From contig OZ037835.1 in the NCBI GenBank assembly GCA_964035575.1, positions 1,860,001 to 1,924,000 of the forward strand: a stretch of 64,000 bases of DNA. Reading direction: 5' to 3'. Origin of the DNA: Rhynchopus sp. YZ270_cl-10 (Eukaryota). The number at the start of each line of letters is the position of its first letter. Position 1 is the first letter of the stretch. Shown here in pieces: positions 1 to 64,000 of this stretch. The notes under the pieces are model-generated. The model worked only from the letters and a program-made list of their open reading frames with translations, ran no database searches and had not been told where the DNA came from. The translations under genes were made by a program, and so were the position numbers.

Positions 1-988
1 AAACGTTTCACATGTATTGCACGGGATTGAGTTGGGGACTGTTTTCCGACAATAAATGTGTTTGTCGGATAGTACCTGTGTGAACGAAGTCTGCAGTGTT
101 GTGCTTCCTACGCTTCAGCCTAACATGTTTAGGTGGTCTTCTGCGGTACGAACGGCAGCGCACGACCGAGGCGAACCATCAGACACATGCCTTTGTGGTG
201 GCCCATCCGGGATGGTCACATCCTCTGCTACAAAGGAGAATGCAGGCAATGCAGACATCACCCTCACCTACACGACGGACTAGTTATGGCCATGACAGGT
301 GATATGACAGGTGGTGTTCCTAGTTATAAATATGACAGGTGATAATCTAATGTTACTAGTGATGTGACAGGTAGTACCTGTCATCTTACACTATGGACTC
401 GTAATGACATTACGCGCATCATGACGAGGTAATTACGAGTGCCTTGACGTGGGCACCCCTCGTAATTAAAGGATAATGCAGGCATCACCTTTACCAATGG
501 CACGATGCGACCTACTCTAACGAAGAGGGGAGCAGTGCTAGGTGCTGCAGTTCCGTGGTGCAGCTGTCGCGACGGTTTGCGTTTCCCTTTGCTGGTCGGG
601 CGGTATAGTGTGTTGTGTAAGGAGGCCCTGCGATGAACGTCCTGAGCTCGCTTGATACAAACGGAGACTGCTACAGCGAAGCGATCGCATGTCCACGCTG
701 CGGGGTATTTACTTAACGTTCTACGCCACCTTGTCCTCCAGGGACCTAGTGGCCACGTGCCCATCCGCATGACGCTTGTCTACTGTGTACAGGAAACAGC
801 GTTGCGGTGCACTACCTTCCGTGGAATGTCGGTTATGTGGGAACAGCTTTGTGCTAAACGCGGAGAGGAGTTCGTGTGTAACACAAACAGTGAGGGATGT
901 GGGGGTGAAGGAGGCGTGCATGGTGCACCTTGCACCGTCTGGGGTACAAACCAACACAAAAGACACAGCAACAATACACAAACACACA

Positions 989-2660
989 ATGCCGAAGCGA
1001 CACGCAGACAGCACGCAGGACGAGAACCCACGAAAGAGAAGACAGCTTTCTGCAGACGAGGTCTTCGTGGAGGCTGCCAGGAACGGCGACACGGCTGCCG
1101 TGCGGGCGTTCCTTGAAGAGGAGTTCAACCCTTACAGAAAAGCAGTGGCCTTCGATGCTGCACACGAGGCATGCAGAGGGAACCACGATGAATGCCTCAC
1201 ACTGCTTCTTCCGTATGTTGAGACAACGCAGATGGGCTTTGGGATCCTGCTGAGTGAGTGTGTCCACGCAGACCACGTTGCGTGCACGGAGGTCCTCTTG
1301 CAGCATTGGAAGTCTGTCTGCAACAAAGTGTCGTTTGTCAGGCACGATGCCAGACACAGCACAGGTCAGTCAGCGAGTCTCTGTCCGGCCATGTGGTCAG
1401 ACCCTGCAGTGTGTCGCGTCTTGATTGATGCAGGTGCAGACTTACATACAAAAAATGAGATGGAACAGTCGCCTCTGCACTATGCTTGCGCTTCAGGAGC
1501 ACTTGACGTTGTGAAGATGTTGGTTGAAGCAGGTGCGGGAGTGCGTGACACAAATGACAAAGGATGGACGTGTCTCCACGTTGCGGCACGTTTTGGACGC
1601 ATCGAGACTGTTCGTTATCTTGCGGGCTTGCCAGAGGACGATTTGAATTTCGAAGACAGTGACAACCACACTGCGTTGCACTTAGCCGTGTGTGAGAAGC
1701 TCACAGACGTGGTGCAGGTGCTGATTGATGCAGGTGCAGACATCGATACGGTGAACAAAGACGGATGGGCGCCCCTGGAATCTGCTTGCGAATATGGACC
1801 ACTTGACGTTGTGAAGATGTTGGTCGAAGCAGGTACAGGACTACGAGACACAAGTGACGGAAGATGGACGTGTCTCCAGATTGCGGCGTGGTTTGGACAA
1901 ACCGAGACTGTTCGCTATCTTATGGGCTTGCCATTTGTTGATATGAATCACCGAGACGGGAACAACCGCACTGCGTTGTGTGTTGCCGTGTGTGAAGAAC
2001 ACACAGACATTGTGCAGGTGCTGATTGGTGCAGGTGCATACACTGACACACAGAACAACGAGGGATGGTCGCCTCTGCACTCTGCTTGCCTTACAGGGAC
2101 ACTTGACGTTGTGAAGATGTTGGTCAGAGCAGGTGCAGAAATGCGTACCACAGACAACGAAGGATACACGTGTCTCCACGGTGCGGCACGCTATGGAAAG
2201 ACCGAGATTGTGCGCTATCTTGCGGGCTTGCCAGAGGTGGAACTGAATTACAGAGATGATGAGAACGACACTGCGTTGCACTGTGCCGTGGAAGAAGAAC
2301 GCACAGACGTGGTCCAGGTGCTGATTGATGCAGGTGCAGACCCCCAACACACAGAACCACGCAGGACGGTCGCCTCTGCACTATGCTTGCGCTTCAGGAG
2401 CGCTTGACCTTGTGAAGATGTTGGTCAGAGCAGGTGCGGGAGTGCGTGCCACAAATGACAAAGGACGCACATGTCTTCACGTTGCGGCAGAGCCTGGACA
2501 CATCGACATTGTGCGCTATCTTGCGGGCTTGCCAGAGGTGGAACTGAATCACCGAGACACTGAAAAGAACTACACTGCGTTGCAGTATGCGGTGCAGGAA
2601 AAGCACATGGACGTTGTACAGGTGTTGCTTGATGCACTGTATGTTGTGTTTGGAGTTTAA
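989..2660 (+). pseudogene. Ankyrin-repeat protein, array copy 1 (4 x 100-aa ankyrin triplets), with a +1 frameshift near 2341-2347
   Basis: ATG at 989 (MPKRHADSTQDENPRKRRQL) matches the paralogues. Repeats SPLHxAC/TCLHVAA/TALHLAV are present. The frame shifts at gcagacccccaacac (paralogous repeats read gcagacatcgacac), and the conserved ...DALYVVFGV* end lies in the 2325-2660 frame. Could be a homopolymer sequencing error. Confidence 0.85.
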
Positions 2661-3752
2661 GACATGCTCACGTACCTCGCGACTTCGACCCCACCTGCGT
2701 GTGTTAGCTGCTCTGGAGGTGGTGGTGTTTCAGTTGTACTGGGATGCTTTTATGGAACAGATGTTATTCTCCTCCCCGTAAACACCACTTTCAATGAGAA
2801 AAAACTATTTTATTCTCCTTTTTTCTTCCACATTCACTGATTTTTGTGTTCGCTAATTTTTAAATCAAAAAGCTTTGTCATCCCTGAGTTGGGTAGCCCT
2901 GTGTTAAAAAGCCAATTTCCTTCTACCCTCATAGCAAGAATCATGCTTTTAACAACTCTTTGCCTGCCCCTTTTTCCCCCTCTCGATGGTTTTTGTGTTT
3001 GCTCATTTTTATCAAAAAGCTTTCCCTCCGCTAACCAGCGATGTGTCTGCCAACCTTCTTCGTGTGCGTCGTAAACCCTTTCCTCGACCATCTCAGTGGC
3101 GATGCGAGGCCTCTTGGCAGGCCCTTTCCTCGTCAGGAAGGTGTCGTTCTTCAGGAACACAACCACACACTAGTATAGTTGTTCTTACTCCCGCAGCACA
3201 TTGTCGTCCTCAGGCATCCATGTCTCCGTCCCCGGCACTGGCAGTATCACACATCCTACTCGTAGTCTCGATGTCACAACGAAACTCAACCAGAATGTCC
3301 AGAATTTCTGGACATTTGAAAATGCTGTTTGCTCTGCTTCTTCGTTCCCTCATGCAGGTGGCGGGACATTGAACCTTTCAGGCTTGACTAGCAGACACAA
3401 TAGCCCTTCCTGTTTGTCCGTTGGGTTGAGTGCAAGAATATCAAGAACTCCCGAAAAATGCGCAAGCAGCCGATTTTTCTTTGCGTTGCTCAAAGACTCT
3501 CACATGATGAAATACGTGACGTGCATTGTGTGCTGTGCCCACATGGACGCATCTGCATTGTGTGTTCTTGCAAAGTGCTCTTCCCCACAAACCCCCACGT
3601 GGAGGTGTCATGTTGTTGTGTGTGACGTATCCGTGCATTTCGTTCCTCACAGGGTGTGTTGTACGTGTGTTCTTCGTCCTCTCTCCTCACCCACAACATC
3701 TGCACAAAAAGAGACCAACACAAAAGACACAACAACAATACACAAACGCACA

Positions 3753-5126
3753 ATGCAGGAGCGACACGCAGACAGCACGCAGGACGAGAACCCACGAAAG
3801 AGAAGACAGCTTTCTGCAGACGAGGTCTTGGAGGAGGCTGCCAGGAACGGCGACACGACTGCCGTGCGGGCGGGACTTGAGGAGTTGAACCCAAACAGAA
3901 AAGCAGTGGCCTTCGCACGAGGTGCTGCGCACGAGACATGCAGAGGGAACCACGATGAATGTCTTGCACTGCTTCTTCCGTATGTTGAGACAACGCAGAT
4001 GGGCTTTGGGATCCTGCTGAGTGAGTGTGTCCACGCAGACCACGTTGCGTGCACGGAGGTCCTCTTGCAGCATTGGAAGTCTGTCTGCAACAAAGTGTCG
4101 TTTGTCCCGCACGAGGCCAAACACAGCTCAGGTCAGTCAGCGAGTCTCTGTCCGGCCATGTGGTCAAACCCTGCAGTGTGTCGCGTCTTGATTGATGCAG
4201 GGGCAGACTTACATACAAAAAACGAGAAGCAAGAGTCGCCTCTGCACTACGCTTGTGAATCAGGAGCACTTGACGTTGTGAAGATGTTGGTTGAAGCAGG
4301 TGCGGGAGTGCGTGACACAAATGATGAAGGATGGACGTGTCTTCACGTTGCTGTGCAGTTTGGACACACCGAGACTGTTCGTTATCTTATGGGCTTGCCA
4401 TTTGTTGATATGAATCACCGAGACAGTGACAACCGCACTGCGTTGTGCGTTGCCGTGGATGAAGAACGCACAGACATTGTGCAGGTGCTGATTGATGCAG
4501 GTGCAGACATCGACACACAGAACAACGAGGGATGGTCGCCTCTGCACACTGCTTGCGAATATGGAGGACTTGACATTGTGAAGATGTTGGTCAGAGCAGG
4601 TGCGGGAGTGCGTGCCACAGACAACCTAGGATGGACGTGTCTTGCACATGCGGCACGCTATGGACACACCGAGACTGTGCGCTATCTTGCGGGCTTGCCA
4701 GAGGTGGAACTGAATTACAGATATCATGACAACGACACTGCGTTGCACTTAGCAGTGGATGAGAATCGTACAGACGTTGTGCAGGTGTTGATAGATGCAG
4801 GTGCAGACATCGACATTAAGAACTACGCGGGACGTTCGCCTCTGCATTGTGCCTGCGCTTCAGGAGCACTTGACCTTGTGAAGATGTTGGTCAGAGGTGG
4901 TGCAGGAGTACGTGCCAGAAATGTCAAAGGACGCACGTGTCTTCACCTTGCGGCAGAGCTTGGACACACCGAGACTGTGCGCTATCTTGTGGGCTTGCCA
5001 GAGGTGGAACTGAATCACCGAGACACTGAAAAGAACTACACTGCGTTGCAGTATGCGGTGGAGGAAAAGCACACAGAAGTTGCACAGGTGTTGATTCATG
5101 CACTGTATGTTGTGTTTGGAGTTTGA
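3753..5126 (+). CDS. Ankyrin-repeat protein, array copy 2 (457 aa, 3 triplets)
   Basis: Ankyrin consensus repeats. Start assigned by homology (MQERHADS...). Ends ALYVVFGV-TGA. Confidence 0.9.
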   Translation: MQERHADSTQDENPRKRRQLSADEVLEEAARNGDTTAVRAGLEELNPNRKAVAFARGAAHETCRGNHDECLALLLPYVETTQMGFGILLSECVHADHVACTEVLLQHWKSVCNKVSFVPHEAKHSSGQSASLCPAMWSNPAVCRVLIDAGADLHTKNEKQESPLHYACESGALDVVKMLVEAGAGVRDTNDEGWTCLHVAVQFGHTETVRYLMGLPFVDMNHRDSDNRTALCVAVDEERTDIVQVLIDAGADIDTQNNEGWSPLHTACEYGGLDIVKMLVRAGAGVRATDNLGWTCLAHAARYGHTETVRYLAGLPEVELNYRYHDNDTALHLAVDENRTDVVQVLIDAGADIDIKNYAGRSPLHCACASGALDLVKMLVRGGAGVRARNVKGRTCLHLAAELGHTETVRYLVGLPEVELNHRDTEKNYTALQYAVEEKHTEVAQVLIHALYVVFGV

Positions 5127-6192
5127 GACATGCTCACGTACCTCGTGGCTTCTACCACCCTCCTGCGTGTGTTAGCTGCGCTGGTGGTGGTGAACTGGGA
5201 TGCTTTTTGTTGCAAGGCCACCCTGAGGTGGGTAGCCCTGTGTTAAAAAGCCAATTTCCTTCTACCCTCATAGTAAGAATCATGCTTTAAACAACTCTTT
5301 GCCTGCCCCCTTTTTCCCCCCACTCGATGGTTTTTGTGTTTGCTCGTTTTTATCAAAAAGCTTTCCCTCCGCTAACCAGCGATGTGTCTGCCAACCTTCT
5401 TCGTGTGCGTCGTAAACCCTTTCCTCGACCATCTCAGTGGCGATGCGAGGCCTCTTGGCAGGCCCTTTCCTCGTCAGGAAGGTGTCCTTCTTCAGGAACA
5501 CAACAACACACTACAGTGTGGGCGGGCATTCCTCCGTTTTATAGTTGTTCTTTGTCCTGCAGCACATTGTCGGCCTCAGGTATCCATGTCTCCTTTGCTC
5601 ACGTCCCCGGCACTGGCAGTATCACACATCCTGCTCGTAGTCTCGATGTCACAACGAAACTCAACCAGAATGTCCAGAAAATGCTGCTTGCTCTGCTTCT
5701 CCGTTCCCTCATGTAGCTGGCGGGAGCTTGAACCCTTCAGGCTTGACTGGCAGGCGCAATAGTCCCTTCTTCAGCCCCATACTCCTGTTTGTCCTTGGGT
5801 TGAGTGCAAGAGTCTCAAGAACTCCCGAAAAATGTGCAAGCAACGATTATCCCCAGTGTTCCTCTCAGCTGTTGTTTACAATTCGAAAATAGCACTCTCA
5901 ATGTGTACACTATGGTGAGGATGTGATGAGCCACTAGAGGAGTGATACCGCTTTCCTCCACTGGCCTAAATTTCAACCAAGAAAAAGAAAGCCCACTTGT
6001 CGTCGTACCTCTCAAAGACTTTCTCATATGATGAATGACGTGACGTGTAATTGTGTGCTGTGCCCACATGGACGCATCTGCATTGTGTATTCGTGTGTGT
6101 TGCATGTGTGTTCTTCGTCCTCTCTCCTCACCCACAACCTCTCACAAAAAGAAACAAACATAAAAGACACAGCAACAACACACAGAGACACA

Positions 6193-7572
6193 ATGCCGAA
6201 GCGACATGCAGACAGCACGCAGGACGAGAACCCACGAAAGAGAAGACAGCTTTCTGCAGACGAGGTCTTCGTGGAGGCTGCCAGGAACGGCGACATCACT
6301 GCCTTGTGGGCGGTACTTGAGGAGTTAGAAGAGGAGTTCAACCCTTACAGAAAAGCAGTGGCCTTCGATGCTGCGCACGAGGCATGCAGAGGGAACCACG
6401 ATGAATGCCTCACACTGCTTCTTCCGTATGTAAAGACAACGCAGATGGGCTTTGGGATCCTGCTGAGTGAGTGTGTCCACGCAGACCACGTTGCGTGCAC
6501 GGAGGTCCTCTTGCAGCATTGGAAGTCTGTCTGCAACAACGTGATGTTTGTCCCGCACGATGCCAAACACAGTGCAGGTCAGTCAGCAAGTCTCTGTCCG
6601 GCCATGTGGTCAGACCCTGCAGTGTGTCGCGTCTTGATTGATGCAGGGGCAGACTTACATACAAAAAACGAGATCGAACAGTTGCCTCTGCACTATGCTT
6701 GTGAATCGGGAGCACTTGACGTTGTGAAGATGTTGGTTGAAGCAGGTGCGGGAGTGCGTCTCACAAACGGCGAAGGATGGACGTGTCTCCACGTTGCGGC
6801 ATATTCAGGACACATCGAAACTGTGCGCTATCTTGCGGGCTTGCCAGAGGTTGATGTGAATCACCGAAACAGTGACAACCACACTGTGTTGCACTTAGCC
6901 GTGGATGAAGAACACACAGACGTGATGCAGGTGCTGATCGATGCAGGTGCATACATCTCCACACAGAACTACGACGGACTTTCGCATCTGCACTATGCTT
7001 GCAGTTGGGGAGCACTTGACGTTGTGAAGATGTTGGTCAGAGCAGGTGCGGAAGTGAGTGCCACTGATGACGCAGGATGTACGTGTCTTATCTTTGCGGC
7101 ACGCTATGGAAACACCAAGATTGTGCGTTATCTTGTGCGCTTGCCAGAGGTGGAACTGAGTGACCGGGATGTTGACAACGACACTGCGTTGCACTTAGCG
7201 GCGAAGGGCAATCATACAGACGTTGCGCAGGTGTTGATTGATGCAGGTGCAGACATCGACGCAGTGAACAACTTCGGCTGTTCGCCTCTGCACTCTGCTT
7301 GCGCTTCAGGAGCACTTAGCATTGTGAAGATGTTGGTCAGAGCAGGTGCGGAAGTGCATGCCACAAATGACAAAGGACGCACGTGTCTTCACCTTGCGGC
7401 AGAGCTTGGACACACCGAGACTGTGCGCTATCTTGTGGGCTTGCCAGAGGTGGAACTGAATCACCGAGACACTGAAAAGAACTACACTGCGTTGCAGTAT
7501 GCGGTGGAGGAAAATCGCAAAGAAGTTACACAGGTGCTGCTTGATGCACTGTATGTTGTGTTTGGAGTTTAA
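6193..7572 (+). CDS. Ankyrin-repeat protein, array copy 3 (459 aa)
   Basis: Paralogous start MPKRHADS, 9 canonical ankyrin repeats, same C-terminus. Confidence 0.9.
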   Translation: MPKRHADSTQDENPRKRRQLSADEVFVEAARNGDITALWAVLEELEEEFNPYRKAVAFDAAHEACRGNHDECLTLLLPYVKTTQMGFGILLSECVHADHVACTEVLLQHWKSVCNNVMFVPHDAKHSAGQSASLCPAMWSDPAVCRVLIDAGADLHTKNEIEQLPLHYACESGALDVVKMLVEAGAGVRLTNGEGWTCLHVAAYSGHIETVRYLAGLPEVDVNHRNSDNHTVLHLAVDEEHTDVMQVLIDAGAYISTQNYDGLSHLHYACSWGALDVVKMLVRAGAEVSATDDAGCTCLIFAARYGNTKIVRYLVRLPEVELSDRDVDNDTALHLAAKGNHTDVAQVLIDAGADIDAVNNFGCSPLHSACASGALSIVKMLVRAGAEVHATNDKGRTCLHLAAELGHTETVRYLVGLPEVELNHRDTEKNYTALQYAVEENRKEVTQVLLDALYVVFGV

Positions 7573-8200
7573 GACATGCTCACGTACCTCGTGCCTTCTA
7601 CCCCCACCTGCGTGTGTTAGCTGCTCTGGAGGTGGTGGTGTTTCAGTTGTACTGGGATGCTTTTATTGTGAACGAGATAAAACAAAGAGCTTGCGTTTCT
7701 TTTATGGAACAGATGTTATTCTCCTCCCCGTAAACACCACTTTCAATGAGAAAAAACCATTTTCTTCTCCTTATTTCTTCCACATTCACTGATTTTTGTG
7801 TTCGCTAATTTTTAAATCAAAAAGCTTTGTCATCCCTGAGTTGGGTAGCCCTGTGTTAAAAAGCCAATTTCCTTCTACCCTCATAGCAAGAATCATGCTT
7901 TTAACAACTCTTTGCCTGCCCCCTTTTTTCCCCCTCTCGATGGTTTTTGTGTTTGCTCATTTTTATCAAAAAGCTTTCCCTCCGCTAACCAGCGATATGT
8001 CTGCCAACCTTCTTCGTGTGCGTCGTAAACCCTTTCCTCGACCATCTCAGTGGCGATGCGAGGCCTCTTGGCAGGCCCTTTCCTCGTCAGGAAGTATTCG
8101 TGTGTGTTGCATGTGTGCCCTTCGTCCTCTCTCCTCACCCACAACCTCTGCACAAAAAGAAACCAACACAAAAGACACAGCAACAATACACAAACACACA

Positions 8201-9685
8201 ATGCCGAAGCGACACGCAGACAGCACGCAGGACGAGAGCCCACGAAAGAGAAGACAGCTTTCTGCAGACGAGGTCTTGGAGGAGGCTGCCAATACGCCTA
8301 CCGTACTGGCGTTCCTTGAGAGGTTCGACAGACTCTTTGAAGACGACGTTCCTGTCAGCCTCCACGAAGACGAGGCCTTCGTGGAGGCTGCCAGGAACGG
8401 CGACATCATTGCATTGCGGGCGGGACTTGAGGAGTTTGAGGAGTTCAACCCAGACAGAAAGGCAGTGTCCTTCGATGCTGCGCACGAGGCATGCAGAGGG
8501 AACCACGATGAATGCCTCACACTGCTTCTTCCGTATGTTGAGACAACGCAGATGGGCTTTGGGATCCTGCTGAGCGAGTGTGTCCACGCAGACCACGTTG
8601 CGTGCACGGAGGTCCTCTTGCAGCATTGGAAGTCTGTCTGCAACAAAGTGTCGTTTGTCAGGCACGAGTCCAAACACAGTGCAGGTCAGTCAGCGAGTCT
8701 CTGTCCGGCCATGTGGTCAGACCCTGCAGTGTGTCGTGTCTTGATTGATGCAGGGGCAGACTTACATACAAAAAACGAGATCGAACAGTCGCCTCTGCAC
8801 TATGCTTGTGAATCAGGAGCACTTGACGTTGTGAAGATGTTGGTTGAAGCTGGTGCGGGAGTACGTGCCACAAATGACAAAGGGTGCACATGTCTTTACG
8901 TTGCGGCAGAACTTGGGCACATCGAGACTGTTCGTTATCTTGTGGGCTTGCCAGAGGTGGAACTGAATCACCGAGATGATGACAACGACACTGCGTTGCA
9001 CTTAGCAGTGCTTGAAGAACGCACAGGCGTGGTGCAGGTGCTGATTGATGCTGGTGCAGACATCGACACACAGAACAACGAGGGATGGTCACCTCTGCAT
9101 GCTGCTTATGCACATGGAGGACTTGGCATTGTGAAGATGTTGGTCAGAGCAGGTGCGGGGGCGAGTGCCACAAATGATATACGACGGACATGTCTTCACG
9201 TTGCGGCAGAATTTGGAAACATCGATATTGTGCGCTATCTTTTGTGCTTGCCAGAGGTGGAACTGAATCAGGGAGATGATGACAACGACACTGCGTTGCA
9301 CTTAGCAGTGGGTGAAGAACGCACAGACAATGTGCCGGTGCTGATTGATGCAGGTGCAGATGTCGACGCACAGAACCGCGCTGGATGTTCGCCTCTGCAC
9401 TCTGCTTGCGCTTGTGAATCAGGATCACTTGACATTGTGAAGATGTTGGTCAGAGCAGGTGCGGGAGTGCGTGCCACAAATGACAAAGGACGCACATGTC
9501 TTCACCTTGCGGCAGAGCTTGGACACATCGACATTGTGCGCTATCTTGTGGGCTTGCCAGAGGTGGAACTGAATCACCGAGACACTGAGAAGAACTACAC
9601 TGCGTTGCAGTATGCGGTGGAGGAAAAGCACATAGACGTTGCACAGGTGTTGATTGATGCACTGTATGTTGTGTTTGGAGTTTGA
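8201..9685 (+). CDS. Ankyrin-repeat protein, array copy 4 (494 aa, with an N-terminal insert)
   Basis: Paralogous start and end. Extra segment NTPTVLAFLERFDRLFEDDVPVSLHEDEAFVEAA. Confidence 0.9.
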   Translation: MPKRHADSTQDESPRKRRQLSADEVLEEAANTPTVLAFLERFDRLFEDDVPVSLHEDEAFVEAARNGDIIALRAGLEEFEEFNPDRKAVSFDAAHEACRGNHDECLTLLLPYVETTQMGFGILLSECVHADHVACTEVLLQHWKSVCNKVSFVRHESKHSAGQSASLCPAMWSDPAVCRVLIDAGADLHTKNEIEQSPLHYACESGALDVVKMLVEAGAGVRATNDKGCTCLYVAAELGHIETVRYLVGLPEVELNHRDDDNDTALHLAVLEERTGVVQVLIDAGADIDTQNNEGWSPLHAAYAHGGLGIVKMLVRAGAGASATNDIRRTCLHVAAEFGNIDIVRYLLCLPEVELNQGDDDNDTALHLAVGEERTDNVPVLIDAGADVDAQNRAGCSPLHSACACESGSLDIVKMLVRAGAGVRATNDKGRTCLHLAAELGHIDIVRYLVGLPEVELNHRDTEKNYTALQYAVEEKHIDVAQVLIDALYVVFGV

Positions 9686-9799
9686 GACATGCTCACGTAC
9701 CTCGTGACTTCGGCTCAGCTGCGTGTGTAACTGGTGGTGTTTCATGTTATTTTCCCCACCCCAACCTTTGTTGTAAAATACCTCAAACAAAGCAAAGTT

Positions 9800-10223
9800 T
9801 GGTGTGGCTGAAGGGGTCTGATTCGCACTTTTCCGCACTTTCTCGCACTTTTTCCGCACCTATTCGCACTTTTTCCGCATTTTTTCCGCACTTGTTCGCA
9901 CTTTTAGCATGTAGGCTTGCTGACTGTCTTTGCCAAATACACAGGCACACAGGTACACAGGTACAGGTACGGTAGGTACCCACAGAATACTGTGTACTGT
10001 AGGTACTGTGTACCTGTGTACCTACACAGGTACACAGACACAGTCAGCAAGCCAACATGGTAAAAGTGCGAATAAGTGCGGAAAAGTTCGAAAACCGTAC
10101 CTACAGTACCTACAGTGCACAGTGTTCAACTTTTACAAGGTGGGAAAAAAATTTTGGGGGGCTGATTCGCACTTTTTCCGCACTTTTTCCGCACTTAATG
10201 CTCCCCCCCGTTCAGCCACACCA
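9800..10223. mobile_element. MITE-like element, 13-bp TIR TGGTGTGGCTGAA, 5-bp TSD AAGTT
   Basis: TIRs at 9800-9812 and 10211-10223. AAGTT at 9795-9799 and 10224-10228. Internal ~46-bp inverted repeat and ttttccgcac repeats. Confidence 0.75.
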
Positions 10224-11114
10224 AAGTTCTTGTGCACATCTTTGTATGTGTTCAAGAACTTTGTTGTCAGACCGGCCTTGCCGCCACATCCTAGTAGGGA
10301 GTTGTGCTGTCTGTATACTACTTTGGGATACTCATGTTGTGTTTTTTGTTTATTTTGTTATTTTCCTTTTCTTTGTAATTTTATTCTCCTGGTACGGGTC
10401 ATCTGGGCAAGCGTCGCTCAACCAATGATACGTGGACGCCGTTATTTATTACGCCAGATACAAGTTAGAATATCACGTTTTCATTTTCTTTTCAGCTGAT
10501 TTTCCTTTTCTAGTGTTTGTCGACCAGTGGTTGTTTCTCGGTAACTGATCATTATTTGAATTCACCACGACTCTTTGGTCCTTATTCATGTCGGTTCTCG
10601 GTCCTCGTACTTTTTAGGGCTACATGCTTTATGTACTATTTATAATATTATGTAGTTATGTATTTTCCAAGTAGACCCGACTACCCGATGTTTTACATCA
10701 TTTTCTTTTACTTTTAATCCTACCTTTTAGCGAAAAACACCCCCACCCTCCCCAATACAGAAATCTGTTTTTGTCAGACTGCCCCCCTGTTTTGGATACG
10801 GAGTGCCTTTTGTTTTAAATAAAAAGTATTTTATTGCTTTTATCTATTCAAAAAAAAACATATTTATTTATCAAAAACCCCAACCTTTGTGTGTAGCAAC
10901 ACCTGTATAGTTCCCTGTTTCCTTTTTACCCCCACCCCTCCCATTAGATACATGTTGCCAAACCCCTTTTATGTAAATTCCAAATCTTCCCCCTCACAGA
11001 AAACGCAATGAGTAAGACAAGGAGGCGTTATATATCTGTGGGCGTCGGCCTAAAAGTAAGCGACGGAGGAGAGAAACCGTCAAGGACTACGTTTCACCCC
11101 CATTGTTGTTCCCA

Positions 11115-11333
11115 CCCCCTCCCCTACGAGTTCCATGGGGGTCGCTACTGGCGTTAATCAACCTATCAAAAAAGGCTACAAGAGACAAAACAAAAGTAAC
11201 AAGAACGGAACTTCGTATTGTAAAAAGAATTCCCCATCTCGCCTCTTACTTCCCTCCAGAACCAGCTGGGCACCAATACTGGAAATACAGTAAAACCACA
11301 CAGTCTAAATTTTCCCCTGTCTCTCCCGTGTTA
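11115..11333 (+). repeat. Dispersed repeat; diverged inverted copy at ~19125-19360
   Basis: Shared blocks such as acaagaacggaacttcgtattgtaaaaagaa and ccctccagaaccagctggg occur on opposite strands. Confidence 0.8.
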
Positions 11334-11383
11334 CTGGGGGGCTAATACAAGAGGGTAGGGCCACCTGAACTTTGGAGTTTTAA

Positions 11384-13089
11384 CCCTTTAGACCCCAAGC
11401 CGTTTTTTCGACCCACTTTTGAGTTTTGGTTTTTTGGGCTCTCCAACCGGTAAAGGGACCCCGATGCAAATTTTTGATCGTACCTGGCCGCAATTGAAAG
11501 ATTTTGAACACAGCTTCGAATTCCATTTTTTTAAGTTTTTTTTTGAAAAAAAATATTCCCCTCAAAATGAGGTAAGCATAAAATCCGCCTTTCGGTTTTT
11601 TTACTCGTCCAGCAGAGCGAGGGAATACCCGTAAATTATTGCTGTCCGAAAATGGCGTTATTTGAAAGATTCGCCACAAAATCTTTTCAAAGAAAAAAAA
11701 ATCGAGCAAAAAGTCCTAGTAGAACCCAACTTAGATGAGTGTAACTCTGTTAGCAGAGTGTCTAAAAATCGATTTCCCTAACAATTTACACTGAAACACC
11801 ACTACACAACGAAAAAAGGCGATTTTTTCACGTTTTTTGGCATCTACAGGCCCGAAACACCCCCAGAATGGGTCAGAACGACCCTGTGAGCCGAAAATTC
11901 ACAAAAAAATCACCCTAAAATACGAAAAAATAGTGAAAACCCGGCTTCTAGTGTGTTTTGGGTGGGAATAAGGCAAAGGATAGTCAGAAAAACAGTGATT
12001 TTGGTGGCAGTCCTCACGAACTTCCAAAGTGCACTCAGATGCACAAAAGTTTTCGATTCTTGCTTCTTTTGACAGATTTGACATCAAATCTTTCCAAATA
12101 TGTAAAAATCTTTTCACGAAAATGAGTAGAACCCTACTTATCAACCCTACTAGCCTTACGACCTTAGCAACGTACACCCCGTGATTTTGGTGGTAAAATC
12201 TCACCAAAATCCGAGGAAATCACAGATGCATAAAAGTTTTCGATTTTTGCGTATTTTGAAAGATTTGAACGAAATCTTTCCACACAAAAAAAGTGTTCTC
12301 ACGAAAACGAGTAGAAAATTTTTGATCACATGGAGACTCTGAAAAGTGACCCTTTTTTCGTACTTTTCCACGCTCCCCGGCATCCAAGGAAAACTCAGAT
12401 GTATAAAAGTGTTCTTAGATGGCGTATTTTGAAAGATCGGTGAAAAATCTTTCTGAACAAGATAAAACAATAAGCTCGCGTTTCTTTTATCGAACAGATT
12501 TTATTCTCCGCCCCGTACCCAAAACGTAAACACCACTTTGAATCAGAAAAAATATCTTCCTCTCCTTTTTTCTTCCACACGCGCTGGTTTTTTGTATCTC
12601 GCTAATTTTTATCAAAAAGCTTTCCCTAGTTTCGACGCGAAACGTTTCCTCATGTATTGCACGGGAAACAATATATATGTGACAAACAGGTGCAGGGTGG
12701 TTCCGTGCATATCATAGAACCTGGCACCTTGTGTGTCTTCCAAAAACCAAAAGCGTTGTGTGTGAAGTTTTCAAGTAAGGAAAAATAAAAAAAATATAAA
12801 AAAATGTTTTTCTGAAAATGAGTAGAACCCCAGTAATAGCCTAGTGGTATTAGGAGGGTTATTTCAGGGGGTTTTGGTCAAAAAACATGATTTTCCGTGG
12901 CAGCTCCGCCTTCCCCCCAGCATCCAAAAAAATATTAGATGCACAAAACTTTTCGATTCTTGCTTCTTTTGAAAGATCGGCGCAAAATCTTTCAAAATAT
13001 AAAAAATGTTTTTCCAATTTTGAGTAGAATATTCCTAATTGTATGGCGCCATTCTGCTACCCATATACGGGTACTTGGGGTCTAAAGGG
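11384..13089. mobile_element. Non-autonomous piggyBac-type element (16-bp perfect TIR CCCTTTAGACCCCAAG, TTAA TSD)
   Basis: TTAA at 11380-11383 then TIR 11384-11399. TIR 13074-13089 then TTAA 13090-13093. CCC...GGG termini. No transposase ORF; internal diverged repeats. Confidence 0.9.
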
Positions 13090-14642
13090 TTAAAAAAGCA
13101 AAAAAGATTCGCCAATTTTACATATGGTCCTGCAGCCAACGCAGGGAAAGAATAAATCAATTCTAGAAAACACTTGTGTTTTCTAGTTTTTACAGGTTGC
13201 TGTTCCGGCCACCTTAAGAACCCCCCTCAGTCCCCCTCCCCCCTGCTTCTTTTCAAAAAAGCATACAGAACATTAAGTTGATTGTTTCCTTTTTGATAGT
13301 CGTTGTTATTGTGCACTCACAAAAAGTGTTCTTTTCTTTCTTTTAGCCCTTGCTCCTTCTGATGAGCGCGGTCAAAGGGCTGTTATCCTGGTCAAGGAGC
13401 AGACCGCCGAAACCAGACCTTTTTTTTTTTTTATACCCGTTTGCTAACGACATCAAAAAATAAAGACCCCTTTTTTTTATTGGGGGGTTTTTTCTTTTTC
13501 CCTAATGCTTTCAAATTTTATTTGAAAGTATATGAATTTGCTTTTTCCCCTTTTTTATCAAACATTTTTCTTTCCTTGTAGTGAGGCTTCAACAGGAATT
13601 AGTCGCCATCTCAACAAAGAAGCGCACCTACCTCTCAACTTACAAAGTACTACAATGAAATGCAATACAAAACAAACAGAGTAGCAAAAACAAGAACAAA
13701 AACAAAACAAAGTTGAAACAAACTTTTTCAAAACTTTTTCAAACCCCTCCCCCCTGATGGATCCGACCAAAAACCGGTTTTTTTTAGAGGGTGTAGAAGC
13801 TTCGCCCAGCCGAAAAAACGTTTTCTTTGGAAAGATCGGACACTTTTTGGGGGGTGTATATGCTCAGCGAAGCGTTAAACCCTTAGAGACCCTGACACCA
13901 GGGTGTCACGAGTACCCCTTTTATACACGTGTTTCTTAAGGGTTCTACAGGGTTCTGCAGGCAAAACAGGCGTTTTGGCCAAAAACCCGGTTTTTCAAGC
14001 AGGTAACCGGGTTTGCGGCTTGGGAAACATGCCAGCGAGCTGTGAGAACCATGCATGGGCCACACACGGCACGAGTTGCGTTTGGTAACCATACGTTAAC
14101 GCGTGTATCGCATGTACATAGCGTTGTGTGTATCGTATACGAAGACCGTTGTGTGTAACGCACGTGTAGACCGTTCCGTTATCACAACCACACGAGCCAG
14201 CGAAGTGGCACAGCGGCGCAGGTGTGGCGTACACGCGATGGCGTTAAACCCGTAGCATGCTTTAGGTGCACACGAACCGTGTATCGCTTATGCATAGCGT
14301 TGTGTATATCTTATACGTAGAGCGTTACGTGCAAACCATACACAGACCGGTTGACACACCAGCCAGCGAAGTGTTTTCAAGACCGTCAACTCAAATGATG
14401 ATATGGGTGATTCAGTGCTTCCACAGAATCGACACCTTTTGGTGTGTCTCAACCAAAAACCAAATCAATTTAAAACGAGAATTTTTTGAAAGAGAAAATG
14501 TGTGAGACGTTCAGCTTAAAACCAATACGCGTCCCCCCCACTCCCCCACTCCCCCACTCCTCATTTTTCCTCTTCTTGAGCGTTAACCCATTCCTTCTTT
14601 GCTCCAAAATCCTACCAAAAACTTCAGAATGAACACCCACGT

Positions 14643-16178
14643 ATGTCTTCGTCGCCGACTCGAACGTCACATAGTGGACACTTGAAAAAGGCAGGGGGGA
14701 CTTTGGTGAAGCGCAATCAGACACGATGGTTCGAGCTGAAGGGGGCAGAGCTCTTCTACTTTGCCAGCAAAGGCGACCCGGAGGAGAAGGCACGAGGCGT
14801 CGTGGCGCTGCGTGACGTTACTACGCTAGAGGGAGCCGACGACGACACGCTGCAATGGACGCTCTCAGGACGCCGCCTGGCACATCCCTACACCCTGCAC
14901 GCGTCGACCCTCCCCGACAAACGAGCATGGGTACAAGCCCTCCGTACCGCCATCCGCGCCACCAAAGAGAAGCGGAGCTGCAAAGATGCGACCTTTGCCC
15001 TGCCTGCCGACACCTTTCTCGTCCGTTGCTGTACCTGGAACGTCGCGGAAAGCGTGCCGTCGAACTTCTCTGCTTCTCAGCTTGGCGACTGGCTGACCGG
15101 ATGCAACCTAACCCCAGACACGCCATCATGGGTGGAAGTGGATCTGAACAAGCCTCGAGTCATTTGTGTGTGTCTGCAGGAGGTGGATATGAGCGTCTCG
15201 GGTGTTGCCACGGATGCCATAGAGAACTTGAACCTAAAACGTGAGCGGGACAATGACAAGGCAGAGCAGTGGCGGGCTGCGTTTCTCTCTGCAGTCACAC
15301 CCTTGGGATATGTCGAATCTGGCTACGGGCATGAAGCCTCCGTTTTCCTGCAGGTCTTTACGCAAAAGGACGTTACCATTAAGGACGCAGAGGTGTTCAT
15401 GTGGCGCGGACGTGTTCTCAAAGGGTTGGTGGAGGCGGGGAACAAAGGCAGTATTTCCTTTCGGTGCAGCATAGACGGTGTGTACTATGGGTTTGTAGGG
15501 AGCCATCTTGCGGCCCACCCTGAAGGCAACGCGAAACGAAACCGGATGTACCATGACACGCTGCAGGAAACAGAATTCGCGACCGCTCCACGGCGTATCC
15601 TGGAGCACGACTACGTCTTCTGGTGTGGCGACCTGAACTATCGTCTCACCGGGGATGAATACGAAACGGGGACACGAAGCGACGCAGTGCTGTCTGCCCT
15701 TCGAAAAGACATCCCGAGCGCCATCGCGAAGCACGACCAGCTCTGTCTGTCCAGGGCAGGGGACGGTGAGTCTGGCGCCTTTCAGGTCTTCCACGAAGCT
15801 GGCATCACCTTCTTCCCTTCGTACAAGCTGTTTCAGAAGGAGATGAAGGATGCAGTGTGCTCCGAGCAGTACAACATCAAGACCGAGACGCACCACATCC
15901 CGTCCTACACGGACCGTATTTTGTACTACACACGGGGGTGTCGCCCGGATGCGCTGCTGCGGCTGTGGCGTCCTCCGCCCCTCGTCGCACACAAACTCCC
16001 GCAGCACCCAGACCGTGCACGCCCTCTTGGCCGCATCCCCGACACTGCACCACACCTTCCCAAGGAGATGGGGGCAGTGGGTGTGGTCTGCCTCGATTAT
16101 TACGACACCATGGTGCACACAGACCACAGACAGGTCTACGGGCTGTATGTAGTGACCAACCCCACAGCAAAGGGGTAA
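14643..16178 (+). CDS. PH domain + inositol polyphosphate 5-phosphatase (511 aa)
   Basis: PH motifs: GHLKK, RWFEL, LFYF, W-VQALR. 5-phosphatase motifs: TWNV, LQE, GNKG, SHLAAH, FWCGDLNYR, FPSYK, PSYTDRILY, TDHRQV. Confidence 0.92.
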   Translation: MSSSPTRTSHSGHLKKAGGTLVKRNQTRWFELKGAELFYFASKGDPEEKARGVVALRDVTTLEGADDDTLQWTLSGRRLAHPYTLHASTLPDKRAWVQALRTAIRATKEKRSCKDATFALPADTFLVRCCTWNVAESVPSNFSASQLGDWLTGCNLTPDTPSWVEVDLNKPRVICVCLQEVDMSVSGVATDAIENLNLKRERDNDKAEQWRAAFLSAVTPLGYVESGYGHEASVFLQVFTQKDVTIKDAEVFMWRGRVLKGLVEAGNKGSISFRCSIDGVYYGFVGSHLAAHPEGNAKRNRMYHDTLQETEFATAPRRILEHDYVFWCGDLNYRLTGDEYETGTRSDAVLSALRKDIPSAIAKHDQLCLSRAGDGESGAFQVFHEAGITFFPSYKLFQKEMKDAVCSEQYNIKTETHHIPSYTDRILYYTRGCRPDALLRLWRPPPLVAHKLPQHPDRARPLGRIPDTAPHLPKEMGAVGVVCLDYYDTMVHTDHRQVYGLYVVTNPTAKG

Positions 16179-16891
16179 CACGAGGTGCACGACGAAGTGA
16201 GTTGACTGTGGTTTTGCTGTGTCGTTGGCTTACAACGGTGAAAGCCACAAAGTACAACCATGGTCATTTATTTGACTGTTGTGAGAGGGGTGGAGAGTGG
16301 GGTGGGGTGGGGTGGGGGCAAAAGGCGGGTTAAAAATGTTGGAAGCAAAAAGGAAGAACAAAACAAAGTAGTTTTCAACAGGGATAGGCTCCGAGTAACT
16401 AGACAATGGCATTGACCCATTTCTAAAATGTGGTGCATGGGTGAGAAATGTGCAGAGCTTTGTGTGCGAAACGAAAGGAAAACATGGTGCTTAGGGAATC
16501 GCACCGACCCTGTTCCAACAATGTAACAAAAGTCCAAAAAGGTAAATTGGGACAGTGCCCGAGAGGGCTGTTGTATTTCAAGTCAACTTTTGTGGTCTTT
16601 CTTCCTGGTGTGGTTCAGTGGCCAGGTGGTGTCGTGTGTTGAGGAAACCCGAGTGGTTCGCAAATAAGACCCCCGATCACCCCACACCCTTCTGCACATT
16701 TCCAACAAAAGCGATGAGTCCTTAGGAGCGTACCTCTTCTCGAAGTACGCAACGACATGTTTTCCATCAAAAGGCCCCCCTACCTCCACCTGTTTTCACA
16801 CACCTATCACCCTTCTCCTCGTTGTTCACCCACCACAGCCCCAACTCCCACAACCCCACCACACAACAGAGCAACACAGAAGGAAGACAAA

Positions 16892-17962
16892 ATGGAAGTA
16901 GTTATCAAAGACTGTGCAGACAACTCGTACATGATCGAGGTGGGTGTGGGTGACACAACGGAGACGATGCGGCAGAAGGTGGCGTCTGCAGTGGGGTTGG
17001 CTGAGGACAGCTTCCACATGGGCTTCGGAGGGAAGGAGGAAGGAGACGACATCACGCAGCTGAGTGCTGGAGACGCAGTCGTGTTGACGAAAAGTAAGAA
17101 GTTCGTGGCCAGAGCAGCACTTCATGCGTTGGGTGAGAGGGACATCACTGCAGAGAGGCTGGAGACTGTGGAGGATCCTGAGGTGGCGTGTTTGCTTCTG
17201 CAGGCGGAGGTTGCGACTGTCATTCCGAATAAGTTCTTGGCACAGACATCATTAACAGCACTTGATCTGAGTGCTGTGTCCTGTGTGACGGAAATTGGTG
17301 ATAAGTTTCTTCACCGGTGCACATCGTTGACGAGCATCGACCTGTCTGGGTTGACACGCCTCACGCGGATTGGTCTCTACTTTCTTGCCAACTGCAGCAG
17401 CCTCACAGCAGTGGACTTATCATCATTTCGCAATGTTACACACATTGCCGGATGCTTTCTTGCACATTGCACCAGCCTCACATCAGTGGACTTATCACCA
17501 CTCAGCAATGTTACACAAATTGATGGCTACTTTCTTGCGGACTGCAGCAGCCTCACAACGGTGGACTTGTCGCTATTTCGCAATGCGACAGTAATACATG
17601 ATCGGTTTCTTTACAACTGCAGCAGCCTCACAGCAGTGGACTTATCTCCACTCAGAAATGTTACTCAAATTGATGCTCACTTTCTTGCCTACTGCAGCAG
17701 CCTCGAAGTAGTGGACTTAATACCGCTCAGAAATGTTACTCAAGTTGGTACATACTTTCTCACCGACTGCAGCAGCCTCACAGAACTAGACCTGTCGCCA
17801 CTCAGCAGAGTTACGTACTTTGGTTTACTTCCTGCTCACAACTGCACTTCGTTGAGGAGCATACACCTTGGCGGCTGCAGCAGTGCTGTGTCCAGTCGAG
17901 TACGTGAAGGCGAGCTGAAGGAGTATGTGGTTGACGCACGTCCTCGCTGCAGTGTTTCGTAA
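16892..17962 (+). CDS. UBL-LRR protein copy 1 (356 aa; 5 variable LRRs; ends CSVS)
   Basis: N-terminal ubiquitin-like sequence MEVVIKD...IEVGVGDTTETMRQKV...GL...FGGK, followed by 25-aa repeats FLxxCxSLTAVDLSPLRNVTxIxxx. Confidence 0.88.
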   Translation: MEVVIKDCADNSYMIEVGVGDTTETMRQKVASAVGLAEDSFHMGFGGKEEGDDITQLSAGDAVVLTKSKKFVARAALHALGERDITAERLETVEDPEVACLLLQAEVATVIPNKFLAQTSLTALDLSAVSCVTEIGDKFLHRCTSLTSIDLSGLTRLTRIGLYFLANCSSLTAVDLSSFRNVTHIAGCFLAHCTSLTSVDLSPLSNVTQIDGYFLADCSSLTTVDLSLFRNATVIHDRFLYNCSSLTAVDLSPLRNVTQIDAHFLAYCSSLEVVDLIPLRNVTQVGTYFLTDCSSLTELDLSPLSRVTYFGLLPAHNCTSLRSIHLGGCSSAVSSRVREGELKEYVVDARPRCSVS

Positions 17963-18814
17963 AGAGCCACATCAGAAGCTACGGAAGCAACGTAGAGCAG
18001 CTCCGCTGTGACAGCTGCTTCACTCAGCTGCACAACTCGCTCAGGTGTGCCTTCGAATATCGCCGCCCCTTTGGTCCCCATCTCGACGGCAGCGGCCTCA
18101 CCCACGCATTCTCTTTCAGGATGCACGACAAAATAGATTGACGATGCTTTTGCTGTGGGGTGGATGCGTACAACTAACAAACTCACCCCCTGTTTCGTTT
18201 CCCGTTTTCCTGTGTGGGTGAAGATAGCTATTGACACCGTAGTACTTGCCGTTGTGAGAGGGGTGGGGTGGAGAGGTGGGGTGGGGGCAAAAGGCATGTT
18301 TTTTTTTTTTTTTTTTTTTTTTACTGGTTTTCTTCCTTGCTTTCGTATTTTTTGTTTTCTTTATCTATGTGGATCCCCCCCAGTGAACCGTTAGGGACCC
18401 CGCTCTGCCGTGGCAGTCGTGGTTAGCGTTGTCATGTTTGTCTGTAGCACACAAGTAAGAAGAGAGACTCTAGGTCTCATTGGCGTCTGTTTCTCAAAAG
18501 TTTGGTTGTTGTTCTACTCTTGTGGGTTGCCGTTAAACGGAAGCGCCTCCCCATTTACCACGAAAATCGGGGGGAACATACAGGCTGCACAGATCTCCCC
18601 CCACTATGTGGCAGTCGAGCCTTGTTACGTGGCTCCCTGGCCTGACTGCGAACTCCGCGCAACCTCACACGAGGTTAACCACGGAGTCAAAAGGAAAAAA
18701 AAAATATGTTAAAAAAAAAAAAATTTATAAAGTGCACCCAAGCCCCGGGGCCTGGGCACTTTATAAATTAAAAGGAAAATCAATGATTTGTTTTTTTTTG
18801 TTTTTTTTTTTTTG

Positions 18815-18879
<65 letters not shown>

Positions 18880-19685
18880 GTGTTGTTCAACTTAGCCCAA
18901 GGCTCGACTTTTTTTTTTCCACATCAAACTGGACAGGGCGAGGGGGGTACGTTTACTATGCACATGAAAAGCACTTGGTCCGAGCGAAGCGAGGGCCAGA
19001 TGTCTTACAATCTGTACAGTGCCGGTTAGTTAGAACGAGGCACAAAAGTGAACAAAACTAGAGATGGATTGTTATTGTCATCAGCACAGTCAGCACCATT
19101 GACAATTGAGGAAAAATGGAGTATTAACATGGGAGAGGCAGGGGAGAAGACAGACTGTCCAGTCAGTGTGGTTTTACTTAGCGTTCCAGTTTGGTACCCA
19201 GCTGGTTCTGGAGGGGGGGGGGGGGGATGTTTTCTTTTTACAATACGAAGTTCCGTTCTTGTCACAACAAGCGTCCTTTTTGTTCTTTTTGTCCTTGTAG
19301 TCTTTTTTGATAGGGTAATTAACGCCATTAGCGGTCACTCATGGAACTCGTATGGGAGGGGCTGGGGGGGGGGGGGGAGGGAGGGAGGGGAAAGGGAATT
19401 CACAGATTACCAAACACATCATCTTACTCACGAGTCCTTTTTTTTTTTTTTTTTTTTGTTTTTTTTCTGTTTTTTTGTTGTTTTTTTTTTTTTTTGAAAA
19501 GTAAAAAGTATGTTTGAAAGTGTAACACACGTCTTCGTAGAAGACGGCGTTCCGCACATGTATTGTCTTCGCAACCGTCAGTTGCGCTGGTCGTGGTGCC
19601 GCAGGTACATCCTGGGCTTGCTTTTTGTTCGTGGTTTTTTTTTTTTTTCTTGTCTTTATTGTTTCAAGTTTTGGCCGGCGTCTCC

Positions 19686-22600
19686 TCAGTAGGTGTTGCT
19701 CCGCACGAGTTCAGGCAGGCTGGCCTCTGTCAGTTTTGCCGCGCTGATGTACTTCAGGCACAACTGGGGTTGCTCTAGCAGTAAGAACTTGAGCGACTTG
19801 TTTGGCAGTAGGTCTGTCCTTAGTGCCTTGGTGGCTGAACACACTTTGAACATGTGTTTCAGTGTCGCCTTTGATTTTGCCGTGCAGTTGTTGCAGCGTG
19901 CCACGTCGTTGCTGCCCATGTAGTCGAACAGCGCAGGGTGGCGCTCTGTCCGCAGCAGTCTCATCTGCACTGCTCCCCGCCGCGTGAGCTCCGGTGTGCT
20001 CAGCTTGGGTCGCGACACTCCCTTCGGGGTGTCCGCCGTGATCGTGCTGTAGAGTTCGCTCGCCGGTTGGGGTGTGTAGCTGGAGCAGACTGCGCGTATC
20101 GCCGCTTTGCACGCGAGGAGCGTGAGTGGTTCCTCTTGTAGGCGGCCTTTTTGTGATGCCCGTTCTGCTTGGTACGTGGCCGTACCTAACTTGGCTTCGT
20201 GGTCCGCTTCCTCATTTCCACTCACCCCCACATGTGACGGGATGTACTGCATGATCACCCGCACCTTGGTTGTAGCCCGGTGTAGTGCCGACCACACGTC
20301 GCAGAGAAGTCCCGTAGCCTTCACCGGACCTGTCTCCAACGCACGTAGTGCTGACTGGCTGTCTGTGAGGATTACCACCGTGTTGTGTTTGTGGTCTGTG
20401 CGGTGCAGTTCCTCCACCATCGGAAGTGCCTCTCTGATGGCCACCAGCTCGGCGGTGTACGATATGCTCATCCGCCCTGCTCCGACGTTGGCTGTCGCTA
20501 TTTCTTTGTCGCTGTCTCCCGGGTAGACCACAATGCCTGCACCCCCGTGGCCTCGTCCGCCTTCCACCGACCCGTCTGTGTAGACGTGAAGGTCCGCTGG
20601 TGGCAGCTCTGCGGTGGTCTGCTCTGTCAAGCTTCTCGCCTCTGCGTCCGTCTGCGTGCCCTTCTTGAAGCCAGCCACGTAGGGCCGGATGTCGACCTTG
20701 GGGAGGACCTCCTTCCAGCGCCAGGGTGCCACCGGGTAGTGTGTCTGGGACATCGCTGGTTGGTCGTGGCGGTACATCTTCGTCTGTTCCACTGTGTCCT
20801 TCGCCGACCGTAACCAGGTCAGTTTCGTATCGCTTGAATGCATTGCACACTCTGCTGGGGTCTCCAGTTGTCGACGTGCACGTTCGTACAGGGCTGCTGC
20901 ATCGAATTCGACGTGCTCTCGTATCTTCCTCAGGTGTGCTTCCCAGAGTAGGTCCTCTGCTTTGGTGTAGTAGTTACACCCGGTGATGACCCTCGCCCCC
21001 CTTCGGTGGAGTACTTCCAGAGTTTCAAGGCCTGCCTCATTTAGCGCTGGTCCCCACACCGCCAGTGCATACGTTATGGTCGGGAGCACGTACGTCATGT
21101 ACACCTGTCTCAGCATGTGGGCATCGCACCCCCAGTCCCGTCCAGCCATGAGCTGGATCAGAGAAAGTTTTTTGAGGAACTTCGTCTTCACCGCCGCCAG
21201 TTGTGGCTGCATCGTCAGTGCGTCATCCAGTTCCACCCCCAGGTAACGGACCGTCTGCGCACGGTTCACCACTGCTCCGTCTGCGTACTTCACTTCGCAC
21301 TTAGCTTTTCTGATGTCGGCACGATCGCCCTTCTCGGTCACTGGCATCACGAAGGTTTTCCTGCGGGATATCGTGAATCCAAGTTTGGGGAGGTGTTCCT
21401 CTAGCAGTGTAAGGACCTTCTGTATCGCCGCTGTTGCTTCCTCCAGTGTGCGCTCCGTACACATGATGGCCAGGTCGTCAGCGAAGATGCAGAAGTGGGC
21501 CGTCGTTCCTTCCAGGATCTCTGCCACCTCCGTCATCACCAGATTGAACAGTAGTGGTGAGAGCACTGTGCCCTGGGGAACACCCTCCCGCATCACGTAT
21601 TCCTCGCTCCGTGTTCCTTCCACCGTTGTCCTTGCCGTTCTGTGCTTCAGGTAATCCGTGAGCCACCTGATGTATCGCTCTGGTACCTGGTGTTGGTGGA
21701 GCCTTTCCAGAATTTTCCCCCGTTTAACCTTGTCGTAGGCCTTGTCGAGGTCCAGCGTCAGAATGATGGGGACTTCTTTCTTCGCTGCGGAGTCCTTAGC
21801 CAGCTGCGTGATGTAGGCCAGGTTGTCCACGGCGGAACGGAAGCGTCTGAATCCTGTCTGTTTGGGATGTAGGTTCTGTGTGGCCTCGTTTGGGTCTTCC
21901 ATCAGCTGGAGCAGTCTGTTCGCTAGCACGTGTTCCATCACCTTACTCACGGTACTCGTCAGGGCTATCGGCCGGTAGGATTCGAGGTCTTCCTCTGGCT
22001 TCCCTTGTTTGTGGATAGGGAAAAGTATGGCCTTCTTCCATTCTTTGGGTAGTTGCCCCTGCTTCCACGAGAGGTTCATGACATGTAGAAGCCCTTTTTT
22101 TGCGGCGGGTCCGAGGTGCATCAACATCTCGTTGTGTATCCCATCCGCTCCAGGTGACTTTCCTGCTTCTAGGACGTTCAGTGCGGCGTCCAGCTCCTCC
22201 AGTGTCAGGGGTGCTTCAGCTCCTTGGGATCCTGCCGTAGTTTGCTGCTCCGCATCCGGTAGGCCTGTGCCGTCACTCACGCTGCAGTAGTGCTCCCCCA
22301 GTGCGTCCGCCTTCTCCTTGTTGGTGGAGAGCTGTTGTTTTTCCTGTTGTCCCTCTTTTTTTACTTTTATGGGGTACGACTGCGCCTTGTCCGCCCGCCC
22401 GTCCAACTCGCGCAGCAGCCTGAAGGCCCCGGAGGTTGCTACTGCCTTGGTGCACTTGTCCTCCCACACCTCTCTCTTCGCCTTCCGTATCGCATTGGCC
22501 GTCTGCCGCCGGAGTTCCGTGAGTGCGTCCCCGTCGGCCACGGTCAGGGTCTCCTCCTTCTGCTGTCTGCGGAGTTCTCTGTCTCGTTGCTTCTGGGCCT

Positions 22601-23780
22601 TCTTCACCGCACCGTTGCACCAGCGTCGCTTCTTCTTCCTTGCCTTGCCTCTGGGGATGTGCCTCCTCGCGATGTTCTTCACCATCCCTGCCCACTTGGC
22701 TGCTGCGGTGCTGATCGAGCCCCACTTCATTGCGTCTGGCGAACTGCGCTCCATCTCCTTGGTGAAGCCTGCCCAGTTCGCCTTCTTCCAGTTCCACAGC
22801 TCTTTTTTGAGTTTCACCTCAGGATGTGTTGGAGGTGTTTGGGCGTTCGCTTGCACTTCAAACTCTATCGGCAGGTGGTCGGAGTTGAGCGTTTCCCGTG
22901 TTTGCCAATTGGGGTCGGCCCAGTCTCTGTCTGCGAAGACCACATCTGGTGACGTTTTGGTACCGCGCTGGATCCGCGTTGCTTCCTTCTTGTTCCAGCA
23001 TCGCATGTTGTTCCCCAACGCCCAGTCGTGTAGGTCAGTTCCCGTTTGGTTGGGAATTTTCGCCTGACTCCACGCCTGGTGATGTGCGTTGATGTCCCCT
23101 GCGATCACGCAGCCCTCTCCCGTTGGCAGATCCTGTGTTGCGAAGTCATCCTCTCTCTGGTCCCCCTTCTGTAGACCCACCCCGCTCGGCCGGTACACAT
23201 TCGTGAAGAGCACGCCCTCCACAATCACATCCAGCCTCTCTGTGGTCTCCCACGCTTCGAAGGGTTGTTCTGTCGCACGCAAGTTCTTCTTCACCAGTGT
23301 CGCAATCCCTCCCCCATGCGTCTCGCTGATGTCTTTTTTTCGAGCTACCGTTCGCACCCGCAGGAAAGTCCTGTACCCGTCAAAGTTCAGCTTGCCCGTT
23401 TGCGCCGCCATGAGTTCTTGGAGGTGTACTACATCGTACTTCTCCTTCTCCAGGACCTGCTTCAGCTCCCCTTTCTTCGGGCCCGTCAGCCCCCCCGCAT
23501 TCCAACTCATGCAGCGAAGGGTTCTTGGTTTTGGTCCTTGCTCTGGTTCTGGCTCTGGTCCTGGCTCAGGCTCGATGCCGTCCTCTAGCAGTTGGTTGCT
23601 CTTGATGGTGGAGGAGGTCTTGTCGAGTGTGGGGTCTGTGTTCGGTCGACCTGAGTGGTGTTGATGAGTCATCCTTGGGTGTGCGTGGGTCTTCCACTTG
23701 TACGGAAGCAAAAAAGGCAGTAGCAGCAGCAGCACACTATCCAGCATTAACCACACCAACAGCAACACCAGACACAACAG
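19686..23780 (-). CDS. Element A ORF2: APE endonuclease - reverse transcriptase - RNase H - C-terminal Cys/His knuckle (start undefined; in frame with ORF1)
   Basis: APE: SWNAGG, LQE, AGDINAHH, SDHLPI. RT: KSPGADG, YRPIALTS, QTGFR, LDLDKAYD, GVPQGTVLSP, FADD, YLGV. RNase H: YTDGS, AELVAI, TDSQSAL, PSHVGVSGNEEAD. Knuckle: CNNC...H...C. Confidence 0.95.
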   Translation of the reverse strand: MLCLVLLLVWLMLDSVLLLLLPFLLPYKWKTHAHPRMTHQHHSGRPNTDPTLDKTSSTIKSNQLLEDGIEPEPGPEPEPEQGPKPRTLRCMSWNAGGLTGPKKGELKQVLEKEKYDVVHLQELMAAQTGKLNFDGYRTFLRVRTVARKKDISETHGGGIATLVKKNLRATEQPFEAWETTERLDVIVEGVLFTNVYRPSGVGLQKGDQREDDFATQDLPTGEGCVIAGDINAHHQAWSQAKIPNQTGTDLHDWALGNNMRCWNKKEATRIQRGTKTSPDVVFADRDWADPNWQTRETLNSDHLPIEFEVQANAQTPPTHPEVKLKKELWNWKKANWAGFTKEMERSSPDAMKWGSISTAAAKWAGMVKNIARRHIPRGKARKKKRRWCNGAVKKAQKQRDRELRRQQKEETLTVADGDALTELRRQTANAIRKAKREVWEDKCTKAVATSGAFRLLRELDGRADKAQSYPIKVKKEGQQEKQQLSTNKEKADALGEHYCSVSDGTGLPDAEQQTTAGSQGAEAPLTLEELDAALNVLEAGKSPGADGIHNEMLMHLGPAAKKGLLHVMNLSWKQGQLPKEWKKAILFPIHKQGKPEEDLESYRPIALTSTVSKVMEHVLANRLLQLMEDPNEATQNLHPKQTGFRRFRSAVDNLAYITQLAKDSAAKKEVPIILTLDLDKAYDKVKRGKILERLHQHQVPERYIRWLTDYLKHRTARTTVEGTRSEEYVMREGVPQGTVLSPLLFNLVMTEVAEILEGTTAHFCIFADDLAIMCTERTLEEATAAIQKVLTLLEEHLPKLGFTISRRKTFVMPVTEKGDRADIRKAKCEVKYADGAVVNRAQTVRYLGVELDDALTMQPQLAAVKTKFLKKLSLIQLMAGRDWGCDAHMLRQVYMTYVLPTITYALAVWGPALNEAGLETLEVLHRRGARVITGCNYYTKAEDLLWEAHLRKIREHVEFDAAALYERARRQLETPAECAMHSSDTKLTWLRSAKDTVEQTKMYRHDQPAMSQTHYPVAPWRWKEVLPKVDIRPYVAGFKKGTQTDAEARSLTEQTTAELPPADLHVYTDGSVEGGRGHGGAGIVVYPGDSDKEIATANVGAGRMSISYTAELVAIREALPMVEELHRTDHKHNTVVILTDSQSALRALETGPVKATGLLCDVWSALHRATTKVRVIMQYIPSHVGVSGNEEADHEAKLGTATYQAERASQKGRLQEEPLTLLACKAAIRAVCSSYTPQPASELYSTITADTPKGVSRPKLSTPELTRRGAVQMRLLRTERHPALFDYMGSNDVARCNNCTAKSKATLKHMFKVCSATKALRTDLLPNKSLKFLLLEQPQLCLKYISAAKLTEASLPELVRSNTY

Positions 23781-25871
23781 TCAGTACCGCATGCTGCGGC
23801 GCTTCTCTTTCTCTTTCCTTGGCGAGGGGGAGGGCGTCGTCGCTAAGATCCGTCGTGTGTTCTTGGGGGTGGCACGGTCACGTTCGTCCCGCTCCGCTCT
23901 CTTCCCCCTGTTCAGCTGCTTGGGTGGCGTCAAGCCCATGCGGAGGCGGCGTTCTTCTGCGTGGAGGACGTCCCTCGCACGTTTCAGCTGGCGTTCCTCC
24001 TCCTGGCGCACCAGTGCTGCCGCTGTCGCGAGATCCATCTCCTCCTCTCGCTCTGTTTCCCGCTTTTTTTTTAAAAAAGCCTCGTAAGAGGCTTCGGCCT
24101 CTTGCAGCACTGCCTCCGTCGCCAGCCGTTTCGCTTCTGCTGAGGCGAATGCGTTCCTCCTCTTCTCCTCGGCCAACTCCTCCTGGCGTGTCTTCTTCAG
24201 GATTTCGTTATACTCCTGCCACTGTGCTTCTTCGCGTGCCTTCGCTTCTGCCCTCTCCGCCTCTGCAGTGTCGAATTCACGGCGGCGGTCCGTCTCTTCC
24301 TGCCGCCTCTGTGCCTGCAGCCGTTCTTCTGCTTCTTCTCTCTGTTCGCGTTGCTGTTGTTGTTGCCTCTGCTGTTGTTGCTGCCGCTGCTGCTGTTGCT
24401 GCCGCTGCTGCTGTTGTTGCCGCTGCTGCTGTTGTTGCTGCTGTTGCTTCCGCTCCTGCGTTTGCGTGGGTTCCTTCTTCGCCTTCGTCTCCTTCTTCGG
24501 CGGTGCCGTCACCTTCACCTCCTCATCGATTTGCATCTCGCCTTCTCCTTCTTCTTCTTCTTCTTCTTCTTCCGGTTCGGTGCGTCGCTGTTGTAGCTTT
24601 AGGTCGCGCATCTCCGTCATCAGCTGGTCCAGCTGGCTCGCCATGCGTTGCAGCGTCTGCTGCATCTCGTCCTTCTCTGCCCGCAGTGCACCTTCTCTCT
24701 CCTTCGACTCCAGGAGTTCCCGACGCATCTTCTCCACCTCGGCGTCCTGTGCGGGGTAGGGCTTGGGCACGTAGTCCTGCTGTGCCGCCCTTCCTTCCTC
24801 TTTTCCTTTTCCTTTTTTATTTGCGGCGTCAAACAGCCACCCTTCTTTGGTACGGTCGTACCGACGGAAGGTCAGCACGTCCTCCCCCACCACTACCGGC
24901 TTCAGCGTCCCCGGCGGTGCGCCCCGGACGAGAAGCACCCTGTGCGTGCCGTGCTTGCCGGTCCTCACCAACTCCGGCTCCCACGCGTGCTGCTCGCTCA
25001 GGATTGCCCGCACTCCGTTCTTCGACAGCGAGAGAGGCAGCCCGTCCACCACCCACATCTCTGCCCAGAGGTTCGTCTTCCCCTGCTCGCCCAACACCTT
25101 GCTGGCCTGCTCCTGTGTGGTGCCTTCCGGAACCGCGACGCCGAGTCCGCCCCGCGACAGCAGCACCACTCGCCCGCTCAGCTCGGTGGCCTGGTTCCGC
25201 GCCGTCTCCAGGTTCACTGTGCTCGGTAGCGGCGTCACCCGGTCGCCACCCCGTCCCGACCCGTTGGTGAAGAACGGCCTGGCGAAGAAGCCGTCATCGC
25301 CGCTTCCTGCCAGCACGTCCTTCACCTGCGCGCCGTCTACTCCAATCTTAAAAGCCGCCGTCTTTGCGGCTGGCTTCCCCTTCTTCGCCTTCAGCTCCAC
25401 GGCGGTCTGCACCTCGCCTCCGTGTGCCTTCACCCATGCACATGCTGCGGCACGGGTCACGCTGTTGCGGCTTTCCACCACAACGTATTTGGTTTGGGGC
25501 AATGCCCCCTGGTGCTGCTTTGCACCCGCCGTCTTGTGCACCGCCTGTACGGTGCTGACTGAGCACAGGAACCGGCGCTCCGTCCTCATCTCCTCCCCCC
25601 GCACCGTCACGAGGGAGATCAGTGGGGCCGCCAACCCCTGTGGTTTGTCGGCCGGGGCTACGAGTACCCCTGCCGTGTGCTGGTGCTGCGGCTTCTGCAG
25701 CGCTTCCTCCACTTCCTTACGGCTGCACCACAGGATGCCTCCGTTTTTCTTAAAATCAGCCAAGTTGGCTGCGAGTCGGCTGTCAGGAAAGTCCTCAGCC
25801 CGGGGTCTCCACATCGCCCCTGCCACCTCTTCGTCAGCCTTCTTCATCGTCTGCTGTCCAGAGGACCCCAT
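23781..25871 (-). CDS. Element A ORF1 (696 aa; globular N-half, coiled-coil/polyQ C-half)
   Basis: Long ORF directly upstream of ORF2 inside the TSD-bounded element; E/Q/R-rich C-terminal half. Confidence 0.85.
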   Translation of the reverse strand: MGSSGQQTMKKADEEVAGAMWRPRAEDFPDSRLAANLADFKKNGGILWCSRKEVEEALQKPQHQHTAGVLVAPADKPQGLAAPLISLVTVRGEEMRTERRFLCSVSTVQAVHKTAGAKQHQGALPQTKYVVVESRNSVTRAAACAWVKAHGGEVQTAVELKAKKGKPAAKTAAFKIGVDGAQVKDVLAGSGDDGFFARPFFTNGSGRGGDRVTPLPSTVNLETARNQATELSGRVVLLSRGGLGVAVPEGTTQEQASKVLGEQGKTNLWAEMWVVDGLPLSLSKNGVRAILSEQHAWEPELVRTGKHGTHRVLLVRGAPPGTLKPVVVGEDVLTFRRYDRTKEGWLFDAANKKGKGKEEGRAAQQDYVPKPYPAQDAEVEKMRRELLESKEREGALRAEKDEMQQTLQRMASQLDQLMTEMRDLKLQQRRTEPEEEEEEEEGEGEMQIDEEVKVTAPPKKETKAKKEPTQTQERKQQQQQQQQRQQQQQRQQQQQRQQQQQRQQQQQREQREEAEERLQAQRRQEETDRRREFDTAEAERAEAKAREEAQWQEYNEILKKTRQEELAEEKRRNAFASAEAKRLATEAVLQEAEASYEAFLKKKRETEREEEMDLATAAALVRQEEERQLKRARDVLHAEERRLRMGLTPPKQLNRGKRAERDERDRATPKNTRRILATTPSPSPRKEKEKRRSMRY

Positions 25872-26714
25872 CGTGGAGGGGGGTGGCTTTTTTGGGGGGA
25901 GGGGGGGAGCAGTTGGGATGTGCTCAGGGTTAATTCTTGATTCACTGTGTCCTCCTTATTCGTGGAATCGGATGTAAATAACAAAGTGTTTTTATGTGGG
26001 TGGTGTCAATCATGACGTCAATTCGCGTACACAAAAGTGTGCAGTGGCCAGAAGACAAGCTTGAATATATTATTTTCATCATGTTCTTAGGTGGCGGCTC
26101 TCCGATTCAGGCACCCCTACCGTAATAGGCACACCTTCACCGTGCCCGTCCCCAGGCCAAAGCCGAACGGGGTCCGCCATAGGGTCTTGAGAGCGCCGAC
26201 TTTGGGTACGTTAATCCCTTACCATACCTACTCATCGACGGAGCTGTGCGTTATGGGTAAGGAGTGCTCTTAGAGCCCACCTCGGGGTCGCTCATGTATC
26301 CCCCCCAAAGGTATTGTCCCACGGGCGGTCGCAGGGCTCTAGTTCATCCCCCCATACGTCCCCGGCACAAGGCCTTCGCGCGGTCAAAGGAATCCCATCA
26401 TACCCCCCCTACCTACTAGGAACATACCTCCACGACTGGATGCAGTTTTAGGTCATACCCAGGACCTGGGGGGGGTGTTTTTGTTTCATAAAAAGCTCCA
26501 ACAATTTTGTAGAATCTGCCAAAGGGAGTGGGGTTTCGTGTGTTTAGCATTTGAGTCGATGACAGACACCCCAGACTGTTTTTCCGCTTTCAGGTCGCAA
26601 CAGTGCAGGGAAGTGTCCCAAAACGATTTTCTGGGGGGTTTTGCGTGTAAATAGGGTCAGCACACTGGTGGGTCCGTGCTGTTTTTTCCACAGAACCGAC
26701 ATGTGGGACATGTC

Positions 26715-26818
26715 CCACCTGATTTTTGCGCGTATAGGGCCGTATATGTCCGTACAGGCATGTACGGACCGTCGGTACACGCCTTTACGCGCCAAAACGC
26801 GGGGTAAAAATCAGGTGG
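26715..26818. mobile_element. Short MITE, TIR CCACCTGATTTTT (same family as 59023-59130)
   Basis: ccacctgattttt...aaaaatcaggtgg; flanks ATGTC/ATATC form an imperfect 5-bp TSD. Confidence 0.7.
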
Positions 26819-27178
26819 ATATCTGCCAAACGACAAAAACACAAATGAATAAAAAATGTTGAAATCAAAAAGGAAGAACATAACAATGTGGTTTTCAACT
26901 GGGATAAGCTCCAAGTACCTACAAAGTGGCATTGACCCATTTCTAAAATGTGGTGCACGGGAGAGAAATGTGCAGAGATTTGTGTGCGAATGCAAAGGAA
27001 AACATGGTGCTTTGTGAACAGCTCTTAGCGGCCCTGTTCCAACGATGTAACAAAATGCCTAAAAAAATAAAGTACAAAACAAAAGCCCGTTGTTGTTTTT
27101 CTTTCACCATGTTCACCCACTACAGCCCCAACTCCCACAACCCCACCACACAACAGAGCAACACAGAAGGAAGACAAA

Positions 27179-28057
27179 ATGGAAGTAGTTATCAAGGACT
27201 GTGCAGACAACTCGTACATGATCGAGGTGGGTGTGGGTGACACAACGGAGACGATGCGGCAGAAGGTGGCGTCTGCAGTGGGGTTGGCTGAGGACAGCTT
27301 CCACATGGGCTTCGGAGGGAAGGACGAAGGAGACGACATCACGCAGCTGAGTGCTGGAGACGCAGTCGTGTTGACGAAAAGTAAGAAGTTCGTGGCCAGA
27401 GCAGCACTTCATGCGTTGGGTGAGGACATCACTGCAGAGAGGCTGGAGACTGTGGAGGATCCTGAGGTTGCGTGTTTGCTTCTGCAGGCGGAGGTTGCGA
27501 CTGTCATTCCGAACAATTTCTTGGCACAGACATCGTTAACAGCACTTGATCTGAGTGCTGTGTCCTGTGTGACGGAAATTGGTGATCAGTTTCTTCACCG
27601 GTGCACATCGTTGACGAGCATCGACCTGTCTGGGTTGACACGTCTCACGCGGATTGGTCTCTACTTTCTTGCCCACTGCAACAGCCTCACAGCAGTGGAC
27701 TTATCACCACTTTGCAACGTAACACAAATTGATGACCACTTTCTTGCCGGCTGCAGCAGCCTGAAAGTTGTGGACTTATCACCACTCAGAAATGTTACTG
27801 AAATCGGCACTAACTTTCTCGCAGGCTGCATCAGCCTCACAGAACTAGACCTGTCACCACTCAGCAGAGTTACGCACTTTGGTGAGCGCTTTGCTGTCAT
27901 CTGCACTTCGTTGAGGAGCATCCACCTTGGCGGCTGTAGCAGTGCTGTGTCCAGTCGAGTACGTGCAGGCAATCTGAAGAAGTATGTGGTTGACGCACCT
28001 CCGACACGTGTCAGAGGCAAGACGAAAGCAGCCTTGCTTCGCTGCAGTGTTTCGTAA
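27179..28057 (+). CDS. UBL-LRR protein copy 2 (292 aa; 2 variable LRRs; ends CSVS)
   Basis: Paralogue of copy 1. Confidence 0.88.
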   Translation: MEVVIKDCADNSYMIEVGVGDTTETMRQKVASAVGLAEDSFHMGFGGKDEGDDITQLSAGDAVVLTKSKKFVARAALHALGEDITAERLETVEDPEVACLLLQAEVATVIPNNFLAQTSLTALDLSAVSCVTEIGDQFLHRCTSLTSIDLSGLTRLTRIGLYFLAHCNSLTAVDLSPLCNVTQIDDHFLAGCSSLKVVDLSPLRNVTEIGTNFLAGCISLTELDLSPLSRVTHFGERFAVICTSLRSIHLGGCSSAVSSRVRAGNLKKYVVDAPPTRVRGKTKAALLRCSVS

Positions 28058-28259
28058 AGTTCCCACTCAGAAAACACAGTTGCTTTCTCGTTGTGTAACT
28101 CTGTCATACCAGCGAACCAAACACCGTGTGAAGCGATCTCGGAGTGCACGTGCGTTCGCTCAAGATACTCCACAGCTCGTCCTTCTCCAGTACACGTGTG
28201 ATCCATTTCGTGTCGGAACGACATCCACACTAATACAACGAGGCTCGATTATTGCGAAA

Positions 28260-29043
28260 CCATGGTGCACACAGACCACAGACAGGTCTACGGGCTGTAT
28301 GTAGTGACCAACCCCACAGCAAAGGGGTAACACGAGGTGCACGACGAAGTGAGTTGACTGTGGTTTTGCTGTGTCGTTGGCTTACAACGGTGAAAGCCAC
28401 AAAGTACAACCATGGTCATTTATTTGACTGTTGTGAGAGGGGTGGAGAGTGGGGTGGGGTGGGGTGGGGGCAAAAGGCGGGTTAAAAATGTTGGAAGCAA
28501 AAAGGAAGAACAAAACAAAGTAGTTTTCAACAGGGATAGGCTCCGAGTAACTAGACAATGGCATTGACCCATTTCTAAAATGTGGTGCATGGGTGAGAAA
28601 TGTGCAGAGCTTTGTGTGCGAAACGAAAGGAAAACATGGTGCTTAGGGAATCGCACCGACCCTGTTCCAACAATGTAACAAAAGTCCAAAAAGGTAAATT
28701 GGGACAGTGCCCGAGAGGGCTGTTGTATTTCAAGTCAACTTTTGTGGTCTTTCTTCCTGGTGTGGTTCAGTGGCCAGGTGGTGTCGTGTGTTGAGGAAAC
28801 CCGAGTGGTTCGCAAATAAGACCCCCGATCACCCCACACCCTTCTGCACATTTCCAACAAAAGCGATGAGTCCTTAGGAGCGTACCTCTTCTCGAAGTAC
28901 GCAACGACATGTTTTCCATCAAAAGGCCCCCCTACCTCCACCTGTTTTCACACACCTATCACCCTTCTCCTCGTTGTTCACCCACCACAGCCCCAACTCC
29001 CACAACCCCACCACACAACAGAGCAACACAGAAGGAAGACAAA
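28260..29043 (+). repeat. Near-exact duplicate of 16108-16891 (3' end of the 5-phosphatase gene plus LRR upstream region)
   Basis: Identical sequence at an offset of 12152 bp; the ORF-track peptides are also identical. Confidence 0.9.
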
Positions 29044-30009
29044 ATGGAAGTAGTTATCAAAGACTGTGCAGACAACTCGTACGTGATCGAGGTGGGTGTG
29101 GATGACACAACGGAGACGATGCGGCAGAAGGTGGCGTCTGCAGTGGGGTTGGCTGAGGACAGCTTCCACATGGGCTTCGGAGGGAAGGAGGAAGGAGACG
29201 ACATCACGCAGCTGAGTGCTGGAGACGCAGTCGTGTTGACGAAAAGTAAGAAGTTCGTGGCCAGAGCAGCACTTCATGCGTTGGGTGAGGACATCACTGC
29301 AGAGAGGCTGGTGACTGTGGAGGATCCTGAGGTGGCGTGTTTGCTTCTGCAGGCAGAGGTTGCGACTGTCATTCCGAACAATTTCTTGTCACAGACATCG
29401 TTAACAGCACTTGATCTGAGTGCTGTGTCCTGTGTGACGGAAATAGGTGAGCAGTTTCTTCACCGGTGCACATCGTTGACAAGCATCGACCTGTCTGGGT
29501 TGACACGTCTCACGCGGATTGGTACCCACTTTCTTGCTCGATGCAGCAGCCTCACAGCAGTAGAGTTGTCAGCACTTCTCAATGTTACTCATATCGGGAC
29601 AAGCTTTCTTTTAAGCTGCTGGAGCCTCACAGCAGTGGACTTATCGCCACTTCGCAATGTTACACAGATTGGTACAGGCTTTCTTATCAACTGCTCCGGT
29701 CTCACAGCAGTCGACTTATCACCACTCCGCAATGTCACCAAAATAGGTGCAAACTTACTTTCTGACTGCAAAAGCCTCACAGAACTAGACCTGTCGCCAC
29801 TCAGCAGAGTTGCGCACTTTGGTGAGCTACCTGCTAACAGCTACACTTCGTTGAGGAGCATCCACCTTGCCGGCTGCAGCAGTGCTGTGTCCAGTCGAGT
29901 ATGTGTAGGCGAGCTGAAGCAGTATGTAGTTGATGCACCTCCACCTCCACCTCCGACACGTGGCAGAGACAAGACGAAAGCAGCCTTGCCTTGCTGCAGT
30001 GTTTCGTAA
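29044..30009 (+). CDS. UBL-LRR protein copy 3 (321 aa; 3 variable LRRs; ends CCSVS)
   Basis: Paralogue; start assigned by homology (ATGGAAGTAGTT). Confidence 0.88.
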   Translation: MEVVIKDCADNSYVIEVGVDDTTETMRQKVASAVGLAEDSFHMGFGGKEEGDDITQLSAGDAVVLTKSKKFVARAALHALGEDITAERLVTVEDPEVACLLLQAEVATVIPNNFLSQTSLTALDLSAVSCVTEIGEQFLHRCTSLTSIDLSGLTRLTRIGTHFLARCSSLTAVELSALLNVTHIGTSFLLSCWSLTAVDLSPLRNVTQIGTGFLINCSGLTAVDLSPLRNVTKIGANLLSDCKSLTELDLSPLSRVAHFGELPANSYTSLRSIHLAGCSSAVSSRVCVGELKQYVVDAPPPPPPTRGRDKTKAALPCCSVS

Positions 30010-30929
30010 AGAGCGACAGGAGAAGCTAGGCAAGGAACGTAGAGCAGCTCCGCTGTGACGGCTGTAACCTCATCAAAGCTTCTAAACAAAGTGTGACATG
30101 GAGGGGTAGCGTTCAACATAGCAATGTCAACCGCATCATTCCGATTCCCGCGATTGTTGCCCTTTTTCTGAATCAATAACACACATAGCGCATGCACGTT
30201 TAGATTAGTTCATAAGGGTTTGGAATACAATGAAGCCGCGCTCCTCGTTTCCTTTTTATGTTTATGATTACATGCAATGCTGAGGGCACGGTAATTTATG
30301 TTCTTGGTAAGCGTCAGACCACTTCTCAAAAAAAAGTACGCACGCACGCAAAAATAAATTATGCCGTAAAATAATAAAACATACATTCTCGAACTTTTCT
30401 ACTGACGTGATTTTCATTGGACGCATCCCCTTCTCCAATTCAATTCAATAAAACTGTAGCTTTCTCCCTCAGAATTCGTGAAACAACTCGCGCCAAGGCT
30501 GCTGAGTCGGATGACAAAGAGTGAGGGCGAAGCACCACACGTATAAATAATTAGCCCAAGTACTGCGCTAGTATGCTGTATGCAAGTCGTAAGCTAAACA
30601 GTAAAAACAAAGGTGTGTAGGTTAGTTGCCAACAGTACGTCCCTCGACGGTACTGTGCGTAAAACCGGCCCAAGGGTACTATGACGCATACATATAAGCG
30701 TAACATGCGACGAGCGCTAGGCCCAACGTGCATAACCAGTAACAAACAGAGGGACGCATCTGCGTGCTTACTTTCTTTCTTTCTTTGGAATCTCAAAAAA
30801 AAAGGATACAACCTACATACAAAGGAAGCGGCTTTGGTGAGGTGTTGTTTTTCTTTCACCATGTTCACCCACTACAGCCCCAACTCCCACAACCCCACCA
30901 CACACAGAGCAACACAAAAGGAAGACAAA

Positions 30930-31958
30930 ATGGAAGTAGTTATCAAGGACTGTGCAGACAACTCGTACATGATTGAGGTGGGTGTGGATGACACAACGGA
31001 GACGATGCGGCAGAAGGTGGCGTCTGCAGTGGGGTTGGCTGAGGACAGCTTCCACATGGGCTTCGGAGGGAAGGAGGAAGGAGACGACATCACGCAGCTG
31101 AGTGCTGGAGACGCAATCGTGTTGACGAAAACTCAGAAGTTCGTGGCCAGAGCAGCACTTCATGCGTTGGGTGAGAGGGACATCACTGCAGAGAGGCTGG
31201 TGACTGTGGAGGATCCTGAGGTGGCGTGTTTGCTTCTGCAGGCGGAGGTTGCGACTGTCATTCCGAATGAGTTTTTGTCACAGACATCGTTAACAGCACT
31301 TGATCTGAGTGCTGTGTCCTGTGTGACGGAAATTGGTCATGAGTTTCTTCACCGGTGCACATCGTTGACGAGCATCGACCTGTCTGGGTTGATACGTCTC
31401 ACGCGGATTGGTAGCAGATTTCTTCACAGCTGCACCAGCCTCACAGCAGTGGACTTATCGCTACTTCGCAATGTTACACACATTGCTACACACTTTCTTG
31501 CCTACTGCACCAGCCTCACAGCAGTAGATTTGTCACCACTTCGCAATGTTACTCAAATTGATAACCGGTTTCTTTACAACTGCACCAGCCTCACAGCAGT
31601 GGACTTATTACCACTCAGCAATGTTACTCAAATTGGAACATGGTTTCTATCCGACTGCAGAAGCCTCACAGCAGTAGACTTATTGTCAATCAGCAATGTT
31701 GCTCGAATTGGCACGAGCTTTCTCTCCGACTGCAAAAGCCTCACAGAACTAGACCTGTCGCCACTCAGCAGAGTTACGCACTTTGGTGAGCTTCCTGCTA
31801 ACAGCTGCACTTCGTTGAGGAGCATCCACCTTGCCGGCTGCAGCAGTGCTGTGTCCAGTCGAGTACGTGAATGCGAGCTGAAGGAGTATGTGGTTGACGC
31901 ACGTCCTCGCTGCAGTGTTTCGCAAAGAGCCACATCAGAAGCTACGGAAGGAACGTAG
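30930..31958 (+). CDS. UBL-LRR protein copy 4 (342 aa; 4 variable LRRs; stop TAA>CAA extends past CSVS)
   Basis: Paralogue; reads gtttcgcaa where most copies read gtttcgtaa. Confidence 0.88.
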   Translation: MEVVIKDCADNSYMIEVGVDDTTETMRQKVASAVGLAEDSFHMGFGGKEEGDDITQLSAGDAIVLTKTQKFVARAALHALGERDITAERLVTVEDPEVACLLLQAEVATVIPNEFLSQTSLTALDLSAVSCVTEIGHEFLHRCTSLTSIDLSGLIRLTRIGSRFLHSCTSLTAVDLSLLRNVTHIATHFLAYCTSLTAVDLSPLRNVTQIDNRFLYNCTSLTAVDLLPLSNVTQIGTWFLSDCRSLTAVDLLSISNVARIGTSFLSDCKSLTELDLSPLSRVTHFGELPANSCTSLRSIHLAGCSSAVSSRVRECELKEYVVDARPRCSVSQRATSEATEGT

Positions 31959-32866
31959 AGCAGCTCCGCTGTGACAGCTGCTTCACTCAGCTGCACAACT
32001 CACTGAGGTGTGCCTTCGAATATCGCCGCCCCTTTGGTCCCCATCTCGACGGCAGCGGCCTCACCCACGCATTCTCTTTCAGGATGCACGACAAAATAGA
32101 TTGACGATGCTTTTGCTGTGGGGTGGATGCGTACAACTAACAAACTCACCCCCTGTTTCGTTCCCCGTTTTCCTGTGTGGGTGAAGATAGCTATTGACAC
32201 CGTAGTACTTGCCGTTGTGAGAGGGGTGGGGTGGAGAGGTGGGGTGGGGGCAAAAGGCATGTTTTTGTTTCATAAAAAGCTCCAACAATTTTGTAGAATC
32301 TGCCAAAGGGAGTGGGGTTTCGTGTGTTTAGCATTTGAGTCGATGACAGACACCCCAGACTGTTTTCCCGCTTTCAGGTCACAAAAGTGCCGGGAGGTGC
32401 CCACAATAACCCCCAAGACGACTTTCTGCGGGTTTTTGCGGGTGAAAAGGTGCAGCACACAAGTGGTCCTGTGCTGTGTTTTTTCACAGAAACGAAATGT
32501 GTGGCGTGTCCACGCAACGACATGTTTTCCATCAAAAGGCCCCCCTACCTCCACCTGTTTTCATACCCCTATCACCCTTCCCCTCGTTGTTCACCCACCA
32601 CAGCTCCAACTCCCACAACCCCACCACACAACAGAGCAACACAAAAGGAAGACAAAATGGAAGTAGTTATCAAAGACTGTGCAGACAACTCGTATGCGAT
32701 CGAGGTGGGTGTGGATGACACAACGGAGACGATGCGGCAGAAGGTGGCGTCTGCAGTGGGGTTGGCTGAGGACAGCTTCCACATGGGCTTCGGAGGGAAG
32801 GAGGAAGGAGACGACATCACGCAGCTGAGTGCTGGAGACGCAATCATTCTGACGAAAGCTAAGAAG

Positions 32867-32950
32867 GAGGGTGAGAGACGACGCGCCTCCACGGGGTACC
32901 CTCGGGAGACGCCCCCCTCCTCTATGGGGGGAGGCGTCTGCTAAAGCGCG
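32867..32950 (+). ncRNA. Candidate HDV-like self-cleaving ribozyme at the 5' terminus of element B
   Basis: P1 GAGGGU(G)/(U)ACCCUC, P3 GCC/GGU, L3 UCCACGG, P1.1 GG, 14-position P4 (32907-32939, one mismatch), J4/2 GCUAA, short P2 CGC/GCG. Begins at the first base after the TSD. Confidence 0.6.
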
Positions 32951-32987
32951 GGGAAGAAGGACGGCGGCGGGGGGCAGCCTCGACGCG

Positions 32988-35900
32988 ATGTGCGGAGGGG
33001 CAGGTGGCCAAGGGGGGGAAAAGGGGGTGCTGCAGAAATACCTGAGGGGCTTCGACATGCGGGTAAAGGACGCAGGGGGGAACGGAGACTGCCAATTTAA
33101 GGCGGTCTCGATGGCTGTGCACGGAGACGCCACGGCGCACGGGGGGCTGAGGGAGATGGCGGTGGGGGTGTTGGAACGGGAAGCGGAGAATTGGGGTGAG
33201 CACGTTGACGGAGGACCGTCCGCCTACCGGAGGTACTGCTCGGCGATGGCGAAGCAGGGGTCCTGGGGGGACCACCTGACCCTGAAGGCGTTGGCGGAGG
33301 TGCTGATGCGGGAGGTGTATGCCTTCTCGGTGAAGGATGGGGAGGTGCGTGTGCTGAAGGTGCACCCGAAGGAGAAGGGCAGCGGTGCAGCGGTGACGGT
33401 GGCGTACGTGGACGCATGCCACTACCTGTGCGTCCTCCCCACGAGCACGGGGGAAGAAGCCGCCGAAGACCGGGCCCGCAAGGCGATGGTGGGGGGTGCG
33501 TTGGAGGTGACGGAGAAGCCGTACACCGTGCCGCAACCGCGAAACGATGCGAAGGCGGGGACGGAGGGGGGCTTCACCCAGGGGGGAGGGAAAAAGAAGA
33601 CGACGGCAGCGCTGACATTGCTGCAATCGGAGTGGGTGGGATCGACGCTTGTGCCGTGGGGGGAGGTGGTGGATAAGTCGGAGGGGGTCTGTCTTGTGCC
33701 GCAGGGTAGAGAGGTAGAGGCAGAGGGGAAGATCGCGCGCACGCCGGGCGTGACGTGGGTGGGTTTCGGGTCCTTCCCGAAGTCTGGTGGGGAGAAGATG
33801 CAGTGCCCCATGGGTAAGCAGGGGAATGGGGGGAAGGTGAACGGGGCGGCGAGCACGGCCGTGTACGTGGTGGGGAGGCTGAGGCCGGGGAGAGGAAACG
33901 GGGGGAAGAAGGCGTCGGCGGCCGTCCAACTGGTGACGGTGTTTGTGACGATGAGGCCGACAGCAGGACAAGCGCAGGACCTGGTGTCAGCGGGGAAGAA
34001 GATGCGTGCGGAGGTGGGGTGCAACCTCAACCGCCCACCATTGTGGCAGGAGGGTAAGCTGATCTCCTCGGTGGCCGACGTAAGGGAGGACGTAGCAGAG
34101 CGCTGCCTGAAGCAGAGTGGGAAGGGGGGTGTCTTCTTCCGGATGAGACGCGAGCAGTCGGAGCATCTGCCTGTCGTGTGGTTGGTGGACGGGGTGGGGC
34201 TAGAAGAGGCCCAGGGGCTGGCGACCCGGATGGGGGGATGGGGAGTGGCGGCGAGGTACGAGTCCCTGGGGATACGGGTGAAGAAGGAGGATCAGGAGCG
34301 TGCAAATGCGGCACTCATGCAGGAGGGAAAGGCGCCCGAAGGTCGATACGTGGTGTCCGGTTTCCCGTCGGGTACGTCCGGTGAAGCGGTGATGGAGTCG
34401 CTGGCAGGCGCAGGGTGGACGGTGACGCCGCTGCGGAGGCTGGAGGGATGGCGTTGGGTGGTGGGAGCGAAGCTGGATCCGCCGACGTGGGCCATGGACA
34501 TGGAGGGGAACGGGAAGGGGCTGCTGATCCGCAAGGATGGGCATAAGGAGGGCGGGGGTAGGGCAACGGCTCCGGGTCCGGGGGCGAAACAGAAGGCCAA
34601 GGTACATACCGCACATGCGTCTGGTCCGACATTTGGTGCCCGGACGGCGCCGGCGGCGACAGCGCAGCACAACCGTGGCACTGGGCCCGACTACGGTTGG
34701 GTGTCCTGGGCTGCGCACGCACGCCAAGCAGCAACAGCGCCAGCTGCAGCGAAGCCACCCACTACCACATCAAGGACACCTCCACCAACAACAACAACAA
34801 CAACGAAGCAACGGACGCCGAAGGGTCAACCCCCAATGACGTCGCCCGCCCCATCACCTGAGGACGCAGGCGAGAAGTGGGCGGAGTTGGAGCGCCGGAT
34901 GGAGGAGAGGTTGGACCGCCTGGTGGGCGAGCGCCTCCAGACCCTGCTGCAGGAGACGGTGGCGTCGCTGACGGCCCAGTTGCGGGAAGAACGGGTGGAG
35001 CAACGGAAGGAGCAGCAGGTGTGGATGGCGGCCATGCTGGAGCAAGTGGGCAAGCTCTGTTCCATGCCGAAGGAGGCCACGGCTGCTGCGAGAGAGGACG
35101 CCGCTGCTGCTGCTGCAGCCCTGAGGCAGGAGGAGGAGGAGGCGAAGGCCGCCGCCGCTGCAGCCCTGAGGCAGCGTGAGGAGGAGGCGAAGGCCGCTGC
35201 TGCTGCAGTCCTCAAGCAGCGTGAGGAGGAGGTGAAGGCCGCTGCTGCTGCAGCCCTGAGGCAGGAGGAGGAGGAGGCGAAGGCCGCCGCCGCTGCAGCC
35301 CTGAGGCAGCGTGAGGAGGAGGCGAAGGCCGCTGCTGCTGCAGTCCTCAAGCAGCGTGAGGAAGAGGTGAAGGCCGCCGCTGCTGCAGCCCTGAGGCAGC
35401 GTGAGGAGGAGGCGAAGGCCGCCGCTGCTGCAGCCCTCAAGCAGCGCGAGGAGGAGGTGAAGGCCGCTGCTGCTGCAGCCCTGAGGCAGCGTGAGGAGGA
35501 GGTGAAGGCCGCCGCTGCTGCAGTCCTCAAGCAGCGTGAGGAGGAGGTGAAGGCCGCTGCTGCTGCAGCCCTGAGGCAGGAGGAGGAGGTCGCCGCTGCC
35601 GCAGCCCTCAAGCAGCGCGAGGAGGAGGTGAAGGCCGCTGCTGCTGCAGCCCTGAGGCAGGAGGAGGAGGTCGCCGCTGCCGCAGCCCTCAAGCAGCGCG
35701 AGGAGGAGGTGAAGGCCGCTGCTGCTGCAGCCCTGAGGCAGCGTGAGGAGGAGGCGAAGGCCGCCGCTGCTGCAGCCCTCAAGCAGCGCGAGGAGGAGGT
35801 GAAGGCCGCTGCTGCTGCAGCCCTGAGGCAGCGTGAGGAGGAGGAGAAGGCCGCCGCTGCTGCAGTCCTCAAGCAGCGTGAGGAAGCCGACGCTGCTGCT

Positions 35901-36968
35901 GCAATCCTCTGGCAGCAGGAGGAGGAAGCCGCCGCCGCCGCTGCTGCAGTTGCTGCTGAGAACGCCAGGCAGCGCGAGGGGGAGGCTGCTGCTACTACGG
36001 CCCCGACTGTCGCAGTGCCCACTGCAGCGCCCACAACACCCGAGATGCAGATGGCGGATGAATTGTTGGACACACTCCCAGACGGGAATGCCGAGGACGT
36101 GATGTCACCGGAGCCCGCAACGATGGCAGGTAAGCGGATACGTGCGGGAAATGGGTCCAGTGAGGTTGAGGAGCTGAGCCCGCGCCGCAGGAGAAGGAGG
36201 GCTGACACCATCCGTGGAAAGCCGGGGGTAGTCGTAGAAGTCGCCGAAGCACGGAACCGGTCGCGGTCAGCACCGCCCAGGGACACATCGCCGACTGCGG
36301 ACGTTGCTGGCGCCGGTGATGTGGAGGTAGTGGTGGCGTCCCCGAAGAAGAAGAAGAAACGCAGGAACATTGTGGCCGCTGAGAAACGACGGGAGGCACT
36401 ACGGGCAGCACAGGAAGAAGCGGCGGCAAAGAAGGAGAGACGTGCTGCAGCAGTGCAGGCACAACGTGAGCAGGAGCAAGGGGAGAACGCCGGCGCAGGG
36501 ACCCCCGCACCCACGACACCAGACGCCGAGGCACGGATGGACGACGCCGACATGGCACTGCCGGTGCAGACATCGCCAGACTGTGCGGCTGTCGAGGAGG
36601 ACGCGGAGTCCTCGCCAGCTCCCAGAGTGCCGGTGGCGCCACCTGCCGTGACCCTGGCGGGCAAGCGGGAAGACCGCAGTGAGTCCGGTGAGACGGTGGC
36701 GCTGCTGAGTCCGCCGCGCAGGATGCGGACGGAAGTCCCCGCAAAAGAGCAGGCGGAGGGGAACGAGAAGAACGAGGAGTCGTACGGGAACGCAGTGCTG
36801 GAGGCTGGCGACTCCATGGAGTACTGCGAGGAGGGAGGCAACGGCGCAGCCATCCCGGTGACTGTCGTGAAGGTAGCGGGGGACGTCATCGAGATCGCGT
36901 TTCGTCCCGTCCAGGGACTAGACAACAGGTTGGTAGGCCGCAACACCCTGCGCGATGTGGGGCGGTGA
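32988..36968 (+). CDS. Element B ORF1 (1326 aa from first ATG): OTU-like cysteine protease, conserved core, 15-aa Ala/Glu repeats
   Basis: OTU motifs GNGDCQFKAVS, SWGDHLTLKALA and AYVDACHY. About 18 copies of LRQREEEAKAAAAAA. Confidence 0.85.
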   Translation: MCGGAGGQGGEKGVLQKYLRGFDMRVKDAGGNGDCQFKAVSMAVHGDATAHGGLREMAVGVLEREAENWGEHVDGGPSAYRRYCSAMAKQGSWGDHLTLKALAEVLMREVYAFSVKDGEVRVLKVHPKEKGSGAAVTVAYVDACHYLCVLPTSTGEEAAEDRARKAMVGGALEVTEKPYTVPQPRNDAKAGTEGGFTQGGGKKKTTAALTLLQSEWVGSTLVPWGEVVDKSEGVCLVPQGREVEAEGKIARTPGVTWVGFGSFPKSGGEKMQCPMGKQGNGGKVNGAASTAVYVVGRLRPGRGNGGKKASAAVQLVTVFVTMRPTAGQAQDLVSAGKKMRAEVGCNLNRPPLWQEGKLISSVADVREDVAERCLKQSGKGGVFFRMRREQSEHLPVVWLVDGVGLEEAQGLATRMGGWGVAARYESLGIRVKKEDQERANAALMQEGKAPEGRYVVSGFPSGTSGEAVMESLAGAGWTVTPLRRLEGWRWVVGAKLDPPTWAMDMEGNGKGLLIRKDGHKEGGGRATAPGPGAKQKAKVHTAHASGPTFGARTAPAATAQHNRGTGPDYGWVSWAAHARQAATAPAAAKPPTTTSRTPPPTTTTTTKQRTPKGQPPMTSPAPSPEDAGEKWAELERRMEERLDRLVGERLQTLLQETVASLTAQLREERVEQRKEQQVWMAAMLEQVGKLCSMPKEATAAAREDAAAAAAALRQEEEEAKAAAAAALRQREEEAKAAAAAVLKQREEEVKAAAAAALRQEEEEAKAAAAAALRQREEEAKAAAAAVLKQREEEVKAAAAAALRQREEEAKAAAAAALKQREEEVKAAAAAALRQREEEVKAAAAAVLKQREEEVKAAAAAALRQEEEVAAAAALKQREEEVKAAAAAALRQEEEVAAAAALKQREEEVKAAAAAALRQREEEAKAAAAAALKQREEEVKAAAAAALRQREEEEKAAAAAVLKQREEADAAAAILWQQEEEAAAAAAAVAAENARQREGEAAATTAPTVAVPTAAPTTPEMQMADELLDTLPDGNAEDVMSPEPATMAGKRIRAGNGSSEVEELSPRRRRRRADTIRGKPGVVVEVAEARNRSRSAPPRDTSPTADVAGAGDVEVVVASPKKKKKRRNIVAAEKRREALRAAQEEAAAKKERRAAAVQAQREQEQGENAGAGTPAPTTPDAEARMDDADMALPVQTSPDCAAVEEDAESSPAPRVPVAPPAVTLAGKREDRSESGETVALLSPPRRMRTEVPAKEQAEGNEKNEESYGNAVLEAGDSMEYCEEGGNGAAIPVTVVKVAGDVIEIAFRPVQGLDNRLVGRNTLRDVGR
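35100..35890 (+). repeat. 45-bp coding tandem repeat (about 18 units, some 39 bp)
   Basis: Variants of ctgaggcagcgtgaggaggaggcgaaggccgccgctgctgcagcc. Confidence 0.9.
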
Positions 36969-39900
36969 CGGTGTGGTGCGGTGGAAGGGTACGGCACAGG
37001 ATTGGCTTCTTCGTGCGTAGTTGGAGAACGAGACGTTTTTGTGAAAACTGTCTCCCCAACAAGGGGTCAGCATCGTTTGCGCTCTGCGGGCTGTATGCTG
37101 TCGGGGACAAGGGGTAAGGGTAGAACGCGAAGGGGGGTGGGGCGAGGGGTCGGACACAGGGTGCGTCGAGGGAGGCGACGAGGGGCGTTTTTGGGCAGGG
37201 GGTCACTGCTGACATGTGGAGACGTGGAGGAGCATCCGGGTCCGTCGACCATGTCGCTTGGCACGGCAAACGTGACGTCTCTGAGGGCACACCCTGCGGT
37301 GGGGGAGTGGGATGTGGACGTTTGTGCTCTGCAGGAGGTGCGCCTCACAGAAGAAGAGATGAAGGGGGCAGCAAACGACGTGAAGGGGTATGGTGCCAAG
37401 CAGCTTCTCTTTGGTGCCCCTTGCAGACGAAGCCAGGGATCAGACCCTCTGCGCACGCGCACGCAGAATGGTGGAGTTGCGATCATGACGTGCGCTGACA
37501 TACCGACCAGAGCAGTACCGCCACAATGTGCCCAACAAGCGTGGAACGAATGCCGCTTTACGCATGCGCAGGTGGCATATGGGAGCGGGGGACGTAACAT
37601 CTCTGTGTTCTCGTTTTATGGTGTGTGTGCTGACAGCGACCGCACGGAGCAACTCCTGACAGGCATCTTTGAAGAAGCAGCCAGCCTTGGGGACATACCG
37701 GTGTTCATTGCCGGAGACTTCAACGTAGAGGCTAACGAAAGTCTAGCCATTCGAGCGGCCATCTCCTCCGGCAAATGGGTTGATGCGGCAGATACCTACG
37801 CACAGCAGTTGGGTAAGGCAGCAGAGAACACATGCTATACCTCCACATCGTCTGGCAGACGTATCGACTTGGTGCTGGCGAACCACGTGGCTGCCCCTGC
37901 GATCTCCAAAGTGGTGGTCTGGAAAGAGAGCTGCCTCCCGGTACACAGACCGGTGGTGTTGACGTTAGACCTGACGCGATACGAGCAGAAGGCACCGCAG
38001 GCACGCCCTCCCCTTTCTTTGATCGGCGACGACTGGACGAAATGGCCGGCGAAGAAGGAGAAGGAGCTTGCAGCGAAGGTGATGCAGGAGAACGCTGCCC
38101 CTGAAGCCGACCTGACGAAGATGTCGGTTGAAGATCGCTGGGCACGCTTCTGCAAGATTGCGGAGGACTACCTGCTGAAGAGAGGTGCTGCAGACTCAGA
38201 CCCGAAGCAACAACGCCACAGGGGGAGAGGGGAGGTGCAACCCGACGTTCTCCGACATCGGACGGCCCGCATGGACTGCGACACGCCGGATGCTGTGAAC
38301 CTGGAGACGGCTCAACTGCAGAAGACATGTCGTCAGATGGAGCAGCTCATTGGTGATCGGAGGAAGCGCTTCGGTCAGCCATCTGCAGAATCGTTGAACG
38401 AACGGCAGCTGTGGGCGAAAATCCGCAAGAAGAAGCATCTACTGAAGAGTGACACCTGGGACCTCGACCTTCCTGGGATAGAGGCGTTGTGTGGGCTCCT
38501 TGGCTGCTTGAAGAAGAGGGGTTTTGTCCTGCTGGAGCAACGGCGTCGGGCCCGCATCAAGGAATGGCGCCGCACAATGAAGGAACACATGAAGGTGAAC
38601 CCAGCGAAGGTGTTCTCGTTCCTGCGGAAGGCTACGTCGTCACACACCACGTTCCTGAAACGGGAGGACGGCACGGTTACAGCTAACCTCCAGGAGATGG
38701 ATGAACTGCTCATGGATGACCGTGCTTGGGGTGGGGTGTTCCGGATGTACGACGATTCCGAAGAACCTGCGTGGACGACGTTCTTTGATAGGTTCAAGGA
38801 ACACATTCCTGAAGGGACCCCTTGTGTATGCGAACCCCTGACCGCCGACGACCTCCGTACGACCATCGGCAAGATGAAGCGGAAAAAGGCGGCAGGCCTC
38901 GATGGGTGGAGGGTGGAGGAGCTGAAGGAACTGCCTTTGACACTGCTGGAGGAACTCGCGCGCTGCCTGAACCTGATCGAGGATACTGGGAACTGGCCCA
39001 GGGTGATTGCGAGGGCGTTGGTGGTGCTCATCCCCAAAGGAGAAGGCGAGGAGCCCCTGAAGCAGCGACCCATTACCATCACCAGTGTGATGTACAGGTT
39101 ATGGGCGGCGACTCGACTCCGCAAAGTGGCGACGTGGCAGGAATCCTGGATTCACGAGCGGCAACACGGCTTCCGGAACAAACACGGAACCGAAGACCTG
39201 CTGTGGTTTCTCTGTGCGAAGATGGAGGAGGCTCTGATAGACGACACACCTATCTATCTAGCCTCCTTCGACTATCAGAAGTGCTTTGACCGTGTTCCCC
39301 AAGAGATCATGTTCCAGCTCGTCGAACGGTTGGGTCTTCCCGACAACATGATGCGCCCCATCCGGGGTATATACAAGAAGCTGGGGAGGCGTTTCAAACT
39401 TCCGGCAGGTCTTGGCAAAGAATGGTTTGCGACGAATGGTATCCTCCAAGGATGCCCACTGAGCGTAATCTTCCTGAATGCGCTGGTGGCGGTGTGGATG
39501 AACGGGGTGGAGAAGGAAACGGGCACGCAGGGGCTGGCGTATGCTGACGACACCAACCTCCTGACGAAGACCCTCGACCAGCTGCGAGCGGGTGTCGCCT
39601 TCACCGGACACTTTGCAGACTTGACGGGACAACGCGTCCACGCGGGGAAGAGCACGTGGCAGAGCAACCGTCCTGATGAAGAGGAAACTGTGCAGATGAA
39701 CGGCGCGGATCTTACTCGCGTCGAGAAGTCGGAGTGCCTGGGGGCGACGGTGCAGGCCCGACAGGCTGGGACGCCCACGCTCCCGACGAAGCTGGAAGAC
39801 ACCATCGACGCATGCGGACCGCTAGCAGGTAAGGTGGGATGCCTCCCGCTGACTCAAGGTGAGAAAGCAGGCATCATGCAGGCTGCAGTGATGTCGAAAT

Positions 39901-41975
39901 CTGTGTACGGTATCACGGTGCAGGACCCACCTGGGAAATACGTGAACAGTCTTGCAACTGCAGTGGAGAAAGGGGTCCACGGCGTGAACAAGATGAACCG
40001 AAGAAGCGTACCGGTCATGCTGAATGTCTTCGAGAAAGGCCATCTGCTCGACCCCTCGGTGGCATTCGACTACAGAAGGATCATGACGTGGGCGGCGATG
40101 ATACGCAAATCGGATGAGATCTGTTTGCTGGTCGAAAAGTGCAGGTCACGTGCGAAAGCGAAGCAGGCGAAGACTGGAGGACCCATCGGGTTGATTGCGC
40201 GAGCCCTCAGCCGCCTTGCGTGGTCATGGATAGACACGACAAAAGTGAAAACGCACGATGGGAGCATCGTTGATGTGAAGACGGTAAGCTTGGGTAGACT
40301 GGGCCACGTTGTGCGAGAACGGATGTTCTTCATTCGACTCTCCCGTACGAAGACGACTGCGAAGGCCAATGGCAAAGGCAGAGCTAACCTGAAGGGTATT
40401 GAAGCGGGGGTGGATAAGGAGAAAACCCTTGCTCTCACCCGAAGCAAAACTTTGACGGATTACGAGGCGGGGACGCTGCGACACATTGTAGCTGACGGTG
40501 CGATAACGGGGGTGCGACTTGCGAGAGCGCGCATACGGGACTCGGCCATCTGCGTGCACTGCGAAGCGGGGGTGGACGAAAATCACAAACACTTGTGGTG
40601 GGAATGTGAAGCATGGAGTAGCATTCGTGCGGAGTACCCCTTGCTGTTGGACATTGACAGAACGACCTGGCCAAACTGTCTCGCTATCTGCGGCATGTGC
40701 ACACCGGACACACCTTTGGAATGCGCCCGTGTTGCAGACCTGCAGAAGATGATGGTGCGCATCCTCATCGCACGCTCCAAGTGGAGCAGACCGGAAGCGG
40801 CGAACCCGCGACTGCAAGAAGACCGATACCCGTGGACGTGGGCGCCGGAGTTGGACACGACGACGCAACACGCGAACAGTTTGGTGGACTACACCCCCCT
40901 GAAAAGGAGGTGGCCGTATGGACGTGCGCTGCTGCTGGCGTTTGCCTCCTGGCTGGGTGGTTTACAATGGAGCGACGAAGCTGGACGTGAAGTCTCCCAC
41001 ATGGAGCTGCTCATCGACTTCGAGGTTGCCACAGGGATGGACATCCGACCTGGGGACAAGACCGGCAGAATAGCGCCGAAGCTGAAGCAGCCGAGGGATG
41101 GGACTGGGGAAGAAGACAACAATGGGGAGGAAGACGACGGGAGTGGGGAAGACGACAATGATGACGACGTGGTGCCAGTAGCGCTGGCCCACAGAGAAAT
41201 GGCGAAGACGACCACCTTTGGGCATATGTTGGCTTCACTCAGAACCTTTTCGGAGAGCTCTCTCCATCCGGGGAAGGTGAAGATAACGCATGTTCTCGCT
41301 TCGTTTGGGGCGAACGCCATCACAGGCATCGACCGCCGTCCTATCTTTGCCGGCGGAGAAGAAACGTTGAAGGCATTGCGTGCGCTATACGATGCTGGTG
41401 TGGCGTACCGGCTGCAACGCAGCTCCGAAGGCATGTCTGAGGTGGAGCTCCGTGGTGGCGATAGAGCGAGAGGTACATGGATGGGGGAGTATTCTGCTGA
41501 GACGGCGTACCCCTCCACAGAAGTTAGGGGCAGGAGGGCACTACCATTCATCCAGCGGGCTGAACAGGAGACATCTGCGCATGCTCGCTACCGGCACCAT
41601 GAGCACGTGCGTCCAGGGGACGCACCCGTGAAGGCACCTGAAGGAGCGGTTCCGATCTTCCAGTTTGCGATATGTGTGCTGCACCGGAAGACGAAGTGTG
41701 ATGCCTGCTCGAAGAACGCCCAGGCAGACCTGATGCATTGCTGCTTTGCGCACCACTCCAACGACGACGGGTTACCGATCCGACACGAAGCGTGCACTAA
41801 GCATAGACTCTCGAGGTGCGGGAACTGTGTGCAAGAGAAGAGTACGCTGGATCACTGCTGCCGCCGCCACCACGACACCTCGAAGGGGCGACAGACGACG
41901 CTGGGAGGCTTCTTCAGGAAGAAGCAGACGAAGCAGAAGGATGGGCACAGCAGGGGCGGTGATGGACTTATGTAA
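36969..41975 (+). CDS. Element B ORF2: 2A-like peptide - APE - RT - Cys/His knuckle - C-terminal tandem Cys/His motif (start undefined; in frame with ORF1)
   Basis: 2A-like: LLTCGDVEEHPGP. APE: TANVTS, ALQE, AGDFN, RIDLVL, HRPV. RT: KAAGLDGW, RPITI, QHGFR, FDYQKCFD, GILQGCPLS, YADD. Knuckle: CVHC...HLWWEC. No RNase H motifs seen. Confidence 0.95.
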   Translation, partial: RCGAVEGYGTGLASSCVVGERDVFVKTVSPTRGQHRLRSAGCMLSGTRGKGRTRRGVGRGVGHRVRRGRRRGAFLGRGSLLTCGDVEEHPGPSTMSLGTANVTSLRAHPAVGEWDVDVCALQEVRLTEEEMKGAANDVKGYGAKQLLFGAPCRRSQGSDPLRTRTQNGGVAIMTCADIPTRAVPPQCAQQAWNECRFTHAQVAYGSGGRNISVFSFYGVCADSDRTEQLLTGIFEEAASLGDIPVFIAGDFNVEANESLAIRAAISSGKWVDAADTYAQQLGKAAENTCYTSTSSGRRIDLVLANHVAAPAISKVVVWKESCLPVHRPVVLTLDLTRYEQKAPQARPPLSLIGDDWTKWPAKKEKELAAKVMQENAAPEADLTKMSVEDRWARFCKIAEDYLLKRGAADSDPKQQRHRGRGEVQPDVLRHRTARMDCDTPDAVNLETAQLQKTCRQMEQLIGDRRKRFGQPSAESLNERQLWAKIRKKKHLLKSDTWDLDLPGIEALCGLLGCLKKRGFVLLEQRRRARIKEWRRTMKEHMKVNPAKVFSFLRKATSSHTTFLKREDGTVTANLQEMDELLMDDRAWGGVFRMYDDSEEPAWTTFFDRFKEHIPEGTPCVCEPLTADDLRTTIGKMKRKKAAGLDGWRVEELKELPLTLLEELARCLNLIEDTGNWPRVIARALVVLIPKGEGEEPLKQRPITITSVMYRLWAATRLRKVATWQESWIHERQHGFRNKHGTEDLLWFLCAKMEEALIDDTPIYLASFDYQKCFDRVPQEIMFQLVERLGLPDNMMRPIRGIYKKLGRRFKLPAGLGKEWFATNGILQGCPLSVIFLNALVAVWMNGVEKETGTQGLAYADDTNLLTKTLDQLRAGVAFTGHFADLTGQRVHAGKSTWQSNRPDEEETVQMNGADLTRVEKSECLGATVQARQAGTPTLPTKLEDTIDACGPLAGKVGCLPLTQGEKAGIMQAAVMSKSVYGITVQDPPGKYVNSLATAVEKGVHGVNKMNRRSVPVMLNVFEKGHLLDPSVAFDYRRIMTWAAMIRKSDEICLLVEKCRSRAKAKQAKTGGPIGLIARALSRLAWSWIDTTKVKTHDGSIVDVKTVSLGRLGHVVRERMFFIRLSRTKTTAKANGKGRANLKGIEAGVDKEKTLALTRSKTLTDYEAGTLRHIVADGAITGVRLARARIRDSAICVHCEAGVDENHKHLWWECEAWSSIRAEYPLLLDIDRTTWPNCLAICGMCTPDTPLECARVADLQKMMVRILIARSKWSRPEAANPRLQEDRYPWTWAPELDTTTQHANSLVDYTPLKRRWPYGRALLLAFASWLGGLQWSDEAGREVSHMELLIDFEVATGMDIRPGDKTGRIAPKLKQPRDGTGEEDNNGEEDDGSGEDDNDDDVVPVALAHREMAKTTTFGHMLASLRTFSESSLHPGKVKITHVLASFGANAITGIDRRPIFAGGEETLKALRALYDAGVAYRLQRSSEGMSEVELRGGDRARGTWMGEYSAETAYPSTEVRGRRALPFIQRAEQETSAHARYRHHEHVRPGDAPVKAPEGAVPIFQFAICVLHRKTKCDACSKNAQADLMHCCFAHHSNDDGLPIRHEACTKHRLSRCGNCVQEKSTLDHCCRRHHDTSKGRQTTLGGFFRKKQTKQKDGHSRGGDGLM

Positions 41976-43485
41976 CATCATCTCCACGATGTATTGTATC
42001 ACCTATCTCGGATAGGGGTGCATGCATCGAAAACGGGCCCCCACCTCTGACGAAAGCTAAGAAGTTCGAGGCCAGAGCAGCACTTCATGCGTTGGGTGAG
42101 GACATCACTGCAGAGAGGCTAAAGACTGTGAGGGATGCTGAGGTTGCGTGTTTGCTTCTGCAGGCGGAGGTTGCGACTGTCATTCCGAATCAGTTCTTGG
42201 CACAGACATCGTTAACAGCACTTGATCTGAGTGCTGTGTCCTGTGTGACGGAAATTGGTGATAAGTTTCTTCACCAGTGCACATCGTTGACGAGCATCGA
42301 CCTGTCTGGGTTGACACGTCTCACGCGGATTGGTACCCAGTTTCTTTCCGGCTGCAAGAGCCTCACAGCAGTAGGCTTATCATCATTTCGCAATGTTACA
42401 CACATTGCCGGATGCTTTCTTGCCCACTGCTGCAGCCTCACAGCAGTGGACTTATCACCACTCAGCAATGTTACACAAATTGATGGCTACTTTCTTGACT
42501 ACTGCAGGAGCCTCAAAGCAGCGGACTTATCGCCACTTCGCAATGTTGCATACATTGGTCGCTTCTTTCTTTACAACTGCAACAGCCTCACAGCAGTGGA
42601 CTTGTCAGCGCTCAGCAATGTTACACACATTGATGGCAACTTTCTTGCCTGCTGCAGCAGGCTCACAGAACTAGACCTGTCGCCACTCAGCAGAGTTGCG
42701 CACTTTGGTAAGGACCCTGCTTACGGCTGCACTTCATTGAGGAGCATCCACCTTGGCGGCTGCAGCAGTGCTGTGTCCAGTCGAGTATGTGTAGGCAATC
42801 TGAAGAAGTATGTGGTTGACACACTTACACCTCCACCTCCACCTCCGACACGTGGCAGAGACAAGACGAAAGCAGCCGTTCCTTGCTGTAGTGTTTCGTA
42901 AAGAGCGACAGGAGAAGCTGGGCAAGGAACGTAGAGCAGCTCCGCTGTGACGGCTGTACCCTCATCAAAAGTTCTAAACAAAGTGTGACATGGAGGGGGA
43001 AGCGTTCAACATATCAATCTCAACCACCATTCCGATTCTCGCGATTGTTGCCCTTTTTTCTGAATCTACAACACACACAGCGCATGCACGTTCAGATTAG
43101 TTCATAAGGGTTTGGAATACAATGACGCCGCACTCCTAGGTTTCCTTCTTATGTTTATGATTACATGCAATGCTAAAAGGAAATAGAACACCGTACCCCT
43201 ACTCCCATCCTTCTTCCATATTTTTTAATCCGGGGCGGGTTGGAGTAGAGCCACATTTCACCGGCAGGTAGAGGTGTGTGCGTTTCACCACCCGCAACTT
43301 TGCTTTGTCTAAAAGCTTTCACTGCTCTCCTTCCAAGCTTGCTCTGATACAACTTCAAAGTGTACGGCTACCTACAAAGGAAGCGGCTTTGGTGAGGTGT
43401 TGTTTTCCTTTCACCATGTTCACCCACCACAGCCCCAACTCCCACAACCCCACCACACAACAGAGCAACACAAAAGGAAGACAAA

Positions 43486-44478
43486 ATGGAAGTAGTTATC
43501 AGGGACTGTGCAGACAACTCGTACGTGATCGAGGTGGGCGTGGATGACACAACGGAGACGATGCGGCAGAAGGTGGCGTCTGCAGTGGGGTTGGCTGAGG
43601 ACAGCTTCCACATGGGCTTCGGAGGGAAGGAGGAAGGAGACGACATCACGCAGCTGAGTGCTGGAGACGCAATCGTGTTGACGGAAACTAAGAAGTTAGA
43701 GGCCAGAGCAGCACTTCATGCGTTGGGTGAGGACATCACTGCAGAGAGGCTGGTGACTGTGGAGGATCCTGAGGTGGCGTGTTTGCTTCTGCAGGCGGAG
43801 GTTGCGACTGTCATTCCGAATCAGTTCTTGGCACAGACATCGTTAACAGCACTTGATCTGAGTGCTGTGTCCTGTGTAACGGAAATTGGTGATGAGTTTC
43901 TTCACCGGTGCACATCGTTGACGAGCGTCGACCTGTCTGGGTTGACACGTCTCACGCGGATTGGTACCCACTTTCTTGCCGACTGCAGGAGCCTCACAGC
44001 AGTGGACTTACCGCTACTTCGCAATGTTACACACATTAGTACAAGATTTCTGTACAACTGCAACAGCCTCAAAGTAGTGGACTTATCACCACTCAGCAAT
44101 GTTACACACATTCGTACAAGCTTTCTTGCCCACTGCAGCAGCCTCACCTCAGTGGACTTTTCACCATTTCTCAATGTTACAAGCATTCGTACAGGCTTTC
44201 TTTCCTACTGCAGGAGCCTCGCAGCAGTGGACTTATCGCCACTTTGCAATGTAACACAAATTGCTGACCTGTTTCTTTCCGAATGCAGGAGCCTCACAGA
44301 ACTAGACCTGTCACCGCTCAGCAGAGTTACATTCTTGGGTGAGCATGTTGCTTTCAACTGCATTTCGTTGAGGAGCATCTACCTTGCCGGCTGCAGCAGT
44401 GCTGTGTCCAGTCGAGTACGTGAATGCAAGCTGAAGAAGTATGTGGTTGACGCACGTCCTCGCTGCGTTGTTTCGTAA
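43486..44478 (+). CDS. UBL-LRR protein copy 6 (330 aa; 4 variable LRRs; ends CVVS)
   Basis: Paralogue. Confidence 0.88.
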   Translation: MEVVIRDCADNSYVIEVGVDDTTETMRQKVASAVGLAEDSFHMGFGGKEEGDDITQLSAGDAIVLTETKKLEARAALHALGEDITAERLVTVEDPEVACLLLQAEVATVIPNQFLAQTSLTALDLSAVSCVTEIGDEFLHRCTSLTSVDLSGLTRLTRIGTHFLADCRSLTAVDLPLLRNVTHISTRFLYNCNSLKVVDLSPLSNVTHIRTSFLAHCSSLTSVDFSPFLNVTSIRTGFLSYCRSLAAVDLSPLCNVTQIADLFLSECRSLTELDLSPLSRVTFLGEHVAFNCISLRSIYLAGCSSAVSSRVRECKLKKYVVDARPRCVVS

Positions 44479-44569
44479 ATAGCTACATCAGAAGCTAGGC
44501 AAGGAACGTAGAGCAGCTCCGCTGTGACAGCTGCTTGTCCCATTCTGCGACGTCGGTGTGAGTCTTTGA

Positions 44570-44780
44570 ACACTGCCATCCGCGCCACCAAAGAGAAACA
44601 GAGCTGCAAGCATGCGACCTTTGCCCTGCCTGCCGACACCTTTCTTGTTCTCTGCTCTAAGAAAAGACATCCCGAGCAACATCGCAAAGCACGACCAGCT
44701 CTGTCTGTCCAGGGCTGGGGAAGGTGAGTCTGAGCTCCTAGACCGTGTATGTAGTGACCAACCCCACAGCAAAGGGGTAA
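44570..44780 (+). pseudogene. Collapsed relic of the PH/5-phosphatase gene
   Basis: Three adjacent blocks match ~14945-15020, ~15703-15774 and ~16144-16178, in gene order. Confidence 0.8.
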
Positions 44781-45531
44781 GACAGTAGTCATTCATTTAC
44801 CGTTCTGAGAGGGTCGAGAGATGGGGTGGGGAGGGGTGGGGGCAAAAGGCTGGTTTTTGTTTCATAAGAAGCTCCAACAATTTTGTAGACTCTGCCAAAG
44901 GGAGTGGGGTTTCGTGTGTTTAGCATTTGAGTCGATGACAGACACCCCAGACTGTTTTCCCGCTTTCAGGTCACAAAAGTGCCGGGAAGTGTGTCCACAA
45001 TCACCCTCAAAACGTTTTTCTGGACCACTCCCAAACAACAGAAAAGTAAATGGAAAAAAGTGTTGGAAGCAAAAGGGAAGAACAAAACAATGTTGTTTCC
45101 AACAGGGATAGGCTCTGAGTAACTTTCCATCAAAAGGCCCCACTACCTCCACCTGTTTTCACACCCCTATCACCCTTGTTCTCCTGGAACAGTATTCTGC
45201 CCAAGTCGGAGGGAAAGGCAATGCACCATTTTGCGAAGACTTCTTTCCTGTTGGTGCATGGGGGTATCTGCAACGTGTCTTTTGCTGATGTACTTCGTAG
45301 CAACCTCGTGGGCTTTGATCCTTCGACAACTCGCCTAAGTACCCAGAAGAGGGTCTGTGCTCAATGTTGGCCGAATCCTTTTACACTACAGAAGGAAAAG
45401 ACGTAAAGAGCAATATTACACAAAGTGGCGTAGTCCGCATGAGTGCTCCTCAATGTGTACGGCTACCTACAAAGGAAGCAACTCCCACAACCCCACCACA
45501 CAACAGAGCAACACAAAGAATAGAAGACAAA

Positions 45532-46572
45532 ATGGAAGTAGTTATCAAGGACTGTGCAGACAACTCGTACATGATTGAGGTGGGTGTGGATGACACAACG
45601 GAGACGATGCGGCAGAAGGTGGCGTCTGCAGTGGGGTTGGCTGAGGACAGCTTCCACATGGGCTTCGGAGGGAAGGAGGAAGGAGACGACATCACGCAGC
45701 TGAGTGCTGGAGACGCAATCGTGTTGACGAAAAGTAAGAAGTTCGTGGCCAGAGCAGCACTTCATGCGTTGGGTGAGGACATCACTGCAGAGAGGCTGGT
45801 GACTGTGGAGGATCCTGAGGTTGCGTGTTTGCTTCTGCAGGCGGAGGTTGCGACTGTCATTCCGAATAGGTTTTTGGCACACACATCGTTAACAGCACTT
45901 GATCTGAGTGCTGTGTCCTGTGTGACGGAAATTGGTCATGAGTTTCTTTACCGGTGCACATCGTTGACGAGCATCGACCTGTCTGGGTTGATATGTCTCA
46001 CGCGGATTGGTAGCAGCTTTCTTGACAGCTGCACCAGCCTCACAGCAGTAGACTTATCGCCACTTCGCAATGTTACACACATTGCTACATACTTTCTTGC
46101 CTACTGCACCAGCCTCACAGCGGTAGATTTGTCACCACTTCGCAATGTTACTCAAATTGATAACCGGTTTCTTTACAACTGCAGCAGCCTCACATCAGTG
46201 GACTTATCACCACTCAGCAATATTACTCAAATTGGAACAAGGTTTCTATCTGACTGCAGAAGCCTCACAGCAGTAGACTTATCGTCACTCAGCAATGTTA
46301 CTCGAATTGGCACAAGCTTTCTATCCGACTGCAAAAGCCTGACAGAACTAGACCTGTCACCGCTCAGCAGAGTTACGCACTTTGGTGAGCTTCCTGCTGA
46401 CAGCTGCACTTCATTGAGGAGCATCCACCTTGGCGGCTGCAGCAGTGCTGTGTCCAGTCGAGTACGTGAATTCAAGCTGAAGAAGTATGTGGTTGACGCA
46501 CCTCCACCTCCACCTCCGACACGTGGCAGAGACAAGACGAAAGCAGCCTTGCCTTGCTGCAGTGTTTCGTAA
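45532..46572 (+). CDS. UBL-LRR protein copy 7 (346 aa; 4 variable LRRs; ends CCSVS)
   Basis: Paralogue. Confidence 0.88.
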   Translation: MEVVIKDCADNSYMIEVGVDDTTETMRQKVASAVGLAEDSFHMGFGGKEEGDDITQLSAGDAIVLTKSKKFVARAALHALGEDITAERLVTVEDPEVACLLLQAEVATVIPNRFLAHTSLTALDLSAVSCVTEIGHEFLYRCTSLTSIDLSGLICLTRIGSSFLDSCTSLTAVDLSPLRNVTHIATYFLAYCTSLTAVDLSPLRNVTQIDNRFLYNCSSLTSVDLSPLSNITQIGTRFLSDCRSLTAVDLSSLSNVTRIGTSFLSDCKSLTELDLSPLSRVTHFGELPADSCTSLRSIHLGGCSSAVSSRVREFKLKKYVVDAPPPPPPTRGRDKTKAALPCCSVS

Positions 46573-47304
46573 AGAGCGACAGGAGAAGCTAGGCAAGGAA
46601 CGTAGAGCAGCTCCGCTGTGACAGCTGCTTCACTCAGCTGCGCAACTCACTGAGGTGGGCCTTCGAATATCGCCGCCCCTGTGGTCCCCATCTCGACGGC
46701 AGCGGCCTCACCCACGCATTCTCTTTCAGGATGCACGACAAAATGGATTGACGATACTTTTGCTGTGGGGTGGATGCGTACAACTAACAAACTCACCCCC
46801 TGTTTCGTTTCCCGTTTTCCTGTGTGGGTGAAGATAGCTATTGACACCGTAGTACTTACCGTTGTGAGAGGGGTGGGGTGGAGAGGTGGGGTGGGGGCAA
46901 AAGGCTGGTTTTTGTTTCATAAAAAGCTCCAACAATTTTGTAGAATCTGCCAAAGGGAGTGGGGTTTCGTGTGTTTATCATTTGAGTCGATGACACACAC
47001 CCCAGAACGTTTTTCCGCTTTCAGGTCACAAAAGTGCCGGGAGGTGCCCACAATCACCCCCCAAGACGACTTTGTGCGGGATTTTGCGGGTGAAAAGGTG
47101 CAGCACACAAGTGGTCCTGTGCTGTGTTTTTGCACACAAATGAAATGTGTGGCGTGCCCACGCAACGACATGTTTTCTATCAAAAGGCCCCCCTACCTCC
47201 ACCTGTTTTCACACCCCTATCACCCTTCTCCTCGTTGTTCACCCACCACAGACCCAACTCCCACAACCCCACCACACAACAGAGCAACACAGAAGGAAGA
47301 CAAC

Positions 47305-48345
47305 ATGGAAGTAGTTATCAAGGACTGTGCAGACAACTCGTACGTGATTGAGGTGGGTGTGGATGACACAACGGAGACGATGCGGCAGAAGGTGGCGTCT
47401 GCAGTGGGGTTGGCTGAGGACAGCTTCCACATGGGCTTCGGAGGGAAGGACGAAGGAGACGACATCACGCAGCTGAGTGCTGGAGACGCAATCATTCTGA
47501 CGGAAAGTAAGAAGTTCGTGGCCAGAGCAGCACTTCATGCGTTGGGTGAGGACATCACAGCGGTGCGGCTGGTGACTGTGGAGGATCCTGAGGTGGCGTG
47601 TTTGCTTCTGCAGGCGGAGGTTGCGACTGTCATTCCGAATAAGTTCTTGGCACAGACATCGTTAACAGCACTTGATCTGAGTGCTGTGTCCTGTGTGACG
47701 GAAATTGGTGATGACTTTCTTCACCACTGCACAACGTTGACGAGCATCGACCTGTCTGGGTTGACACGTGTCACGCGGATTGGCACCCACTTTGTCGCCC
47801 AATGCAGCAGCCTCACAGCAGTAGACTTGTCGCTACTTCGCAATGTTACACACATTAGTACAAGATTTCTGTACAACTGCACGAGCCTCACATCAGTGGA
47901 CTTATCGCCACTTCGCAATGTTAGACAAATTGATTACTGGTTTCTTTCCAACTGCACCAGCCTCACATCAGTGGACTTATCACCACTTCGCAATATTACT
48001 CAAATTGATGGCCACTTTCTTGCCTACTGCACCAGCCTCAAAGTAGTGGACTTATCACCACTTTGCAATGTTACTCAAGTTGGTACTAACTTTCTCACCT
48101 TCTGCAGGAGCCTCACAGAACTAGACCTGTCGCCACTCAGCAGAGTTACGTTCTTTGGTGAGCAGCTTGCTTACAACTGCACTTCGTTGAGGAGCATCCA
48201 CCTTGCCGGCTGCAGCAGTGCTGTGTCCAGTCGAGTACGTGAAGGCGATCTGAAGGAGTATGTGGTTGACGCACGTCCTCGCTGCAGTGTTTCGCAAAGA
48301 GCCACATCAGAAGCTACGGAAGGACGTAGAGCAGCTCCGCTGTGA
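47305..48345 (+). CDS. UBL-LRR protein copy 8 (346 aa; 4 variable LRRs; extended past CSVS)
   Basis: Paralogue; TAA>CAA at the conserved stop. Confidence 0.88.
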   Translation: MEVVIKDCADNSYVIEVGVDDTTETMRQKVASAVGLAEDSFHMGFGGKDEGDDITQLSAGDAIILTESKKFVARAALHALGEDITAVRLVTVEDPEVACLLLQAEVATVIPNKFLAQTSLTALDLSAVSCVTEIGDDFLHHCTTLTSIDLSGLTRVTRIGTHFVAQCSSLTAVDLSLLRNVTHISTRFLYNCTSLTSVDLSPLRNVRQIDYWFLSNCTSLTSVDLSPLRNITQIDGHFLAYCTSLKVVDLSPLCNVTQVGTNFLTFCRSLTELDLSPLSRVTFFGEQLAYNCTSLRSIHLAGCSSAVSSRVREGDLKEYVVDARPRCSVSQRATSEATEGRRAAPL

Positions 48346-49341
48346 CAGCTGCTTCACTCAGCTGCGCAACTCGCTCAGGTGGGCCTTCGAATATCGCCGC
48401 CCCTGTGGTCCCCATCTCGACGGCAGCGGCCTCACCCACGCATTCTCTTTCAGGATGCACGACAAAATGGATTGACGATACTTTTGCTGTGGGGTGGATG
48501 CGTACAACTAACAAACTCAACCCCTGTTTGGTTTTCCGTTTTCCTGTGTGGGTGAAGATAGCTATTGACACCGTAGTATTTACCGTTGTGCGAGGGGTGG
48601 AGAGGTGGGGTGGGGGCAAAAGGCTGGTTTTTGTTTCATAAAAAGCTCCAACAATTTTGTAGAATCTGCCAAAGGGAGTGGGGTTTCGTGTGTTTAGCAT
48701 TTGAGTCGATGACAGACACCCCAGACTGTTTTCCCGCTTTCAGGTCGCAACAGTGCAGGGAAGTGTCCCAAAACGATTTTCTGGGGGGTTTTACGGGTGA
48801 ATAGGGTCAGCACACAGGTGGGTCCGTGCTGTTTTTTCCACAGAACCGACATGTGGGCCATGTCCCACCTTCTACACAAATGATTTTATTGAACGCATCC
48901 TTTTTTTTCTAATTATTTATTTGAAACGCAGAGTTTGACAATTTTCCTGATGAAGATGTAATGTATGTGCGAGAGATGGGGAGCACGGGAGGGAAAAAAC
49001 GACTCGTGGATACTGAAAAATTTCACTAGAAATGCACGCATGTCTTATAAAAATAATAAAACCTACATTCTTGAGCTCTTCTAAACGACGTGATTTTCAT
49101 TGGACGCATCCCTCTAGCCCCCCTCTGTAAGTGTTGATTGAATTGGAGTCGGGGAGCACAAGCAAAGGGCAATGAAAGGAAAACAATGAGTAAAAGAACA
49201 AGATAGAAGAGACAGTATTTATGTCTGAGTTTCACACGCAATTCCAATCATTCGAACCGAAGCCGCCCAAACATTTCGGTCTGTATTATTTCCTAACAAC
49301 CGTACGCGTACCGCCTCGTGTGTTGTGTACAAAAAACAAAT

Positions 49342-50234
49342 CAGTCCTATTCGTGGTCATTTACCCCCCCCCCCCTAAATTTACCCCCCCCCCCCCTTAT
49401 TTTACCCCCTTTTTCAGAAAAAAACGGTTCAGGCCAAAATAACATGGTAATTTACCCCCCCCCCTTATAATACCCTGTTGTGGCTGGTAATTTTTGGGTA
49501 ATTATCGCCGCAACACGCCAGGTGGTGTTTTGTCACGAGTGACCTAAACCCACGAGCGAAGCGAGGGGGTTCAGGGAACGAGTGGCAAAACACCACCTGG
49601 CGTGTAATTATGGGGTAATAGTTTCACTTAGTGCAGCGCATACCTGTTTTGTTTTATGGTTTGCTGGGAGGGGCTGATGTGTTCAGCGGGTCGTACATCC
49701 GGAGACTGTAGGACTCGTCTGATTTGAAGCTGGAGACAAGCTCGAAATGAGGAAAGGGGTAAAGTGCAAATAATCTTTCACCCTGTTTTACATCACGTGT
49801 GCAGGTAGATGGGTGCAGGTGGGTACGTTTGTGCTGCGTGGGCGATACGTTTGGGACACCTCACGGAATCTGAGGCAACACCGTGATCCCTGACCAGTCA
49901 TGGTTCAGGCACGGGCAGAAAGATGATGTGGATGATGTGGATCCATGATGCATGACTGCTTGCGATGTCGCAAGGAAGTGAGGAATTTTTTTCAGATGAC
50001 ACATTTGTCATGAGAGCATGTGTCGTCACACTGTGTTGTGCAAAATTTTACCCCACCGTGTATGAAAAAGTCCCCCCTTCCCACCCAAAAACATGACCTA
50101 ACCCATAACATGGTAATTTACCCCCCCCCCTTACCCCCTCATTTACCCCCCCCCCTTATTTTACCCCCTTATTTCCAAAATTTCCGGTTCACCGACCCAA
50201 AGGGGGGGGGGGTAAATGACCACGAATAGGACTG
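49342..50234. mobile_element. Non-autonomous TIR element, ~33-bp TIR CAGTCCTATTCGTGGTCATTTAC(n), apparent 2-bp AT TSD
   Basis: Matching TIRs at both ends. The paralogous empty site acaaatgaataaaaaatg at 26841 shows that AT is duplicated. Confidence 0.85.
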
Positions 50235-50495
50235 ATGAATAAAAAATGTTAAAATCAAAAAGGAAGAACATAACAATGTGGTTTTCAACAGGGATAAGCT
50301 CCAAGTACCTACAAAGTGGCATCCACCCATTTCTAAAATGTGGTGCATGAGAGAGAAATGTGCAGAGCTTTGTGTGCGAATGCAAAGGAAAACATGGTGC
50401 TTTGTGAACAGCTCTCAGCGGCCCTGTTCCAACAATGTAACAAAATGCCTAAAAAAGTACAAAACAAAATCCCGTTGTTATTTTTCTTTCACCAT

Positions 50496-50611
50496 CACCA
50501 GTGTGATCTGGGTGAGGAAGCGTTCCAACTTTTCAATATCTCACCCATTTTTTCTATTCGCGATTTTTTCCCCACCCCGTTTTTAGAATCAACAAAGTGT
50601 GTACATTAAGA
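50496..50611 (+). mobile_element. 116-bp insertion flanked by a TTTCACCAT direct repeat; related copy at ~59821-59933
   Basis: Paralogous upstream regions read ctttcaccatgttcacc without the insert. Repeats at 50487-50495 and 50612-50620. Confidence 0.7.
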
Positions 50612-50691
50612 TTTCACCATGTTCACCCACCACATCCCCAACTCCCACAACCCCACCACACAACAGAGCAACACAAAGAATAGAAGACAAC

Positions 50692-51885
50692 ATGGAAGTA
50701 GTTATCAAGGACTGTGCAGACAACTCGTACGTTATCGAGGTGGGTGTGGATGACACAACGGAGACGATGCGGCAGAAGGTGGCGTCTGCAGTGGGGTTGG
50801 CTGAGGACAGCTTCCACATGGGCTTCGGAGGGAAGGAGGAAGGAGACGACATCACGCAGCTGAGTGCTGGAGACGCAATCGTGTTGACGAAAACTCAGAA
50901 GTTCGCGGCCAGAGCAGCACTTCATGCGTTGGGTGAGAGGGACATCACTGCAGAGAGGCTGGTGACTGTGGAGGATCCTGAGGTTGCGCGTTTGCTTCTG
51001 CAGGCGGAGGTTGCGACTGTCATTCCGAATAAGTTCTTCGCACAGACATCGTTAACAGCACTTGATCTGAGTGCTATGTCCTGTGTGACGGAAATTGGTG
51101 CTCAGTTTCTTCACGGGTGCGCAACGTTAACAAGCCTCGACCTTTCTGGGTTGACACGTCTCACCCGGATTGGTAACAGCTTTGTTTCCGACTGCACCAG
51201 CCTCACAGCAGTGGACTTATCACCACTTCGCAATGTTACACACATTCGTGCAAGATTTCTTTTCAACTGCAGGAGACTCACAGAACTAGACTTATCACCG
51301 CTCAGCAGTGTGTCACAAATAAATAGCTGGTTTCTTGCCTTGTGCAGCAGCCTCACTGCAGTGGACTTAGCACCACTTCGCAATGTTACTCAAATTGATG
51401 ACCGGTTTCTTTCCCACTGCACCAGCCTCACAACAGTAGACTTATCATCACTTCGCAATGTTACACACATTAATGAGCGGTTTCTTGCCTACTGCAGCAG
51501 CCTCACAACAGTGGACATATCACCACTTCGCAGTGTTACTCACATTGACACAAGCTTTCTTGACCACTGCAGCAGCCTCACAGCAGTCGACTTATCACCA
51601 CTCCGCAATGTCACCAAAATAGGTTCAACCTTACTTTCTGACTGCAGCAGCCTCACAGAACTAGACCTGTCAACACTCAGCAGAGTTACGCACTTTGGTG
51701 AGCTACCTGCTTACAACTGCACTTCGTTGAGGAGCATCCACCTTGGCGGCTGCAGCAGTGCTGTGTCCAGTCGAGTACGTGAAGGCGAGCTGAAGAAGTA
51801 TGTGGTTGACGCACCTCCACCTCCACCTCCGACACGTGGCAGAGACAAGACGAAAGCAGCCGTGCCTTGCTGCAGTGTTTCGTAA
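50692..51885 (+). CDS. UBL-LRR protein copy 9 (397 aa; 6 variable LRRs; ends CCSVS)
   Basis: Paralogue. Confidence 0.88.
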   Translation: MEVVIKDCADNSYVIEVGVDDTTETMRQKVASAVGLAEDSFHMGFGGKEEGDDITQLSAGDAIVLTKTQKFAARAALHALGERDITAERLVTVEDPEVARLLLQAEVATVIPNKFFAQTSLTALDLSAMSCVTEIGAQFLHGCATLTSLDLSGLTRLTRIGNSFVSDCTSLTAVDLSPLRNVTHIRARFLFNCRRLTELDLSPLSSVSQINSWFLALCSSLTAVDLAPLRNVTQIDDRFLSHCTSLTTVDLSSLRNVTHINERFLAYCSSLTTVDISPLRSVTHIDTSFLDHCSSLTAVDLSPLRNVTKIGSTLLSDCSSLTELDLSTLSRVTHFGELPAYNCTSLRSIHLGGCSSAVSSRVREGELKKYVVDAPPPPPPTRGRDKTKAAVPCCSVS

Positions 51886-52908
51886 AGAGCGACAGGAGAA
51901 GCTAGGCAAGGAACGTAGAGCAGCTCCGCTGTGACAGCTGCTTGTCCCATTCTGCGACGTCGGTGAGAGTCTTAGAAGAACGCTATCCGCACCACCAAAG
52001 AAACGTAGCTGCAGGATGTGAACTTTGCCCTGGAAGCTCAATAATTGTGTCGCAGGTATTTTGCGAAACAAATCATGCCGGTATAGCAAAGCGTTACTTT
52101 TGTGTTGTCACATAATATTATGATACTCGTCTTTCTGTGCTATTCACAGAACTCGATAGGCGATTGAGCGTATCTAACAACAACCAAAAGACTGTACAAA
52201 GAAGAGGATAAGAAATGCGGGAAAAATAGACAACGAGAAGACAAATAGATTTTGACAAAGGGACAATAAAAAAAATTTTTTTTTTTTTTCCACTTATCAC
52301 GGTTCGGAAAAGTACTTTTTTAAAAAGTGATATTTTTTGGTCAAAAAAAGTACTTTTTCACTTTTCGAAAAAAAAAGTACTTTGGGGGCTCCCTAAAACA
52401 TGTTAAAAAATCGCAAAAAAGTTCAAAAAGTGTTTTTTACCTTTGCCAAAACTGAGATACAAAGGGGAAAAAAATGTTTTTTCCCAGCCAAAACTGGGAA
52501 AAACACATGTTTTCGTATGTTTTCAAATGTTTACGGACCCTCGGACTACGGACCCTCCCACCCCACTTTCCAGCTATTTTGACTTATAGAAAGGGACTCT
52601 CGCAAATTTTTTTTTCCGCCTATATAGGGCTAATTTCGACGATTTGAGGCCGTTAAAACCAGAATTTGACACTTTTGAGCATCTGTGGGGGTCTAAAACG
52701 TGGTTTCGCGCACCCGAAATTTCGTGGTTTTTACTTAGGAAAATGCCCATTTCAACCCAAATTTTCGGTTTTTCTGGCCCGAAAGTCCAAAAAAAAAGCG
52801 CCGGGGGGCTTCGCCCCCCGAACCCCCCAGACCCCCCTATGCAATTGGGGGCCTGCGGCGCAGTTCGGAGCTCTAGGTCATACCGAACCTGAATTTTAAA
52901 TGTAACTA

Positions 52909-53140
52909 CCCCCCTCCGTGTATATGTCCGGCACTTTTCTGAAAAATTTCCGGACATATTCACATATGGGGGGAGATGCCCCGCCAACGTGCGGGGCCGA
53001 AAGCTCGGAATGGGTTTTTGCCGCTGTAAACTGTAGTATACTACCTGATGTCCGGCATGTGCATATGTCCGAAAACATGTGTATATGTCCGAGCCTCGAC
53101 CAACACGGACATATGCACAGGACATATACACGGGGGAGGG
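52909..53140. mobile_element. Nested Tc1/mariner (Stowaway-like) MITE, TA flanks
   Basis: TA-cccccctccgtgtatatgtcc ... ggacatatacacgggggaggg-TA. Confidence 0.7.
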
Positions 53141-54386
53141 TAGGTAGATGTTATAGTGCTCGCAGCGCTATTCCTTGCCATCATGCGGCATCAGACCTCA
53201 TGCAGGAGAAAACTACGGTGTCCAGCATCGGCAGTGCGTACACATTGGTGCAGGATTTTATCGGCGTGACGTGGAACACGGACGACGTCTGGCATTTACG
53301 GGTTCAGTACAAGTGTGAGCAGTGCGAACGCACTAACGATTTTGCGACGAGGCGGAAGAGATACCTTTCTCCTCTCCCTGGTGCAGGGTGGATCCTTCTT
53401 TTCGCTGAAAATCCGAGATTTTTTTTCGTTTTATTTTTCTCTCCCGTTTTAGAGATTTTTCCGCGCAGGCCTGATGCTAGCTGTCAGGTTTTTAGGAAAT
53501 CGTGGGGGGGTTGATGGTTTGTCCGCGAGCGCAGCGAGTCGAAAAATTGAGTGACCATCTGAAAAGAAAAACGAACGAGCAGGTTGGGACCTGTACTGAG
53601 GCAGAATAGTGGTGTTTTTTTACACATCTCAGCTGTCGCAGAACTAAACCCCAGGGGAATATAGGTTTTGGTGGTTTTCGCTGAAACTCGGTCATTACTC
53701 GGTCAAGCCCAACCCAGCTCGTTCGGGGCCTCCGGCAGAATGTGAGAATTCCTCGGTTATCCTACTGCGGAGTTCGACACTACATTGATATTTGCACTGG
53801 GCACACGCAGTATCAGTAATCTCAATACATTTACAAAAGAAACGGCGGTCATGGCACCCATGGCGAAGCCACGGTACGCAATATTTCTAAAAATTGCGCT
53901 CAAAATTGCACGTTTTTAGTGCCAAACTATGCCACGCGAAGTGTGGGTTGCAAGCTTGCGCCCAAGGCGCACGGTGCGCTACTTTTATTCTCTCGCCATA
54001 CTGCATCCTTCCTTTTCCTTCGGCGTTTGACCCCAATTAAATCGCGTTCTGTCTGTGACCCTTGTCGGACACTGCGCCCTCTGATAAGGGTAATACTTTC
54101 TAGAAACATTGTGAAGTCTGTTTTTGACACACAATCGGGGTGGGTGGGCCATAATTTGCTCAACCAGTCGAAAATTGGGATTTTTCTGAAATTTGCATTG
54201 TGCTCAGCAAAAATCGTCGTTTTTTTGAAGAATTTTCCAAAAAATATGCTATACCCCCTATGACTGGACCCAACTCCCCTCACTCTTTTTTCCCTCTTTT
54301 TTGACCCAGAAACCACGCGCTTTTTGAACCTTTTTATCCAAAATACTCCTTTTTAGGGAGCCCCCTTTTTTTTTTTTCATCAAAAT

Positions 54387-55140
54387 CAGGGCGTTCGCTA
54401 TCGCCATCGTTTTTTCCTGATCGTGGCGAAATGCCAAAACCCCCGAAATTTTCGTTTTTTTACTAGTGCTTAAAATAGGTCAAAAAAAATTTTCCCGCCG
54501 GAGAGAAGTTAGTTCGTGGGGTGAATCCCTGGTACTGAATGGTCAAAAAAAATTTGCGATTTGCGCGTGATCCCTTCCCCAGCACAAGTGATATTACAGC
54601 TGAACTTTCCTGATACTAAAACCAGCAAAACGATGGAGAATTTCATCAATCCCCCCTCACTGAGGGTCTCTTTGTGTTGTTTAATCAAGCAGATGTACAA
54701 GAGAGAGGCATCTGTCATATGAGACTTCATCCTTATTTTGATTATTTTCAACTCTCTGCCATTGAAGATAGAGTTGACACGAGCAGTGACACCTTCTATA
54801 ACAGGGGGTACGGTACACCTTCAGCAGACTGCAGGATTGAGGAGCGAGCGGGAGTGCTGGGAAAACTTCCTCTCACGGCAGGCGGGTTTGCGGATGATTT
54901 TGAGTACAGTGGACACCCCCTCTGCGACCCCCCCTCCGGGGGGGTCGACAGGGTGGTGGGGAGAAATCTCTCTCTCTTTTTTCCCCCCCCCCCCCCCCCT
55001 TTTTTTTTTATTTATTTATTTATTTATACAGGGTTTCGCCCCGGTGGGGCGAAGCCCTGGGGCGAAATAAAATGTCATTTTTTCAGGAACAGATTTTTTT
55101 AACGAAAAAAAATATTTTTCGCCCCGGGGCGAACGCCCTG
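54387..55140. mobile_element. Nested hAT-like element, 12-bp TIR CAGGGCGTTCGC, 8-bp TSD ATCAAAAT
   Basis: TSD at 54379-54386 and 55141-55148; perfect TIR. Confidence 0.85.
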
Positions 55141-55803
55141 ATCAAAATTGTACAGGGAAAAAAAAAGTACTTTTTATTTTTCCGTCAAAAATTGTACGGA
55201 GAGAAAAAATAAAAAGTACTTTTTTTTTTTCTGTACAAAAAATTTAGAACCCTGGAAAAAAAAAAGTACTTTTTATTTTTTCTCTCCGTACAATTTTTGA
55301 CGGGAAAAAAAGAAGTACTTTTTTTTTTTTTCCTCCGTACAATTTTTGCACAGAAAAAAAAAAAGTACTTTTTTTTCTTCAAGTACTTTTTTTTTTGGAA
55401 AAGTACTTTACTTTTGGGCAAAGTACTTTTCCGATCCGTGACTTATACAGTGACATTCTGTTCTGCTCCTGTGCGTGACATAGGCCTGTTTCAATGCCTG
55501 CATGGCATTCTTAAAGCCACTATTTATTGTCAATACCATTTAACAAATCATTGTCTCGCAATGGAAGGAGAAGGCGAGAGACATTTGCCCAACAGCAACA
55601 AAATATCAAACATACACGACGGAATCACCTGTCATGGGCCATATCTAGTCCGTCGTGTAGACAAAGGGGGTGGGGTACTTTATTTCTTCGTTCACGTCTT
55701 CTTCCGCTCTTTCCCTTCCCACATGCTTTGTGTTGCACCACCCCCTCTCCGGCTTCCTCTCCACTCCTCTGTGTTCGCAGGCTAATCTACAACACTGTAC
55801 ACC

Positions 55804-57810
55804 ATGCGCCACAGCATTGGGCTATACGCCCTTTTTGCCTCCATTCTCTGTACACATGCCGAGACTCACACAGCGGACATTGTGGTCTGGGGAAGCACTG
55901 TCTGCGGTGTGACTGCTGCTGTTGGCGCTGTACGCACGAACACCTCTGCAACGGTCCTCTGGGTTGTCAACGCGACACGACTTGGCGGCATGACCTCGGG
56001 CGGTCTAGGTGGGATTGACACTGGAATGGAATACGGAGGCTTGGCTTGGGAGCTTCTGGGTCCTTTGAACAAGAATGTCGAGCCTCATGTTGCTGAAGAA
56101 GCTGTGCTTGCGATGCTTGCGACAGCTGGAGACTCCGTTCGCGTGGTGCGCAATACGGTTGGCATTAAGGGCGTTACCGCCTCCGCGTCTGGCAACAGCA
56201 TTGCGTCATTCAGAACCGAGAGTGGCGACGTTTTTGAAGGCAAGGTATTCATTGACTGCAGCTATGAAGGCGACCTGCTGATGCAGAGCGGGACTGCGCA
56301 TGCTGTAGGGCGTGAGGCGCGGTCGAAGTATGCGGAGTCGATCGCGGGGGATGATTATCCAGACTTTGCGCAGCTTGCGGAGAAGCCGTCTTTCTTCCAG
56401 AACGACGTCAGCCCATTCCTTGACGCAGCAAACACAACACTCCTGCCCACCATCGTTGGACGCTACGACGGCTCGGGAGGAGCTGCCGATGACCAGGTCA
56501 TGAGCTACTGCTTCAGGATGTGTCTCACGAACAACGCGACCAACCGGATCGCCGTCGCAGCACCGGCAGGCTACAACGAGGCGCACCTAGAGCTCCTGCG
56601 GCGCGAGCTTGTTTCCGAGGTCGCGAAAGGGATGAATGTGACGATGGACTCATTGTTCTTGATCCGCCACCTCCCGAACATGAAGATCGATCTGAACAGC
56701 GGGCAGTGGAGTGCGACCGGGAAGGCAGGAGGGTTTGCGCCGTTCTCCACCGACATGCCGTTTCTGCAGAAGGACTACGTCACGCAGACCTTGGCCGGGA
56801 GACAGCGCATCTTCGCGGAGCACGTCTGGTGGACACGCGCACTGCTCCACTTCCTCTCCACGGATGCCACGCTGCTGAAGATCCAACCCCACCTCGTTGC
56901 CGAGATGGCAAGCTGGGGTTTATGCGCCGATGAATACCCTGAGACAAACCACTGGACACCACAGCTCTATGTGCGCGAAGGCGCACGCCTCTCTGGCAAA
57001 CGCGTCATGACGCAACGCAACGTCCGTGGCATGCAAAACGGGCCCTTCGAAGCAACCTCCATGGGCACATCCCGTTGGGGCGTCGACGTCCACGCAGTGC
57101 AACGCCTTGCCGCGCAGATCAACGGAACCTGGCGTGTGGTCAACGCAGGAGGACGCGACGCGGGCCGTCTCAAGAACCTGCCGGGGTCCACGCAGCTCAC
57201 GGAGATCCCTTATGAGGCGTTGATCCCGCAGGACAGAGACACCACAAACCTTTTGGTCCCCGTCTGTGCATCGTTCAGCCACATTGCCATCGCCACCTAC
57301 CGTCTTGAACCCCAATACGCCGTTTTTGGACACAGTGCCGGAGTAGCAGCGGCGTTTGCAGTGAAGGATAAGGTTTCCGTCCAGGAAGTCGACATCCCTG
57401 CTGTCCAGAACGTTCTTGCAAAGTGGTCGCCCCCGCAGATCCTGCATGCCACCCAGGCGCCGCGTGATACAGTGCAGATGAAGGCCTGTGATGCGTCCCC
57501 GGAACAGACCTTTGGAATACAAGGGGAGACGCTGACAGGTGGGGGAAGGTGTGTGACCGTGCAAGGCGAGGAATGGGGCATGGCTGACTGTGTCGAGGGG
57601 GCGGCTGATCAGAGGTTTGCGATGCTCCCGACGCCAGGGTTTGCGGATCTTGTTGAAGTGCGCAGCAATGCAACAGGGAAATGCGCGATGGGAGTAGAGT
57701 GGGCACTCTCTTCGGATGCCTGTAACAGCCCTGCAGGGACAGTCTGGAACGTCAGTGGTAATGTGCTCCGCCAACACGATGAGTTTGGTCTGTGCGCGAC
57801 GTGGGTCTGA
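55804..57810 (+). CDS. Secreted FAD-dependent oxidoreductase (bacterial FAD_oxidored-like family) with a Cys-rich, ricin-B-like C-terminus
   Basis: Signal-like N-terminus. Motifs DIVVWGSTVCGVTAA, LGGMTSGGLG, FIDCSYEGDL, VGRE, YCFRMCLT, QLYVREGARL, IPYEALIP, NLLVPVCASFSHIA. Tail with C..S.EQ.F / DC...DQRF. Confidence 0.85.
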   Translation: MRHSIGLYALFASILCTHAETHTADIVVWGSTVCGVTAAVGAVRTNTSATVLWVVNATRLGGMTSGGLGGIDTGMEYGGLAWELLGPLNKNVEPHVAEEAVLAMLATAGDSVRVVRNTVGIKGVTASASGNSIASFRTESGDVFEGKVFIDCSYEGDLLMQSGTAHAVGREARSKYAESIAGDDYPDFAQLAEKPSFFQNDVSPFLDAANTTLLPTIVGRYDGSGGAADDQVMSYCFRMCLTNNATNRIAVAAPAGYNEAHLELLRRELVSEVAKGMNVTMDSLFLIRHLPNMKIDLNSGQWSATGKAGGFAPFSTDMPFLQKDYVTQTLAGRQRIFAEHVWWTRALLHFLSTDATLLKIQPHLVAEMASWGLCADEYPETNHWTPQLYVREGARLSGKRVMTQRNVRGMQNGPFEATSMGTSRWGVDVHAVQRLAAQINGTWRVVNAGGRDAGRLKNLPGSTQLTEIPYEALIPQDRDTTNLLVPVCASFSHIAIATYRLEPQYAVFGHSAGVAAAFAVKDKVSVQEVDIPAVQNVLAKWSPPQILHATQAPRDTVQMKACDASPEQTFGIQGETLTGGGRCVTVQGEEWGMADCVEGAADQRFAMLPTPGFADLVEVRSNATGKCAMGVEWALSSDACNSPAGTVWNVSGNVLRQHDEFGLCATWV

Positions 57811-58154
57811 AAGACTGCTTTATTTGAGTATCATTGTTGGGTTCTTTTGTACTAAATATTGAGGACAGTGGGCAAGTCTGCGTTCCCAATATTGATGGGA
57901 AAAAGCCCAACATTAGTTTCCGATTTCGGGTGCGTTATGGTTTCACTATTGTTTCACTTTTTATTATTATTGCACCTGCTTACAGTATTCCCTCCAAGGT
58001 TGCAAACACTCTGGGGGTTCGATAACCCGCGGAGTGTCAGATGCCTGCGTCCCAGAGGCGTTTTGCGCTATCAACTTCACTTTTATTCTTCACTTTTTTT
58101 TGAAAAGCCTAAAATGTTGAAACAGATTCGTATTCATTTTGCGATAAACGAAAA

Positions 58155-58987
58155 CAGGGTTCTATACAGGTCCGGTCACTCGGTCGGTCTGACCGAGTCA
58201 GACGTTGACTCGGTCAGCCGTTATTTTTTTTTTTTTTTATAAATCTCAGATTTTTTTTCCAAATCTTGGGTGGAAATTTTGGTATCTCACACGAGCCTCT
58301 GAGAGTGACCAGAAATGGCCTCATGAACAAAGTGACCCGTCACAGCCAAAACGCGACTCAATTGGTCAAACGCCGAAGGAAAAGGAAGCATGCAGCATGG
58401 CGAAATAATAAAAGTAGCGTACCGTGCGCCTGCGGCGCAAGATTGCAACCCACCCTTCCCATGATATACTTTTGCAGTAAAAATGTTCAATTTTAAGCGC
58501 AATTTTTAGAAATGTTGCGTACCGTGGCTTCGCCAGAAACTTTCGTTTTAGAAAAACAGGGGAGTAAAATTACGGAAGCTGACCACAATTACCAGCGACA
58601 GTGCCGTTTTGTATCAACATTTTTTTAGAAATGTTGCGTACCGTGGCTTCGCTTTGGGTGCCGTGACCGCCCTTTCTTTGTTATAAATGTACTGAGGCTA
58701 CAGACAATTCGTGTACCACTTGTGCCTGGTGCACGAATTGCTTCAATGAAGTGCCGAACTCCGCAGTTGGATAACCGAGGAATTCTCACATTCCGCCGGA
58801 GGCCCCCAACTTGAGCTGGGTTGGGGACCCGGGCTCGACCGAGTTTCAGCGAAAAACCCCAAAACCTATATAATTCCCTGTTGCATGGTCACTGAAGAGG
58901 GGGGGAAAATTTTTTTTTGGGCTGACCGAGTCAAACCGATTCTGACCGAGCCAGCCCCTCGTGGGCGGAATGCTGTATAGAACCCTG
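58155..58987. mobile_element. Non-autonomous TIR element, 15-bp TIR CAGGGTTCTATACAG, 6-bp TSD CGAAAA
   Basis: CGAAAA at 58149-58154 and 58988-58993. Subterminal gaccgag repeats. A diverged inverted internal copy lies at ~53655-54060. Confidence 0.85.
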
Positions 58988-59022
58988 CGAAAAGTTGTTT
59001 TTTTATTGTTTTCTTTTTATTC

Positions 59023-59130
59023 CCACCTGATTTTTACCCCGCGTAAAGGCGCGTAAAGGCTGGGAAAAATGGGTGGGGTTTGGCCTGTACGGGCCTTTAC
59101 GCGCCTTTACGCGGGGTAATAATCAGGTGG
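59023..59130. mobile_element. Foldback MITE, TIR starting CCACCTGATT, 5-bp TSD TATTC
   Basis: About 38-bp near-perfect arms; TATTC on both sides. Confidence 0.8.
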
Positions 59131-59138
59131 TATTCATA

Positions 59139-59257
59139 CAGTAGGACAAGAAACTTGGCGACCAAAAAAATTGGCGACCAAATAATATTGGCGGATTTTT
59201 GGGGGGTTTCTTGCAATTGGCGACTTTTTTTGGTCGCCAATATTACTTGTCCTACTG
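59139..59257. mobile_element. Tc1/mariner-type MITE, TIR CAGTAGGACAAG, TA TSD
   Basis: TA-CAGTAGGACAAG ... CTTGTCCTACTG-TA. Confidence 0.8.
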
Positions 59258-59610
59258 TAACCTGAAGTTTGGTTTCTATTTACCAGTGCCCTGCCTCCGC
59301 CGATGAACGGTGAGGCGCTTGCACTTTCAACTTCTCTTTTTGCCTGTTACATTTTGTGGCTAAGTCTTGAAAGGCTTCGTCTCCCATGTCAGGAACGGTT
59401 CTCTTTCGTTTCTTTTGCTGTGTGTGTGTGTTTTGCGCAACTATACTCGTACCCCACTCCTTTGCGTTTTTTGTGTTTTTTTGTGTTTTCGTGTTTCTTG
59501 TGTTTCGCGCTTGTCTGACAAGCGGCGCTGTTTCCTGTAAGCTGGCTAAGCACACAGAGGCTGAAGTTCATCTTATTAACTCTTTCTTTTCTTTTTCAAT
59601 TCCTTTTGTT

Positions 59611-61083
59611 TTTTCGGTGACATGACACTTGTGACATATCGTAGGAAATCTTTTAGTATGCGCGAAGACGATTCTTGTGCTCCTCATTCTCCCCACACTA
59701 TGTCAATACAACAGGTTAGACCGTTTGGTCTGGGAGGGTTTGGGGTTTCTTCTTTCTCTCAGTTCAATCTTGAACAATTTCGAGAGGAGTTTTATTTATT
59801 TTTTCAAAAAAAAAAAAATGTGTGATCTGGGGTGAGGAAGCGTTCCAACTTTTCAACCTCTTCCCCAATTTACCTTTCGCGCTTTTTTACCCTCCCCCGT
59901 TTTAGAATCAACAGAGAGTGTACGTTAAGATTTTTGCAGACAACAACGCAGTGGAACACAGTGGTTGTGAGGAAATAATACAAATCGTAAGGAAAATTTG
60001 TTGGATTGGCGCGTAGCTGCCGTACTGCCAGTCTTCACTGTGTATTTATTCTCCTTCGAATCTGACAAGCGAGGGTTATCTGACCAACCTGTATTCTATC
60101 TATTCAATCTTGCGAATGTTGCAATGTTGCCTTCATGTTGTGAGGTGCTGTCATGCACACAAAGCTCTATTTGTGATAGGACCACCAATATACTGAGGTC
60201 ATACTGGAGTGCTGCCGTGAGAGCTCCCTCTCCCATCATTCTTTAGTGGACCCTGGTGGGTGTCCTTGTGAAAAGCGATGCCATCTATATAGGTTGTGGA
60301 GACGGTGCTAATATAGCTGGCCTTATGTCGGGCTTGCCTGGTTGGGTTCAAGCCAGCTATACCGTATGATAGTCATTGCAGCTGACCTGAAGGTTGGTTG
60401 TGATGCATATCTAGGTCTTGTGCCAATGTTATACACAGCAAGACCCCTGACTATATGGGGGCCCCTCAAAAACGTATCCTCTGATTGACATGGCGACCTT
60501 GTAGGTTGACATGATAAATAACGTTAAAAAATGACAAAACATTTATTGCGCCCTTTCCCATGTTGTTTCAAAGAAACCCCAACAGGATGTCATTGGTCAT
60601 CAATTTGATGGGATTGACTGCTGTTCACAGAGAAAAAAAACATAAACAAAAATACCAAAAAGCTGTAAACATAATAGTACTCTTTTATTAGGACAAATGC
60701 TTTGTGGTGGGAAATGATTCAAGCGTTTGACGCTTTCTGTTTACCCCCTCCCCTTATCCCTTATACAACAAAAATACCCCCATTGGAGGTAAGCGTATGG
60801 CGTGCGTAGTGTACGAACTAAAAGGCGAACAGCGTTTTGATTTTTTTTTGTGTTCATGTTTTTTTTTTTCGGTGACATGACACTTGTGACATATCGTAGG
60901 AAATCTTTTAGTATGCGCGAAGACGATTCTTGTGCTCCTCACTTCTCCCCCACACTATGTCAATACAACAGGTTAGACCGTTTGGTCTGGGAGGGTTTGG
61001 GGTTTCTTCTTTCTCTCAGTTCAATCTTGAACAAATTCGAGAGGAGTTTTATTTATTTATTCAAAAAAAAAAAAAAAAAAATG
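59611..61083 (+). repeat. Two ~210-bp near-identical direct repeats (59611-59820 and 60866-61083), each ending in an A-run
   Basis: ttttcggtgacatgacacttgtg...gagaggagttttatttatt..c(A)n-tg occurs in both. Confidence 0.85.
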
Positions 61084-61425
61084 AAGTACAGGACATGTTA
61101 CGAAGTGAGAAGATGGGAACGGATCCGGAACACAATACCCCCGTCTTGCTCCAGACGGTACACCGTCTGCTGCGATGCAGCGAGAAGCGTGTCCAGGTCA
61201 ATGTCCTTGAACGCCGACTTCGGGACATCGATGATGGTGAGGGGGCTGGTGCCGTAGGCTTCGGCTTGTAGGCACACAGCCATCCGAAAGCGCGCATTTC
61301 TCGTACGCAAGGAGTTCCGCGGGGTGTAGCCGTCCATGCTGAGGAGGGAGGTGATGGGCCACTTCTCGAGCTTGCTCGGAGGGGTGAACGCGACACGAGG
61401 GACGCGACGAAGAAGAACGCCGTGA

Positions 61426-62566
61426 TTCGCAGGCATATGTGGCATATGTGGCATATGTGGTATAAGATCCACTTCTCGCAGGCATATGTGGTATAAGATC
61501 CACTTTTCGCAGGCATATGTGGTATAAGATCCACTTTTCGCAGGCATATGGGGTATAAGATCCACTTTTCGCAGGCATATGTGGTATAAGATCCATTTTT
61601 CGCAGGTATATGGGGTATAAGATCCACTTTTCTCAGGCATATGGGGTATAAGATCCACTTTTCGCAGGCATATGTGGTATAAGATCCACTTTTCGCAGGT
61701 ATATGGGGTATAAGATCCACTTTTCTCAGGCATATGGGGTATAAGATCCACTTTTCGCAGGCATATGTGGTATAAGATCCACTTTTCGCAGGTATATGGG
61801 GTATAAGATCCACTTTTCTCAGGCATATGGGGTATAAGATCCACTTTTCGCAGGCATATGTGGTATAAGATCCACTTTTCGCAGGTATATGGGGTATAAG
61901 ATCCACTTTTCTCAGGCATATGGGGTATAAGATCCACTTTTCTCAGGCATATGGGGTATAAGATCCACTTTTCGCAGGTATATGGGGTATAAGATCCACT
62001 TTTCTCAGGCATATGGGGTATAAGATCCACTTTTCGCAGGCATATGTGGTATAAGATCCACTTTTCGCAGGTATATGGGGTATAAGATCCACTTTTCTCA
62101 GGCATATGGGGTATAAGATCCACTTTTCGCAGGTATATGGGGTATAAGATCCACTTTTCTCAGGCATATGGGGTATAAGATCCACTTTTCTCAGGCATAT
62201 GGGGTATAAGATCCACTTTTCGCAGGCATATGGGGTATAAGATCCACTTTTCGCAGGCATATGTGGTATAAGATCCACTTTTCGCAGGCATATGTGGTAT
62301 AAGATCCACTTTTCGCAGGCATATGGGGTATAAGATCCACTTTTCGCAGGCATATGTGGTATAAGATCCACTTTTCGCAGGCATATGGGGTATAAGATCC
62401 ACTTTTCGCAGGCATATGTGGTATAAGAACCACTTTTCGCAGGCATATGTGGTATAAGATCCACTTTTCGCAGGCATATGTGGTATAAGATCCACTTTTC
62501 GCAGGCATATGTGGTATAAGATCCACTTTTCGCAGGCCTATGTGGTATAAGAACCACTTTTCTCAG
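61426..62566. repeat. 31-bp minisatellite, ~36 copies (TTTTCGCAGGCATATGTGGTATAAGATCCAC)
   Basis: Head-to-tail units with no spacers and three main dimorphic sites. Confidence 0.95.
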
Positions 62567-63149
62567 CCATTTCAGCAATTTTACGAGAGGACCAGCAGAT
62601 ACGCGGAGATCCCTAAGTGTCCTATCCAGATCGAAATTGCCGACACTGACACAGTACATCACTATCACCCGCACCCAGAGGAGCCGTCACTTGTCTCGCA
62701 GTACCTAGAGGGGACAGCCAGCGCCCGTTCTTCCAACCACCCCTTCTGACCACTCAAACCCACTCAAGTACACAGAACGTGACACCCGCAAACAACAACG
62801 TGGAGCTGATCCTGTGTGTGAATCAGGTGCCTGCGGAGGTACCGCCCTCGACTTCCAAGGCGACATCCTCTAGACTGCCCTGCGTGGCCACCGGTGACAA
62901 GCATCAACAGGCCTTACTGCCCAGATGGATTCAACACAAAGATGTCTCGGCATCATCTTTTTCGGCACCATTGTTTTAGGGTTTTTCGACACGAGACGAC
63001 AGGAAATTACGTTCTTCCCATCCCAAACTACAACATCGACTTCACGAGACAGTGTGCTTCAACATTCCTTCAACGATGATGGCAAGCGGTTGTTGGGACC
63101 TATTCCACGTGCATCGAAGTTCCAAGAGGTGTACGAATGTCAAAATTTT

Positions 63150-63910
63150 CTGCACCTTCTACCGTGCGGACCAGCTGTATACCGGAGTGTTTGAGACCGA
63201 GGAGGGCTCTGGTGTTTCAAGCCGAAAAACAACAACTACTTCCAGGGACTGAAGAACTGCGACCCCGCCGCACCCCTGATCATGTACGTTCGAAGATGTC
63301 TCCTGCGGTAGACAAGGGGCGTTTCGTCGTTTTTTCGGACGGGTCTTCTCTGGTAAGATCAAGGCCGTACAGAAGGCACGCATCATGAGACCATACTACG
63401 AGTACAGGAACCAAGAAGGACGTGGCTGTGAAGAACATCCAGCGTACCCTGCTCATGATGGGATGTTACCAAGGCCGTTTTGAGGACGTGCCCTGTGGTA
63501 ACGTTGTGGGTCTTGTAGGAGTCGACAACTTCATTGTGAAAACGGCGACCATCACCGACGAGAAGGAGGCTGAGTGCTACCCCCTGAAGGACTTGAAGTA
63601 CAGTGTGTCGCCCGTTGTGCGTGTCGCTGTGGAGGGATCCCATGCCGACCTACCCAAGTTTGTTGAGGGACTGCAGCGTCTGTCGAAGTCCGACCCGCTT
63701 CTGCAGTGCTCGATTGAGGAGTCGGGAAGCCTCATTTTGAGATCTGCCTGAAGGATATTCGGGAAGACTACTTGGCTGTGCCAAGTGGTAGATCAACGAG
63801 CCCGTTGCGTCGTTTCCGTGAGACCATCACCGAGGTGTCTGACCGCCAGGGTCTGCCCAAGTCACCGAACAAGCACAACCGCCTCTTCTGCAACAGAGCA
63901 CCCTTTGGAG
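63150..63910 (+). pseudogene. EEF2: Translation elongation factor 2 fragment with frameshifts and deletions
   Basis: Motifs [96 protein letters not shown] and KSPNKHNRL are spread over several frames. Confidence 0.9.
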
Positions 63911-64000
63911 ACAACTACTACCATTACTACACAGACGTGCATGATAACGGGGGTTGAGCACTCCGACGGTGTCTGCAACATGAACTTACCAGGCACTACA

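What the first reader, a model, noticed from the sequence alone, without database searches (positions are those of the whole stretch)
16892..51885. Nine-gene UBL + hypervariable LRR + CaaX array: a candidate diversified receptor/adaptor repertoire
Seen: the first ~135 aa (ubiquitin-like domain plus cap) are almost invariant. The central 25-aa LRR cassette varies in number (5,2,3,4,4,4,4,4,6) and is hypervariable at the residues around FL (xxxFLxxC), while the scaffold is constant. Most copies end CSVS, CCSVS or CVVS. Established: BspA/TpLRR-type families are expanded in some protists, and Entamoeba members carry CaaX. Inference: membrane-anchored variable binders coupled to ubiquitin/proteasome machinery, possibly immune-like. 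I do not recognise this three-part architecture.
Basis: partly seen in the sequence, partly recalled or inferred. Interest (0 to 1): 0.75.

Follow-up and report, generated by a model that had tools for sequence, protein, structure and literature searches.

The report
Ubiquitin-LRR family targeted by a retrotransposon
Nine neighbouring genes of a protist (likely a diplonemid) join a conserved ubiquitin-like head to fast-changing leucine-rich repeats and likely bind variable partners inside the cell, and one jumping gene has repeatedly inserted at the same spot in this gene family, including in one of the nine.

Summary
The array is real: nine gene units with the repeat counts reported. The head folds as ubiquitin and the repeats are BspA/TpLRR-type. 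The cluster is a small part of a large family (540 hits, 120 seen) in a likely diplonemid. Three corrections. (1) CSVS marks one young subfamily: 21 of 120 end so, and 22 of 120 end in a bipartite-NLS-like tail. (2) The ubiquitin Ile44 patch and the GG end are absent, so a proteasome link is unsupported. (3) dN/dS at the variable sites is 2.2-6.4 in terminal repeats but only 1.2-3.9 in central ones, not significant once synonymous rates vary. The same element or a sister sits at the same codon (±1) in 11 other paralogues, with differing 5' ends. This resembles the trypanosome RHS hot spot in an unrelated gene family. Expression, prenylation, ligands and exclusive targeting are untested.

The parts
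16892..17962 (+). Copy 1: UBL + helical cap + 8 LRR (5 central), ends RCSVS
27179..28057 (+). Copy 2: 5 LRR (2 central), ends RCSVS
29044..30009 (+). Copy 3: 6 LRR (3 central), ends CCSVS
30930..31958 (+). Copy 4: 7 LRR; stop after CSVS lost, no terminal CaaX
32657..32866 (+). Copy 5, 5' piece: UBL head (codons 1-70); the reading runs 25 codons into the element and stops
32848..32866 (+). Left target-site duplication, 19 bp
32867..42045 (+). 9,179-bp non-LTR retrotransposon inserted in sense at the UBL/cap junction; no poly(A) tail; predicted 3' stem-loop (-23.4 kcal/mol, no shuffle control)
32988..36968 (+). Element ORF1 (1326 aa) with N-terminal OTU-like cysteine protease (PF02338, E 7.6e-10)
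36969..41975 (+). Element ORF2 frame, in frame with ORF1 after one TGA: 2A-like motif (GDVEEHPGP), APE endonuclease, RT; no RNase H hit
42046..42064 (+). Right target-site duplication, 19 bp
42046..42901 (+). Copy 5, 3' piece: cap + 7 LRR, ends CCSVS (disrupted gene)
43486..44478 (+). Copy 6: 7 LRR, ends RCVVS
45532..46572 (+). Copy 7: 7 LRR, ends CCSVS; the copy used for models and searches
47305..48345 (+). Copy 8: 7 LRR; stop after CSVS lost, no terminal CaaX
50692..51885 (+). Copy 9: 9 LRR (6 central), ends CCSVS
19686..25955 (-). A second, different LINE (ORF1, then APE + RT + RNase H) between copies 1 and 2; ends not mapped

Best explanation
This is one tandem cluster of a large, lineage-restricted family in which a conserved ubiquitin-fold head is joined to BspA-type repeats with variable surface residues; the proteins likely work inside the cell as variable binders that dock through the head on a fixed host partner, and the genes carry a fixed insertion site used repeatedly by one LINE family. 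Shown: the architecture, the variation in repeat number, purifying selection on the head (dN/dS 0.2-0.35), excess amino-acid change at five repeat positions, alternative C-terminal tails, and twelve separate insertions at codons 69-71. Inferred: repeat number changes by unequal crossing-over and conversion between 75-bp units; tails act as address tags (CSVS for the cytosolic face of membranes if prenylated, a bipartite NLS-like tail for the nucleus); the ligands are fast-changing foreign or selfish proteins; the head does not act through the canonical Ile44 patch. The LINE likely nicks at a conserved sequence at the end of the UBL by target-primed reverse transcription and so breaks family members, using a many-copy coding family as a tolerated landing site.
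For: Fold: head; LRR; best VIA rows are TpLRR/BspA structures 4fs7 Z 16.4 rmsd 4.3 over 248, 4h09, 6mlx. Family size: 540 hits, the 120 listed on over 30 contigs. Beyond the family, the next hits among 1.84 billion representatives are polyubiquitins at about 26%. Selection: variable sites were fixed from non-window proteins. Nine genes, fixed repeats: dN/dS 6.4 with shared dS (p about 1e-17), 2.2 with free dS (p 0.03); head 0.21-0.35. Mosaicism: PHI-like p 0.024 for genes; P0098 has an NLS-clade head and a CSVS tail. Tail constraint: in 22 proteins picked by their C-cap, C-S-V-S is invariant while each of the 8 residues before it varies; 20 of 22 stop there. Hot spot: of 38 family proteins that end early, 10 continue in the window's element by tblastn and 1 more by an exact 7-residue match, all at codons 69-71, all in sense. 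Their 5' ends fall at about element positions 1, 2, 3691, 4887, 5863, 5957, 7141, 7698, 8243, 8374 and 8532, in heads 47-96% identical to copy 7. The ten looked up (nine of these 11 plus the 3'-junction protein P0223) lie on 8 contigs. Crude chance 7e-13. From the element side, 4 of 6 displayed loose-end rows at its 3' end run into the cap of other paralogues.
Against: No ligand, partner or localisation is shown. In the 36 central repeats dN/dS is 1.8-3.9 with shared dS but 1.2-1.4 and not significant (p 0.5, 0.21) with free dS. The synonymous rate at variable codons is raised 1.6-3.5-fold. Eight closest repeat pairs show no excess (6.5 non-synonymous and 4.5 synonymous changes at variable sites; these pairs were chosen by similarity). 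Scaffold and cap are weakly constrained (0.7-0.86), and many paralogues are broken (38 of 218 end early), as near-neutral turnover would give. PHI-like test on central repeats p 0.08. X=Ser is a poor T. brucei farnesyltransferase substrate, and 2 of 9 copies lost the terminal motif. Targeting is not shown to be exclusive: of the 6 rows at the 3' end, 1 leads into non-family DNA and 1 is too short to call, and 23 rows were not displayed. The protein-side search could only find insertions in this family.
Confidence: 0.6

Rival explanations
1. Near-neutral birth-and-death repeat family: the genes multiply by unequal crossing-over, the loop residues drift under relaxed constraint with local conversion tracts, and most copies do little.
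For: Central-cassette dN/dS not significantly above 1 with free dS; raised synonymous rate at variable codons; no excess in close pairs; many broken copies; units carry fragments of the neighbouring gene.
Against: Head under purifying selection (0.2-0.35); structural repeat positions invariant; dN/dS 2.2 even with free dS in the fixed repeats (p 0.03); CSVS kept invariant through different upstream deletions.
Confidence: 0.2
2. One reading: membrane-anchored, prenylated substrate adaptors that deliver bound targets to the proteasome through the UBL.
For: Ubiquitin fold, with UBL domains of Dsk2 and Rad23 among the tied matches; invariant CSVS with basic residues and often a second Cys upstream; K29 invariant in 66 of 66.
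Against: Ile44-equivalent Gly or Ser and Val70-equivalent mostly Thr; CSVS in only 21 of 120; X=Ser disfavoured by the T. brucei enzyme.
Confidence: 0.12
3. Delivered effectors: the UBL is a Crinkler-like header that moves LRR proteins into prey or host cells, where the NLS or CaaX tail is read by the target cell.
For: CRN headers are Ubl folds without signal peptides and many CRNs carry an NLS (PMC5289972, passages); this family has both features.
Against: No toxin or enzyme domain by Pfam in the nine copies; the head is closer to ubiquitin than to anything else; no delivery route is known.
Confidence: 0.08

Closest known systems
Trypanosome RHS (retrotransposon hot spot) family with ingi/RIME (PMC7563717, passages; the primary paper was not held)
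   Same: Euglenozoan multigene protein-coding family with a conserved N-terminus, a variable C-terminus, a fixed LINE insertion site in the 5' coding region that makes pseudogenes, mosaic evolution and nuclear members.
   Different: [quoted passage not shown] The element here has an ORF1 with OTU and no RNase H hit, unlike ingi (APE, RT, RNase H, poly(A); PMC12278014, passages).
Entamoeba and Trichomonas BspA-like expansions (PMC2843621, PMC5349171, passages; PMC8136499)
   Same: Hundreds of LRR_5 paralogues in a protist; some Entamoeba members have a C-terminal CAAX.
   Different: The word ubiquitin does not occur in the main text of either BspA paper. Those proteins are treated as surface proteins of parasites; here there is no signal peptide, and a sister subfamily has NLS-like tails.
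Target-specific APE LINEs (Tx1 and R1 clades, Mutsu, Keno; PMC4640811, PMC5340908, passages)
   Same: APE + RT, one site, one orientation, variable 5' ends, a target duplication, a multicopy target.
   Different: The targets listed there are rRNA, tRNA, snRNA and SL genes, transposons, microsatellites and telomeres, not a divergent protein-coding family. Clade membership was not tested.
Ubiquitin + DUF285 repeat proteins (ESM Atlas clusters of 50-76 members)
   Same: A ubiquitin-like domain joined to an LRR-related solenoid.
   Different: A different repeat family; scores 0.75-0.84, so leads only; undescribed in the passages read.
Crinkler (CR) effectors with a Ubl header (PMC5289972, passages)
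   Same: N-terminal Ubl on an expanded, recombining family with NLS.
   Different: CR C-termini are enzyme or toxin domains; here they are LRRs.

Membership tests
BspA/TpLRR (Pfam LRR_5) | LRR_5 profile above the curated cut-off | tested here: met
   9 of 9 copies, 53-114 bits against a cut-off of 27.7
BspA/TpLRR (Pfam LRR_5) | Solenoid closest to TpLRR structures | tested here: met
   Top VIA rows 4fs7, 4h09, 6mlx, Z 15.5-16.4; single-sequence model, pLDDT 74.5
BspA surface adhesins | Signal peptide or transmembrane anchor | tested here: not met
   By inspection of the sequences: the N-terminus is the UBL and no hydrophobic segment is seen; no predictor was run
Integral ubiquitin-like domain | Beta-grasp fold | tested here: met
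   Pfam ubiquitin is weak in window copies (E 0.1-0.24) but above cut-off in several paralogues
Ubiquitin-like modifier | C-terminal di-glycine | tested here: not met
   The head ends LTK(S/T)K and continues into the cap
Proteasome-binding UBL (Rad23/Dsk2 type) | Ile44-centred hydrophobic patch (feature recalled) | tested here: not met
   Aligned position is Gly in 53 and Ser in 11 of 66; Val70-equivalent is Thr in 61 of 66
CaaX prenylation substrate | Cys four residues from the C-terminus | tested here: met
   7 of 9 units, 6 of them intact genes
CaaX prenylation substrate | X residue accepted by the host prenyltransferase | tested here: inconclusive
   Ser is accepted by the mammalian enzyme but not readily by T. 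brucei's; the diplonemid enzyme was not examined
CaaX prenylation substrate | Actual prenylation and membrane localisation | not testable with these tools
   Needs labelling and microscopy
RHS family | RHS domain / ATP-GTP-binding motif | tested here: not met
   No such Pfam hit in the nine copies
RHS family | Fixed LINE insertion site in the 5' coding region | tested here: met
   12 insertions at codons 69-71
Ingi clade | Single ORF with APE, RT and RNase H; poly(A) tail | tested here: not met
   Two ORFs, no RNase H hit, no poly(A); the 2A-like motif is shared
Target-specific non-LTR retrotransposon | APE/RT, target duplication, same site and orientation, variable 5' ends | tested here: met
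Target-specific non-LTR retrotransposon | Most genomic copies at the target | tested here: inconclusive
Target-specific non-LTR retrotransposon | RT phylogeny within Tx1 or R1 | not tested
   No reference RT set was at hand; nearest named relatives are D. papillatum elements at 51%
Crinkler/CR effector | C-terminal toxin or enzyme domain | tested here: not met
   Only LRR families above cut-off, apart from a marginal Receptor L match in copy 1
Somatically assembled LRR receptors (VLR-like, recalled) | Incomplete germline gene plus donor cassettes | tested here: not met
   Each unit is a complete gene; cell-to-cell variation was not testable

The most novel reading that the evidence does not exclude
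An intragenomic conflict: the UBL-LRR family is a diversifying intracellular defence repertoire, and a sequence-specific LINE that carries its own OTU deubiquitinase has specialised on it. By inserting exactly at the end of the ubiquitin-like domain, the element knocks out defence genes and can be expressed as a UBL-fusion from the host start codon (in frame in P0190 and P0153), which its OTU might cleave.
Probability: 0.15. Interest if true: 0.9.

Novelty: new variant of a known kind. Interest (0 to 1): 0.68.

Why it matters
It gives a second euglenozoan case, unrelated to RHS, of a LINE using one codon position of a large protein-coding family. The target here is a family that looks like a variable-recognition repertoire. 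With many divergent targets hit by near-identical elements, the sequence rules of the APE endonuclease can be read from the genome and tested in vitro. It also points to a candidate intracellular recognition system in a protist group whose defences are little studied: one body, with swappable nuclear or membrane address tags.

Tried and rejected
No RNA holder listed; the runs laid are contigs of unrecorded type and say nothing on expression. A frameshift origin of CSVS from the NLS-like tail was considered: a profile of 27 basic tails matched no frame of the window tails beyond the shared first residues, so it is not supported. One old insertion copied by duplication was rejected as the source of the hot spot: the 5' ends differ, and elements 94-100% alike (5 cases) sit in heads 47-96% alike. 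Splicing-out of the element was rejected by inspection: ends are GA..CC and a 19-bp duplication would shift the frame. No relatives of the head in the metagenome or viral contig collections (close relatives only). No Rfam match in the window. A Rhynchopus euleeides transcript (P0208) has a related UBL without cap or LRR; no named UBL+LRR_5 relative from another species was seen, but only 120 of 540 and 150 of 196 hits were listed. Which face of the solenoid carries the variable residues could not be determined: no coordinates, and the TpLRR paper is not held. The family tree is a quick tree on 113 columns with few strong branches. No complex prediction was run. Literature searches found no description of this family or element. 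Supplements were not read; Additional file 1 of PMC10161547 (repeats) may bear on the element. Earlier-findings look-ups were empty.
Full report
Observation. The window holds nine + strand, intron-less units of one gene family. Each has about 117 residues of head and cap, then exact 25-aa repeats and a C-cap. Central repeat counts are 5,2,3,4,4,4,4,4,6 as reported. Variation concentrates at positions 18-20 and 23-24 around FL, and also at 16 and 1, both in the 36 central repeats and in 96 repeats of 18 non-window paralogues. Seven of nine end in CxxS; copies 4 and 8 lost the stop. Short unique pieces are present unchanged in contigs of four public runs.

Host. No genome is held. The neighbouring PH + inositol-phosphatase gene has Diplonema papillatum as its only hit named to species (43%), and the element's RT is 51% identical to D. 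papillatum elements. The host is therefore likely a diplonemid other than D. papillatum. This is an inference.

Domains. All nine copies pass the LRR_5 cut-off, and the model's best structural matches are TpLRR/BspA proteins (Z 16.4, rmsd 4.3, 248 aligned). The head, modelled with a 66-row alignment (pLDDT 68), matches ubiquitin (Z 10.8, rmsd 1.6, 67 aligned). Outside the family the next sequence hits are polyubiquitins at about 26%. The head lacks the C-terminal GG. The residue aligned to Ile44 is Gly or Ser in 64 of 66 heads and that aligned to Val70 is Thr in 61 of 66. The role of that patch in proteasome-receptor binding is recalled knowledge; on it, a Rad23-like function is unlikely. The helical cap (about residues 69-105) was barely tested by the fold search.

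Family. The head finds 540 proteins, of which 120 were listed, on over 30 contigs (counted by eye); apart from the five window proteins all are unnamed ENA records. Tails of the 120: CSVS 21, bipartite-NLS-like (KR-x10-12-KRxR type; motif recalled) 22, other 77. On a quick tree the CSVS proteins mostly sit close together on short branches, NLS tails occur in several clades, and P0098 joins an NLS-clade head to a CSVS tail. In 22 proteins chosen by their C-cap, C-S-V-S is invariant, the eight residues before it vary, and 20 stop there, which suggests constraint. Against prenylation, T. brucei farnesyltransferase does not readily modify X=Ser (PMC3206815, passages).

Selection. Variable sites were fixed beforehand from non-window proteins. 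On the alignable blocks of the nine genes, a codon model gives dN/dS 6.4 at these sites, 0.21 in the head and 0.74-0.82 in cap and scaffold with a shared synonymous rate. With class-specific rates the variable sites give 2.2 (p 0.03) and a synonymous rate raised 2.5-3.2-fold. In the central repeats the values are 1.8-3.9 (shared) and 1.2-1.4 (free; p 0.5 and 0.21). Eight closest repeat pairs show no excess. A PHI-like test gives p 0.024 for genes and 0.08 for repeats. Recombination can inflate these tests. Diversifying selection is likely in the terminal repeats and unresolved in the central cassette.

Hot spot. The element has an ORF1 with an OTU-like protease, one in-frame stop, then a 2A-like motif, APE and RT, with no RNase H hit. 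Among 218 stored family-like proteins, 38 end before residue 100. Ten of these continue in the window's element by tblastn and one more by an exact 7-residue match. All 11 break at codons 69-71 and in sense, with 5' ends spread from about position 1 to 8532 of the element. None of the 38 matched the element at another codon. The heads are 47-96% identical to copy 7 while five inserts are 94-100% identical to the window element, so these are separate, recent insertions into old paralogues. The ten looked up (nine of the 11 plus P0223) lie on eight contigs. A crude uniform null gives 7e-13. Four further proteins begin in the element's last bases and run into the cap (three matched by eye, one by tblastn). 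Laying public contigs on the element's 3' end is unbiased for target: of six displayed loose-end rows there, four translate as the cap of other paralogues, one is too short and one is non-family DNA; 23 rows were not displayed. A fixed hot spot is shown; exclusive targeting is likely but not shown. In P0190 and P0153 the host head is fused in frame to ORF1 or RT; in the window it is not. OTU domains also occur in related elements from other sources, so OTU alone is not evidence of conflict with this family.

Mechanism. Most likely the family encodes intracellular variable binders: a constrained head docks on a fixed partner, the repeat cassette changes in number and surface residues by unequal exchange plus selection, and the tail sets the compartment. 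The LINE uses a conserved sequence at the end of the head as a tolerated multicopy landing site. Architecture, selection contrast, tail classes and hot spot are shown. Binding, localisation, partners, ligands and any immune role are inferred (confidence 0.6). Rivals are near-neutral turnover (0.2), prenylated proteasome adaptors (0.12) and delivered effectors (0.08).

Comparison. It works like the trypanosome RHS hot spot (PMC7563717, passages) but is neither RHS nor ingi. It resembles the Entamoeba and Trichomonas BspA expansions (PMC2843621, PMC5349171, passages) but has a ubiquitin head and NLS-like variants. Targets of site-specific LINEs listed in PMC4640811 (passages) do not include protein-coding families. 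2A-like motifs, including the N>H variant, are known from L1Tc (PMC3708506, passages). Ubiquitin + DUF285 clusters exist in the ESM Atlas as weak leads. From memory, plants have a UBL + LRR protein (At2g30105); this was not checked. The D. papillatum genome paper's main text has no hit for LRR, ankyrin or ubiquitin (PMC10161547, passages and section 8; supplements not read). Searches found no description of this family or element in the held library.

Verdict. Real, and a new variant of known kinds. The architecture is as described, the CaaX/proteasome reading is only partly supported, and the strongest new result is the recurrent LINE insertion at one codon of the family. Interest 0.68.

Noticed in passing
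paralogues P0159, P0186, P0191, P0260, P0169, P0180, P0182, P0275: A second recurrent break at about codons 90-92: four paralogues continue with one shared short peptide and three with another shared sequence, which is also seen at codon 52 in P0275. Neither matches the window. It may be a second site-preferring mobile element or a mobile intron.
   Followed up: partly
window 773-9685: Separate tandem array of four ankyrin-repeat genes, each with a bipartite-NLS-like stretch (MPKR...PRKRRQ or similar) near the N-terminus.
   Followed up: no
window 19686-25955 (-) and 32853-41975 (+): Both LINEs have ORF1 and ORF2 in the same frame separated by a single stop, followed by a 2A-like or degenerate 2A-like motif; possible readthrough or reinitiation.
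   Followed up: partly
P0404: A related APE-RT protein (41% in RT, cluster of 8) begins with a ubiquitin domain ending in LRGG, which suggests ubiquitin leaders on LINE proteins in this group.
   Followed up: no
P0194, P0204, P0217: Family members with an extra N-terminal zinc-finger-like and helical region before the UBL-LRR (Pfam B-box hit in P0204), a TRIM-like arrangement.
   Followed up: no
window 16092-17655 vs 28244-29804; 44512-44727: Duplication units carry fragments of the neighbouring PH-inositol-5-phosphatase gene (14643-16178).
   Followed up: partly
window 41986-42033: The element's 3' stem-loop region is shared with several other sequences that have different upstream DNA; possibly sister LINEs or SINEs.
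   Followed up: no
window 61426-62570: Tandem array of a unit of about 31 bp; also very high contig depth around 49000-53500, suggesting dispersed repeats.
   Followed up: no
window 55786-57810: Intron-less FAD-dependent oxidoreductase (PF12831) with an apparent signal peptide and a weak ricin-B lectin match.
   Followed up: no

What the first reader, a model, noticed from the sequence alone, without database searches (positions are those of the whole stretch)
32848..42064. Intact, recent retrotransposon B combining ribozyme, OTU, readthrough, 2A and a tail-less structured 3' end
Seen: a perfect 19-bp TSD, two unbroken ORFs, and insertion right at the end of the UBL-coding segment of an otherwise intact LRR gene. 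Most parts have separate precedents in non-LTR elements, but I do not recognise this combination. It is the best candidate in the window for an undescribed system and may be active.
Basis: partly seen in the sequence, partly recalled or inferred. Interest (0 to 1): 0.85.

Follow-up and report, generated by a model that had tools for sequence, protein, structure and literature searches.

The report
Retrotransposon targeting one protein-coding gene family
An intact, recently spread jumping gene whose copies turn up again and again at the same codon of a large family of ubiquitin-like host genes, so it likely aims at that spot and rides on the host genes' transcription, much as R2 elements do in ribosomal DNA.

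Summary
The element is real: 9,179 bp (32867-42045), exact 19-bp duplication, two open frames, OTU, APE and RT domains, an HDV-like fold starting on its first base, and a 3' hairpin with no poly(A). The parts are less new than claimed. Ribozyme plus 2A is known from L1Tc. OTU recurs in relatives and was reported in a Symbiodinium LINE. This copy's 2A carries the weakening N-to-H change, and UGA readthrough is about even odds. Ten stored proteins join ten different UBL paralogues to this family or its sister subfamily at one register, nine residues after the AGD motif, all in sense orientation; four are independent 5'-truncated copies. Six of 8 full-length ORF1 records are such fusions. Three readable flanks are not UBL, so specificity may be incomplete. 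Best reading: a sequence-specific APE-type LINE of a probably diplonemid host that parasitises a protein-coding multigene family in R2 fashion. Looser precedents are ingi in RHS genes and Tetrahymena REP. Placement among reference clades could not be tested, and no RNA data were available.

The parts
32657..32866 (+). 5' part of host gene: UBL-like segment (70 codons)
   Evidence: 8 uninterrupted paralogues in window
32848..32866 (+). left copy of 19-bp target-site duplication
32867..42045 (+). non-LTR retrotransposon B, full length
   Evidence: between TSD copies
32867..32948 (+). HDV-like ribozyme fold; predicted cut before 32867, predicted catalytic C 32941; P2 only 3 bp
32988..36968 (+). 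ORF1 (1326 aa from first ATG; the frame is open through the ribozyme)
33078..33422 (+). OTU-like cysteine protease domain; Cys and His motifs kept in both subfamilies
35106..35884 (+). 45-bp tandem repeat coding for an Ala/Glu-rich, probably coiled-coil stretch; length varies between copies
36966..36968 (+). in-frame UGA between ORF1 and ORF2 (candidate readthrough codon)
36969..37190 (+). ORF2 leader; residues 5-61 are 55/57 identical between subfamilies; first ATG at 37095
37191..37244 (+). 2A-like peptide, N-to-H variant; sister subfamily canonical
37296..37922 (+). APE endonuclease domain
39030..39680 (+). reverse transcriptase domain
40551..40607 (+). CCHC-type motif after RT
   Evidence: read from sequence; weak Pfam zf-RVT hits in relatives only
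41976..42045 (+). 3' UTR without poly(A); stem-loop about 41987-42029, shared with other repeats of the host
42046..42064 (+). right copy of TSD
42065..42901 (+). 3' part of host gene: BspA-type LRRs

Best explanation
This is a full-length APE-type non-LTR retrotransposon whose family is found repeatedly at one codon position at the end of the ubiquitin-like segment of a large host gene family, likely because its endonuclease recognises that DNA sequence. Likely cycle: it lands in sense orientation and is co-transcribed with the host gene array (inferred). The HDV-like ribozyme would cut the RNA free at the element's first base (fold shown, cleavage predicted). ORF1 would be translated as OTU plus RNA-packaging protein. 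ORF2 would be made at low level by UGA readthrough or by a restart at ATG 37095, and the 2A peptide would free APE-RT from its leader (inferred). ORF2p would bind the 3' stem-loop, nick a fresh UBL paralogue and reverse-transcribe there, leaving 16-19-bp duplications and frequent 5' truncations (products shown, mechanism from established TPRT knowledge).
For: Of 42 stored proteins of the two subfamilies, 15 have foreign N-terminal letters. Ten of these are UBL paralogues joined nine residues after the AGD motif, as in the window. The ten UBL tails are all different, 57-97% identical to the window's UBL. Four are 5'-truncated at four different ORF2 positions, two per subfamily, so they are independent insertions, not array duplications. 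Six of 8 subfamily-1 ORF1 records that reach the OTU are UBL fusions; the other 2 start at the internal ATG and cannot be read. Control: a related OTU-bearing family on contigs of matching lengths shows 0 UBL fusions among 15 of 17 members listed (2 readable flanks), and a UBL profile hit only those 10 of 330 stored proteins. Read contigs show the 3' end running into other UBL paralogues at the same spot (loose ends behind 42047 and a 1-base-shifted junction in X1 and X3). The single ribozyme hit starts on base 1. Recency: ORF2 records mostly 97-100% identical; long contig pieces differ by 0-3 letters in 416-1295; summed depth rises from 5' to 3', as 5' truncation predicts (not a copy number).
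Against: Three readable flanks are not in-frame UBL: P0123 and P0133 (subfamily 2) and P0125 (subfamily 1; shifted-frame UBL test 2 of 60 shuffles as high, junction 7 residues off). None of 4 subfamily-2 ORF1 records is a UBL fusion. Detection through gene calls favours in-frame insertions into genes: 27 of 42 proteins start inside the element, and 19 of 34 members of the main cluster were never listed, so the targeted fraction is unknown. Contigs sharing the 3' tail but with other upstream sequence have non-UBL flanks. The host family looks very large, which raises the chance of hits in it, though not at one codon. P2 of the ribozyme is 3 bp. No significant structure follows the UGA (z -0.1 to -1.8). 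Polycistronic co-transcription rests on the host being a euglenozoan, which I infer from Diplonema relatives.
Confidence: 0.75

Rival explanations
1. Hot spot, not strict target: the APE has a loose sequence preference, as for L1Tc/ingi. The UBL end matches it well and is present in very many copies, while many insertions lie elsewhere.
For: Three non-UBL readable flanks, two ending in similar residues (LAVTEK, LSSTK); 0 of 4 subfamily-2 full-length records in UBL; RHS precedent in trypanosomes.
Against: At least 6 of 8 full-length subfamily-1 copies are at the UBL site; all junctions within about 1 nt across paralogues as little as 57% alike.
Confidence: 0.2
2. One old insertion was multiplied by duplication or gene conversion of the host array, giving the look of targeting.
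For: The host genes are tandem and repetitive.
Against: Four different truncation points, two subfamilies 77% identical in ORF2, ten different UBL flanks around near-identical elements, and an exact TSD.
Confidence: 0.03
3. On ORF2 expression only: there is no readthrough. ORF2 is made by reinitiation, internal entry or trans-splicing to ATG 37095, and the 2A trims the short leader as in L1Tc.
For: ATG at 37095 before the 2A. Relatives L003 and L008 have ORF2 in the -1 frame. 2A normally sits at the ORF2 N-terminus without readthrough. TGA-C also ends 2 of 15 host frames. No stable hairpin after the stop.
Against: Relatives L001, L005 and L006 and the unrelated element A all have an in-frame TGA with the upstream frame open (32 of 32, 244, 79 of 79 and 724 codons). 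The 38 readable leader codons before the first ATG are almost invariant between subfamilies while the ORF1 C-terminal region is about 25% identical; this fits an RNA signal of either kind.
Confidence: 0.5

Closest known systems
L1Tc / ingi (Ingi clade, trypanosomes) and their RHS hot spot
   Same: Euglenozoan APE-type LINE with 5' HDV-like ribozyme thought to free it from polycistronic transcripts, 2A before APE including an N-to-H variant, and a fixed insertion site inside a protein-coding multigene family (PMC3185411, PMC3708506, PMC7563717; passages).
   Different: L1Tc has one ORF, RNase H and poly(A), and its distribution is described as essentially random with some site preference. B has a long OTU-bearing ORF1, no RNase H, no poly(A), and most readable copies at one site. 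B's RT is only 25% identical to the window's APE-RT-RNase H element A.
R2 (28S rDNA) and other targeted elements (R1, Tx1/Keno, Utopia, CRE/SLACS)
   Same: Fixed site in a multicopy transcribed gene; for R2, release from the co-transcript by an HDV-like ribozyme.
   Different: Targets listed in PMC4640811 (passages) include RNA genes, transposons, microsatellites and telomeres, and targeted APE families are said to lie in Tx1 and R1. B's target is protein-coding, and it uses APE rather than RLE.
Tetrahymena REP (Tt.REP)
   Same: Protist LINE strongly associated with an expanded LRR gene family (76% colocalise; PMC6564038 passages).
   Different: REP is tied to LRR introns and removed from the somatic genome; no fixed coding-sequence site appeared in the passages read. 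B interrupts the reading frame at one codon.
Diplonema papillatum and environmental LINEs of the same RT lineage; Symbiodinium OTU-2A ORF2p
   Same: 42% identity over APE-RT to D. papillatum KAJ9444445 with a near-identical 2A. 440 representatives at E<=1e-30. OTU in 6 of 144 relatives. OTU plus 2A reported in PMC13405545 (passage).
   Different: In those relatives the OTU is on the same protein as APE-RT, not in a separate ORF1. No UBL fusions were seen. The D. papillatum paper leaves its elements unclassified.

Membership tests
APE-type non-LTR retrotransposon | APE endonuclease before RT in ORF2 | tested here: met
   Pfam and motifs
APE-type non-LTR retrotransposon | TSD and 5'-truncated copies (TPRT products) | tested here: met
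Ingi clade (L1Tc) | 5' HDV-like ribozyme and 2A before APE | tested here: met
Ingi clade (L1Tc) | single ORF without ORF1, RNase H, poly(A) | tested here: not met
   1326-aa ORF1, no RNase H hit, no tail
Ingi, R1, Tx1, L1, RTE or any named clade | RT groups with reference members | not testable with these tools
   No classified reference sequences could be stored; trees hold only unnamed or auto-named relatives and element A; PDB L1 and R2 score alike (E 1e-14 vs 6e-14)
R2 clade | RLE endonuclease, single ORF, 28S target | tested here: not met
   APE present, two ORFs, protein-coding target; a simple PD-(D/E)xK pattern absent after residue 1200 (weak test)
Target-specific non-LTR elements | independent copies at one site of a multicopy sequence | tested here: met
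   10 of 13 readable flanks of 28 residues or more, plus the window copy
Target-specific non-LTR elements | most copies in the genome at that site | tested here: inconclusive
   6 of 8 full-length subfamily-1 records, 0 of 4 subfamily-2; no genome held
HDV-like ribozyme | P1, P3, L3 core, P1.1, P4, J4/2 cytosine, with G1 at the RNA 5' end | tested here: met
   core codons invariant in subfamily 2, changes fall in J1/2 and P4 (inferred from protein)
HDV-like ribozyme | stable P2 helix | tested here: inconclusive
   3 bp only; a stricter descriptor found nothing
HDV-like ribozyme | self-cleavage | not testable with these tools
   needs in vitro assay
Class A 2A peptide | D(V/I)ExNPGP | tested here: not met
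   H for N in this copy; subfamily 2 is canonical and matches 17 of 18 residues of T2A as read from the oligonucleotide in PMC3084703
Programmed UGA readthrough | in-frame UGA-C with conserved 3' signal | tested here: inconclusive
   3 of 5 informative relatives in frame, 2 of 5 not; leader conserved, no significant fold
OTU deubiquitinase | Pfam OTU above cut-off with catalytic Cys and His | tested here: met
   activity and substrate not testable

The most novel reading that the evidence does not exclude
The element does not only aim at the UBL genes, it borrows them. Its usual junction puts the host start codon and UBL in frame with ORF1 straight through the ribozyme (6 of 8 full-length records). 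Uncut, host-capped mRNA would then make a UBL-OTU-ORF1 fusion that the element's own OTU may process, while ribozyme-cut RNA serves as the template. It would be a LINE of an unclassified RT lineage that evolved target specificity for a protein-coding gene and takes its translation start from its target.
Probability: 0.15. Interest if true: 0.88.

Novelty: new variant of a known kind. Interest (0 to 1): 0.64.

Why it matters
Strictly targeted retrotransposons are described mainly for RNA genes and simple repeats, and APE-type ones mainly in two clades. A recently active family that hits one codon of a protein-coding family would be a further origin of APE sequence specificity, with ten natural target variants to define the recognition rule. 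That is useful for site-specific gene insertion tools. It also gives a testable case of how LINEs live in polycistronic genomes (ribozyme release, no poly(A)) and of how ORF2 is translated, which is an open question. Each insertion knocks out one member of a fast-evolving UBL-LRR family.

Tried and rejected
Own genome: none held. Rfam: 2 chance hits, no HDV family. Strict HDV descriptor (P2 of 5 bp or more): no hit. No HDV descriptor hit or shared tail in 10 metagenome loci, most of which lack the element's ends. Sequencing runs: no RNA holder listed, so expression is untested. A second laying on 41900-42072 could not count junctions, since summed depth fell to 190-665 beyond 42049; the 5' end was never laid. 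ESM Atlas: RT part gave generic RVT_1 clusters, ORF1 middle gave no usable hit. AlphaFold of ORF1 middle: pLDDT 42.5, not used, no fold search. ORF1 middle vs element A ORF1: not significant (E 0.81); vs D. papillatum P0006 E 2e-6 pairwise. Shifted-frame UBL test: negative for P0133 (49 of 60 shuffles as high) and P0123 (8 of 60), ambiguous for P0125. L008 first looked like a fused ORF1-ORF2 but is a -1 overlap. The global alignment of the ORF1 C-terminus (0/82) is an end-gap artefact; I use the BLAST value. No TSD found for element A. Earlier findings of the scan: nothing. Literature searches with no description of this family or of a UBL-gene-targeting LINE. Repbase and subscription journals are not covered, and the original RHS paper was not held. 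PMC6338049, PMC3326317, PMC6431247, PMC12278014 and bioRxiv 10.64898/2026.09.24.754024 (passages only) added little; supplements of the two 2A preprints were not seen and may list this peptide.

Full report
Observation. The ends share an exact 19-mer (32848-32866, 42046-42064). Between them lie two long frames in one phase, split by a single TGA at 36966. ORF1 has an OTU domain; ORF2 has APE and RT but no RNase H. Taking out the element restores an unbroken 348-codon UBL-LRR gene like its 8 neighbours. An HDV descriptor finds one site in 128 kb of window strands, on the element's first base, and none in 1.2 Mb of controls; its P2 is only 3 bp and Rfam does not see it. The 3' UTR is 70 nt, ends without poly(A) and folds a hairpin (z -2.8). 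No genome is held. The host is probably a diplonemid-like euglenozoan; this is inference from the nearest named relatives in Diplonema papillatum and D. japonicum.

Family and age. Protein searches returned near-identical copies on megabase contigs: a 34-member ORF2 cluster (15 listed, mostly 97-100% identical) and a sister subfamily 77% identical in ORF2 and 54% in the first 560 residues of ORF1. Read contigs of 4 runs cover 36000-42400 in all 30 bins. Long pieces differ by 0-3 letters in X1 and X2, and summed depth rises towards the 3' end as 5' truncation predicts; the tool warns that this is no copy number. No RNA holder was listed, so activity is inferred from intactness and low divergence only.

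The target. I examined 42 stored proteins of the two subfamilies. Of these, 27 start inside the element and say nothing about flanks, and 2 have 5 or fewer foreign residues. Of the 13 with 28 or more, 10 begin with a UBL paralogue joined to the element nine residues after the AGD motif, the same point as in the window. The ten UBL tails all differ and are 57-97% identical to the window's. Six are full-length subfamily-1 copies, 6 of the 8 ORF1 records that reach the OTU; from their frame the junction lies one base earlier than in the window (inferred). Four are 5'-truncated at four different positions, two in each subfamily, which rules out simple array duplication. All are in sense orientation. 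At DNA level, contigs in X1 and X3 carry the 3' end into other UBL paralogues at the same spot. A related OTU-bearing family on contigs of matching lengths has no UBL fusion among 15 of 17 members listed, though only 2 flanks were readable. Against strictness: P0123 and P0133 (subfamily 2) are not UBL, P0125 is ambiguous, none of 4 subfamily-2 ORF1 records is a fusion, gene calls favour in-frame hits in genes, and 19 cluster members were not seen. The targeted fraction is therefore unknown.

The other parts. The 3' hairpin (about 41986-42045) is shared with further repeats that have other upstream sequence and other flanks; summed depth jumps from about 4,000 to 18,000-45,000 in X1. This suggests a conserved RT-recognition tail used by related families or SINEs (inference). 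The sister subfamily's 2A matches 17 of 18 residues of T2A as read from the oligonucleotide printed in PMC3084703 (passages). This copy has H for N, a change reported in 20% of L1Tc copies and said to lower activity (PMC3708506, abstract and passages). OTU is a recurring module of the lineage: 6 of 144 representatives carry one ahead of APE (four pass Pfam's cut-off), and PMC13405545 reports an OTU on a 2A-bearing Symbiodinium ORF2p (passage). For readthrough, 3 of 5 informative metagenome relatives and the unrelated element A have an in-frame TGA, but 2 of 5 have a -1 overlap; an ATG lies at 37095, and no significant structure follows the stop. Leader residues 5-61 are 55/57 identical between subfamilies against 198/243 in APE, which points to a cis signal without saying which kind. 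I put readthrough at about even odds.

Mechanism. Shown: the anatomy, the repeated site, TSD and truncations. Predicted from fold: self-cleavage at base 1. Inferred: co-transcription with the host array, sequence-specific nicking by APE, ORF2 made at low level and trimmed by 2A, priming helped by the 3' stem-loop. The OTU may protect element proteins or stalled ribosome products from ubiquitin-dependent removal; this is speculation, and PMC13405545 raises a similar idea. The boldest reading is that the common junction lends ORF1 the host's start codon and UBL. Against it, the window copy is out of frame, ORF1 has its own ATG, the UBL end has no GG, and in-frame cases are the ones gene callers reveal.

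Comparison. It works like R2 (fixed site in a multicopy transcribed gene, ribozyme release) but is not R2. It shares ribozyme and 2A with L1Tc (PMC3185411, passages) but fails the single-ORF, RNase H and poly(A) features. Insertion into a protein-coding family has looser precedents: ingi/RIME in RHS genes (PMC7563717, passages) and Tt.REP beside LRR repeats (PMC6564038, passages). PMC4640811 (passages) places targeted APE elements in Tx1 and R1. My trees (18 and 37 rows) group B with its sister, D. papillatum P0004 and environmental P0003 (support 91/96 and 96; P0143 also joins in the larger tree) within a wide lineage of 440 representatives at E<=1e-30, far from element A. They hold no classified references, so clade membership is open. 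Ten library searches found no account of this family; Repbase was not searchable. The D. papillatum genome paper (passages and a supplement search) leaves its LINEs unclassified.

Verdict. A real, probably active element. The list of parts is mostly precedented; the recurrent single-codon target in a protein-coding family is the finding of value. New variant of a known kind, interest 0.64.

Noticed in passing
window 19686-25955 (-): Second intact LINE (element A; APE-RT-RNase H, A-rich tail), RT 25% identical to B. It also has ORF1 and ORF2 in one frame split by TGA-C, with a 2A-like variant before APE. No TSD found.
   Followed up: partly
window 41986-42045: The 3' hairpin tail is shared by further repeats with different upstream sequence and flanks, possibly other LINE families or SINEs of the host.
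   Followed up: partly
window 16718-51885: Nine tandem, same-strand, intronless UBL-BspA-LRR genes; only one is occupied. Ankyrin-repeat genes form another array at 773-9685.
   Followed up: partly
P0145 cluster: Another young LINE family, probably of the same host: single 1991-aa ORF with OTU-APE-RT-RNase H-like domains, 17 members over 95% identical among those listed.
   Followed up: partly
P0004 (D. papillatum): The ORF2 leader is made of about 30-residue repeats ahead of a T2A-like peptide; many identical 1965-aa copies.
   Followed up: no
window 61326-62500: 31-bp tandem satellite with about 36 overlapping copies listed.
   Followed up: no
window 53659-58871 and 49340-50236: Nested inverted repeats around a 674-codon FAD-oxidoreductase frame (55786-57810), and a perfect 35-bp inverted pair 827 bp apart; possible DNA transposon or MITE.
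   Followed up: no

What the first reader, a model, noticed from the sequence alone, without database searches (positions are those of the whole stretch)
32867..32950. HDV-like ribozyme fold starting at the first nucleotide of element B
Seen: the double-pseudoknot elements occur in the right order (P1, P2, P3, L3 UCCACGG, P3', P1', GG, long P4, GCUAA with candidate catalytic C32941, P2'). The first AUG follows 37 nt later. Established: R2, L1Tc and other non-LTR elements use 5' HDV-like ribozymes to cut themselves out of host co-transcripts, which suits a sense insertion in a co-oriented gene cluster. Caveat: P2 is short and the P1/P3 register is ambiguous by one base.
Basis: partly seen in the sequence, partly recalled or inferred. 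Interest (0 to 1): 0.7.

Follow-up and report, generated by a model that had tools for sequence, protein, structure and literature searches.

The report
Ribozyme-headed, gene-targeting protist retrotransposon
These 82 bases are the exact front end of a jumping gene that lands again and again at one spot in a family of host genes, and they have the layout of a hepatitis-delta-type self-cutting RNA with a slightly shortened core, which likely cuts the element out of the host's transcript; cutting is untested.

Summary
32867 is the first base of a 9.2-kb APE-RT non-LTR retrotransposon (19-bp target duplication, OTU-bearing ORF1), and an HDV-like double pseudoknot starts there. It is the only match of my descriptor in the window (both strands); chance is about 1 per 3-10 Mb. 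Database proteins show 8 full-length and 3 5'-truncated copies at the same codon of ten other, 50-97% identical ubiquitin-like/LRR host paralogs plus this one. A sister family (ORF1 54% identical) keeps all 13 core codons of the fold but changes 6 of 14 peripheral ones, and conservation ends at P2'. Against: strict geometry fails (P1 6 bp, P2 3 bp, one extra J4/2 base), no Rfam match, no nucleotide covariation seen, and a cap-derived G could also explain the junctions. Verdict: likely a self-cleaving 5' end (0.72), a known mechanism in a new, probably diplonemid, lineage with a variant core. Open twist: in 6 of 8 full-length junctions the fold is an open frame fusing the host ubiquitin-like domain to ORF1. 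The scan noted HDV-headed Vingi/RTE elements on other DNA, not this element.

The parts
32867..32948 (+). HDV-like double-pseudoknot fold; predicted cut just 5' of G32867
32867..32903 (+). P1 (32867-72 with 32898-903), J1/2, P2 5' strand (32882-84), P3 (32885-87 with 32895-97), L3 (32888-94)
   Evidence: codons over P1, P3, L3 unchanged in sister family
32904..32905 (+). GG, predicted P1.1 partners of C32889/C32890
32907..32939 (+). P4 hairpin, 7+6 bp
   Evidence: pair probabilities 0.74-1.0 with or without upstream host sequence
32940..32948 (+). J4/2 with candidate catalytic C32941 (one base longer than canonical) and P2 3' strand; holds the TAA that ends the host frame in this copy
32867..42045 (+). 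Element B, full-length APE-RT non-LTR retrotransposon, 9,179 bp, no poly(A) tail
32848..32866 (+). Target-site duplication, left copy (19 bp)
42046..42064 (+). Target-site duplication, right copy
32988..36968 (+). ORF1: OTU-like cysteine protease domain, unknown middle domain, EAAA-type repeats; frame is open back through the fold to 32868
   Evidence: (PF02338 E 7.6e-10)
36969..41975 (+). ORF2: 2A-like peptide, APE endonuclease, RT, Cys/His-rich tail; no RNase H match
32657..32866 (+). 5' half of the interrupted host gene: ubiquitin-like domain, ending at the LTKxxK target motif
   Evidence: PF00240 E 0.028 for this copy, 2.6e-6 for paralog P0118
42046..42901 (+). 3' half of the interrupted host gene: BspA-type leucine-rich repeats

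Best explanation
The stretch is the exact 5' end of a site-specific APE-RT retrotransposon and has the layout of an HDV-like ribozyme, which likely cuts the element's RNA out of the host gene's transcript just before G32867. Shown: position, layout, target duplication, repeated insertion at one codon of ubiquitin-like/LRR paralogs in sense orientation, and conservation of the core in a sister family. Inferred: the element is transcribed from the host gene cluster; C32941 acts as general acid; the released RNA starting at G1 is the template for target-primed reverse transcription; the terminal G either pairs with the last G of the target codon (6 junctions share it) or is joined bluntly (2 junctions, this copy among them, carry it twice). 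The short P1/P2 and competing folds predict slow or partial cleavage.
For: Single descriptor hit of the window falls on the element's first base; chance 1 per 3-10 Mb, also for a core-only pattern. In 3 of 4 runs a contig leaves the window sequence exactly at 32867 into another paralog's homologous site. Eight full-length junctions (P0085, P0086, P0087, P0111, P0113, P0114, P0118 and the window's own P0117) each have a different host N-terminus (50-97% identical) and the same element start; three 5'-truncated copies (P0095, P0119, P0004) sit at the same codon, so these are independent insertions and no donor host sequence is carried along. Sister family P0088/P0116: 13 of 13 core codons same, 6 of 14 peripheral codons changed (Fisher p 0.016), 21 of 27 identical over the fold against 2 of 13 in the spacer behind it and 56-63% in coding ORF1; all 27 tested pairs stay possible. 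Fixed positions of the HDV descriptor in PMC6326823 (G1-Y, U..CG in L3, two P1.1 pairs, catalytic C) are present. L1Tc ribozyme cleaved without P2 in one construct (PMC3185411, passage); 6 bp is the stated minimum for P1 (PMC8495972, passage); the Webb criteria were called too restrictive (PMC4035085, passage).
Against: Fails a strict descriptor (P1 7, P3 3, P2 4 or more, 4-nt J4/2); counted back from P2', U32942 and not C32941 stands in the canonical catalytic register, so the C-to-U decoy pattern also hits here. No Rfam HDV match. A nested-only folding model gives P2 probability 0.0, P3 0.3, and P1 falls from 0.73 to 0.0 when 60 nt of host sequence are added. No compensatory change among near-identical copies: only four low-depth single changes. 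Sister evidence is from peptides, third codon positions unseen; 20 of 489 27-residue windows of coding ORF1 are as conserved, and the element's other ends are also unusually conserved between families, so terminal conservation need not mean catalysis. No HDV fold in 22 loci of distant relatives, most of which probably lack the 5' end. This copy has G at -1, a poor substrate in HDV (PMC8495972).
Confidence: 0.72

Rival explanations
1. The 5' end is set by an internal promoter that starts at A32868; the extra G in some junctions is copied from the cap, and the conserved block is a promoter or protein-binding signature with a vestigial or incidental HDV-like fold.
For: Six junctions read target AAG then AGGGTG and two have one more G, a pattern that cap copying would also give (recalled from L1, no call). 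Pr77 of L1Tc is promoter and ribozyme at once (PMC4035085). Geometry is non-canonical.
Against: A promoter does not predict a G1-C pair, five helices in HDV order at 1 per several Mb, or changes confined to J1/2, P4 and L4. In the one truncated copy located at nucleotide level the junction also falls behind a G of the element (P0095), so sharing of the G is a plausible joining mode.
Confidence: 0.13
2. It descends from an HDV-like ribozyme but is now weak or inactive (one base lost from the P3'/P1' strand, one gained in J4/2, P2 eroded); a host nuclease or a protein chaperone makes the 5' end.
For: Three departures from canonical geometry; A32881-C32949 mismatch where the sister peptide allows G-C; competing folds. 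Inactive folds occur in R2 and SIDER elements (PMC3774820; PMC4035085).
Against: The same lengths are kept in a family with 54% ORF1 identity (no gap), and the family is young and mobile, with precise 5' ends in 8 of 8 full-length junctions seen.
Confidence: 0.12
3. Chance match in GC-rich sequence.
For: Folding z-score only -1.31; descriptor loosened after seeing the candidate.
Against: 0 of 200,000 shuffles, 1 hit per 3-10 Mb, coincidence with the element's first base, core conserved in the sister family.
Confidence: 0.03

Closest known systems
L1TcRz / Pr77 hallmark of trypanosomatid L1Tc-ingi elements (PMC3185411, PMC4035085)
   Same: HDV-like fold at base +1 of an APE-RT non-LTR element in a protist with co-oriented gene clusters; 2A-like peptide before APE; tolerance of weak P2.
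   Different: Element B has a large OTU-bearing ORF1, no RNase H match, no poly(A), 19-bp duplication; its RT lies in another branch than the ingi-like neighbour element A (25% identity); fold starts with G1 and allows two P1.1 pairs, whereas L1Tc-type folds start with C1 and L1TcRz has one P1.1 pair.
R2 ribozyme (PMC3774820)
   Same: Site-specific, sense insertion into a repeated host gene; self-cleavage at or near the 5' junction; target bases can supply the start of P1.
   Different: Target is a protein-coding multigene family, not 28S rDNA; endonuclease is APE, not restriction-like; at most one base (G1) is shared with the target; J1/2 is only 9 nt.
RHS retrotransposon hot-spot genes of Trypanosoma with ingi/RIME (PMC7563717)
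   Same: A multigene family with one fixed insertion site near the start of the coding region.
   Different: Host family is ubiquitin-like/BspA-LRR; in RHS insertions give truncated pseudogenes, here 6 of 8 full-length junctions fuse the host N-terminus in frame to ORF1.
Canonical HDV/CPEB3-type descriptor (PMC6326823)
   Same: G1-Y, U..CG in a 7-nt L3, two P1.1 pairs, 3-bp P3, P4, C at the start of J4/2.
   Different: P1 6 instead of 7 bp, P2 3 instead of 7 bp, J4/2 CUAAA instead of CRRA.

Membership tests
HDV-like ribozymes | Five pairings P1, P1.1, P2, P3, P4 in nested double-pseudoknot order | tested here: met
   pairs listed (by complementarity, not by probing)
HDV-like ribozymes | G1 paired with a pyrimidine; U and CG in L3; GG for P1.1 | tested here: met
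   G32867-C32903, U32888, C32892 G32893, G32904 G32905; compared with PMC6326823 passage
HDV-like ribozymes | 7-bp P1 together with 3-bp P3 | tested here: not met
   6+3 or 7+2 only; 6 bp is the stated minimum for P1
HDV-like ribozymes | Catalytic C four bases before P2' | tested here: inconclusive
   C32941 is five bases before the first P2' pair, or four if G32885-A32945 is a mismatch on top of P2; U32942 fits the strict register; the codon holding the C is kept in the sister family
HDV-like ribozymes | P2 of about 6-7 bp | tested here: not met
   3 bp, perhaps 4 in the sister family; L1TcRz cut without P2 in one construct
HDV-like ribozymes | Compensatory base changes in the helices | tested here: inconclusive
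   none among near-identical copies; sister peptide forces three P4 changes whose partners are unseen third positions
HDV-like ribozymes | Match to an Rfam HDV-clan model | tested here: not met
HDV-like ribozymes | Mg2+-dependent self-cleavage 5' of G1 leaving 5'-OH, lost by C-to-U | not testable with these tools
   no RNA run listed; bench assay needed
L1Tc/ingi clade | APE + RT + RNase H in one ORF, poly(A) tail | tested here: not met
   two ORFs, no RNase H Pfam match, no poly(A); definition from PMC12278014
L1Tc/ingi clade | 2A-like peptide before APE | tested here: met
   motif with H in place of N here, N in sister P0108 (motif from PMC3708506); not specific to ingi
L1Tc/ingi clade | Pr77 sequence hallmark; RT grouping with L1Tc/ingi | not tested
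   no L1Tc or ingi sequence was available from the tools; only the window's ingi-like element A was in the tree, and it falls outside element B's branch
R2 clade | Restriction-like endonuclease and 28S rDNA target | tested here: not met
   APE domain; target is a protein-coding gene

The most novel reading that the evidence does not exclude
The ribozyme doubles as a coding linker and a switch: because the element lands at the last codon of a host ubiquitin-like domain and shares its G1 with that codon, uncut host-element RNA is a ready mRNA for a ubiquitin-like-OTU-ORF1 fusion (the domain order of OTU1 deubiquitinases), while cut RNA is the uncapped template for insertion. A deliberately slow, shortened HDV core would split transcripts between the two fates and answer how ribozyme-processed elements get translated. 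Basis: 6 of 8 full-length junctions in frame, only ORF1's frame is open through the fold, one host paralog matches OTU1_UBXL at E 0.001. Weak points: an open frame has probability 0.47 by shuffling, the AUG at 32988 is kept in the sister family, and the two sister junctions seen are not in ubiquitin-like genes.
Probability: 0.17. Interest if true: 0.8.

Novelty: new variant of a known kind. Interest (0 to 1): 0.52.

Why it matters
It would extend ribozyme-based 5' processing to an RT lineage outside R2, L1Tc/ingi and RTE and to a probable diplonemid host, with a shortened core that strict descriptors and Rfam miss, so such ribozymes are probably undercounted. The element is also an APE-type retrotransposon with strong specificity for one codon of a protein-coding gene family, an R2-like life style in mRNA genes. 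Two natural junction types (A or G at -1, in or out of frame) give a ready pair of constructs for the open question of how ribozyme-cut, uncapped retrotransposon RNA is translated.

Tried and rejected
No genome is held for this window, so other copies were seen only as database proteins and contig pieces. No RNA holder listed. Single-protein scan of metagenome contigs found no relative (35 stretches matched, 0 confirmed); the alignment scan gave 22 loci at 23-55% identity with no hit of the descriptor in 150 kb and one unconvincing hit of a looser pattern in the upstream parts of 15 of the 22 loci. A 21-base core pattern had 0 matches in viral and prokaryotic contigs. A search for the fold read in a second frame, meant to fix the sister family's bases, returned only the window's protein and one more family-B copy (2 of 2 candidates). 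The A32945C change, which would make the J4/2 and P2 canonical, was seen at 1-14% of depth in 3 of 4 runs; I set it aside as a probable sequencing error, since another A-to-C change appears nearby and the sister codon excludes C there. X6 and most of X7 held host paralogs rather than the element. Atlas searches gave nothing for ORF1's middle domain and no host taxon. The careful tree did not finish; the quick tree is cited. No clade name could be assigned (search 72 gave 5 general papers, listing only). No complex or structure prediction was run. Not in print as far as searched: searches found no paper on a diplonemid retrotransposon ribozyme, an OTU-bearing ORF1, an in-frame ribozyme fusion or a shortened P1; 'ribozyme' has 0 occurrences in the main text of PMC10161547, whose supplements I did not open; Ruminski 2011, Webb 2009 and Webb and Luptak 2011 are not held and may describe such variants.

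Full report
Setting. The window is a eukaryotic array of co-oriented ankyrin and ubiquitin-like/BspA-LRR paralogs with two large insertions. Element B runs from 32867 to 42045 on the + strand, bounded by a 19-bp duplication, inside one LRR paralog whose two halves join up with the uninterrupted paralogs. ORF1 carries an OTU-like protease domain, ORF2 a 2A-like peptide, APE and RT, with no RNase H match. The closest named proteins are Diplonema papillatum RTs at 44%; in a quick tree of 82 RT domains element B groups with two of them and two unnamed proteins (SH-aLRT 98), inside a large protist-rich branch apart from the animal-named rows and from the window's other element. A diplonemid host is therefore an inference. 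D. papillatum has co-transcribed gene clusters and spliced leaders (PMC10161547, passages).

The fold. Read from G32867: P1 6 bp, J1/2 9 nt, P2 3 bp, P3 3 bp, a 7-nt L3, GG, a 13-bp P4, then C32941-UAAA and P2'. My descriptor, whose core pattern is recalled and whose P2 and J4/2 limits were set after seeing the candidate, hits once in 128 kb, at the element's first base. Simulated sequence gives 1 hit in 9.6 Mb and 2 in 6.4 Mb; 0 of 200,000 shuffles hit. A core-only pattern behaves alike. The fixed positions of the descriptor in PMC6326823 (passages) are met. The geometry is not canonical: the P3'/P1' strand is one base short, J4/2 one base long, P2 short; a strict version fails and a C-to-U decoy also matches, through U32942. 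Rfam finds nothing. Nested folding supports P4 and, in isolation, P1 (0.73), but not P2, and host upstream sequence competes P1 away; that model cannot score pseudoknots.

Other copies. Four runs were laid on 32846-33040. In three a contig leaves the window exactly at 32867 into the homologous site of another paralog; in the fourth cover begins at 32867. Copies are nearly identical: four low-depth single changes, no covariation. Protein clusters show a multi-copy family (34 members in the ORF2 cluster, 15 listed). Among the proteins listed, six ORF1 proteins begin with a host ubiquitin-like domain fused in frame through the fold, two short proteins (the window's own and P0118) read the fold one base out of frame, and three 5'-truncated copies join the same host codon to internal element sequence. 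The eleven host N-termini are 50-97% identical to each other. So the element inserts repeatedly and independently at the LTKxxK codon at the end of the ubiquitin-like domain, always in sense, and full-length copies start at the same base without donor host sequence. Junctions in the third frame stop at once and would be invisible to these searches, so 6 against 2 is not a full census.

Sister family. P0088 and P0116 (ORF1 54% identical) happen to be translated through their 5' ends. Over the 27 codons of the fold, the 13 whose first two bases lie in P1, P2, P3, L3, P1.1 or J4/2 are all unchanged; 6 of the 14 in J1/2, P4 and L4 change (p 0.016). Identity drops to 2 of 13 directly behind 32948, the end of the 3-bp P2'. 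All 27 pairs tested remain possible, and three forced changes lie in P4 opposite unseen third positions. This is the pattern of an RNA structure under selection, but it is indirect: 20 of 489 equally long windows in coding ORF1 are as conserved, and the start and end of ORF2 are also near-identical between families.

Mechanism. Most likely (0.72) the element is transcribed with its host gene cluster and the fold cuts 5' of G1, giving the template whose end defines every full-length copy, as shown for R2 (PMC3774820, parts 2-3 of 7 and passages) and L1Tc (PMC3185411, passages; PMC4035085, parts 1-2 of 7 and passages). The copied G then either pairs with the target's last G or is joined bluntly, which fits the microhomology model of second-strand priming. 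Shared-G copies have A at -1, the best HDV context, and this copy has G, the worst (PMC8495972, passages), so the window copy may cut poorly. Rivals: an internal promoter with a cap-derived G (0.13), a decayed ribozyme (0.12), chance (0.03). An optional extra position at the end of J4/2 may be part of published motifs (PMC10879173, section 7), though the text does not say whether it is a free base or an added one.

Comparison and novelty. It works like the L1Tc and R2 ribozymes, but the element belongs to neither clade (PMC12278014, passages; PMC3708506, passages), and the fold fails the canonical helix lengths, so I file it as a variant. The fixed site in a gene family recalls the RHS hot spot (PMC7563717, passages). 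Searches found no description of this lineage's ribozyme, OTU-bearing ORF1 or in-frame fusion; three key papers of the Luptak group were not held and no supplements were read. Earlier scan notes list HDV-headed Vingi and RTE elements in other genomes and nothing like this sequence; they did not shape the reading. The boldest reading left open is that the fold is also a coding linker, with uncut RNA making a ubiquitin-like-OTU-ORF1 protein from the host start and cut RNA serving as template (0.17). Overall interest 0.52.

Noticed in passing
window 18308-26475, minus strand: Element A: a second non-LTR insertion in the LRR array, antisense, APE-RT-RNase H with a degenerate 2A-like peptide and an ORF1, ending in poly(A) with about 11 bp duplicated; about 500 nt of structured 5' leader without HDV or Rfam match, and about 1.4 kb after ORF2 holding further A-tracts.
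   Followed up: partly
window 36969-37250: The first 89 residues of ORF2, from just after the ORF1 stop through the 2A-like peptide, are 85 of 89 identical between families whose ORF2s are 77% identical overall: possibly an RNA signal for ORF2 translation (readthrough or re-initiation) or recent recombination; no AUG near the start, no Rfam match.
   Followed up: partly
window 41976-42045: 70-nt 3' UTR folds into one long hairpin and ends without poly(A); the last 14 residues of ORF2 are identical in the sister family.
   Followed up: no
P0010 (Diplonema papillatum): A relative carries OTU, APE, RT and RNase H-like domains in a single ORF, so OTU fusion recurs in this lineage.
   Followed up: no
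window 32600-32866: Summed contig depth over the host gene is hundreds of times that of the element, so the ubiquitin-like/LRR family is very large (not a copy number).
   Followed up: no
window 61426-62570: Tandem array of about 31-bp units with long open frames on the minus strand.
   Followed up: no
window 55786-57810: FAD-dependent oxidoreductase whose nearest Atlas clusters are mostly bacterial (scores under 0.9; a lead only).
   Followed up: partly

What the first reader, a model, noticed from the sequence alone, without database searches (positions are those of the whole stretch)
33050..33440. OTU deubiquitinase-like domain at the ORF1 N-terminus
Seen: catalytic Cys loop GNGDCQFKAVS, the WG motif and a His motif (CHY), all intact. 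Established: viral OTUs counter ubiquitin-based defence, and other cysteine proteases (Ulp1-like, Josephin-like) occur in some non-LTR clades. Inference: counter-defence or polyprotein processing. Its landing inside a UBL gene may be coincidence; the frames differ, so there is no fusion.
Basis: partly seen in the sequence, partly recalled or inferred. Interest (0 to 1): 0.7.

Follow-up and report, generated by a model that had tools for sequence, protein, structure and literature searches.

The report
Protease-carrying retrotransposon targeting ubiquitin-like genes
A jumping gene, likely from a diplonemid-type protist, carries a domain predicted to be a ubiquitin-cutting (OTU) protease and inserts again and again at one spot in a large family of host ubiquitin-like genes, often in frame; the protease likely shields the element's own products from ubiquitin-triggered destruction.

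Summary
The OTU domain is real: Pfam OTU above cut-off, and a confident model (pLDDT 92) matching OTUD5/1/3. It opens ORF1 of an intact 9.2-kb APE-RT non-LTR retrotransposon (32867-42045, 19-bp target duplication). Cys and His are kept in five related element families (28-58% identical), including one in Diplonema papillatum. The usual Asp three before the Cys and Asn/Asp two after the His are missing, so 'all intact' is overstated. The landing is no coincidence: all 12 other host-element junctions among 124 UBL proteins fall at the same codon, right behind the ubiquitin fold. And 6 of 8 other ORF1 records that include the element's 5' part are in-frame UBL-OTU fusions; this copy is out of frame by one extra G. 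An HDV-like ribozyme fold starts at the element's first base and would free its RNA. The OTU is older than the UBL target (0 of 41 relatives carry the UBL). OTUs in DNA transposons and one Symbiodinium ORF2p are published; an ORF1 OTU lineage with this targeting was not found in my searches or the scan index. Activity untested. New variant of a known kind; interest 0.6.

The parts
33009..33443 (+). OTU-fold cysteine protease domain, ORF1 residues ~8-152 (Cys35 codon 33090, Trp93 33264, His145 33420; His+2 is Leu, Cys-3 is Asn, Cys-1 is Asp)
   Evidence: Pfam; PDB sequence hits; model; Foldseek; residue positions; motif counts
32867..42045 (+). Full-length APE-RT non-LTR retrotransposon (family 1), no poly(A) tail, hairpin near 3' end
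   Evidence: bounded by the target duplication; contigs of runs X1, X3, X4 begin matching at 32867; 3' fold
32848..32866 (+). Target-site duplication, 5' copy (19 bp); its last G is the extra base that puts this copy out of frame
   Evidence: junction read unchanged in runs X4 and X6
42046..42064 (+). Target-site duplication, 3' copy
32867..32950 (+). Predicted HDV-like ribozyme (P1 7 bp, P2 4 bp, P3 only 2 bp, P1.1 CC/GG, long P4, candidate catalytic C at 32941)
   Evidence: own descriptor: the only hit in 64 kb on both strands starts at the element's first base; 0 of 3000 shuffles; 21 of 27 encoded residues shared with family 2, then 1 of 13; no Rfam match
32988..36968 (+). ORF1 (1326 aa from the Met shared with family 2; frame open from 32853): OTU, conserved core, Ala/Glu repeat, low-complexity tail
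33480..34667 (+). ORF1 core region shared with family 2, D. papillatum P0216, P0148 and, without an OTU, the neighbouring Ingi-like element
   Evidence: held-out Ingi-like ORF1 E 3.9e-6; no Pfam family
35103..35950 (+). Ala/Glu/Arg tandem repeat, likely coiled coil, length varies between copies
36969..41975 (+). ORF2, same frame as ORF1 after one TGA: APE endonuclease (37296-37922) and RT (39030-39680), no RNase H hit
37218..37244 (+). 2A-like motif GDVEEHPGP (His in place of the consensus Asn; sister ORF2 subfamily P0087 has the Asn)
   Evidence: consensus from PMC3708506 (passages)
32657..32866 (+). 5' half of the interrupted host gene: complete ubiquitin-fold domain, no C-terminal Gly-Gly
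42046..42901 (+). 3' half of the interrupted host gene: linker and BspA-type leucine-rich repeats

Best explanation
The feature is an OTU-fold domain with a conserved Cys-His pair at the start of ORF1 of a recently copied non-LTR retrotransposon that inserts at one codon of a host UBL-LRR gene family, and it likely acts as a deubiquitinase that protects the element's proteins or translating ribosomes from ubiquitin-triggered turnover. Steps: (1, shown) the element sits in the sense strand of the host gene with a target duplication; (2, inferred) it is co-transcribed with the host array; (3, predicted) the 5' HDV-like fold cuts the RNA before G1 and frees an uncapped element RNA; (4, inferred) ORF1 is read from Met 32988, giving ORF1p with an N-terminal OTU that would travel with the ribonucleoprotein; (5, inferred) the Cys-His dyad removes ubiquitin from ORF1p/ORF2p or from ribosomes stalled on this awkward message (stop, 2A-like motif, long repeat); (6, shown as pattern, mechanism inferred) APE-RT reinserts at the same codon, and a G shared between the target's Lys codon and G1 gives the in-frame junction in most full-length copies. 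The OTU is an old accessory module of this lineage and not an adaptation to the UBL target.
For: Fold and family. Constraint: Cys, His and WGD are among 20 invariant of 135 columns across five families at 28-58% identity; 45 of 45 records with the Cys loop also keep the His (49 examined, 4 truncated or deleted). Element-borne, not host-borne: the five OTUs form one clade (SH-aLRT 99; 96 in FastTree); the D. papillatum ORF1 family P0216 has accession numbers adjacent to the RT family P0016 in four places, and P0016 is sister to this element's RT (88/81). A second, canonical OTU (P0018 family) sits before APE-RT and falls outside that clade, so likely two captures. Recent copying: 8 ORF1 records differ from the window by 0-1 of 660 residues. 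Targeting: 12 of 12 junctions at one codon with six different 5' truncation points plus full-length copies. OTU older than target: 0 of 41 relatives carry the UBL. Precedent: OTU/Ulp1 in Ginger1 and Helitrons (PMC2836005); DUB domains on ORF2p and a viral OTU reported to overcome 2A-stall protein loss (10.64898/2026.06.17.732966); Cys-His dyads occur in OTU-like DUBs (PMC10318531).
Against: No activity was measured. Both usual helper residues are missing (Cys-3 Asp in 140 of 146, His+2 Asn/Asp in 108 of 146 nearest OTUs), so activity or specificity may differ from cellular OTUs. The structure model was built on an alignment of 72 other OTUs plus one family member, so the fold is partly imposed. 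The substrate is a guess. The Ingi-like neighbour has the same ORF1 core without an OTU and 0 of 11 metagenome loci with related RTs showed an OTU (most are short contigs), so the domain is dispensable in kin. The ribozyme descriptor was written after seeing this sequence, P3 has only 2 pairs, and Rfam found nothing. No whole genome was available, so copies outside UBL genes could not be counted; family-2 copy P0013 lies in an intergenic-like flank.
Confidence: 0.5

Rival explanations
1. The OTU is a leader or processing protease that cuts the element's own product (for instance after the Met-x-Gly-Gly stretch in front of the domain, or between OTU and the next domain) and has little activity on ubiquitin chains.
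For: It is always at or near the N-terminus of the first long ORF. A Gly-Gly stretch precedes it in family 1 (MCGG), family 2 (MGGG), P0020 and the P0018 family (MRGG). The two families with OTU directly before APE show no NPGP-type 2A motif, while P0016, P0019, P0021, P0022, P0087, L023, L029 and L031 do. The altered helper residues fit a changed specificity.
Against: This element has both an OTU and a 2A-like motif, and a stop codon already separates ORF1 from ORF2. No Gly-Gly lies between OTU and APE in P0018 or P0020. The D. papillatum and P0148 ORF1s have no such Gly-Gly leader at the same place. L024 and L027 lack both OTU and an NPGP motif.
Confidence: 0.2
2. The domain is a weak or inactive OTU kept as a ubiquitin-binding module, for example to dock the particle on ubiquitinated chromatin or ribosomes.
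For: Cys-3 Asp and His+2 Asn/Asp are absent in all five families of the clade. The D. papillatum copy scores only 21-24 bits against Pfam OTU.
Against: Cys and His are invariant across five families at 28-58% identity and in 45 of 45 scored records; a pseudo-enzyme would be expected to lose them (inference). Dyad-only papain-like proteases are known (PMC10318531).
Confidence: 0.15
3. Protease and target are functionally coupled: uncut host transcripts give a UBL-OTU-ORF1 protein from the host gene's own start, and the OTU acts on or with the host UBL.
For: The junction falls exactly behind the last strand of the ubiquitin fold; 6 of 8 other ORF1 records with the 5' part are in frame; the ribozyme region is open in the ORF1 frame in two families.
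Against: The OTU predates the target (0 of 41 relatives with UBL). A one-base overlap explains the frame without selection. The ribozyme would cut between UBL and ORF1. The UBL has no Gly-Gly. This copy and up to two others are not fused.
Confidence: 0.12
4. The OTU is a host gene fragment picked up by chance by this one copy, with no role.
For: Nearest non-element relatives are cellular-type OTUs at 30-35% identity over full alignments.
Against: Present in all 8 sister records, in four further families and in D. papillatum, always in element ORFs.
Confidence: 0.03

Closest known systems
OTU domains of Ginger1 transposases and Helitron/Helentron RepHel proteins (PMC2836005, PMC6431247; passages read)
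   Same: An OTU protease carried by a transposon, proposed to act in the ubiquitin pathway during transposition; function untested there too.
   Different: DNA transposons; the OTU is fused to the transposase or RepHel. Here it heads ORF1 of a retrotransposon.
Symbiodinium necroappetens ORF2p with N-terminal OTU, and Josephin-bearing Dualen/RandI ORF2p (10.64898/2026.06.17.732966, PMC8557442; passages read)
   Same: A DUB domain at the N-terminus of a non-LTR protein, next to a 2A-like peptide; same layout as P0018 and P0020 found here.
   Different: One ORF2p noted in passing; no ORF1 location, target site or changed active site in the passages seen. Its supplements were closed.
Ulp1-like protease of NeSL and Utopia-1_TSP (PMC4640811; passages read)
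   Same: N-terminal cysteine protease in a target-specific non-LTR element.
   Different: Different protease fold, restriction-like endonuclease, RNA-gene targets (spliced leader, U2).
Ingi/RIME and L1Tc insertion hot spot in trypanosome RHS genes (PMC7563717), with the L1Tc HDV-like ribozyme and 2A (PMC3185411, PMC3708506; passages read)
   Same: Euglenozoan APE-type element that inserts at one site in the 5' coding region of a protein-coding multigene family; 5' HDV-like ribozyme; 2A-like motif before APE.
   Different: RHS insertions are described as giving stops or frameshifts; here most full-length copies are in frame. This element has a separate ORF1 with an OTU, no RNase H, no poly(A), and an RT only 25% identical to the Ingi-like element in the same window.
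Human OTUD5/DUBA, OTUD1, OTUD3; yeast Otu2
   Same: Same fold (TM 0.73-0.77), Cys, Trp and His in register.
   Different: 19-24% identity (13% for Otu2); lacks Cys-3 Asp and His+2 Asn/Asp.

Membership tests
OTU-like cysteine protease (Pfam PF02338) | Profile score above the curated cut-off | tested here: met
   39.8 and 43.6 bits against 23.3
OTU-like cysteine protease (Pfam PF02338) | OTU fold | tested here: met
   pLDDT 92, pTM 0.86; top seven Foldseek rows are OTUD5/1/3; model used an OTU-rich alignment
OTU-like cysteine protease (Pfam PF02338) | Catalytic Cys and His in register | tested here: met
   Cys35 and His145 invariant in a 74-row alignment and aligned to OTUD5
Canonical OTUD1/3/5-type deubiquitinase | Asn/Asp two residues after the His (third triad residue) | tested here: not met
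   Leu here; Val/Met, Arg, Gly, Cys in the four sister families; Asn/Asp in 108 of 146 nearest OTUs
Canonical OTUD1/3/5-type deubiquitinase | Asp three residues before the Cys (DGNC loop) | tested here: not met
   NGDC here; Asp in 140 of 146
Canonical OTUD1/3/5-type deubiquitinase | Cleaves ubiquitin conjugates | not testable with these tools
   needs an enzyme assay
APE-type non-LTR retrotransposon | APE endonuclease and RT in ORF2 with intact motifs | tested here: met
   PF03372 39.6 bits, PF00078 70.3 bits; GDFN, YADD present
APE-type non-LTR retrotransposon | Target-site duplication, no LTRs, 5'-truncated copies | tested here: met
   19-bp duplication and no terminal repeat in self-comparison; six truncated copies starting near element bases 3690, 5960, 6460, 6640, 8530, 9120
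Ingi/L1Tc clade | RNase H after RT and RT affinity to Ingi-type elements | tested here: not met
   no RNase H hit; 25% RT identity to the RNase H-bearing Ingi-like neighbour, which is a long outgroup branch
Ambal or another named Repbase clade | RT phylogeny with reference elements | not testable with these tools
   no reference sequences held; the resemblance to Ambal is recalled, and papers found only list the name
HDV-like ribozyme | Nested double pseudoknot: P1 from G1, P1.1, P4, catalytic C in J4/2, P2 | tested here: met
   own descriptor, single hit in 64 kb x 2 strands at 32867; 0 of 3000 shuffles
HDV-like ribozyme | Three-pair P3 and covariation support | tested here: inconclusive
   only 2 pairs in the fit; no family-2 DNA obtained; residue changes in family 2 fall on both strands of P4; no Rfam match
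HDV-like ribozyme | Self-cleavage before G1 | not testable with these tools
   needs in vitro transcription
Target-specific non-LTR element | Independent copies at one position of a repeated target | tested here: met
   12 of 12 junction proteins among 124 examined, plus the window
Target-specific non-LTR element | Most copies in the genome lie at the target | tested here: inconclusive
   6 of 8 other ORF1 records with the 5' part, plus the window, are at the site; flanks of the other two unseen; no genome held
Ubiquitin-like (beta-grasp) domain, host gene | Ubiquitin fold | tested here: met
   model pLDDT 78, TM 0.87 to ubiquitin; some paralogues carry precomputed PF00240
Conjugatable ubiquitin-like modifier, host gene | C-terminal Gly-Gly after the last strand | tested here: not met
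   LTK-x-x-K follows in the paralogues printed

The most novel reading that the evidence does not exclude
A retrotransposon that pairs its target with its cargo: it inserts precisely behind the ubiquitin fold of a 600-member UBL-LRR family so that transcripts escaping the ribozyme are capped by the host gene's own trans-splicing and translated as UBL-OTU-ORF1, while cut transcripts serve as templates; the altered OTU acts on or is regulated by the host UBL and may blunt a ubiquitin-linked LRR defence system.
Probability: 0.12. Interest if true: 0.88.

Novelty: new variant of a known kind. Interest (0 to 1): 0.6.

Why it matters
Transposon-borne deubiquitinase domains have been noted since 2010 but, in the passages I read, never tested. 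This family gives a clean test case: young intact copies, a small well-folded domain, a relative in the named model species Diplonema papillatum, and sister elements without the domain. It also adds a second euglenozoan case of an APE-type element aimed at one codon of a protein-coding gene family, after Ingi in RHS genes, here with in-frame fusions that join a host ubiquitin fold to an element protease. The missing helper residues make its specificity an open biochemical question.

Tried and rejected
Viral origin: 22 viral loci with OTUs are only 22-31% identical, keep the DGNC or DGDC loop, and none holds an RT of this clade; viral structures score below the cellular OTUDs (against 79). Whole-genome count of insertion sites: no genome is held. 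Expression: no RNA holder listed; this says nothing either way. Contig depth rises from the 5' to the 3' end of the element but is no copy number, so it was not used. Rfam: no family near its gathering score at the 5' end. Pairwise BLAST of the two ORF1s in the window was not significant; only the four-family profile linked them. A suspected RNase H-like domain in front of the OTU in P0245 and P0148 was not supported by a three-sequence profile, though the two regions resemble each other. A suspected SH3/Tudor-like ORF1 C-terminus and RRM-like core gave no Pfam hit and only Atlas scores under 0.8. I first took P0087/P0015 for the ORF2 of family 2 and labelled it so in the tree; one search shows it shares the start of the ORF2 frame with family 1 and then diverges to 66-93%, so it is a sister ORF2 subfamily and its link to family-2 ORF1 is not shown. 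No complex prediction was sent: an OTU with a ubiquitin fold would tend to pass by likeness to solved structures. P0093 (7147 aa, repeat artefact) was dropped from the motif counts, which still include P0216 and P0148, later recognised as element ORF1s. Scan index: nothing by place or sequence, two unrelated notes by words. Two papers sought were not held.

Full report
Observation. Pfam OTU scores 39.8 bits against a cut-off of 23.3. Solved structures found by sequence are OTUD5, OTUD1 and OTUD3. A model from a 74-row alignment has pLDDT 92 and matches those proteins at TM 0.73-0.77; viral OTUs score lower. The active site is not canonical. Among 146 aligned nearest OTUs from a search of 1.84 billion representatives (the three element rows and P0093 left out), 140 have Asp three before the Cys and 108 have Asn or Asp two after the His. 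This domain has Asn and Leu there, and an Asp one before the Cys, which only 5 of 146 have.

The element. The domain opens ORF1 of a retrotransposon at 32867-42045, bounded by a 19-bp duplication. ORF2 follows one TGA in the same frame and holds APE and RT but no RNase H. A 2A-like motif precedes APE, with His for the consensus Asn; a sister ORF2 subfamily has the Asn. Eight ORF1 records differ from the window by 0-1 of 660 residues, so the family is young. The closest named relatives of ORF2 are from Diplonema papillatum (42%). This suggests a diplonemid-type host, which is an inference; D. papillatum has unidirectional gene arrays with trans-splicing (PMC10161547, passages). The RT clade could not be named.

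The OTU belongs to the lineage. It is present in family 2 (54% identical ORF1), in a 15-member ORF1 family P0148, and in an 11-member D. papillatum family P0216. P0216-family accession numbers lie next to those of the RT family P0016 in four places, and P0016 is sister to this element's RT (88/81). Two more families carry an OTU directly before APE-RT (P0018, P0020). Family 1, family 2, P0216, P0148 and P0020 form one OTU clade (SH-aLRT 99 in a 38-row tree) with 28-58% pairwise identity and 20 of 135 invariant columns, among them Cys, His and WGD. All share the GDC loop and lack the His+2 Asn/Asp. P0018 has a canonical loop and falls outside, on a long branch. Of 49 records, 45 have the Cys loop and all 45 keep the His. 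The region behind the OTU is shared by the four ORF1 families and by the ORF1 of the Ingi-like element at 19689-25955, which has no OTU (E 3.9e-6, held out). So the OTU is an accessory module under constraint. None of 147 other top OTU hits carries this clade's APE-RT, and none of 11 metagenome loci with related RTs shows an OTU, most being short.

The target is not chance. The host gene is one of nine UBL-LRR copies in the window, all on the + strand, and of at least 626 clusters in the protein collection (120 listed). Its N-terminal domain models as a ubiquitin fold (TM 0.87) without Gly-Gly. I examined 124 UBL proteins (116 new and 8 found earlier). Twelve continue into element sequence, and all 12 switch at the third codon after the LTK motif that ends the fold, give or take one codon. 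A junction anywhere in the roughly 270 codons behind would have been seen; insertions inside the UBL itself would be under-sampled. Six are full-length, on six different paralogue sequences. Six are 5'-truncated at six different points, three of them out of frame; one keeps only the last 60 or so bases between two copies of the target. These records likely come from the same assembly as the window (shared contig lengths), so they are independent insertions in one genome, not independent genomes. Family-2 copy P0013 lies in an intergenic-like flank, and 0 of 41 relatives carry the UBL, so targeting is shown for family 1 and its sister ORF2 subfamily only.

Fusion. Of 8 other ORF1 records with the 5' part, 6 are single ORFs from the host Met through the UBL into OTU-ORF1; two start at the element's own Met. 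Two of the eight (P0001, P0010) are frameshifted later. In runs X1, X3 and X4 the assembled junction ends the target in AAGAA and goes on with the element's first G, completing the Lys codon in frame. The window has one G more; that form is read unchanged in X4 and X6, so it is no assembly error, though one of these runs may be the window's source. A one-base overlap at second-strand joining explains the in-frame majority without selection (inference).

Ribozyme. A descriptor for the HDV fold hits once in 64 kb on both strands, at the element's first base, and in 0 of 3000 shuffles. I wrote it after seeing the sequence, P3 has two pairs only, and Rfam has no match. Independent support: the translated stretch is 21 of 27 identical in family 2 and drops to 1 of 13 right after P2. 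L1Tc has such a ribozyme, proposed to release its RNA from polycistronic transcripts (PMC3185411, passages). It would cut between UBL and ORF1, so the fusion would be made only from uncut RNA.

Mechanism. Most likely (0.5) the domain is a Cys-His dyad deubiquitinase carried on ORF1p that protects the element's proteins or its stalled ribosomes. Shown: fold, conserved dyad, element location, age of the association, targeting, fusion frames. Inferred: transcription, cleavage, translation, activity and substrate. Rivals: self-processing protease (0.2), ubiquitin-binding pseudo-enzyme (0.15), functional coupling to the host UBL (0.12), passenger (0.03).

Comparison with print. OTU domains are known in Ginger1 and Helitrons (PMC2836005, PMC6431247; passages). 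Ulp1 is known in NeSL/Utopia (PMC4640811) and Josephin in Dualen (PMC8557442). A 2026 preprint notes one Symbiodinium ORF2p with an N-terminal OTU and cites a viral OTU overcoming 2A-stall protein loss (10.64898/2026.06.17.732966, passages); its supplements were closed and may list more. Ingi/RIME insert at a hot spot in RHS genes (PMC7563717). Dyad-only sites occur in OTU-like enzymes (PMC10318531); PMC4822132, PMC3708506, PMC12278014 and PMC5753468 were seen as passages. Searches found no OTU in a non-LTR ORF1 and no element aimed at UBL-LRR genes; searches covered Ambal, diplonemid elements, ribozymes and RHS. Repbase reports and the Kojima 2020 review were not available, and I recall, unchecked, that Repbase may hold OTU-bearing elements.

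Verdict. Real feature, partly misread. OTU in a retrotransposon is a known kind of cargo. The ORF1 location with a changed active site across a diplonemid-associated lineage, the single-codon targeting of a UBL-LRR family and the in-frame UBL-OTU fusions make it a new variant. Interest 0.6; most novel reading 0.12 likely, 0.88 if true.

Noticed in passing
window 19689-25955, minus strand: A second, Ingi-like element (APE, RT, RNase H; 2A-like GIEPEPGP) in the same UBL-LRR array. Unlike trypanosome Ingi it has a separate ORF1, in frame before ORF2 with one TGA between, homologous to the ORF1 core of the OTU element but without an OTU. No duplication or ribozyme fit was found at its ends.
   Followed up: partly
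proteins P0320, P0375 (8 and 7 members); P0338: UBL-LRR paralogues broken at a second fixed site about 22 codons behind the first, two of them going on into the same foreign peptide; it matches neither element in the window. A further site-preferring element is likely.
   Followed up: partly
proteins P0358, P0385, P0393, P0289, P0362; P0383, P0390: Paralogues that end inside the LRRs in shared foreign tails, and two that stop five residues after the main target codon; possible further targeted insertions.
   Followed up: no
proteins P0189, P0134, P0233 (also P0115, P0107): A separate OTU clade with a GDC-type loop in the three inspected and Val after the His; those three have a 2A-like motif upstream and one a PHD finger, so they look transposon-borne. 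Loss of the helper residues may recur in mobile-element OTUs.
   Followed up: partly
proteins P0087, P0088 against window 36969-41975: A sister ORF2 subfamily, nearly identical for the first 90 residues of the frame and 66-93% afterwards, with a consensus 2A motif; suggests recombination between subfamilies.
   Followed up: partly
proteins P0245 and P0148, N-terminal 110-130 residues: A shared unknown domain in front of the OTU (25% identity, E 2.5e-4 pairwise), absent from family 1; it looked RNase H-like but the test failed.
   Followed up: partly
window 36750-36965: The last 60 residues of ORF1 are conserved with family 2 and look like a small beta-barrel (SH3/Tudor-like, recalled pattern); no Pfam hit.
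   Followed up: partly
window 773-9682: Tandem array of four ankyrin-repeat genes next to the UBL-LRR array; the region looks like a cluster of fast-changing repeat-protein families.
   Followed up: no
protein P0370: A roughly 60-base 3' remnant of the element inserted in frame, leaving the host ORF open through the junction with about 20 extra residues.
   Followed up: yes
window 61064-62686, minus strand: Long open frames made of a tandem repeat of about 30 codons; not examined.
   Followed up: no

What the first reader, a model, noticed from the sequence alone, without database searches (positions are those of the whole stretch)
36966..37244. Element B junction: UGA-CGG in frame, a downstream stem-loop, then 2A-like GDVEEHPGP
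Seen: ORF1 TGA is followed by CGG TGT GGT GCG GTG..., open to 41975. There is a hairpin at ~37018-37060 (gttgg..gagac.gtttt/aaaac.gtctc..ccaac) and LLTCGDVEEHPGP just before APE. Established: UGA-CGG plus 3' structure is a viral readthrough signal, and D(V/I)ExNPGP causes StopGo and occurs at the N-terminus of L1Tc-like ORFs. Inference: readthrough sets the ORF1:ORF2 ratio and StopGo releases free APE-RT. Finding the same layout in element A argues against a chance nonsense mutation. A host ankyrin copy uses TGA where its paralogue has TAA, so this is not codon reassignment.
Basis: partly seen in the sequence, partly recalled or inferred. Interest (0 to 1): 0.85.

Follow-up and report, generated by a model that had tools for sequence, protein, structure and literature searches.

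The report
LINE with stacked readthrough and 2A
A jumping gene (LINE retrotransposon), likely from a marine diplonemid protist, keeps its two genes in one reading frame across a single leaky-type stop codon (UGA-CGG) followed by a virus-like 2A peptide, so its copying enzyme is likely made when ribosomes occasionally read through the stop and may then be released as a separate protein.

Summary
Element B is an intact, multi-copy APE-RT non-LTR element with a 19-bp target-site duplication; its nearest named relatives are in Diplonema papillatum.

ORF1 ends at TGA-CGG (36966-71). The same frame stays open through a 92-codon linker, a peptide matching T2A at 16 of 17 residues (N to H), APE and RT.

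The stop is not a chance mutation. Contigs from 4 of 4 runs show no change there. A second subfamily, whose ORF1 is only 50% identical, keeps TGA-CGG in frame across indels of 6 and 39 nt. Its hairpin changes fall in unpaired positions (6/9 unpaired vs 1/38 paired). Three of five informative distant relatives also have one in-frame TGA before a 2A-like motif.

Readthrough is the best reading (about 0.6). Reinitiation at a GUG/AUG five codons after the stop is a real rival (about 0.27). HPGP skipping is uncertain (about 0.5).

Readthrough alone was already predicted for Paramecium LINEs and noted by this scan on other DNA; 2A before APE is published. I did not find the stacked pair in print. 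Nothing is tested experimentally.

The parts
32848..32866 (+). Left copy of the 19-bp target-site duplication, inside a host ubiquitin-like + BspA-LRR gene
   Evidence: Identical to 42046-42064; host halves align to paralogues up to 32866 and from about 42046
32867..32948 (+). Predicted HDV-like self-cleaving ribozyme at the exact 5' end of element B
   Evidence: Hand-assigned helices P1 6/6, P2 3/3, P3 3/3, P1.1 2/2, P4 7/7 pair; HDV topology recalled; no Rfam hit
32988..36968 (+). ORF1 (1326 aa): OTU protease domain (about 33078-33422), conserved middle domain, Ala/Glu repeat tract
   Evidence: Pfam OTU E=7.6e-10; copies P0021-P0032
36966..36971 (+). ORF1 stop in type II readthrough context, UGA-CGG
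   Evidence: Sequence; no change in the contigs covering it in 4 of 4 runs; also present in subfamily B2; motif class from PMC3159437
36976..36997 (+). Proximal hairpin starting 8 nt after the stop; contains the GUG at 36981 (candidate reinitiation codon)
   Evidence: Pair probabilities about 0.95; z -2.95 on a window chosen after seeing it; base 4 bp can also form in B2, judged by eye
37003..37069 (+).
   Evidence: Folding; B2 changes at 6 of 9 unpaired vs 1 of 38 paired positions in 37023-37069, p=5e-5
36969..37244 (+). 92-codon open linker, in-frame AUG at 37095
   Evidence: B2 differs by in-frame indels of 6 and 39 nt
37194..37244 (+). T2A-like peptide GRGSLLTCGDVEEHPGP (16 of 17 residues as in T2A; H for N)
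   Evidence: T2A sequence as printed in 10.1101/2021.03.10.434623; B2's listed changes here (37220, 37226) are synonymous
37245..41975 (+). ORF2 body: AUG 37251, APE endonuclease (about 37296-37922), reverse transcriptase (about 39030-39680), C-terminal Cys/His motifs
   Evidence: Pfam PF03372 E=6.3e-10 and PF00078 E=2.4e-19
42046..42064 (+). Right copy of the target-site duplication
23781..23783 (-). Element A (unrelated APE-RT-RNase H family): in-frame UGA-CUG between its ORF1 and ORF2
   Evidence: conservation not shown
23556..23591 (-). Element A degenerate 2A-like motif LLEDGIEPEPGP before its APE
   Evidence: lacks the D and the N of the canonical core

Best explanation
Element B is an intact LINE whose ORF1 and APE-RT gene sit in one frame across a conserved UGA-CGG; ORF2 is likely made when a minority of ribosomes read through that stop, helped by predicted 3' stem-loops, and the T2A-like peptide then likely releases at least part of the APE-RT as a free protein starting at Pro. 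Shown: frame, stop, context, conservation. Inferred: (1) one RNA, probably freed from the host co-transcript by the 5' HDV-like ribozyme; (2) most ribosomes stop at UGA and give OTU-ORF1p in excess; (3) a few percent insert an amino acid and translate the linker (probability about 0.6); (4) StopGo at G|P separates ORF1-linker from APE-RT, or drops further ribosomes (about 0.5, given step 3). Both steps together: about 0.3-0.35.
For: The stop is invariant in the contigs covering it in 4 of 4 runs. 10 of 12 ORF1 proteins of the family end exactly at the junction; the other 2 end early in unrelated residues. Subfamily B2 has an ORF1 50% identical over 706 aa that ends RTK at its own TGA-CGG, in frame with the shared ORF2. 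Its indels are 6 and 39 nt, and the block right after the stop (36993-37106) is 87% conserved while the ORF1 end does not align at 80%. B2 changes avoid paired positions (p=5e-5); 0 of 10 paired third codon positions change vs 4 of 5 unpaired. 6 of 10 listed B2 changes are synonymous (expected about 27%, p=0.03). Distant relatives (RT 45-50% identical, on separate branches): L002 TGA-TGC, L006 TGA-CTG and L007 TGA-CAA are in frame, 3 of 5 informative loci; L002 and L007 have no Met between stop and 2A. 8 of 11 family members have no Met between the 2A-like motif and the first APE motif, so the family must translate through the 2A. UGA-CGG/CUA with a stem 7-9 nt downstream is the published type II signal. 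Closely similar peptides were classed active in HEK293T: KDVGRGSLLTCGDVEENPGP skipping; the exact D. papillatum P0001 20-mer fall-off with reduced protein.
Against: No RNA, ribosome or protein data. B2 has an in-frame AUG, and the window a GUG with G at -3 and +4, at the same fifth codon after the stop, which fits reinitiation. Only the 6-nt indel lies upstream of AUG 37095 (1 in 3 by chance). The 8 changes upstream of that AUG are not significantly synonymous (4 of 8, p=0.13). Two of five distant relatives (L001, L008) end ORF1 with TAG and carry ORF2 in another frame. The chance of 3 of 5 is 0.014-0.2, depending on the null. The upstream ORFs in L002, L006 and L007 are taken as ORF1 from position and composition only; no sequence match to the window's ORF1 was found, and L002 has a frameshift elsewhere. 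No two-sided compensatory pair was seen, and one pair is broken in B2. Post-stop regions of the relatives and of element A are not unusually stable (z -0.3 to +1.2). N16 substitutions abolished high activity in P2A/F2A.
Confidence: 0.6

Rival explanations
1. Termination-reinitiation: ribosomes stop at UGA and restart in frame close by (GUG 36981, which is AUG in B2, or AUG 37095), helped by the downstream structure as in SART1. The 2A then trims the leader off APE-RT.
For: B2 has AUG and the window has GUG in strong context at the fifth codon after the stop. SART1 needs a structure downstream of its stop-start site, and LINE-1 ORF2 is thought to use unconventional reinitiation (passages). L008 has TAG followed by an AUG in another frame about 10 codons later.
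Against: It does not explain why CGG is kept while the flanking codons diverge in B2, or why the in-frame stops are all UGA (C at +4 in B, A, L006, L007). L002 and L007 have no in-frame AUG between stop and 2A.
Confidence: 0.27
2. ORF2 has its own mRNA or start: a spliced leader is trans-spliced into the linker, or translation starts at AUG 37251, and the 2A-like motif is a relic.
For: Essentially all D. papillatum mRNAs are SL trans-spliced (passage). AUG 37251 sits just before APE and is shared by B2.
Against: The best AG in the linker has 0.57 pyrimidines upstream vs 0.63-0.83 for 9 of 9 host LRR genes; the linker is 39% pyrimidine. 8 of 11 relatives lack a Met between 2A and APE. The listed B2 changes in the 2A are synonymous.
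Confidence: 0.07
3. The TGA is a chance nonsense mutation in a single-ORF element (dead copy), or UGA is reassigned in this host.
For: Many 2A-bearing non-LTR elements have a single ORF. A Symbiodinium ORF2p with an N-terminal OTU domain is reported.
Against: The stop is in all contigs laid across it and in B2, and 10 of 12 ORF1 proteins end there. Host genes use TGA, TAA and TAG as stops, with paralogues interchanging TGA and TAA.
Confidence: 0.03

Closest known systems
Paramecium tetraurelia non-LTR retrotransposons, Group 3 (Guerin et al. 2017, PMC5405496; passages read)
   Same: [quoted passage not shown]
   Different: Ciliate clade. The passages seen give no stop context, RNA structure or 2A. 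Here there is UGA-CGG, a conserved stem-loop, a T2A-like peptide and an OTU domain in ORF1.
2A-like sequences of APE-type non-LTR elements: L1Tc, Ingi, CR1, L2, Crack, Rex1 (Odon et al. 2013, PMC3708506; passages; PMC13405545 section 14)
   Same: 2A-like peptide immediately upstream of APE
   Different: Most of those elements lack an ORF1, and 2A was proposed to replace the two-ORF layout. Here a full ORF1 and an in-frame stop are kept upstream of the 2A, and the core is HPGP.
Type II viral readthrough: alphavirus, tobravirus, pecluvirus, furovirus replicases (Firth et al. 2011, PMC3159437; passages)
   Same: UGA-CGG followed by a stem starting about 8 nt downstream and 100-140 nt of conserved sequence, upstream of the polymerase
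   Different: A retrotransposon, not a virus. The proximal stem is short (4+3 bp) and the larger stem starts 35 nt downstream. No compensatory pairs are shown, and the virus tobravirus-type motif's A before the stop is absent.
SART1 / LINE-1 termination-reinitiation (review PMC5972666, passages)
   Same: Two-ORF LINE; downstream RNA structure near the ORF1 stop
   Different: No overlapping UAAUG. A single stop in a leaky context, and a 92-codon open, conserved linker with 2A.
Diplonema papillatum elements annotated as R2-like Pol polyprotein (P0001 cluster, KAJ9444445.1)
   Same: Sister group in the RT tree (99/99, 53% identity); GRGSLLTCGDVHENPGP before APE
   Different: NPGP core and a 330-aa repetitive leader. 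Their DNA and ORF1 junction could not be fetched.

Membership tests
APE-type non-LTR retrotransposon | APE endonuclease followed by non-LTR reverse transcriptase in one ORF | tested here: met
   Pfam PF03372 and PF00078
APE-type non-LTR retrotransposon | Target-site duplication, multiple copies, 5'-truncated copies | tested here: met
   19-bp TSD; 12 ORF1 proteins; joint 32839-37754 consistent with a 5'-truncated copy
Ingi/L1Tc clade | RNase H domain after RT, no ORF1 | tested here: not met
   Element B has no RNase H hit and has a 1326-aa ORF1. Element A has RNase H but also an ORF1. Clade features and recall.
Type II (UGA-CGG/CUA) programmed readthrough | UGA followed by CGG or CUA, in frame with a downstream ORF | tested here: met
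Type II (UGA-CGG/CUA) programmed readthrough | Conserved 3' RNA structure starting about 8 nt after the stop | tested here: inconclusive
   Hairpin at +8 and extended stem at +35; B2 changes avoid pairs, but only two variants were compared and no two-sided compensation was seen
Type II (UGA-CGG/CUA) programmed readthrough | Measured readthrough product | not testable with these tools
   Needs a reporter, ribosome profiling or proteomics
Class A 2A/StopGo peptide | Core D(V/I)ExNPG|P | tested here: not met
   Window reads DVEEHPGP, H in place of N; N16 intolerant in P2A/F2A
Class A 2A/StopGo peptide | Upstream context with leucines and G-D of an active 2A | tested here: met
   GRGSLLTCGD identical to T2A
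Class A 2A/StopGo peptide | Measured skipping | not testable with these tools
   The exact peptide is not among the 38 HPGP rows read; 5 of 10 GD[V/I]xxHPGP analogues were classed skipping
Class B 2A peptide | WxxxL/VxxEG(I/V)Ex(N/H)PGP with invariant Trp | tested here: not met
   No Trp and no EG; motif
HDV-like ribozyme at a retrotransposon 5' end | Nested double pseudoknot P1-P4 with catalytic C, starting at the first nucleotide | tested here: inconclusive
   All five hand-assigned helices pair; P1 6 bp, P2 3 bp; no Rfam hit; cleavage not testable

The most novel reading that the evidence does not exclude
A widespread lineage of protist LINEs expresses its polymerase through two stacked recoding events: UGA readthrough sets the ORF1:ORF2 ratio, and an HPGP-type 2A releases free APE-RT. 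The stop-hairpin-2A cassette is kept when ORF1 is exchanged, and an unrelated RNase H-type LINE in the same genome converged on the same layout.
Probability: 0.3. Interest if true: 0.82.

Novelty: new variant of a known kind. Interest (0 to 1): 0.62.

Why it matters
How LINE ORF2 proteins are translated is a long-standing open question; the worked-out cases use termination-reinitiation. Readthrough has been predicted for one ciliate group and, in the papers my searches reached, not tested. This element offers a compact 280-nt testable cassette and a natural control: two 50%-identical ORF1s feeding the same ORF2 through the same UGA-CGG. A relative occurs in the genome-sequenced model species D. 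papillatum. If both steps hold, a cellular transposon combines two virus-style recoding signals in series to obtain a low dose of a free enzyme. It would also show that a T2A backbone tolerates H at the 'invariant' N in its native host.

Tried and rejected
No whole genome is held for this window. The sequencing-run search listed no RNA holder, which is no evidence either way. Two scans of viral contigs found no relative of B or A; a third query had no conserved stretch to search with. Rfam found nothing meaningful in 18000-43000. The impression by eye that the A and B ORF1s are homologous was not supported by BLASTP (best E=2.6). The protein search for element A ORF1 found no copy or relative. 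The ORF2 search returned no same-genome ORF2 proteins, so the B2 linker could not be read as protein. Loci dropped before the 3-of-5 count: of 18 loci, 11 do not reach upstream of APE or are not informative relatives, L013 starts inside the linker, and L014 is rearranged (two 2A-like motifs in different frames). My first hand-set ribozyme coordinates were misregistered and were corrected. The representative-protein search and the ESM Atlas did not answer, so the ORF1 fold and the family-wide N/H frequency remain open. The LINE-1 paper PMC1356112 is not held. Supplements of PMC5405496 and of bioRxiv 2026.09.24.754024 were not seen; they may give the Paramecium stop contexts and the N16H scores. 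Stop-codon reassignment and a chance nonsense mutation were rejected.
Full report
WHAT IS THERE. The window is a eukaryotic gene array (ankyrin and ubiquitin-like + BspA-LRR paralogues) with two unrelated non-LTR retrotransposons. Element B spans 32867-42045, flanked by a 19-bp target-site duplication inside an LRR gene. ORF1 (ATG 32988, 1326 aa) has an OTU domain. ORF2 (36969-41975, same frame) has APE and RT. The closest named proteins are Diplonema papillatum elements (45% over the N-terminal 420 aa; sister group in an RT tree at 99/99), so the host is likely a diplonemid (inference). No genome is held.

OBSERVATION. TGA 36966-68, CGG, an open 92-codon linker, the hairpin 37020-37060, GDVEEHPGP ending at 37244 and AUGs at 37095 and 37251 are all present. 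The other two linker frames are closed. The peptide GRGSLLTCGDVEEHPGP matches T2A at 16 of 17 positions (T2A as printed in 10.1101/2021.03.10.434623, passages). It is natural, since D. papillatum elements carry GRGSLLTCGDVHENPGP at the same place. UGA is a real stop in the host: the 15 host ORFs checked end in TAA (9), TGA (5) or TAG (1), and ankyrin paralogues interchange TGA and TAA.

IS THE STOP CONSERVED? In Logan contigs of four runs (three studies, run type not on record; one may be the window's source) the contigs covering the stop had no other letter, at depths 4, 792, 919 and 1914. Contigs drop rare variants, and depth is not copy number. Of 12 ORF1 proteins retrieved, 7 end at the window's junction and 3 at the equivalent junction of a second subfamily; 2 end early in unrelated residues. 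That search could not show proteins over 2000 aa.

A NATURAL CONTROL, SUBFAMILY B2. Three of the four runs hold a second form that aligns only at 36993-37106 (15 differences) and from 37176 onward. Its ORF1 (P0025, P0031, P0032) is 50% identical over 706 aa and ends RTK. The loose end shows these codons followed by TGA-CGG, 18 nt before 36993 versus 24 nt in the window. A 69-nt part is replaced by 108 nt. Both differences are multiples of three. Downstream of 37227 the summed depths suggest the two forms share ORF2, i.e. an ORF1 exchange (inference). Of the 15 differences, 8 are listed, those at least 30 nt from the piece ends. Seven fall in 37023-37069: 6 of 9 unpaired vs 1 of 38 paired positions (p=5e-5; p=0.001 under a cruder hand partition). 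Paired third codon positions changed 0 of 10 times, unpaired ones 4 of 5. The structure was derived from the window sequence, one pair is broken, and no two-sided compensation is seen. Six of the 10 listed changes are synonymous (p=0.03), but only 4 of 8 upstream of AUG 37095 (p=0.13). A small hairpin starts 8 nt after the stop, the spacing reported for type II readthrough stems (PMC3159437, passages); its base can also form in B2 (by eye). Against readthrough: the fifth codon after the stop is GUG in the window and AUG in B2, both with G at -3 and +4.

DISTANT RELATIVES. Scans of metagenome and genome contigs gave 18 loci. Seven reach upstream of APE and five show an ORF end and a 2A-like motif in usable form. 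L002 (TGA-TGC, canonical GDVEQNPGP 40 codons on, no Met until inside APE), L006 (TGA-CTG, 333 codons, first Met at 51) and L007 (TGA-CAA, 76 codons, no Met before the 2A) are in frame. L001 and L008 end with TAG and have ORF2 in another frame. The in-frame cases lie on separate branches at 45-50% RT identity to B. Chance for 3 of 5 is 0.014-0.2 by null, and the loci are not phylogenetically independent. Their upstream ORFs are assumed to be ORF1 (no match to the window's ORF1), and their post-stop RNA is not unusually stable. In 8 of 11 family members no Met lies between the 2A-like motif and the first APE motif, so AUG 37251 is not the family's start. Element A (APE-RT-RNase H, about 27% RT identity) also has UGA-CUG in frame, but it is one copy with a degenerate motif and no relatives were found.

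TRANS-SPLICING RIVAL. Essentially all D. papillatum mRNAs carry a spliced leader (PMC10161547, passages). Nine host LRR genes have an AG preceded by 0.63-0.83 pyrimidines; the best linker AG has 0.57. The element's first 82 nt can pair as an HDV-like ribozyme (topology recalled; Rfam negative; precedent in L1Tc/ingi, PMC4035085, abstract). This fits a single full-length RNA.

IS THE 2A ACTIVE? Evidence is split. In saturation mutagenesis no substitution at N16 of P2A or F2A reached 0.6 (bioRxiv 2026.09.24.754024, sections 24 and 28 read; supplements closed). In PMC13405545 supplement file 3 (rows found by search), 38 peptides contain HPGP. Of the 10 with GD[V/I]xxHPGP, 5 were classed skipping, 1 fall-off and 4 non-skipping; only 2 of the other 28 were classed skipping (my count). 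Three peptides of the D. papillatum type were classed skipping, skipping with reduced protein, and fall-off with reduced protein. The classifier is noisy: a one-residue T2A variant was classed non-skipping. All tests were in human cells. HPGP recurs in relatives (P0002, P0003, L008) and is unchanged in B2. I put activity at about 0.5.

MECHANISM. Most likely a single RNA gives ORF1p in excess, a few percent of ribosomes read through UGA-CGG, and the 2A-like peptide releases part of the APE-RT or further lowers it. Readthrough about 0.6, reinitiation near the stop about 0.27, separate mRNA or AUG 37251 about 0.07, dead copy or recoded genome about 0.03.

COMPARISON AND NOVELTY. [quoted passage not shown] 2A before APE is established, mostly in elements without ORF1 (PMC3708506, passages); a 2A between fused ORF1 and ORF2 and an OTU-bearing ORF2p are reported (PMC13405545 section 14). 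Paper searches for the combination (listings, plus passages of PMC5972666 and PMC5009743) and two look-ups in earlier findings showed no LINE with both signals in series; the library lacks most subscription journals. Verdict: a real, conserved feature and a new variant of known recoding in LINEs, untested; interest 0.62.

Noticed in passing
window 32848-32867; proteins P0022-P0024, P0027, P0030; joint 32839-37754: Element B appears target-specific for the host ubiquitin-like + LRR gene family. Five other ORF1 proteins are called with a paralogous host N-terminus fused in frame at the same site (within about 1 nt of the window's insertion), and a 5'-truncated copy joins a paralogue at about the same place.
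   Followed up: partly
window 32867-32948: Predicted HDV-like ribozyme at the first nucleotide of element B. The translated 5' end of B2 (P0025) resembles the same stretch, suggesting the core is conserved.
   Followed up: partly
window 33078-33422: OTU deubiquitinase-like domain at the N-terminus of ORF1, in an element that inserts into genes starting with a ubiquitin-like domain.
   Followed up: partly
window 37227 onward vs upstream: Subfamilies B1 and B2 seem to share ORF2 but have 50%-identical ORF1s: a recent ORF1 exchange with the crossover near the 2A.
   Followed up: partly
window 23780-23700 (minus); P0003; L008:2413-2500; L001:470-640: Strongly hydrophobic, signal-peptide-like stretches directly after the ORF1 stop or at the start of the linker in element A and several relatives.
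   Followed up: no
window 19686-25955 (minus): Element A has RNase H like Ingi/L1Tc yet carries a 724-codon upstream ORF, whereas Ingi-clade elements are described as lacking ORF1.
   Followed up: no
P0005; L014:480-850: Two 2A-like motifs in tandem upstream of APE.
   Followed up: no
L013, L014, L015-L018: Relatives of this LINE family sit on short contigs in bacterial and archaeal MAGs, most likely eukaryotic contamination of those bins.
   Followed up: no
window 35100-35950: Ala/Glu-rich tandem repeat in ORF1 varies in length between copies (P0022-P0030); two proteins end early in or just before it.
   Followed up: no
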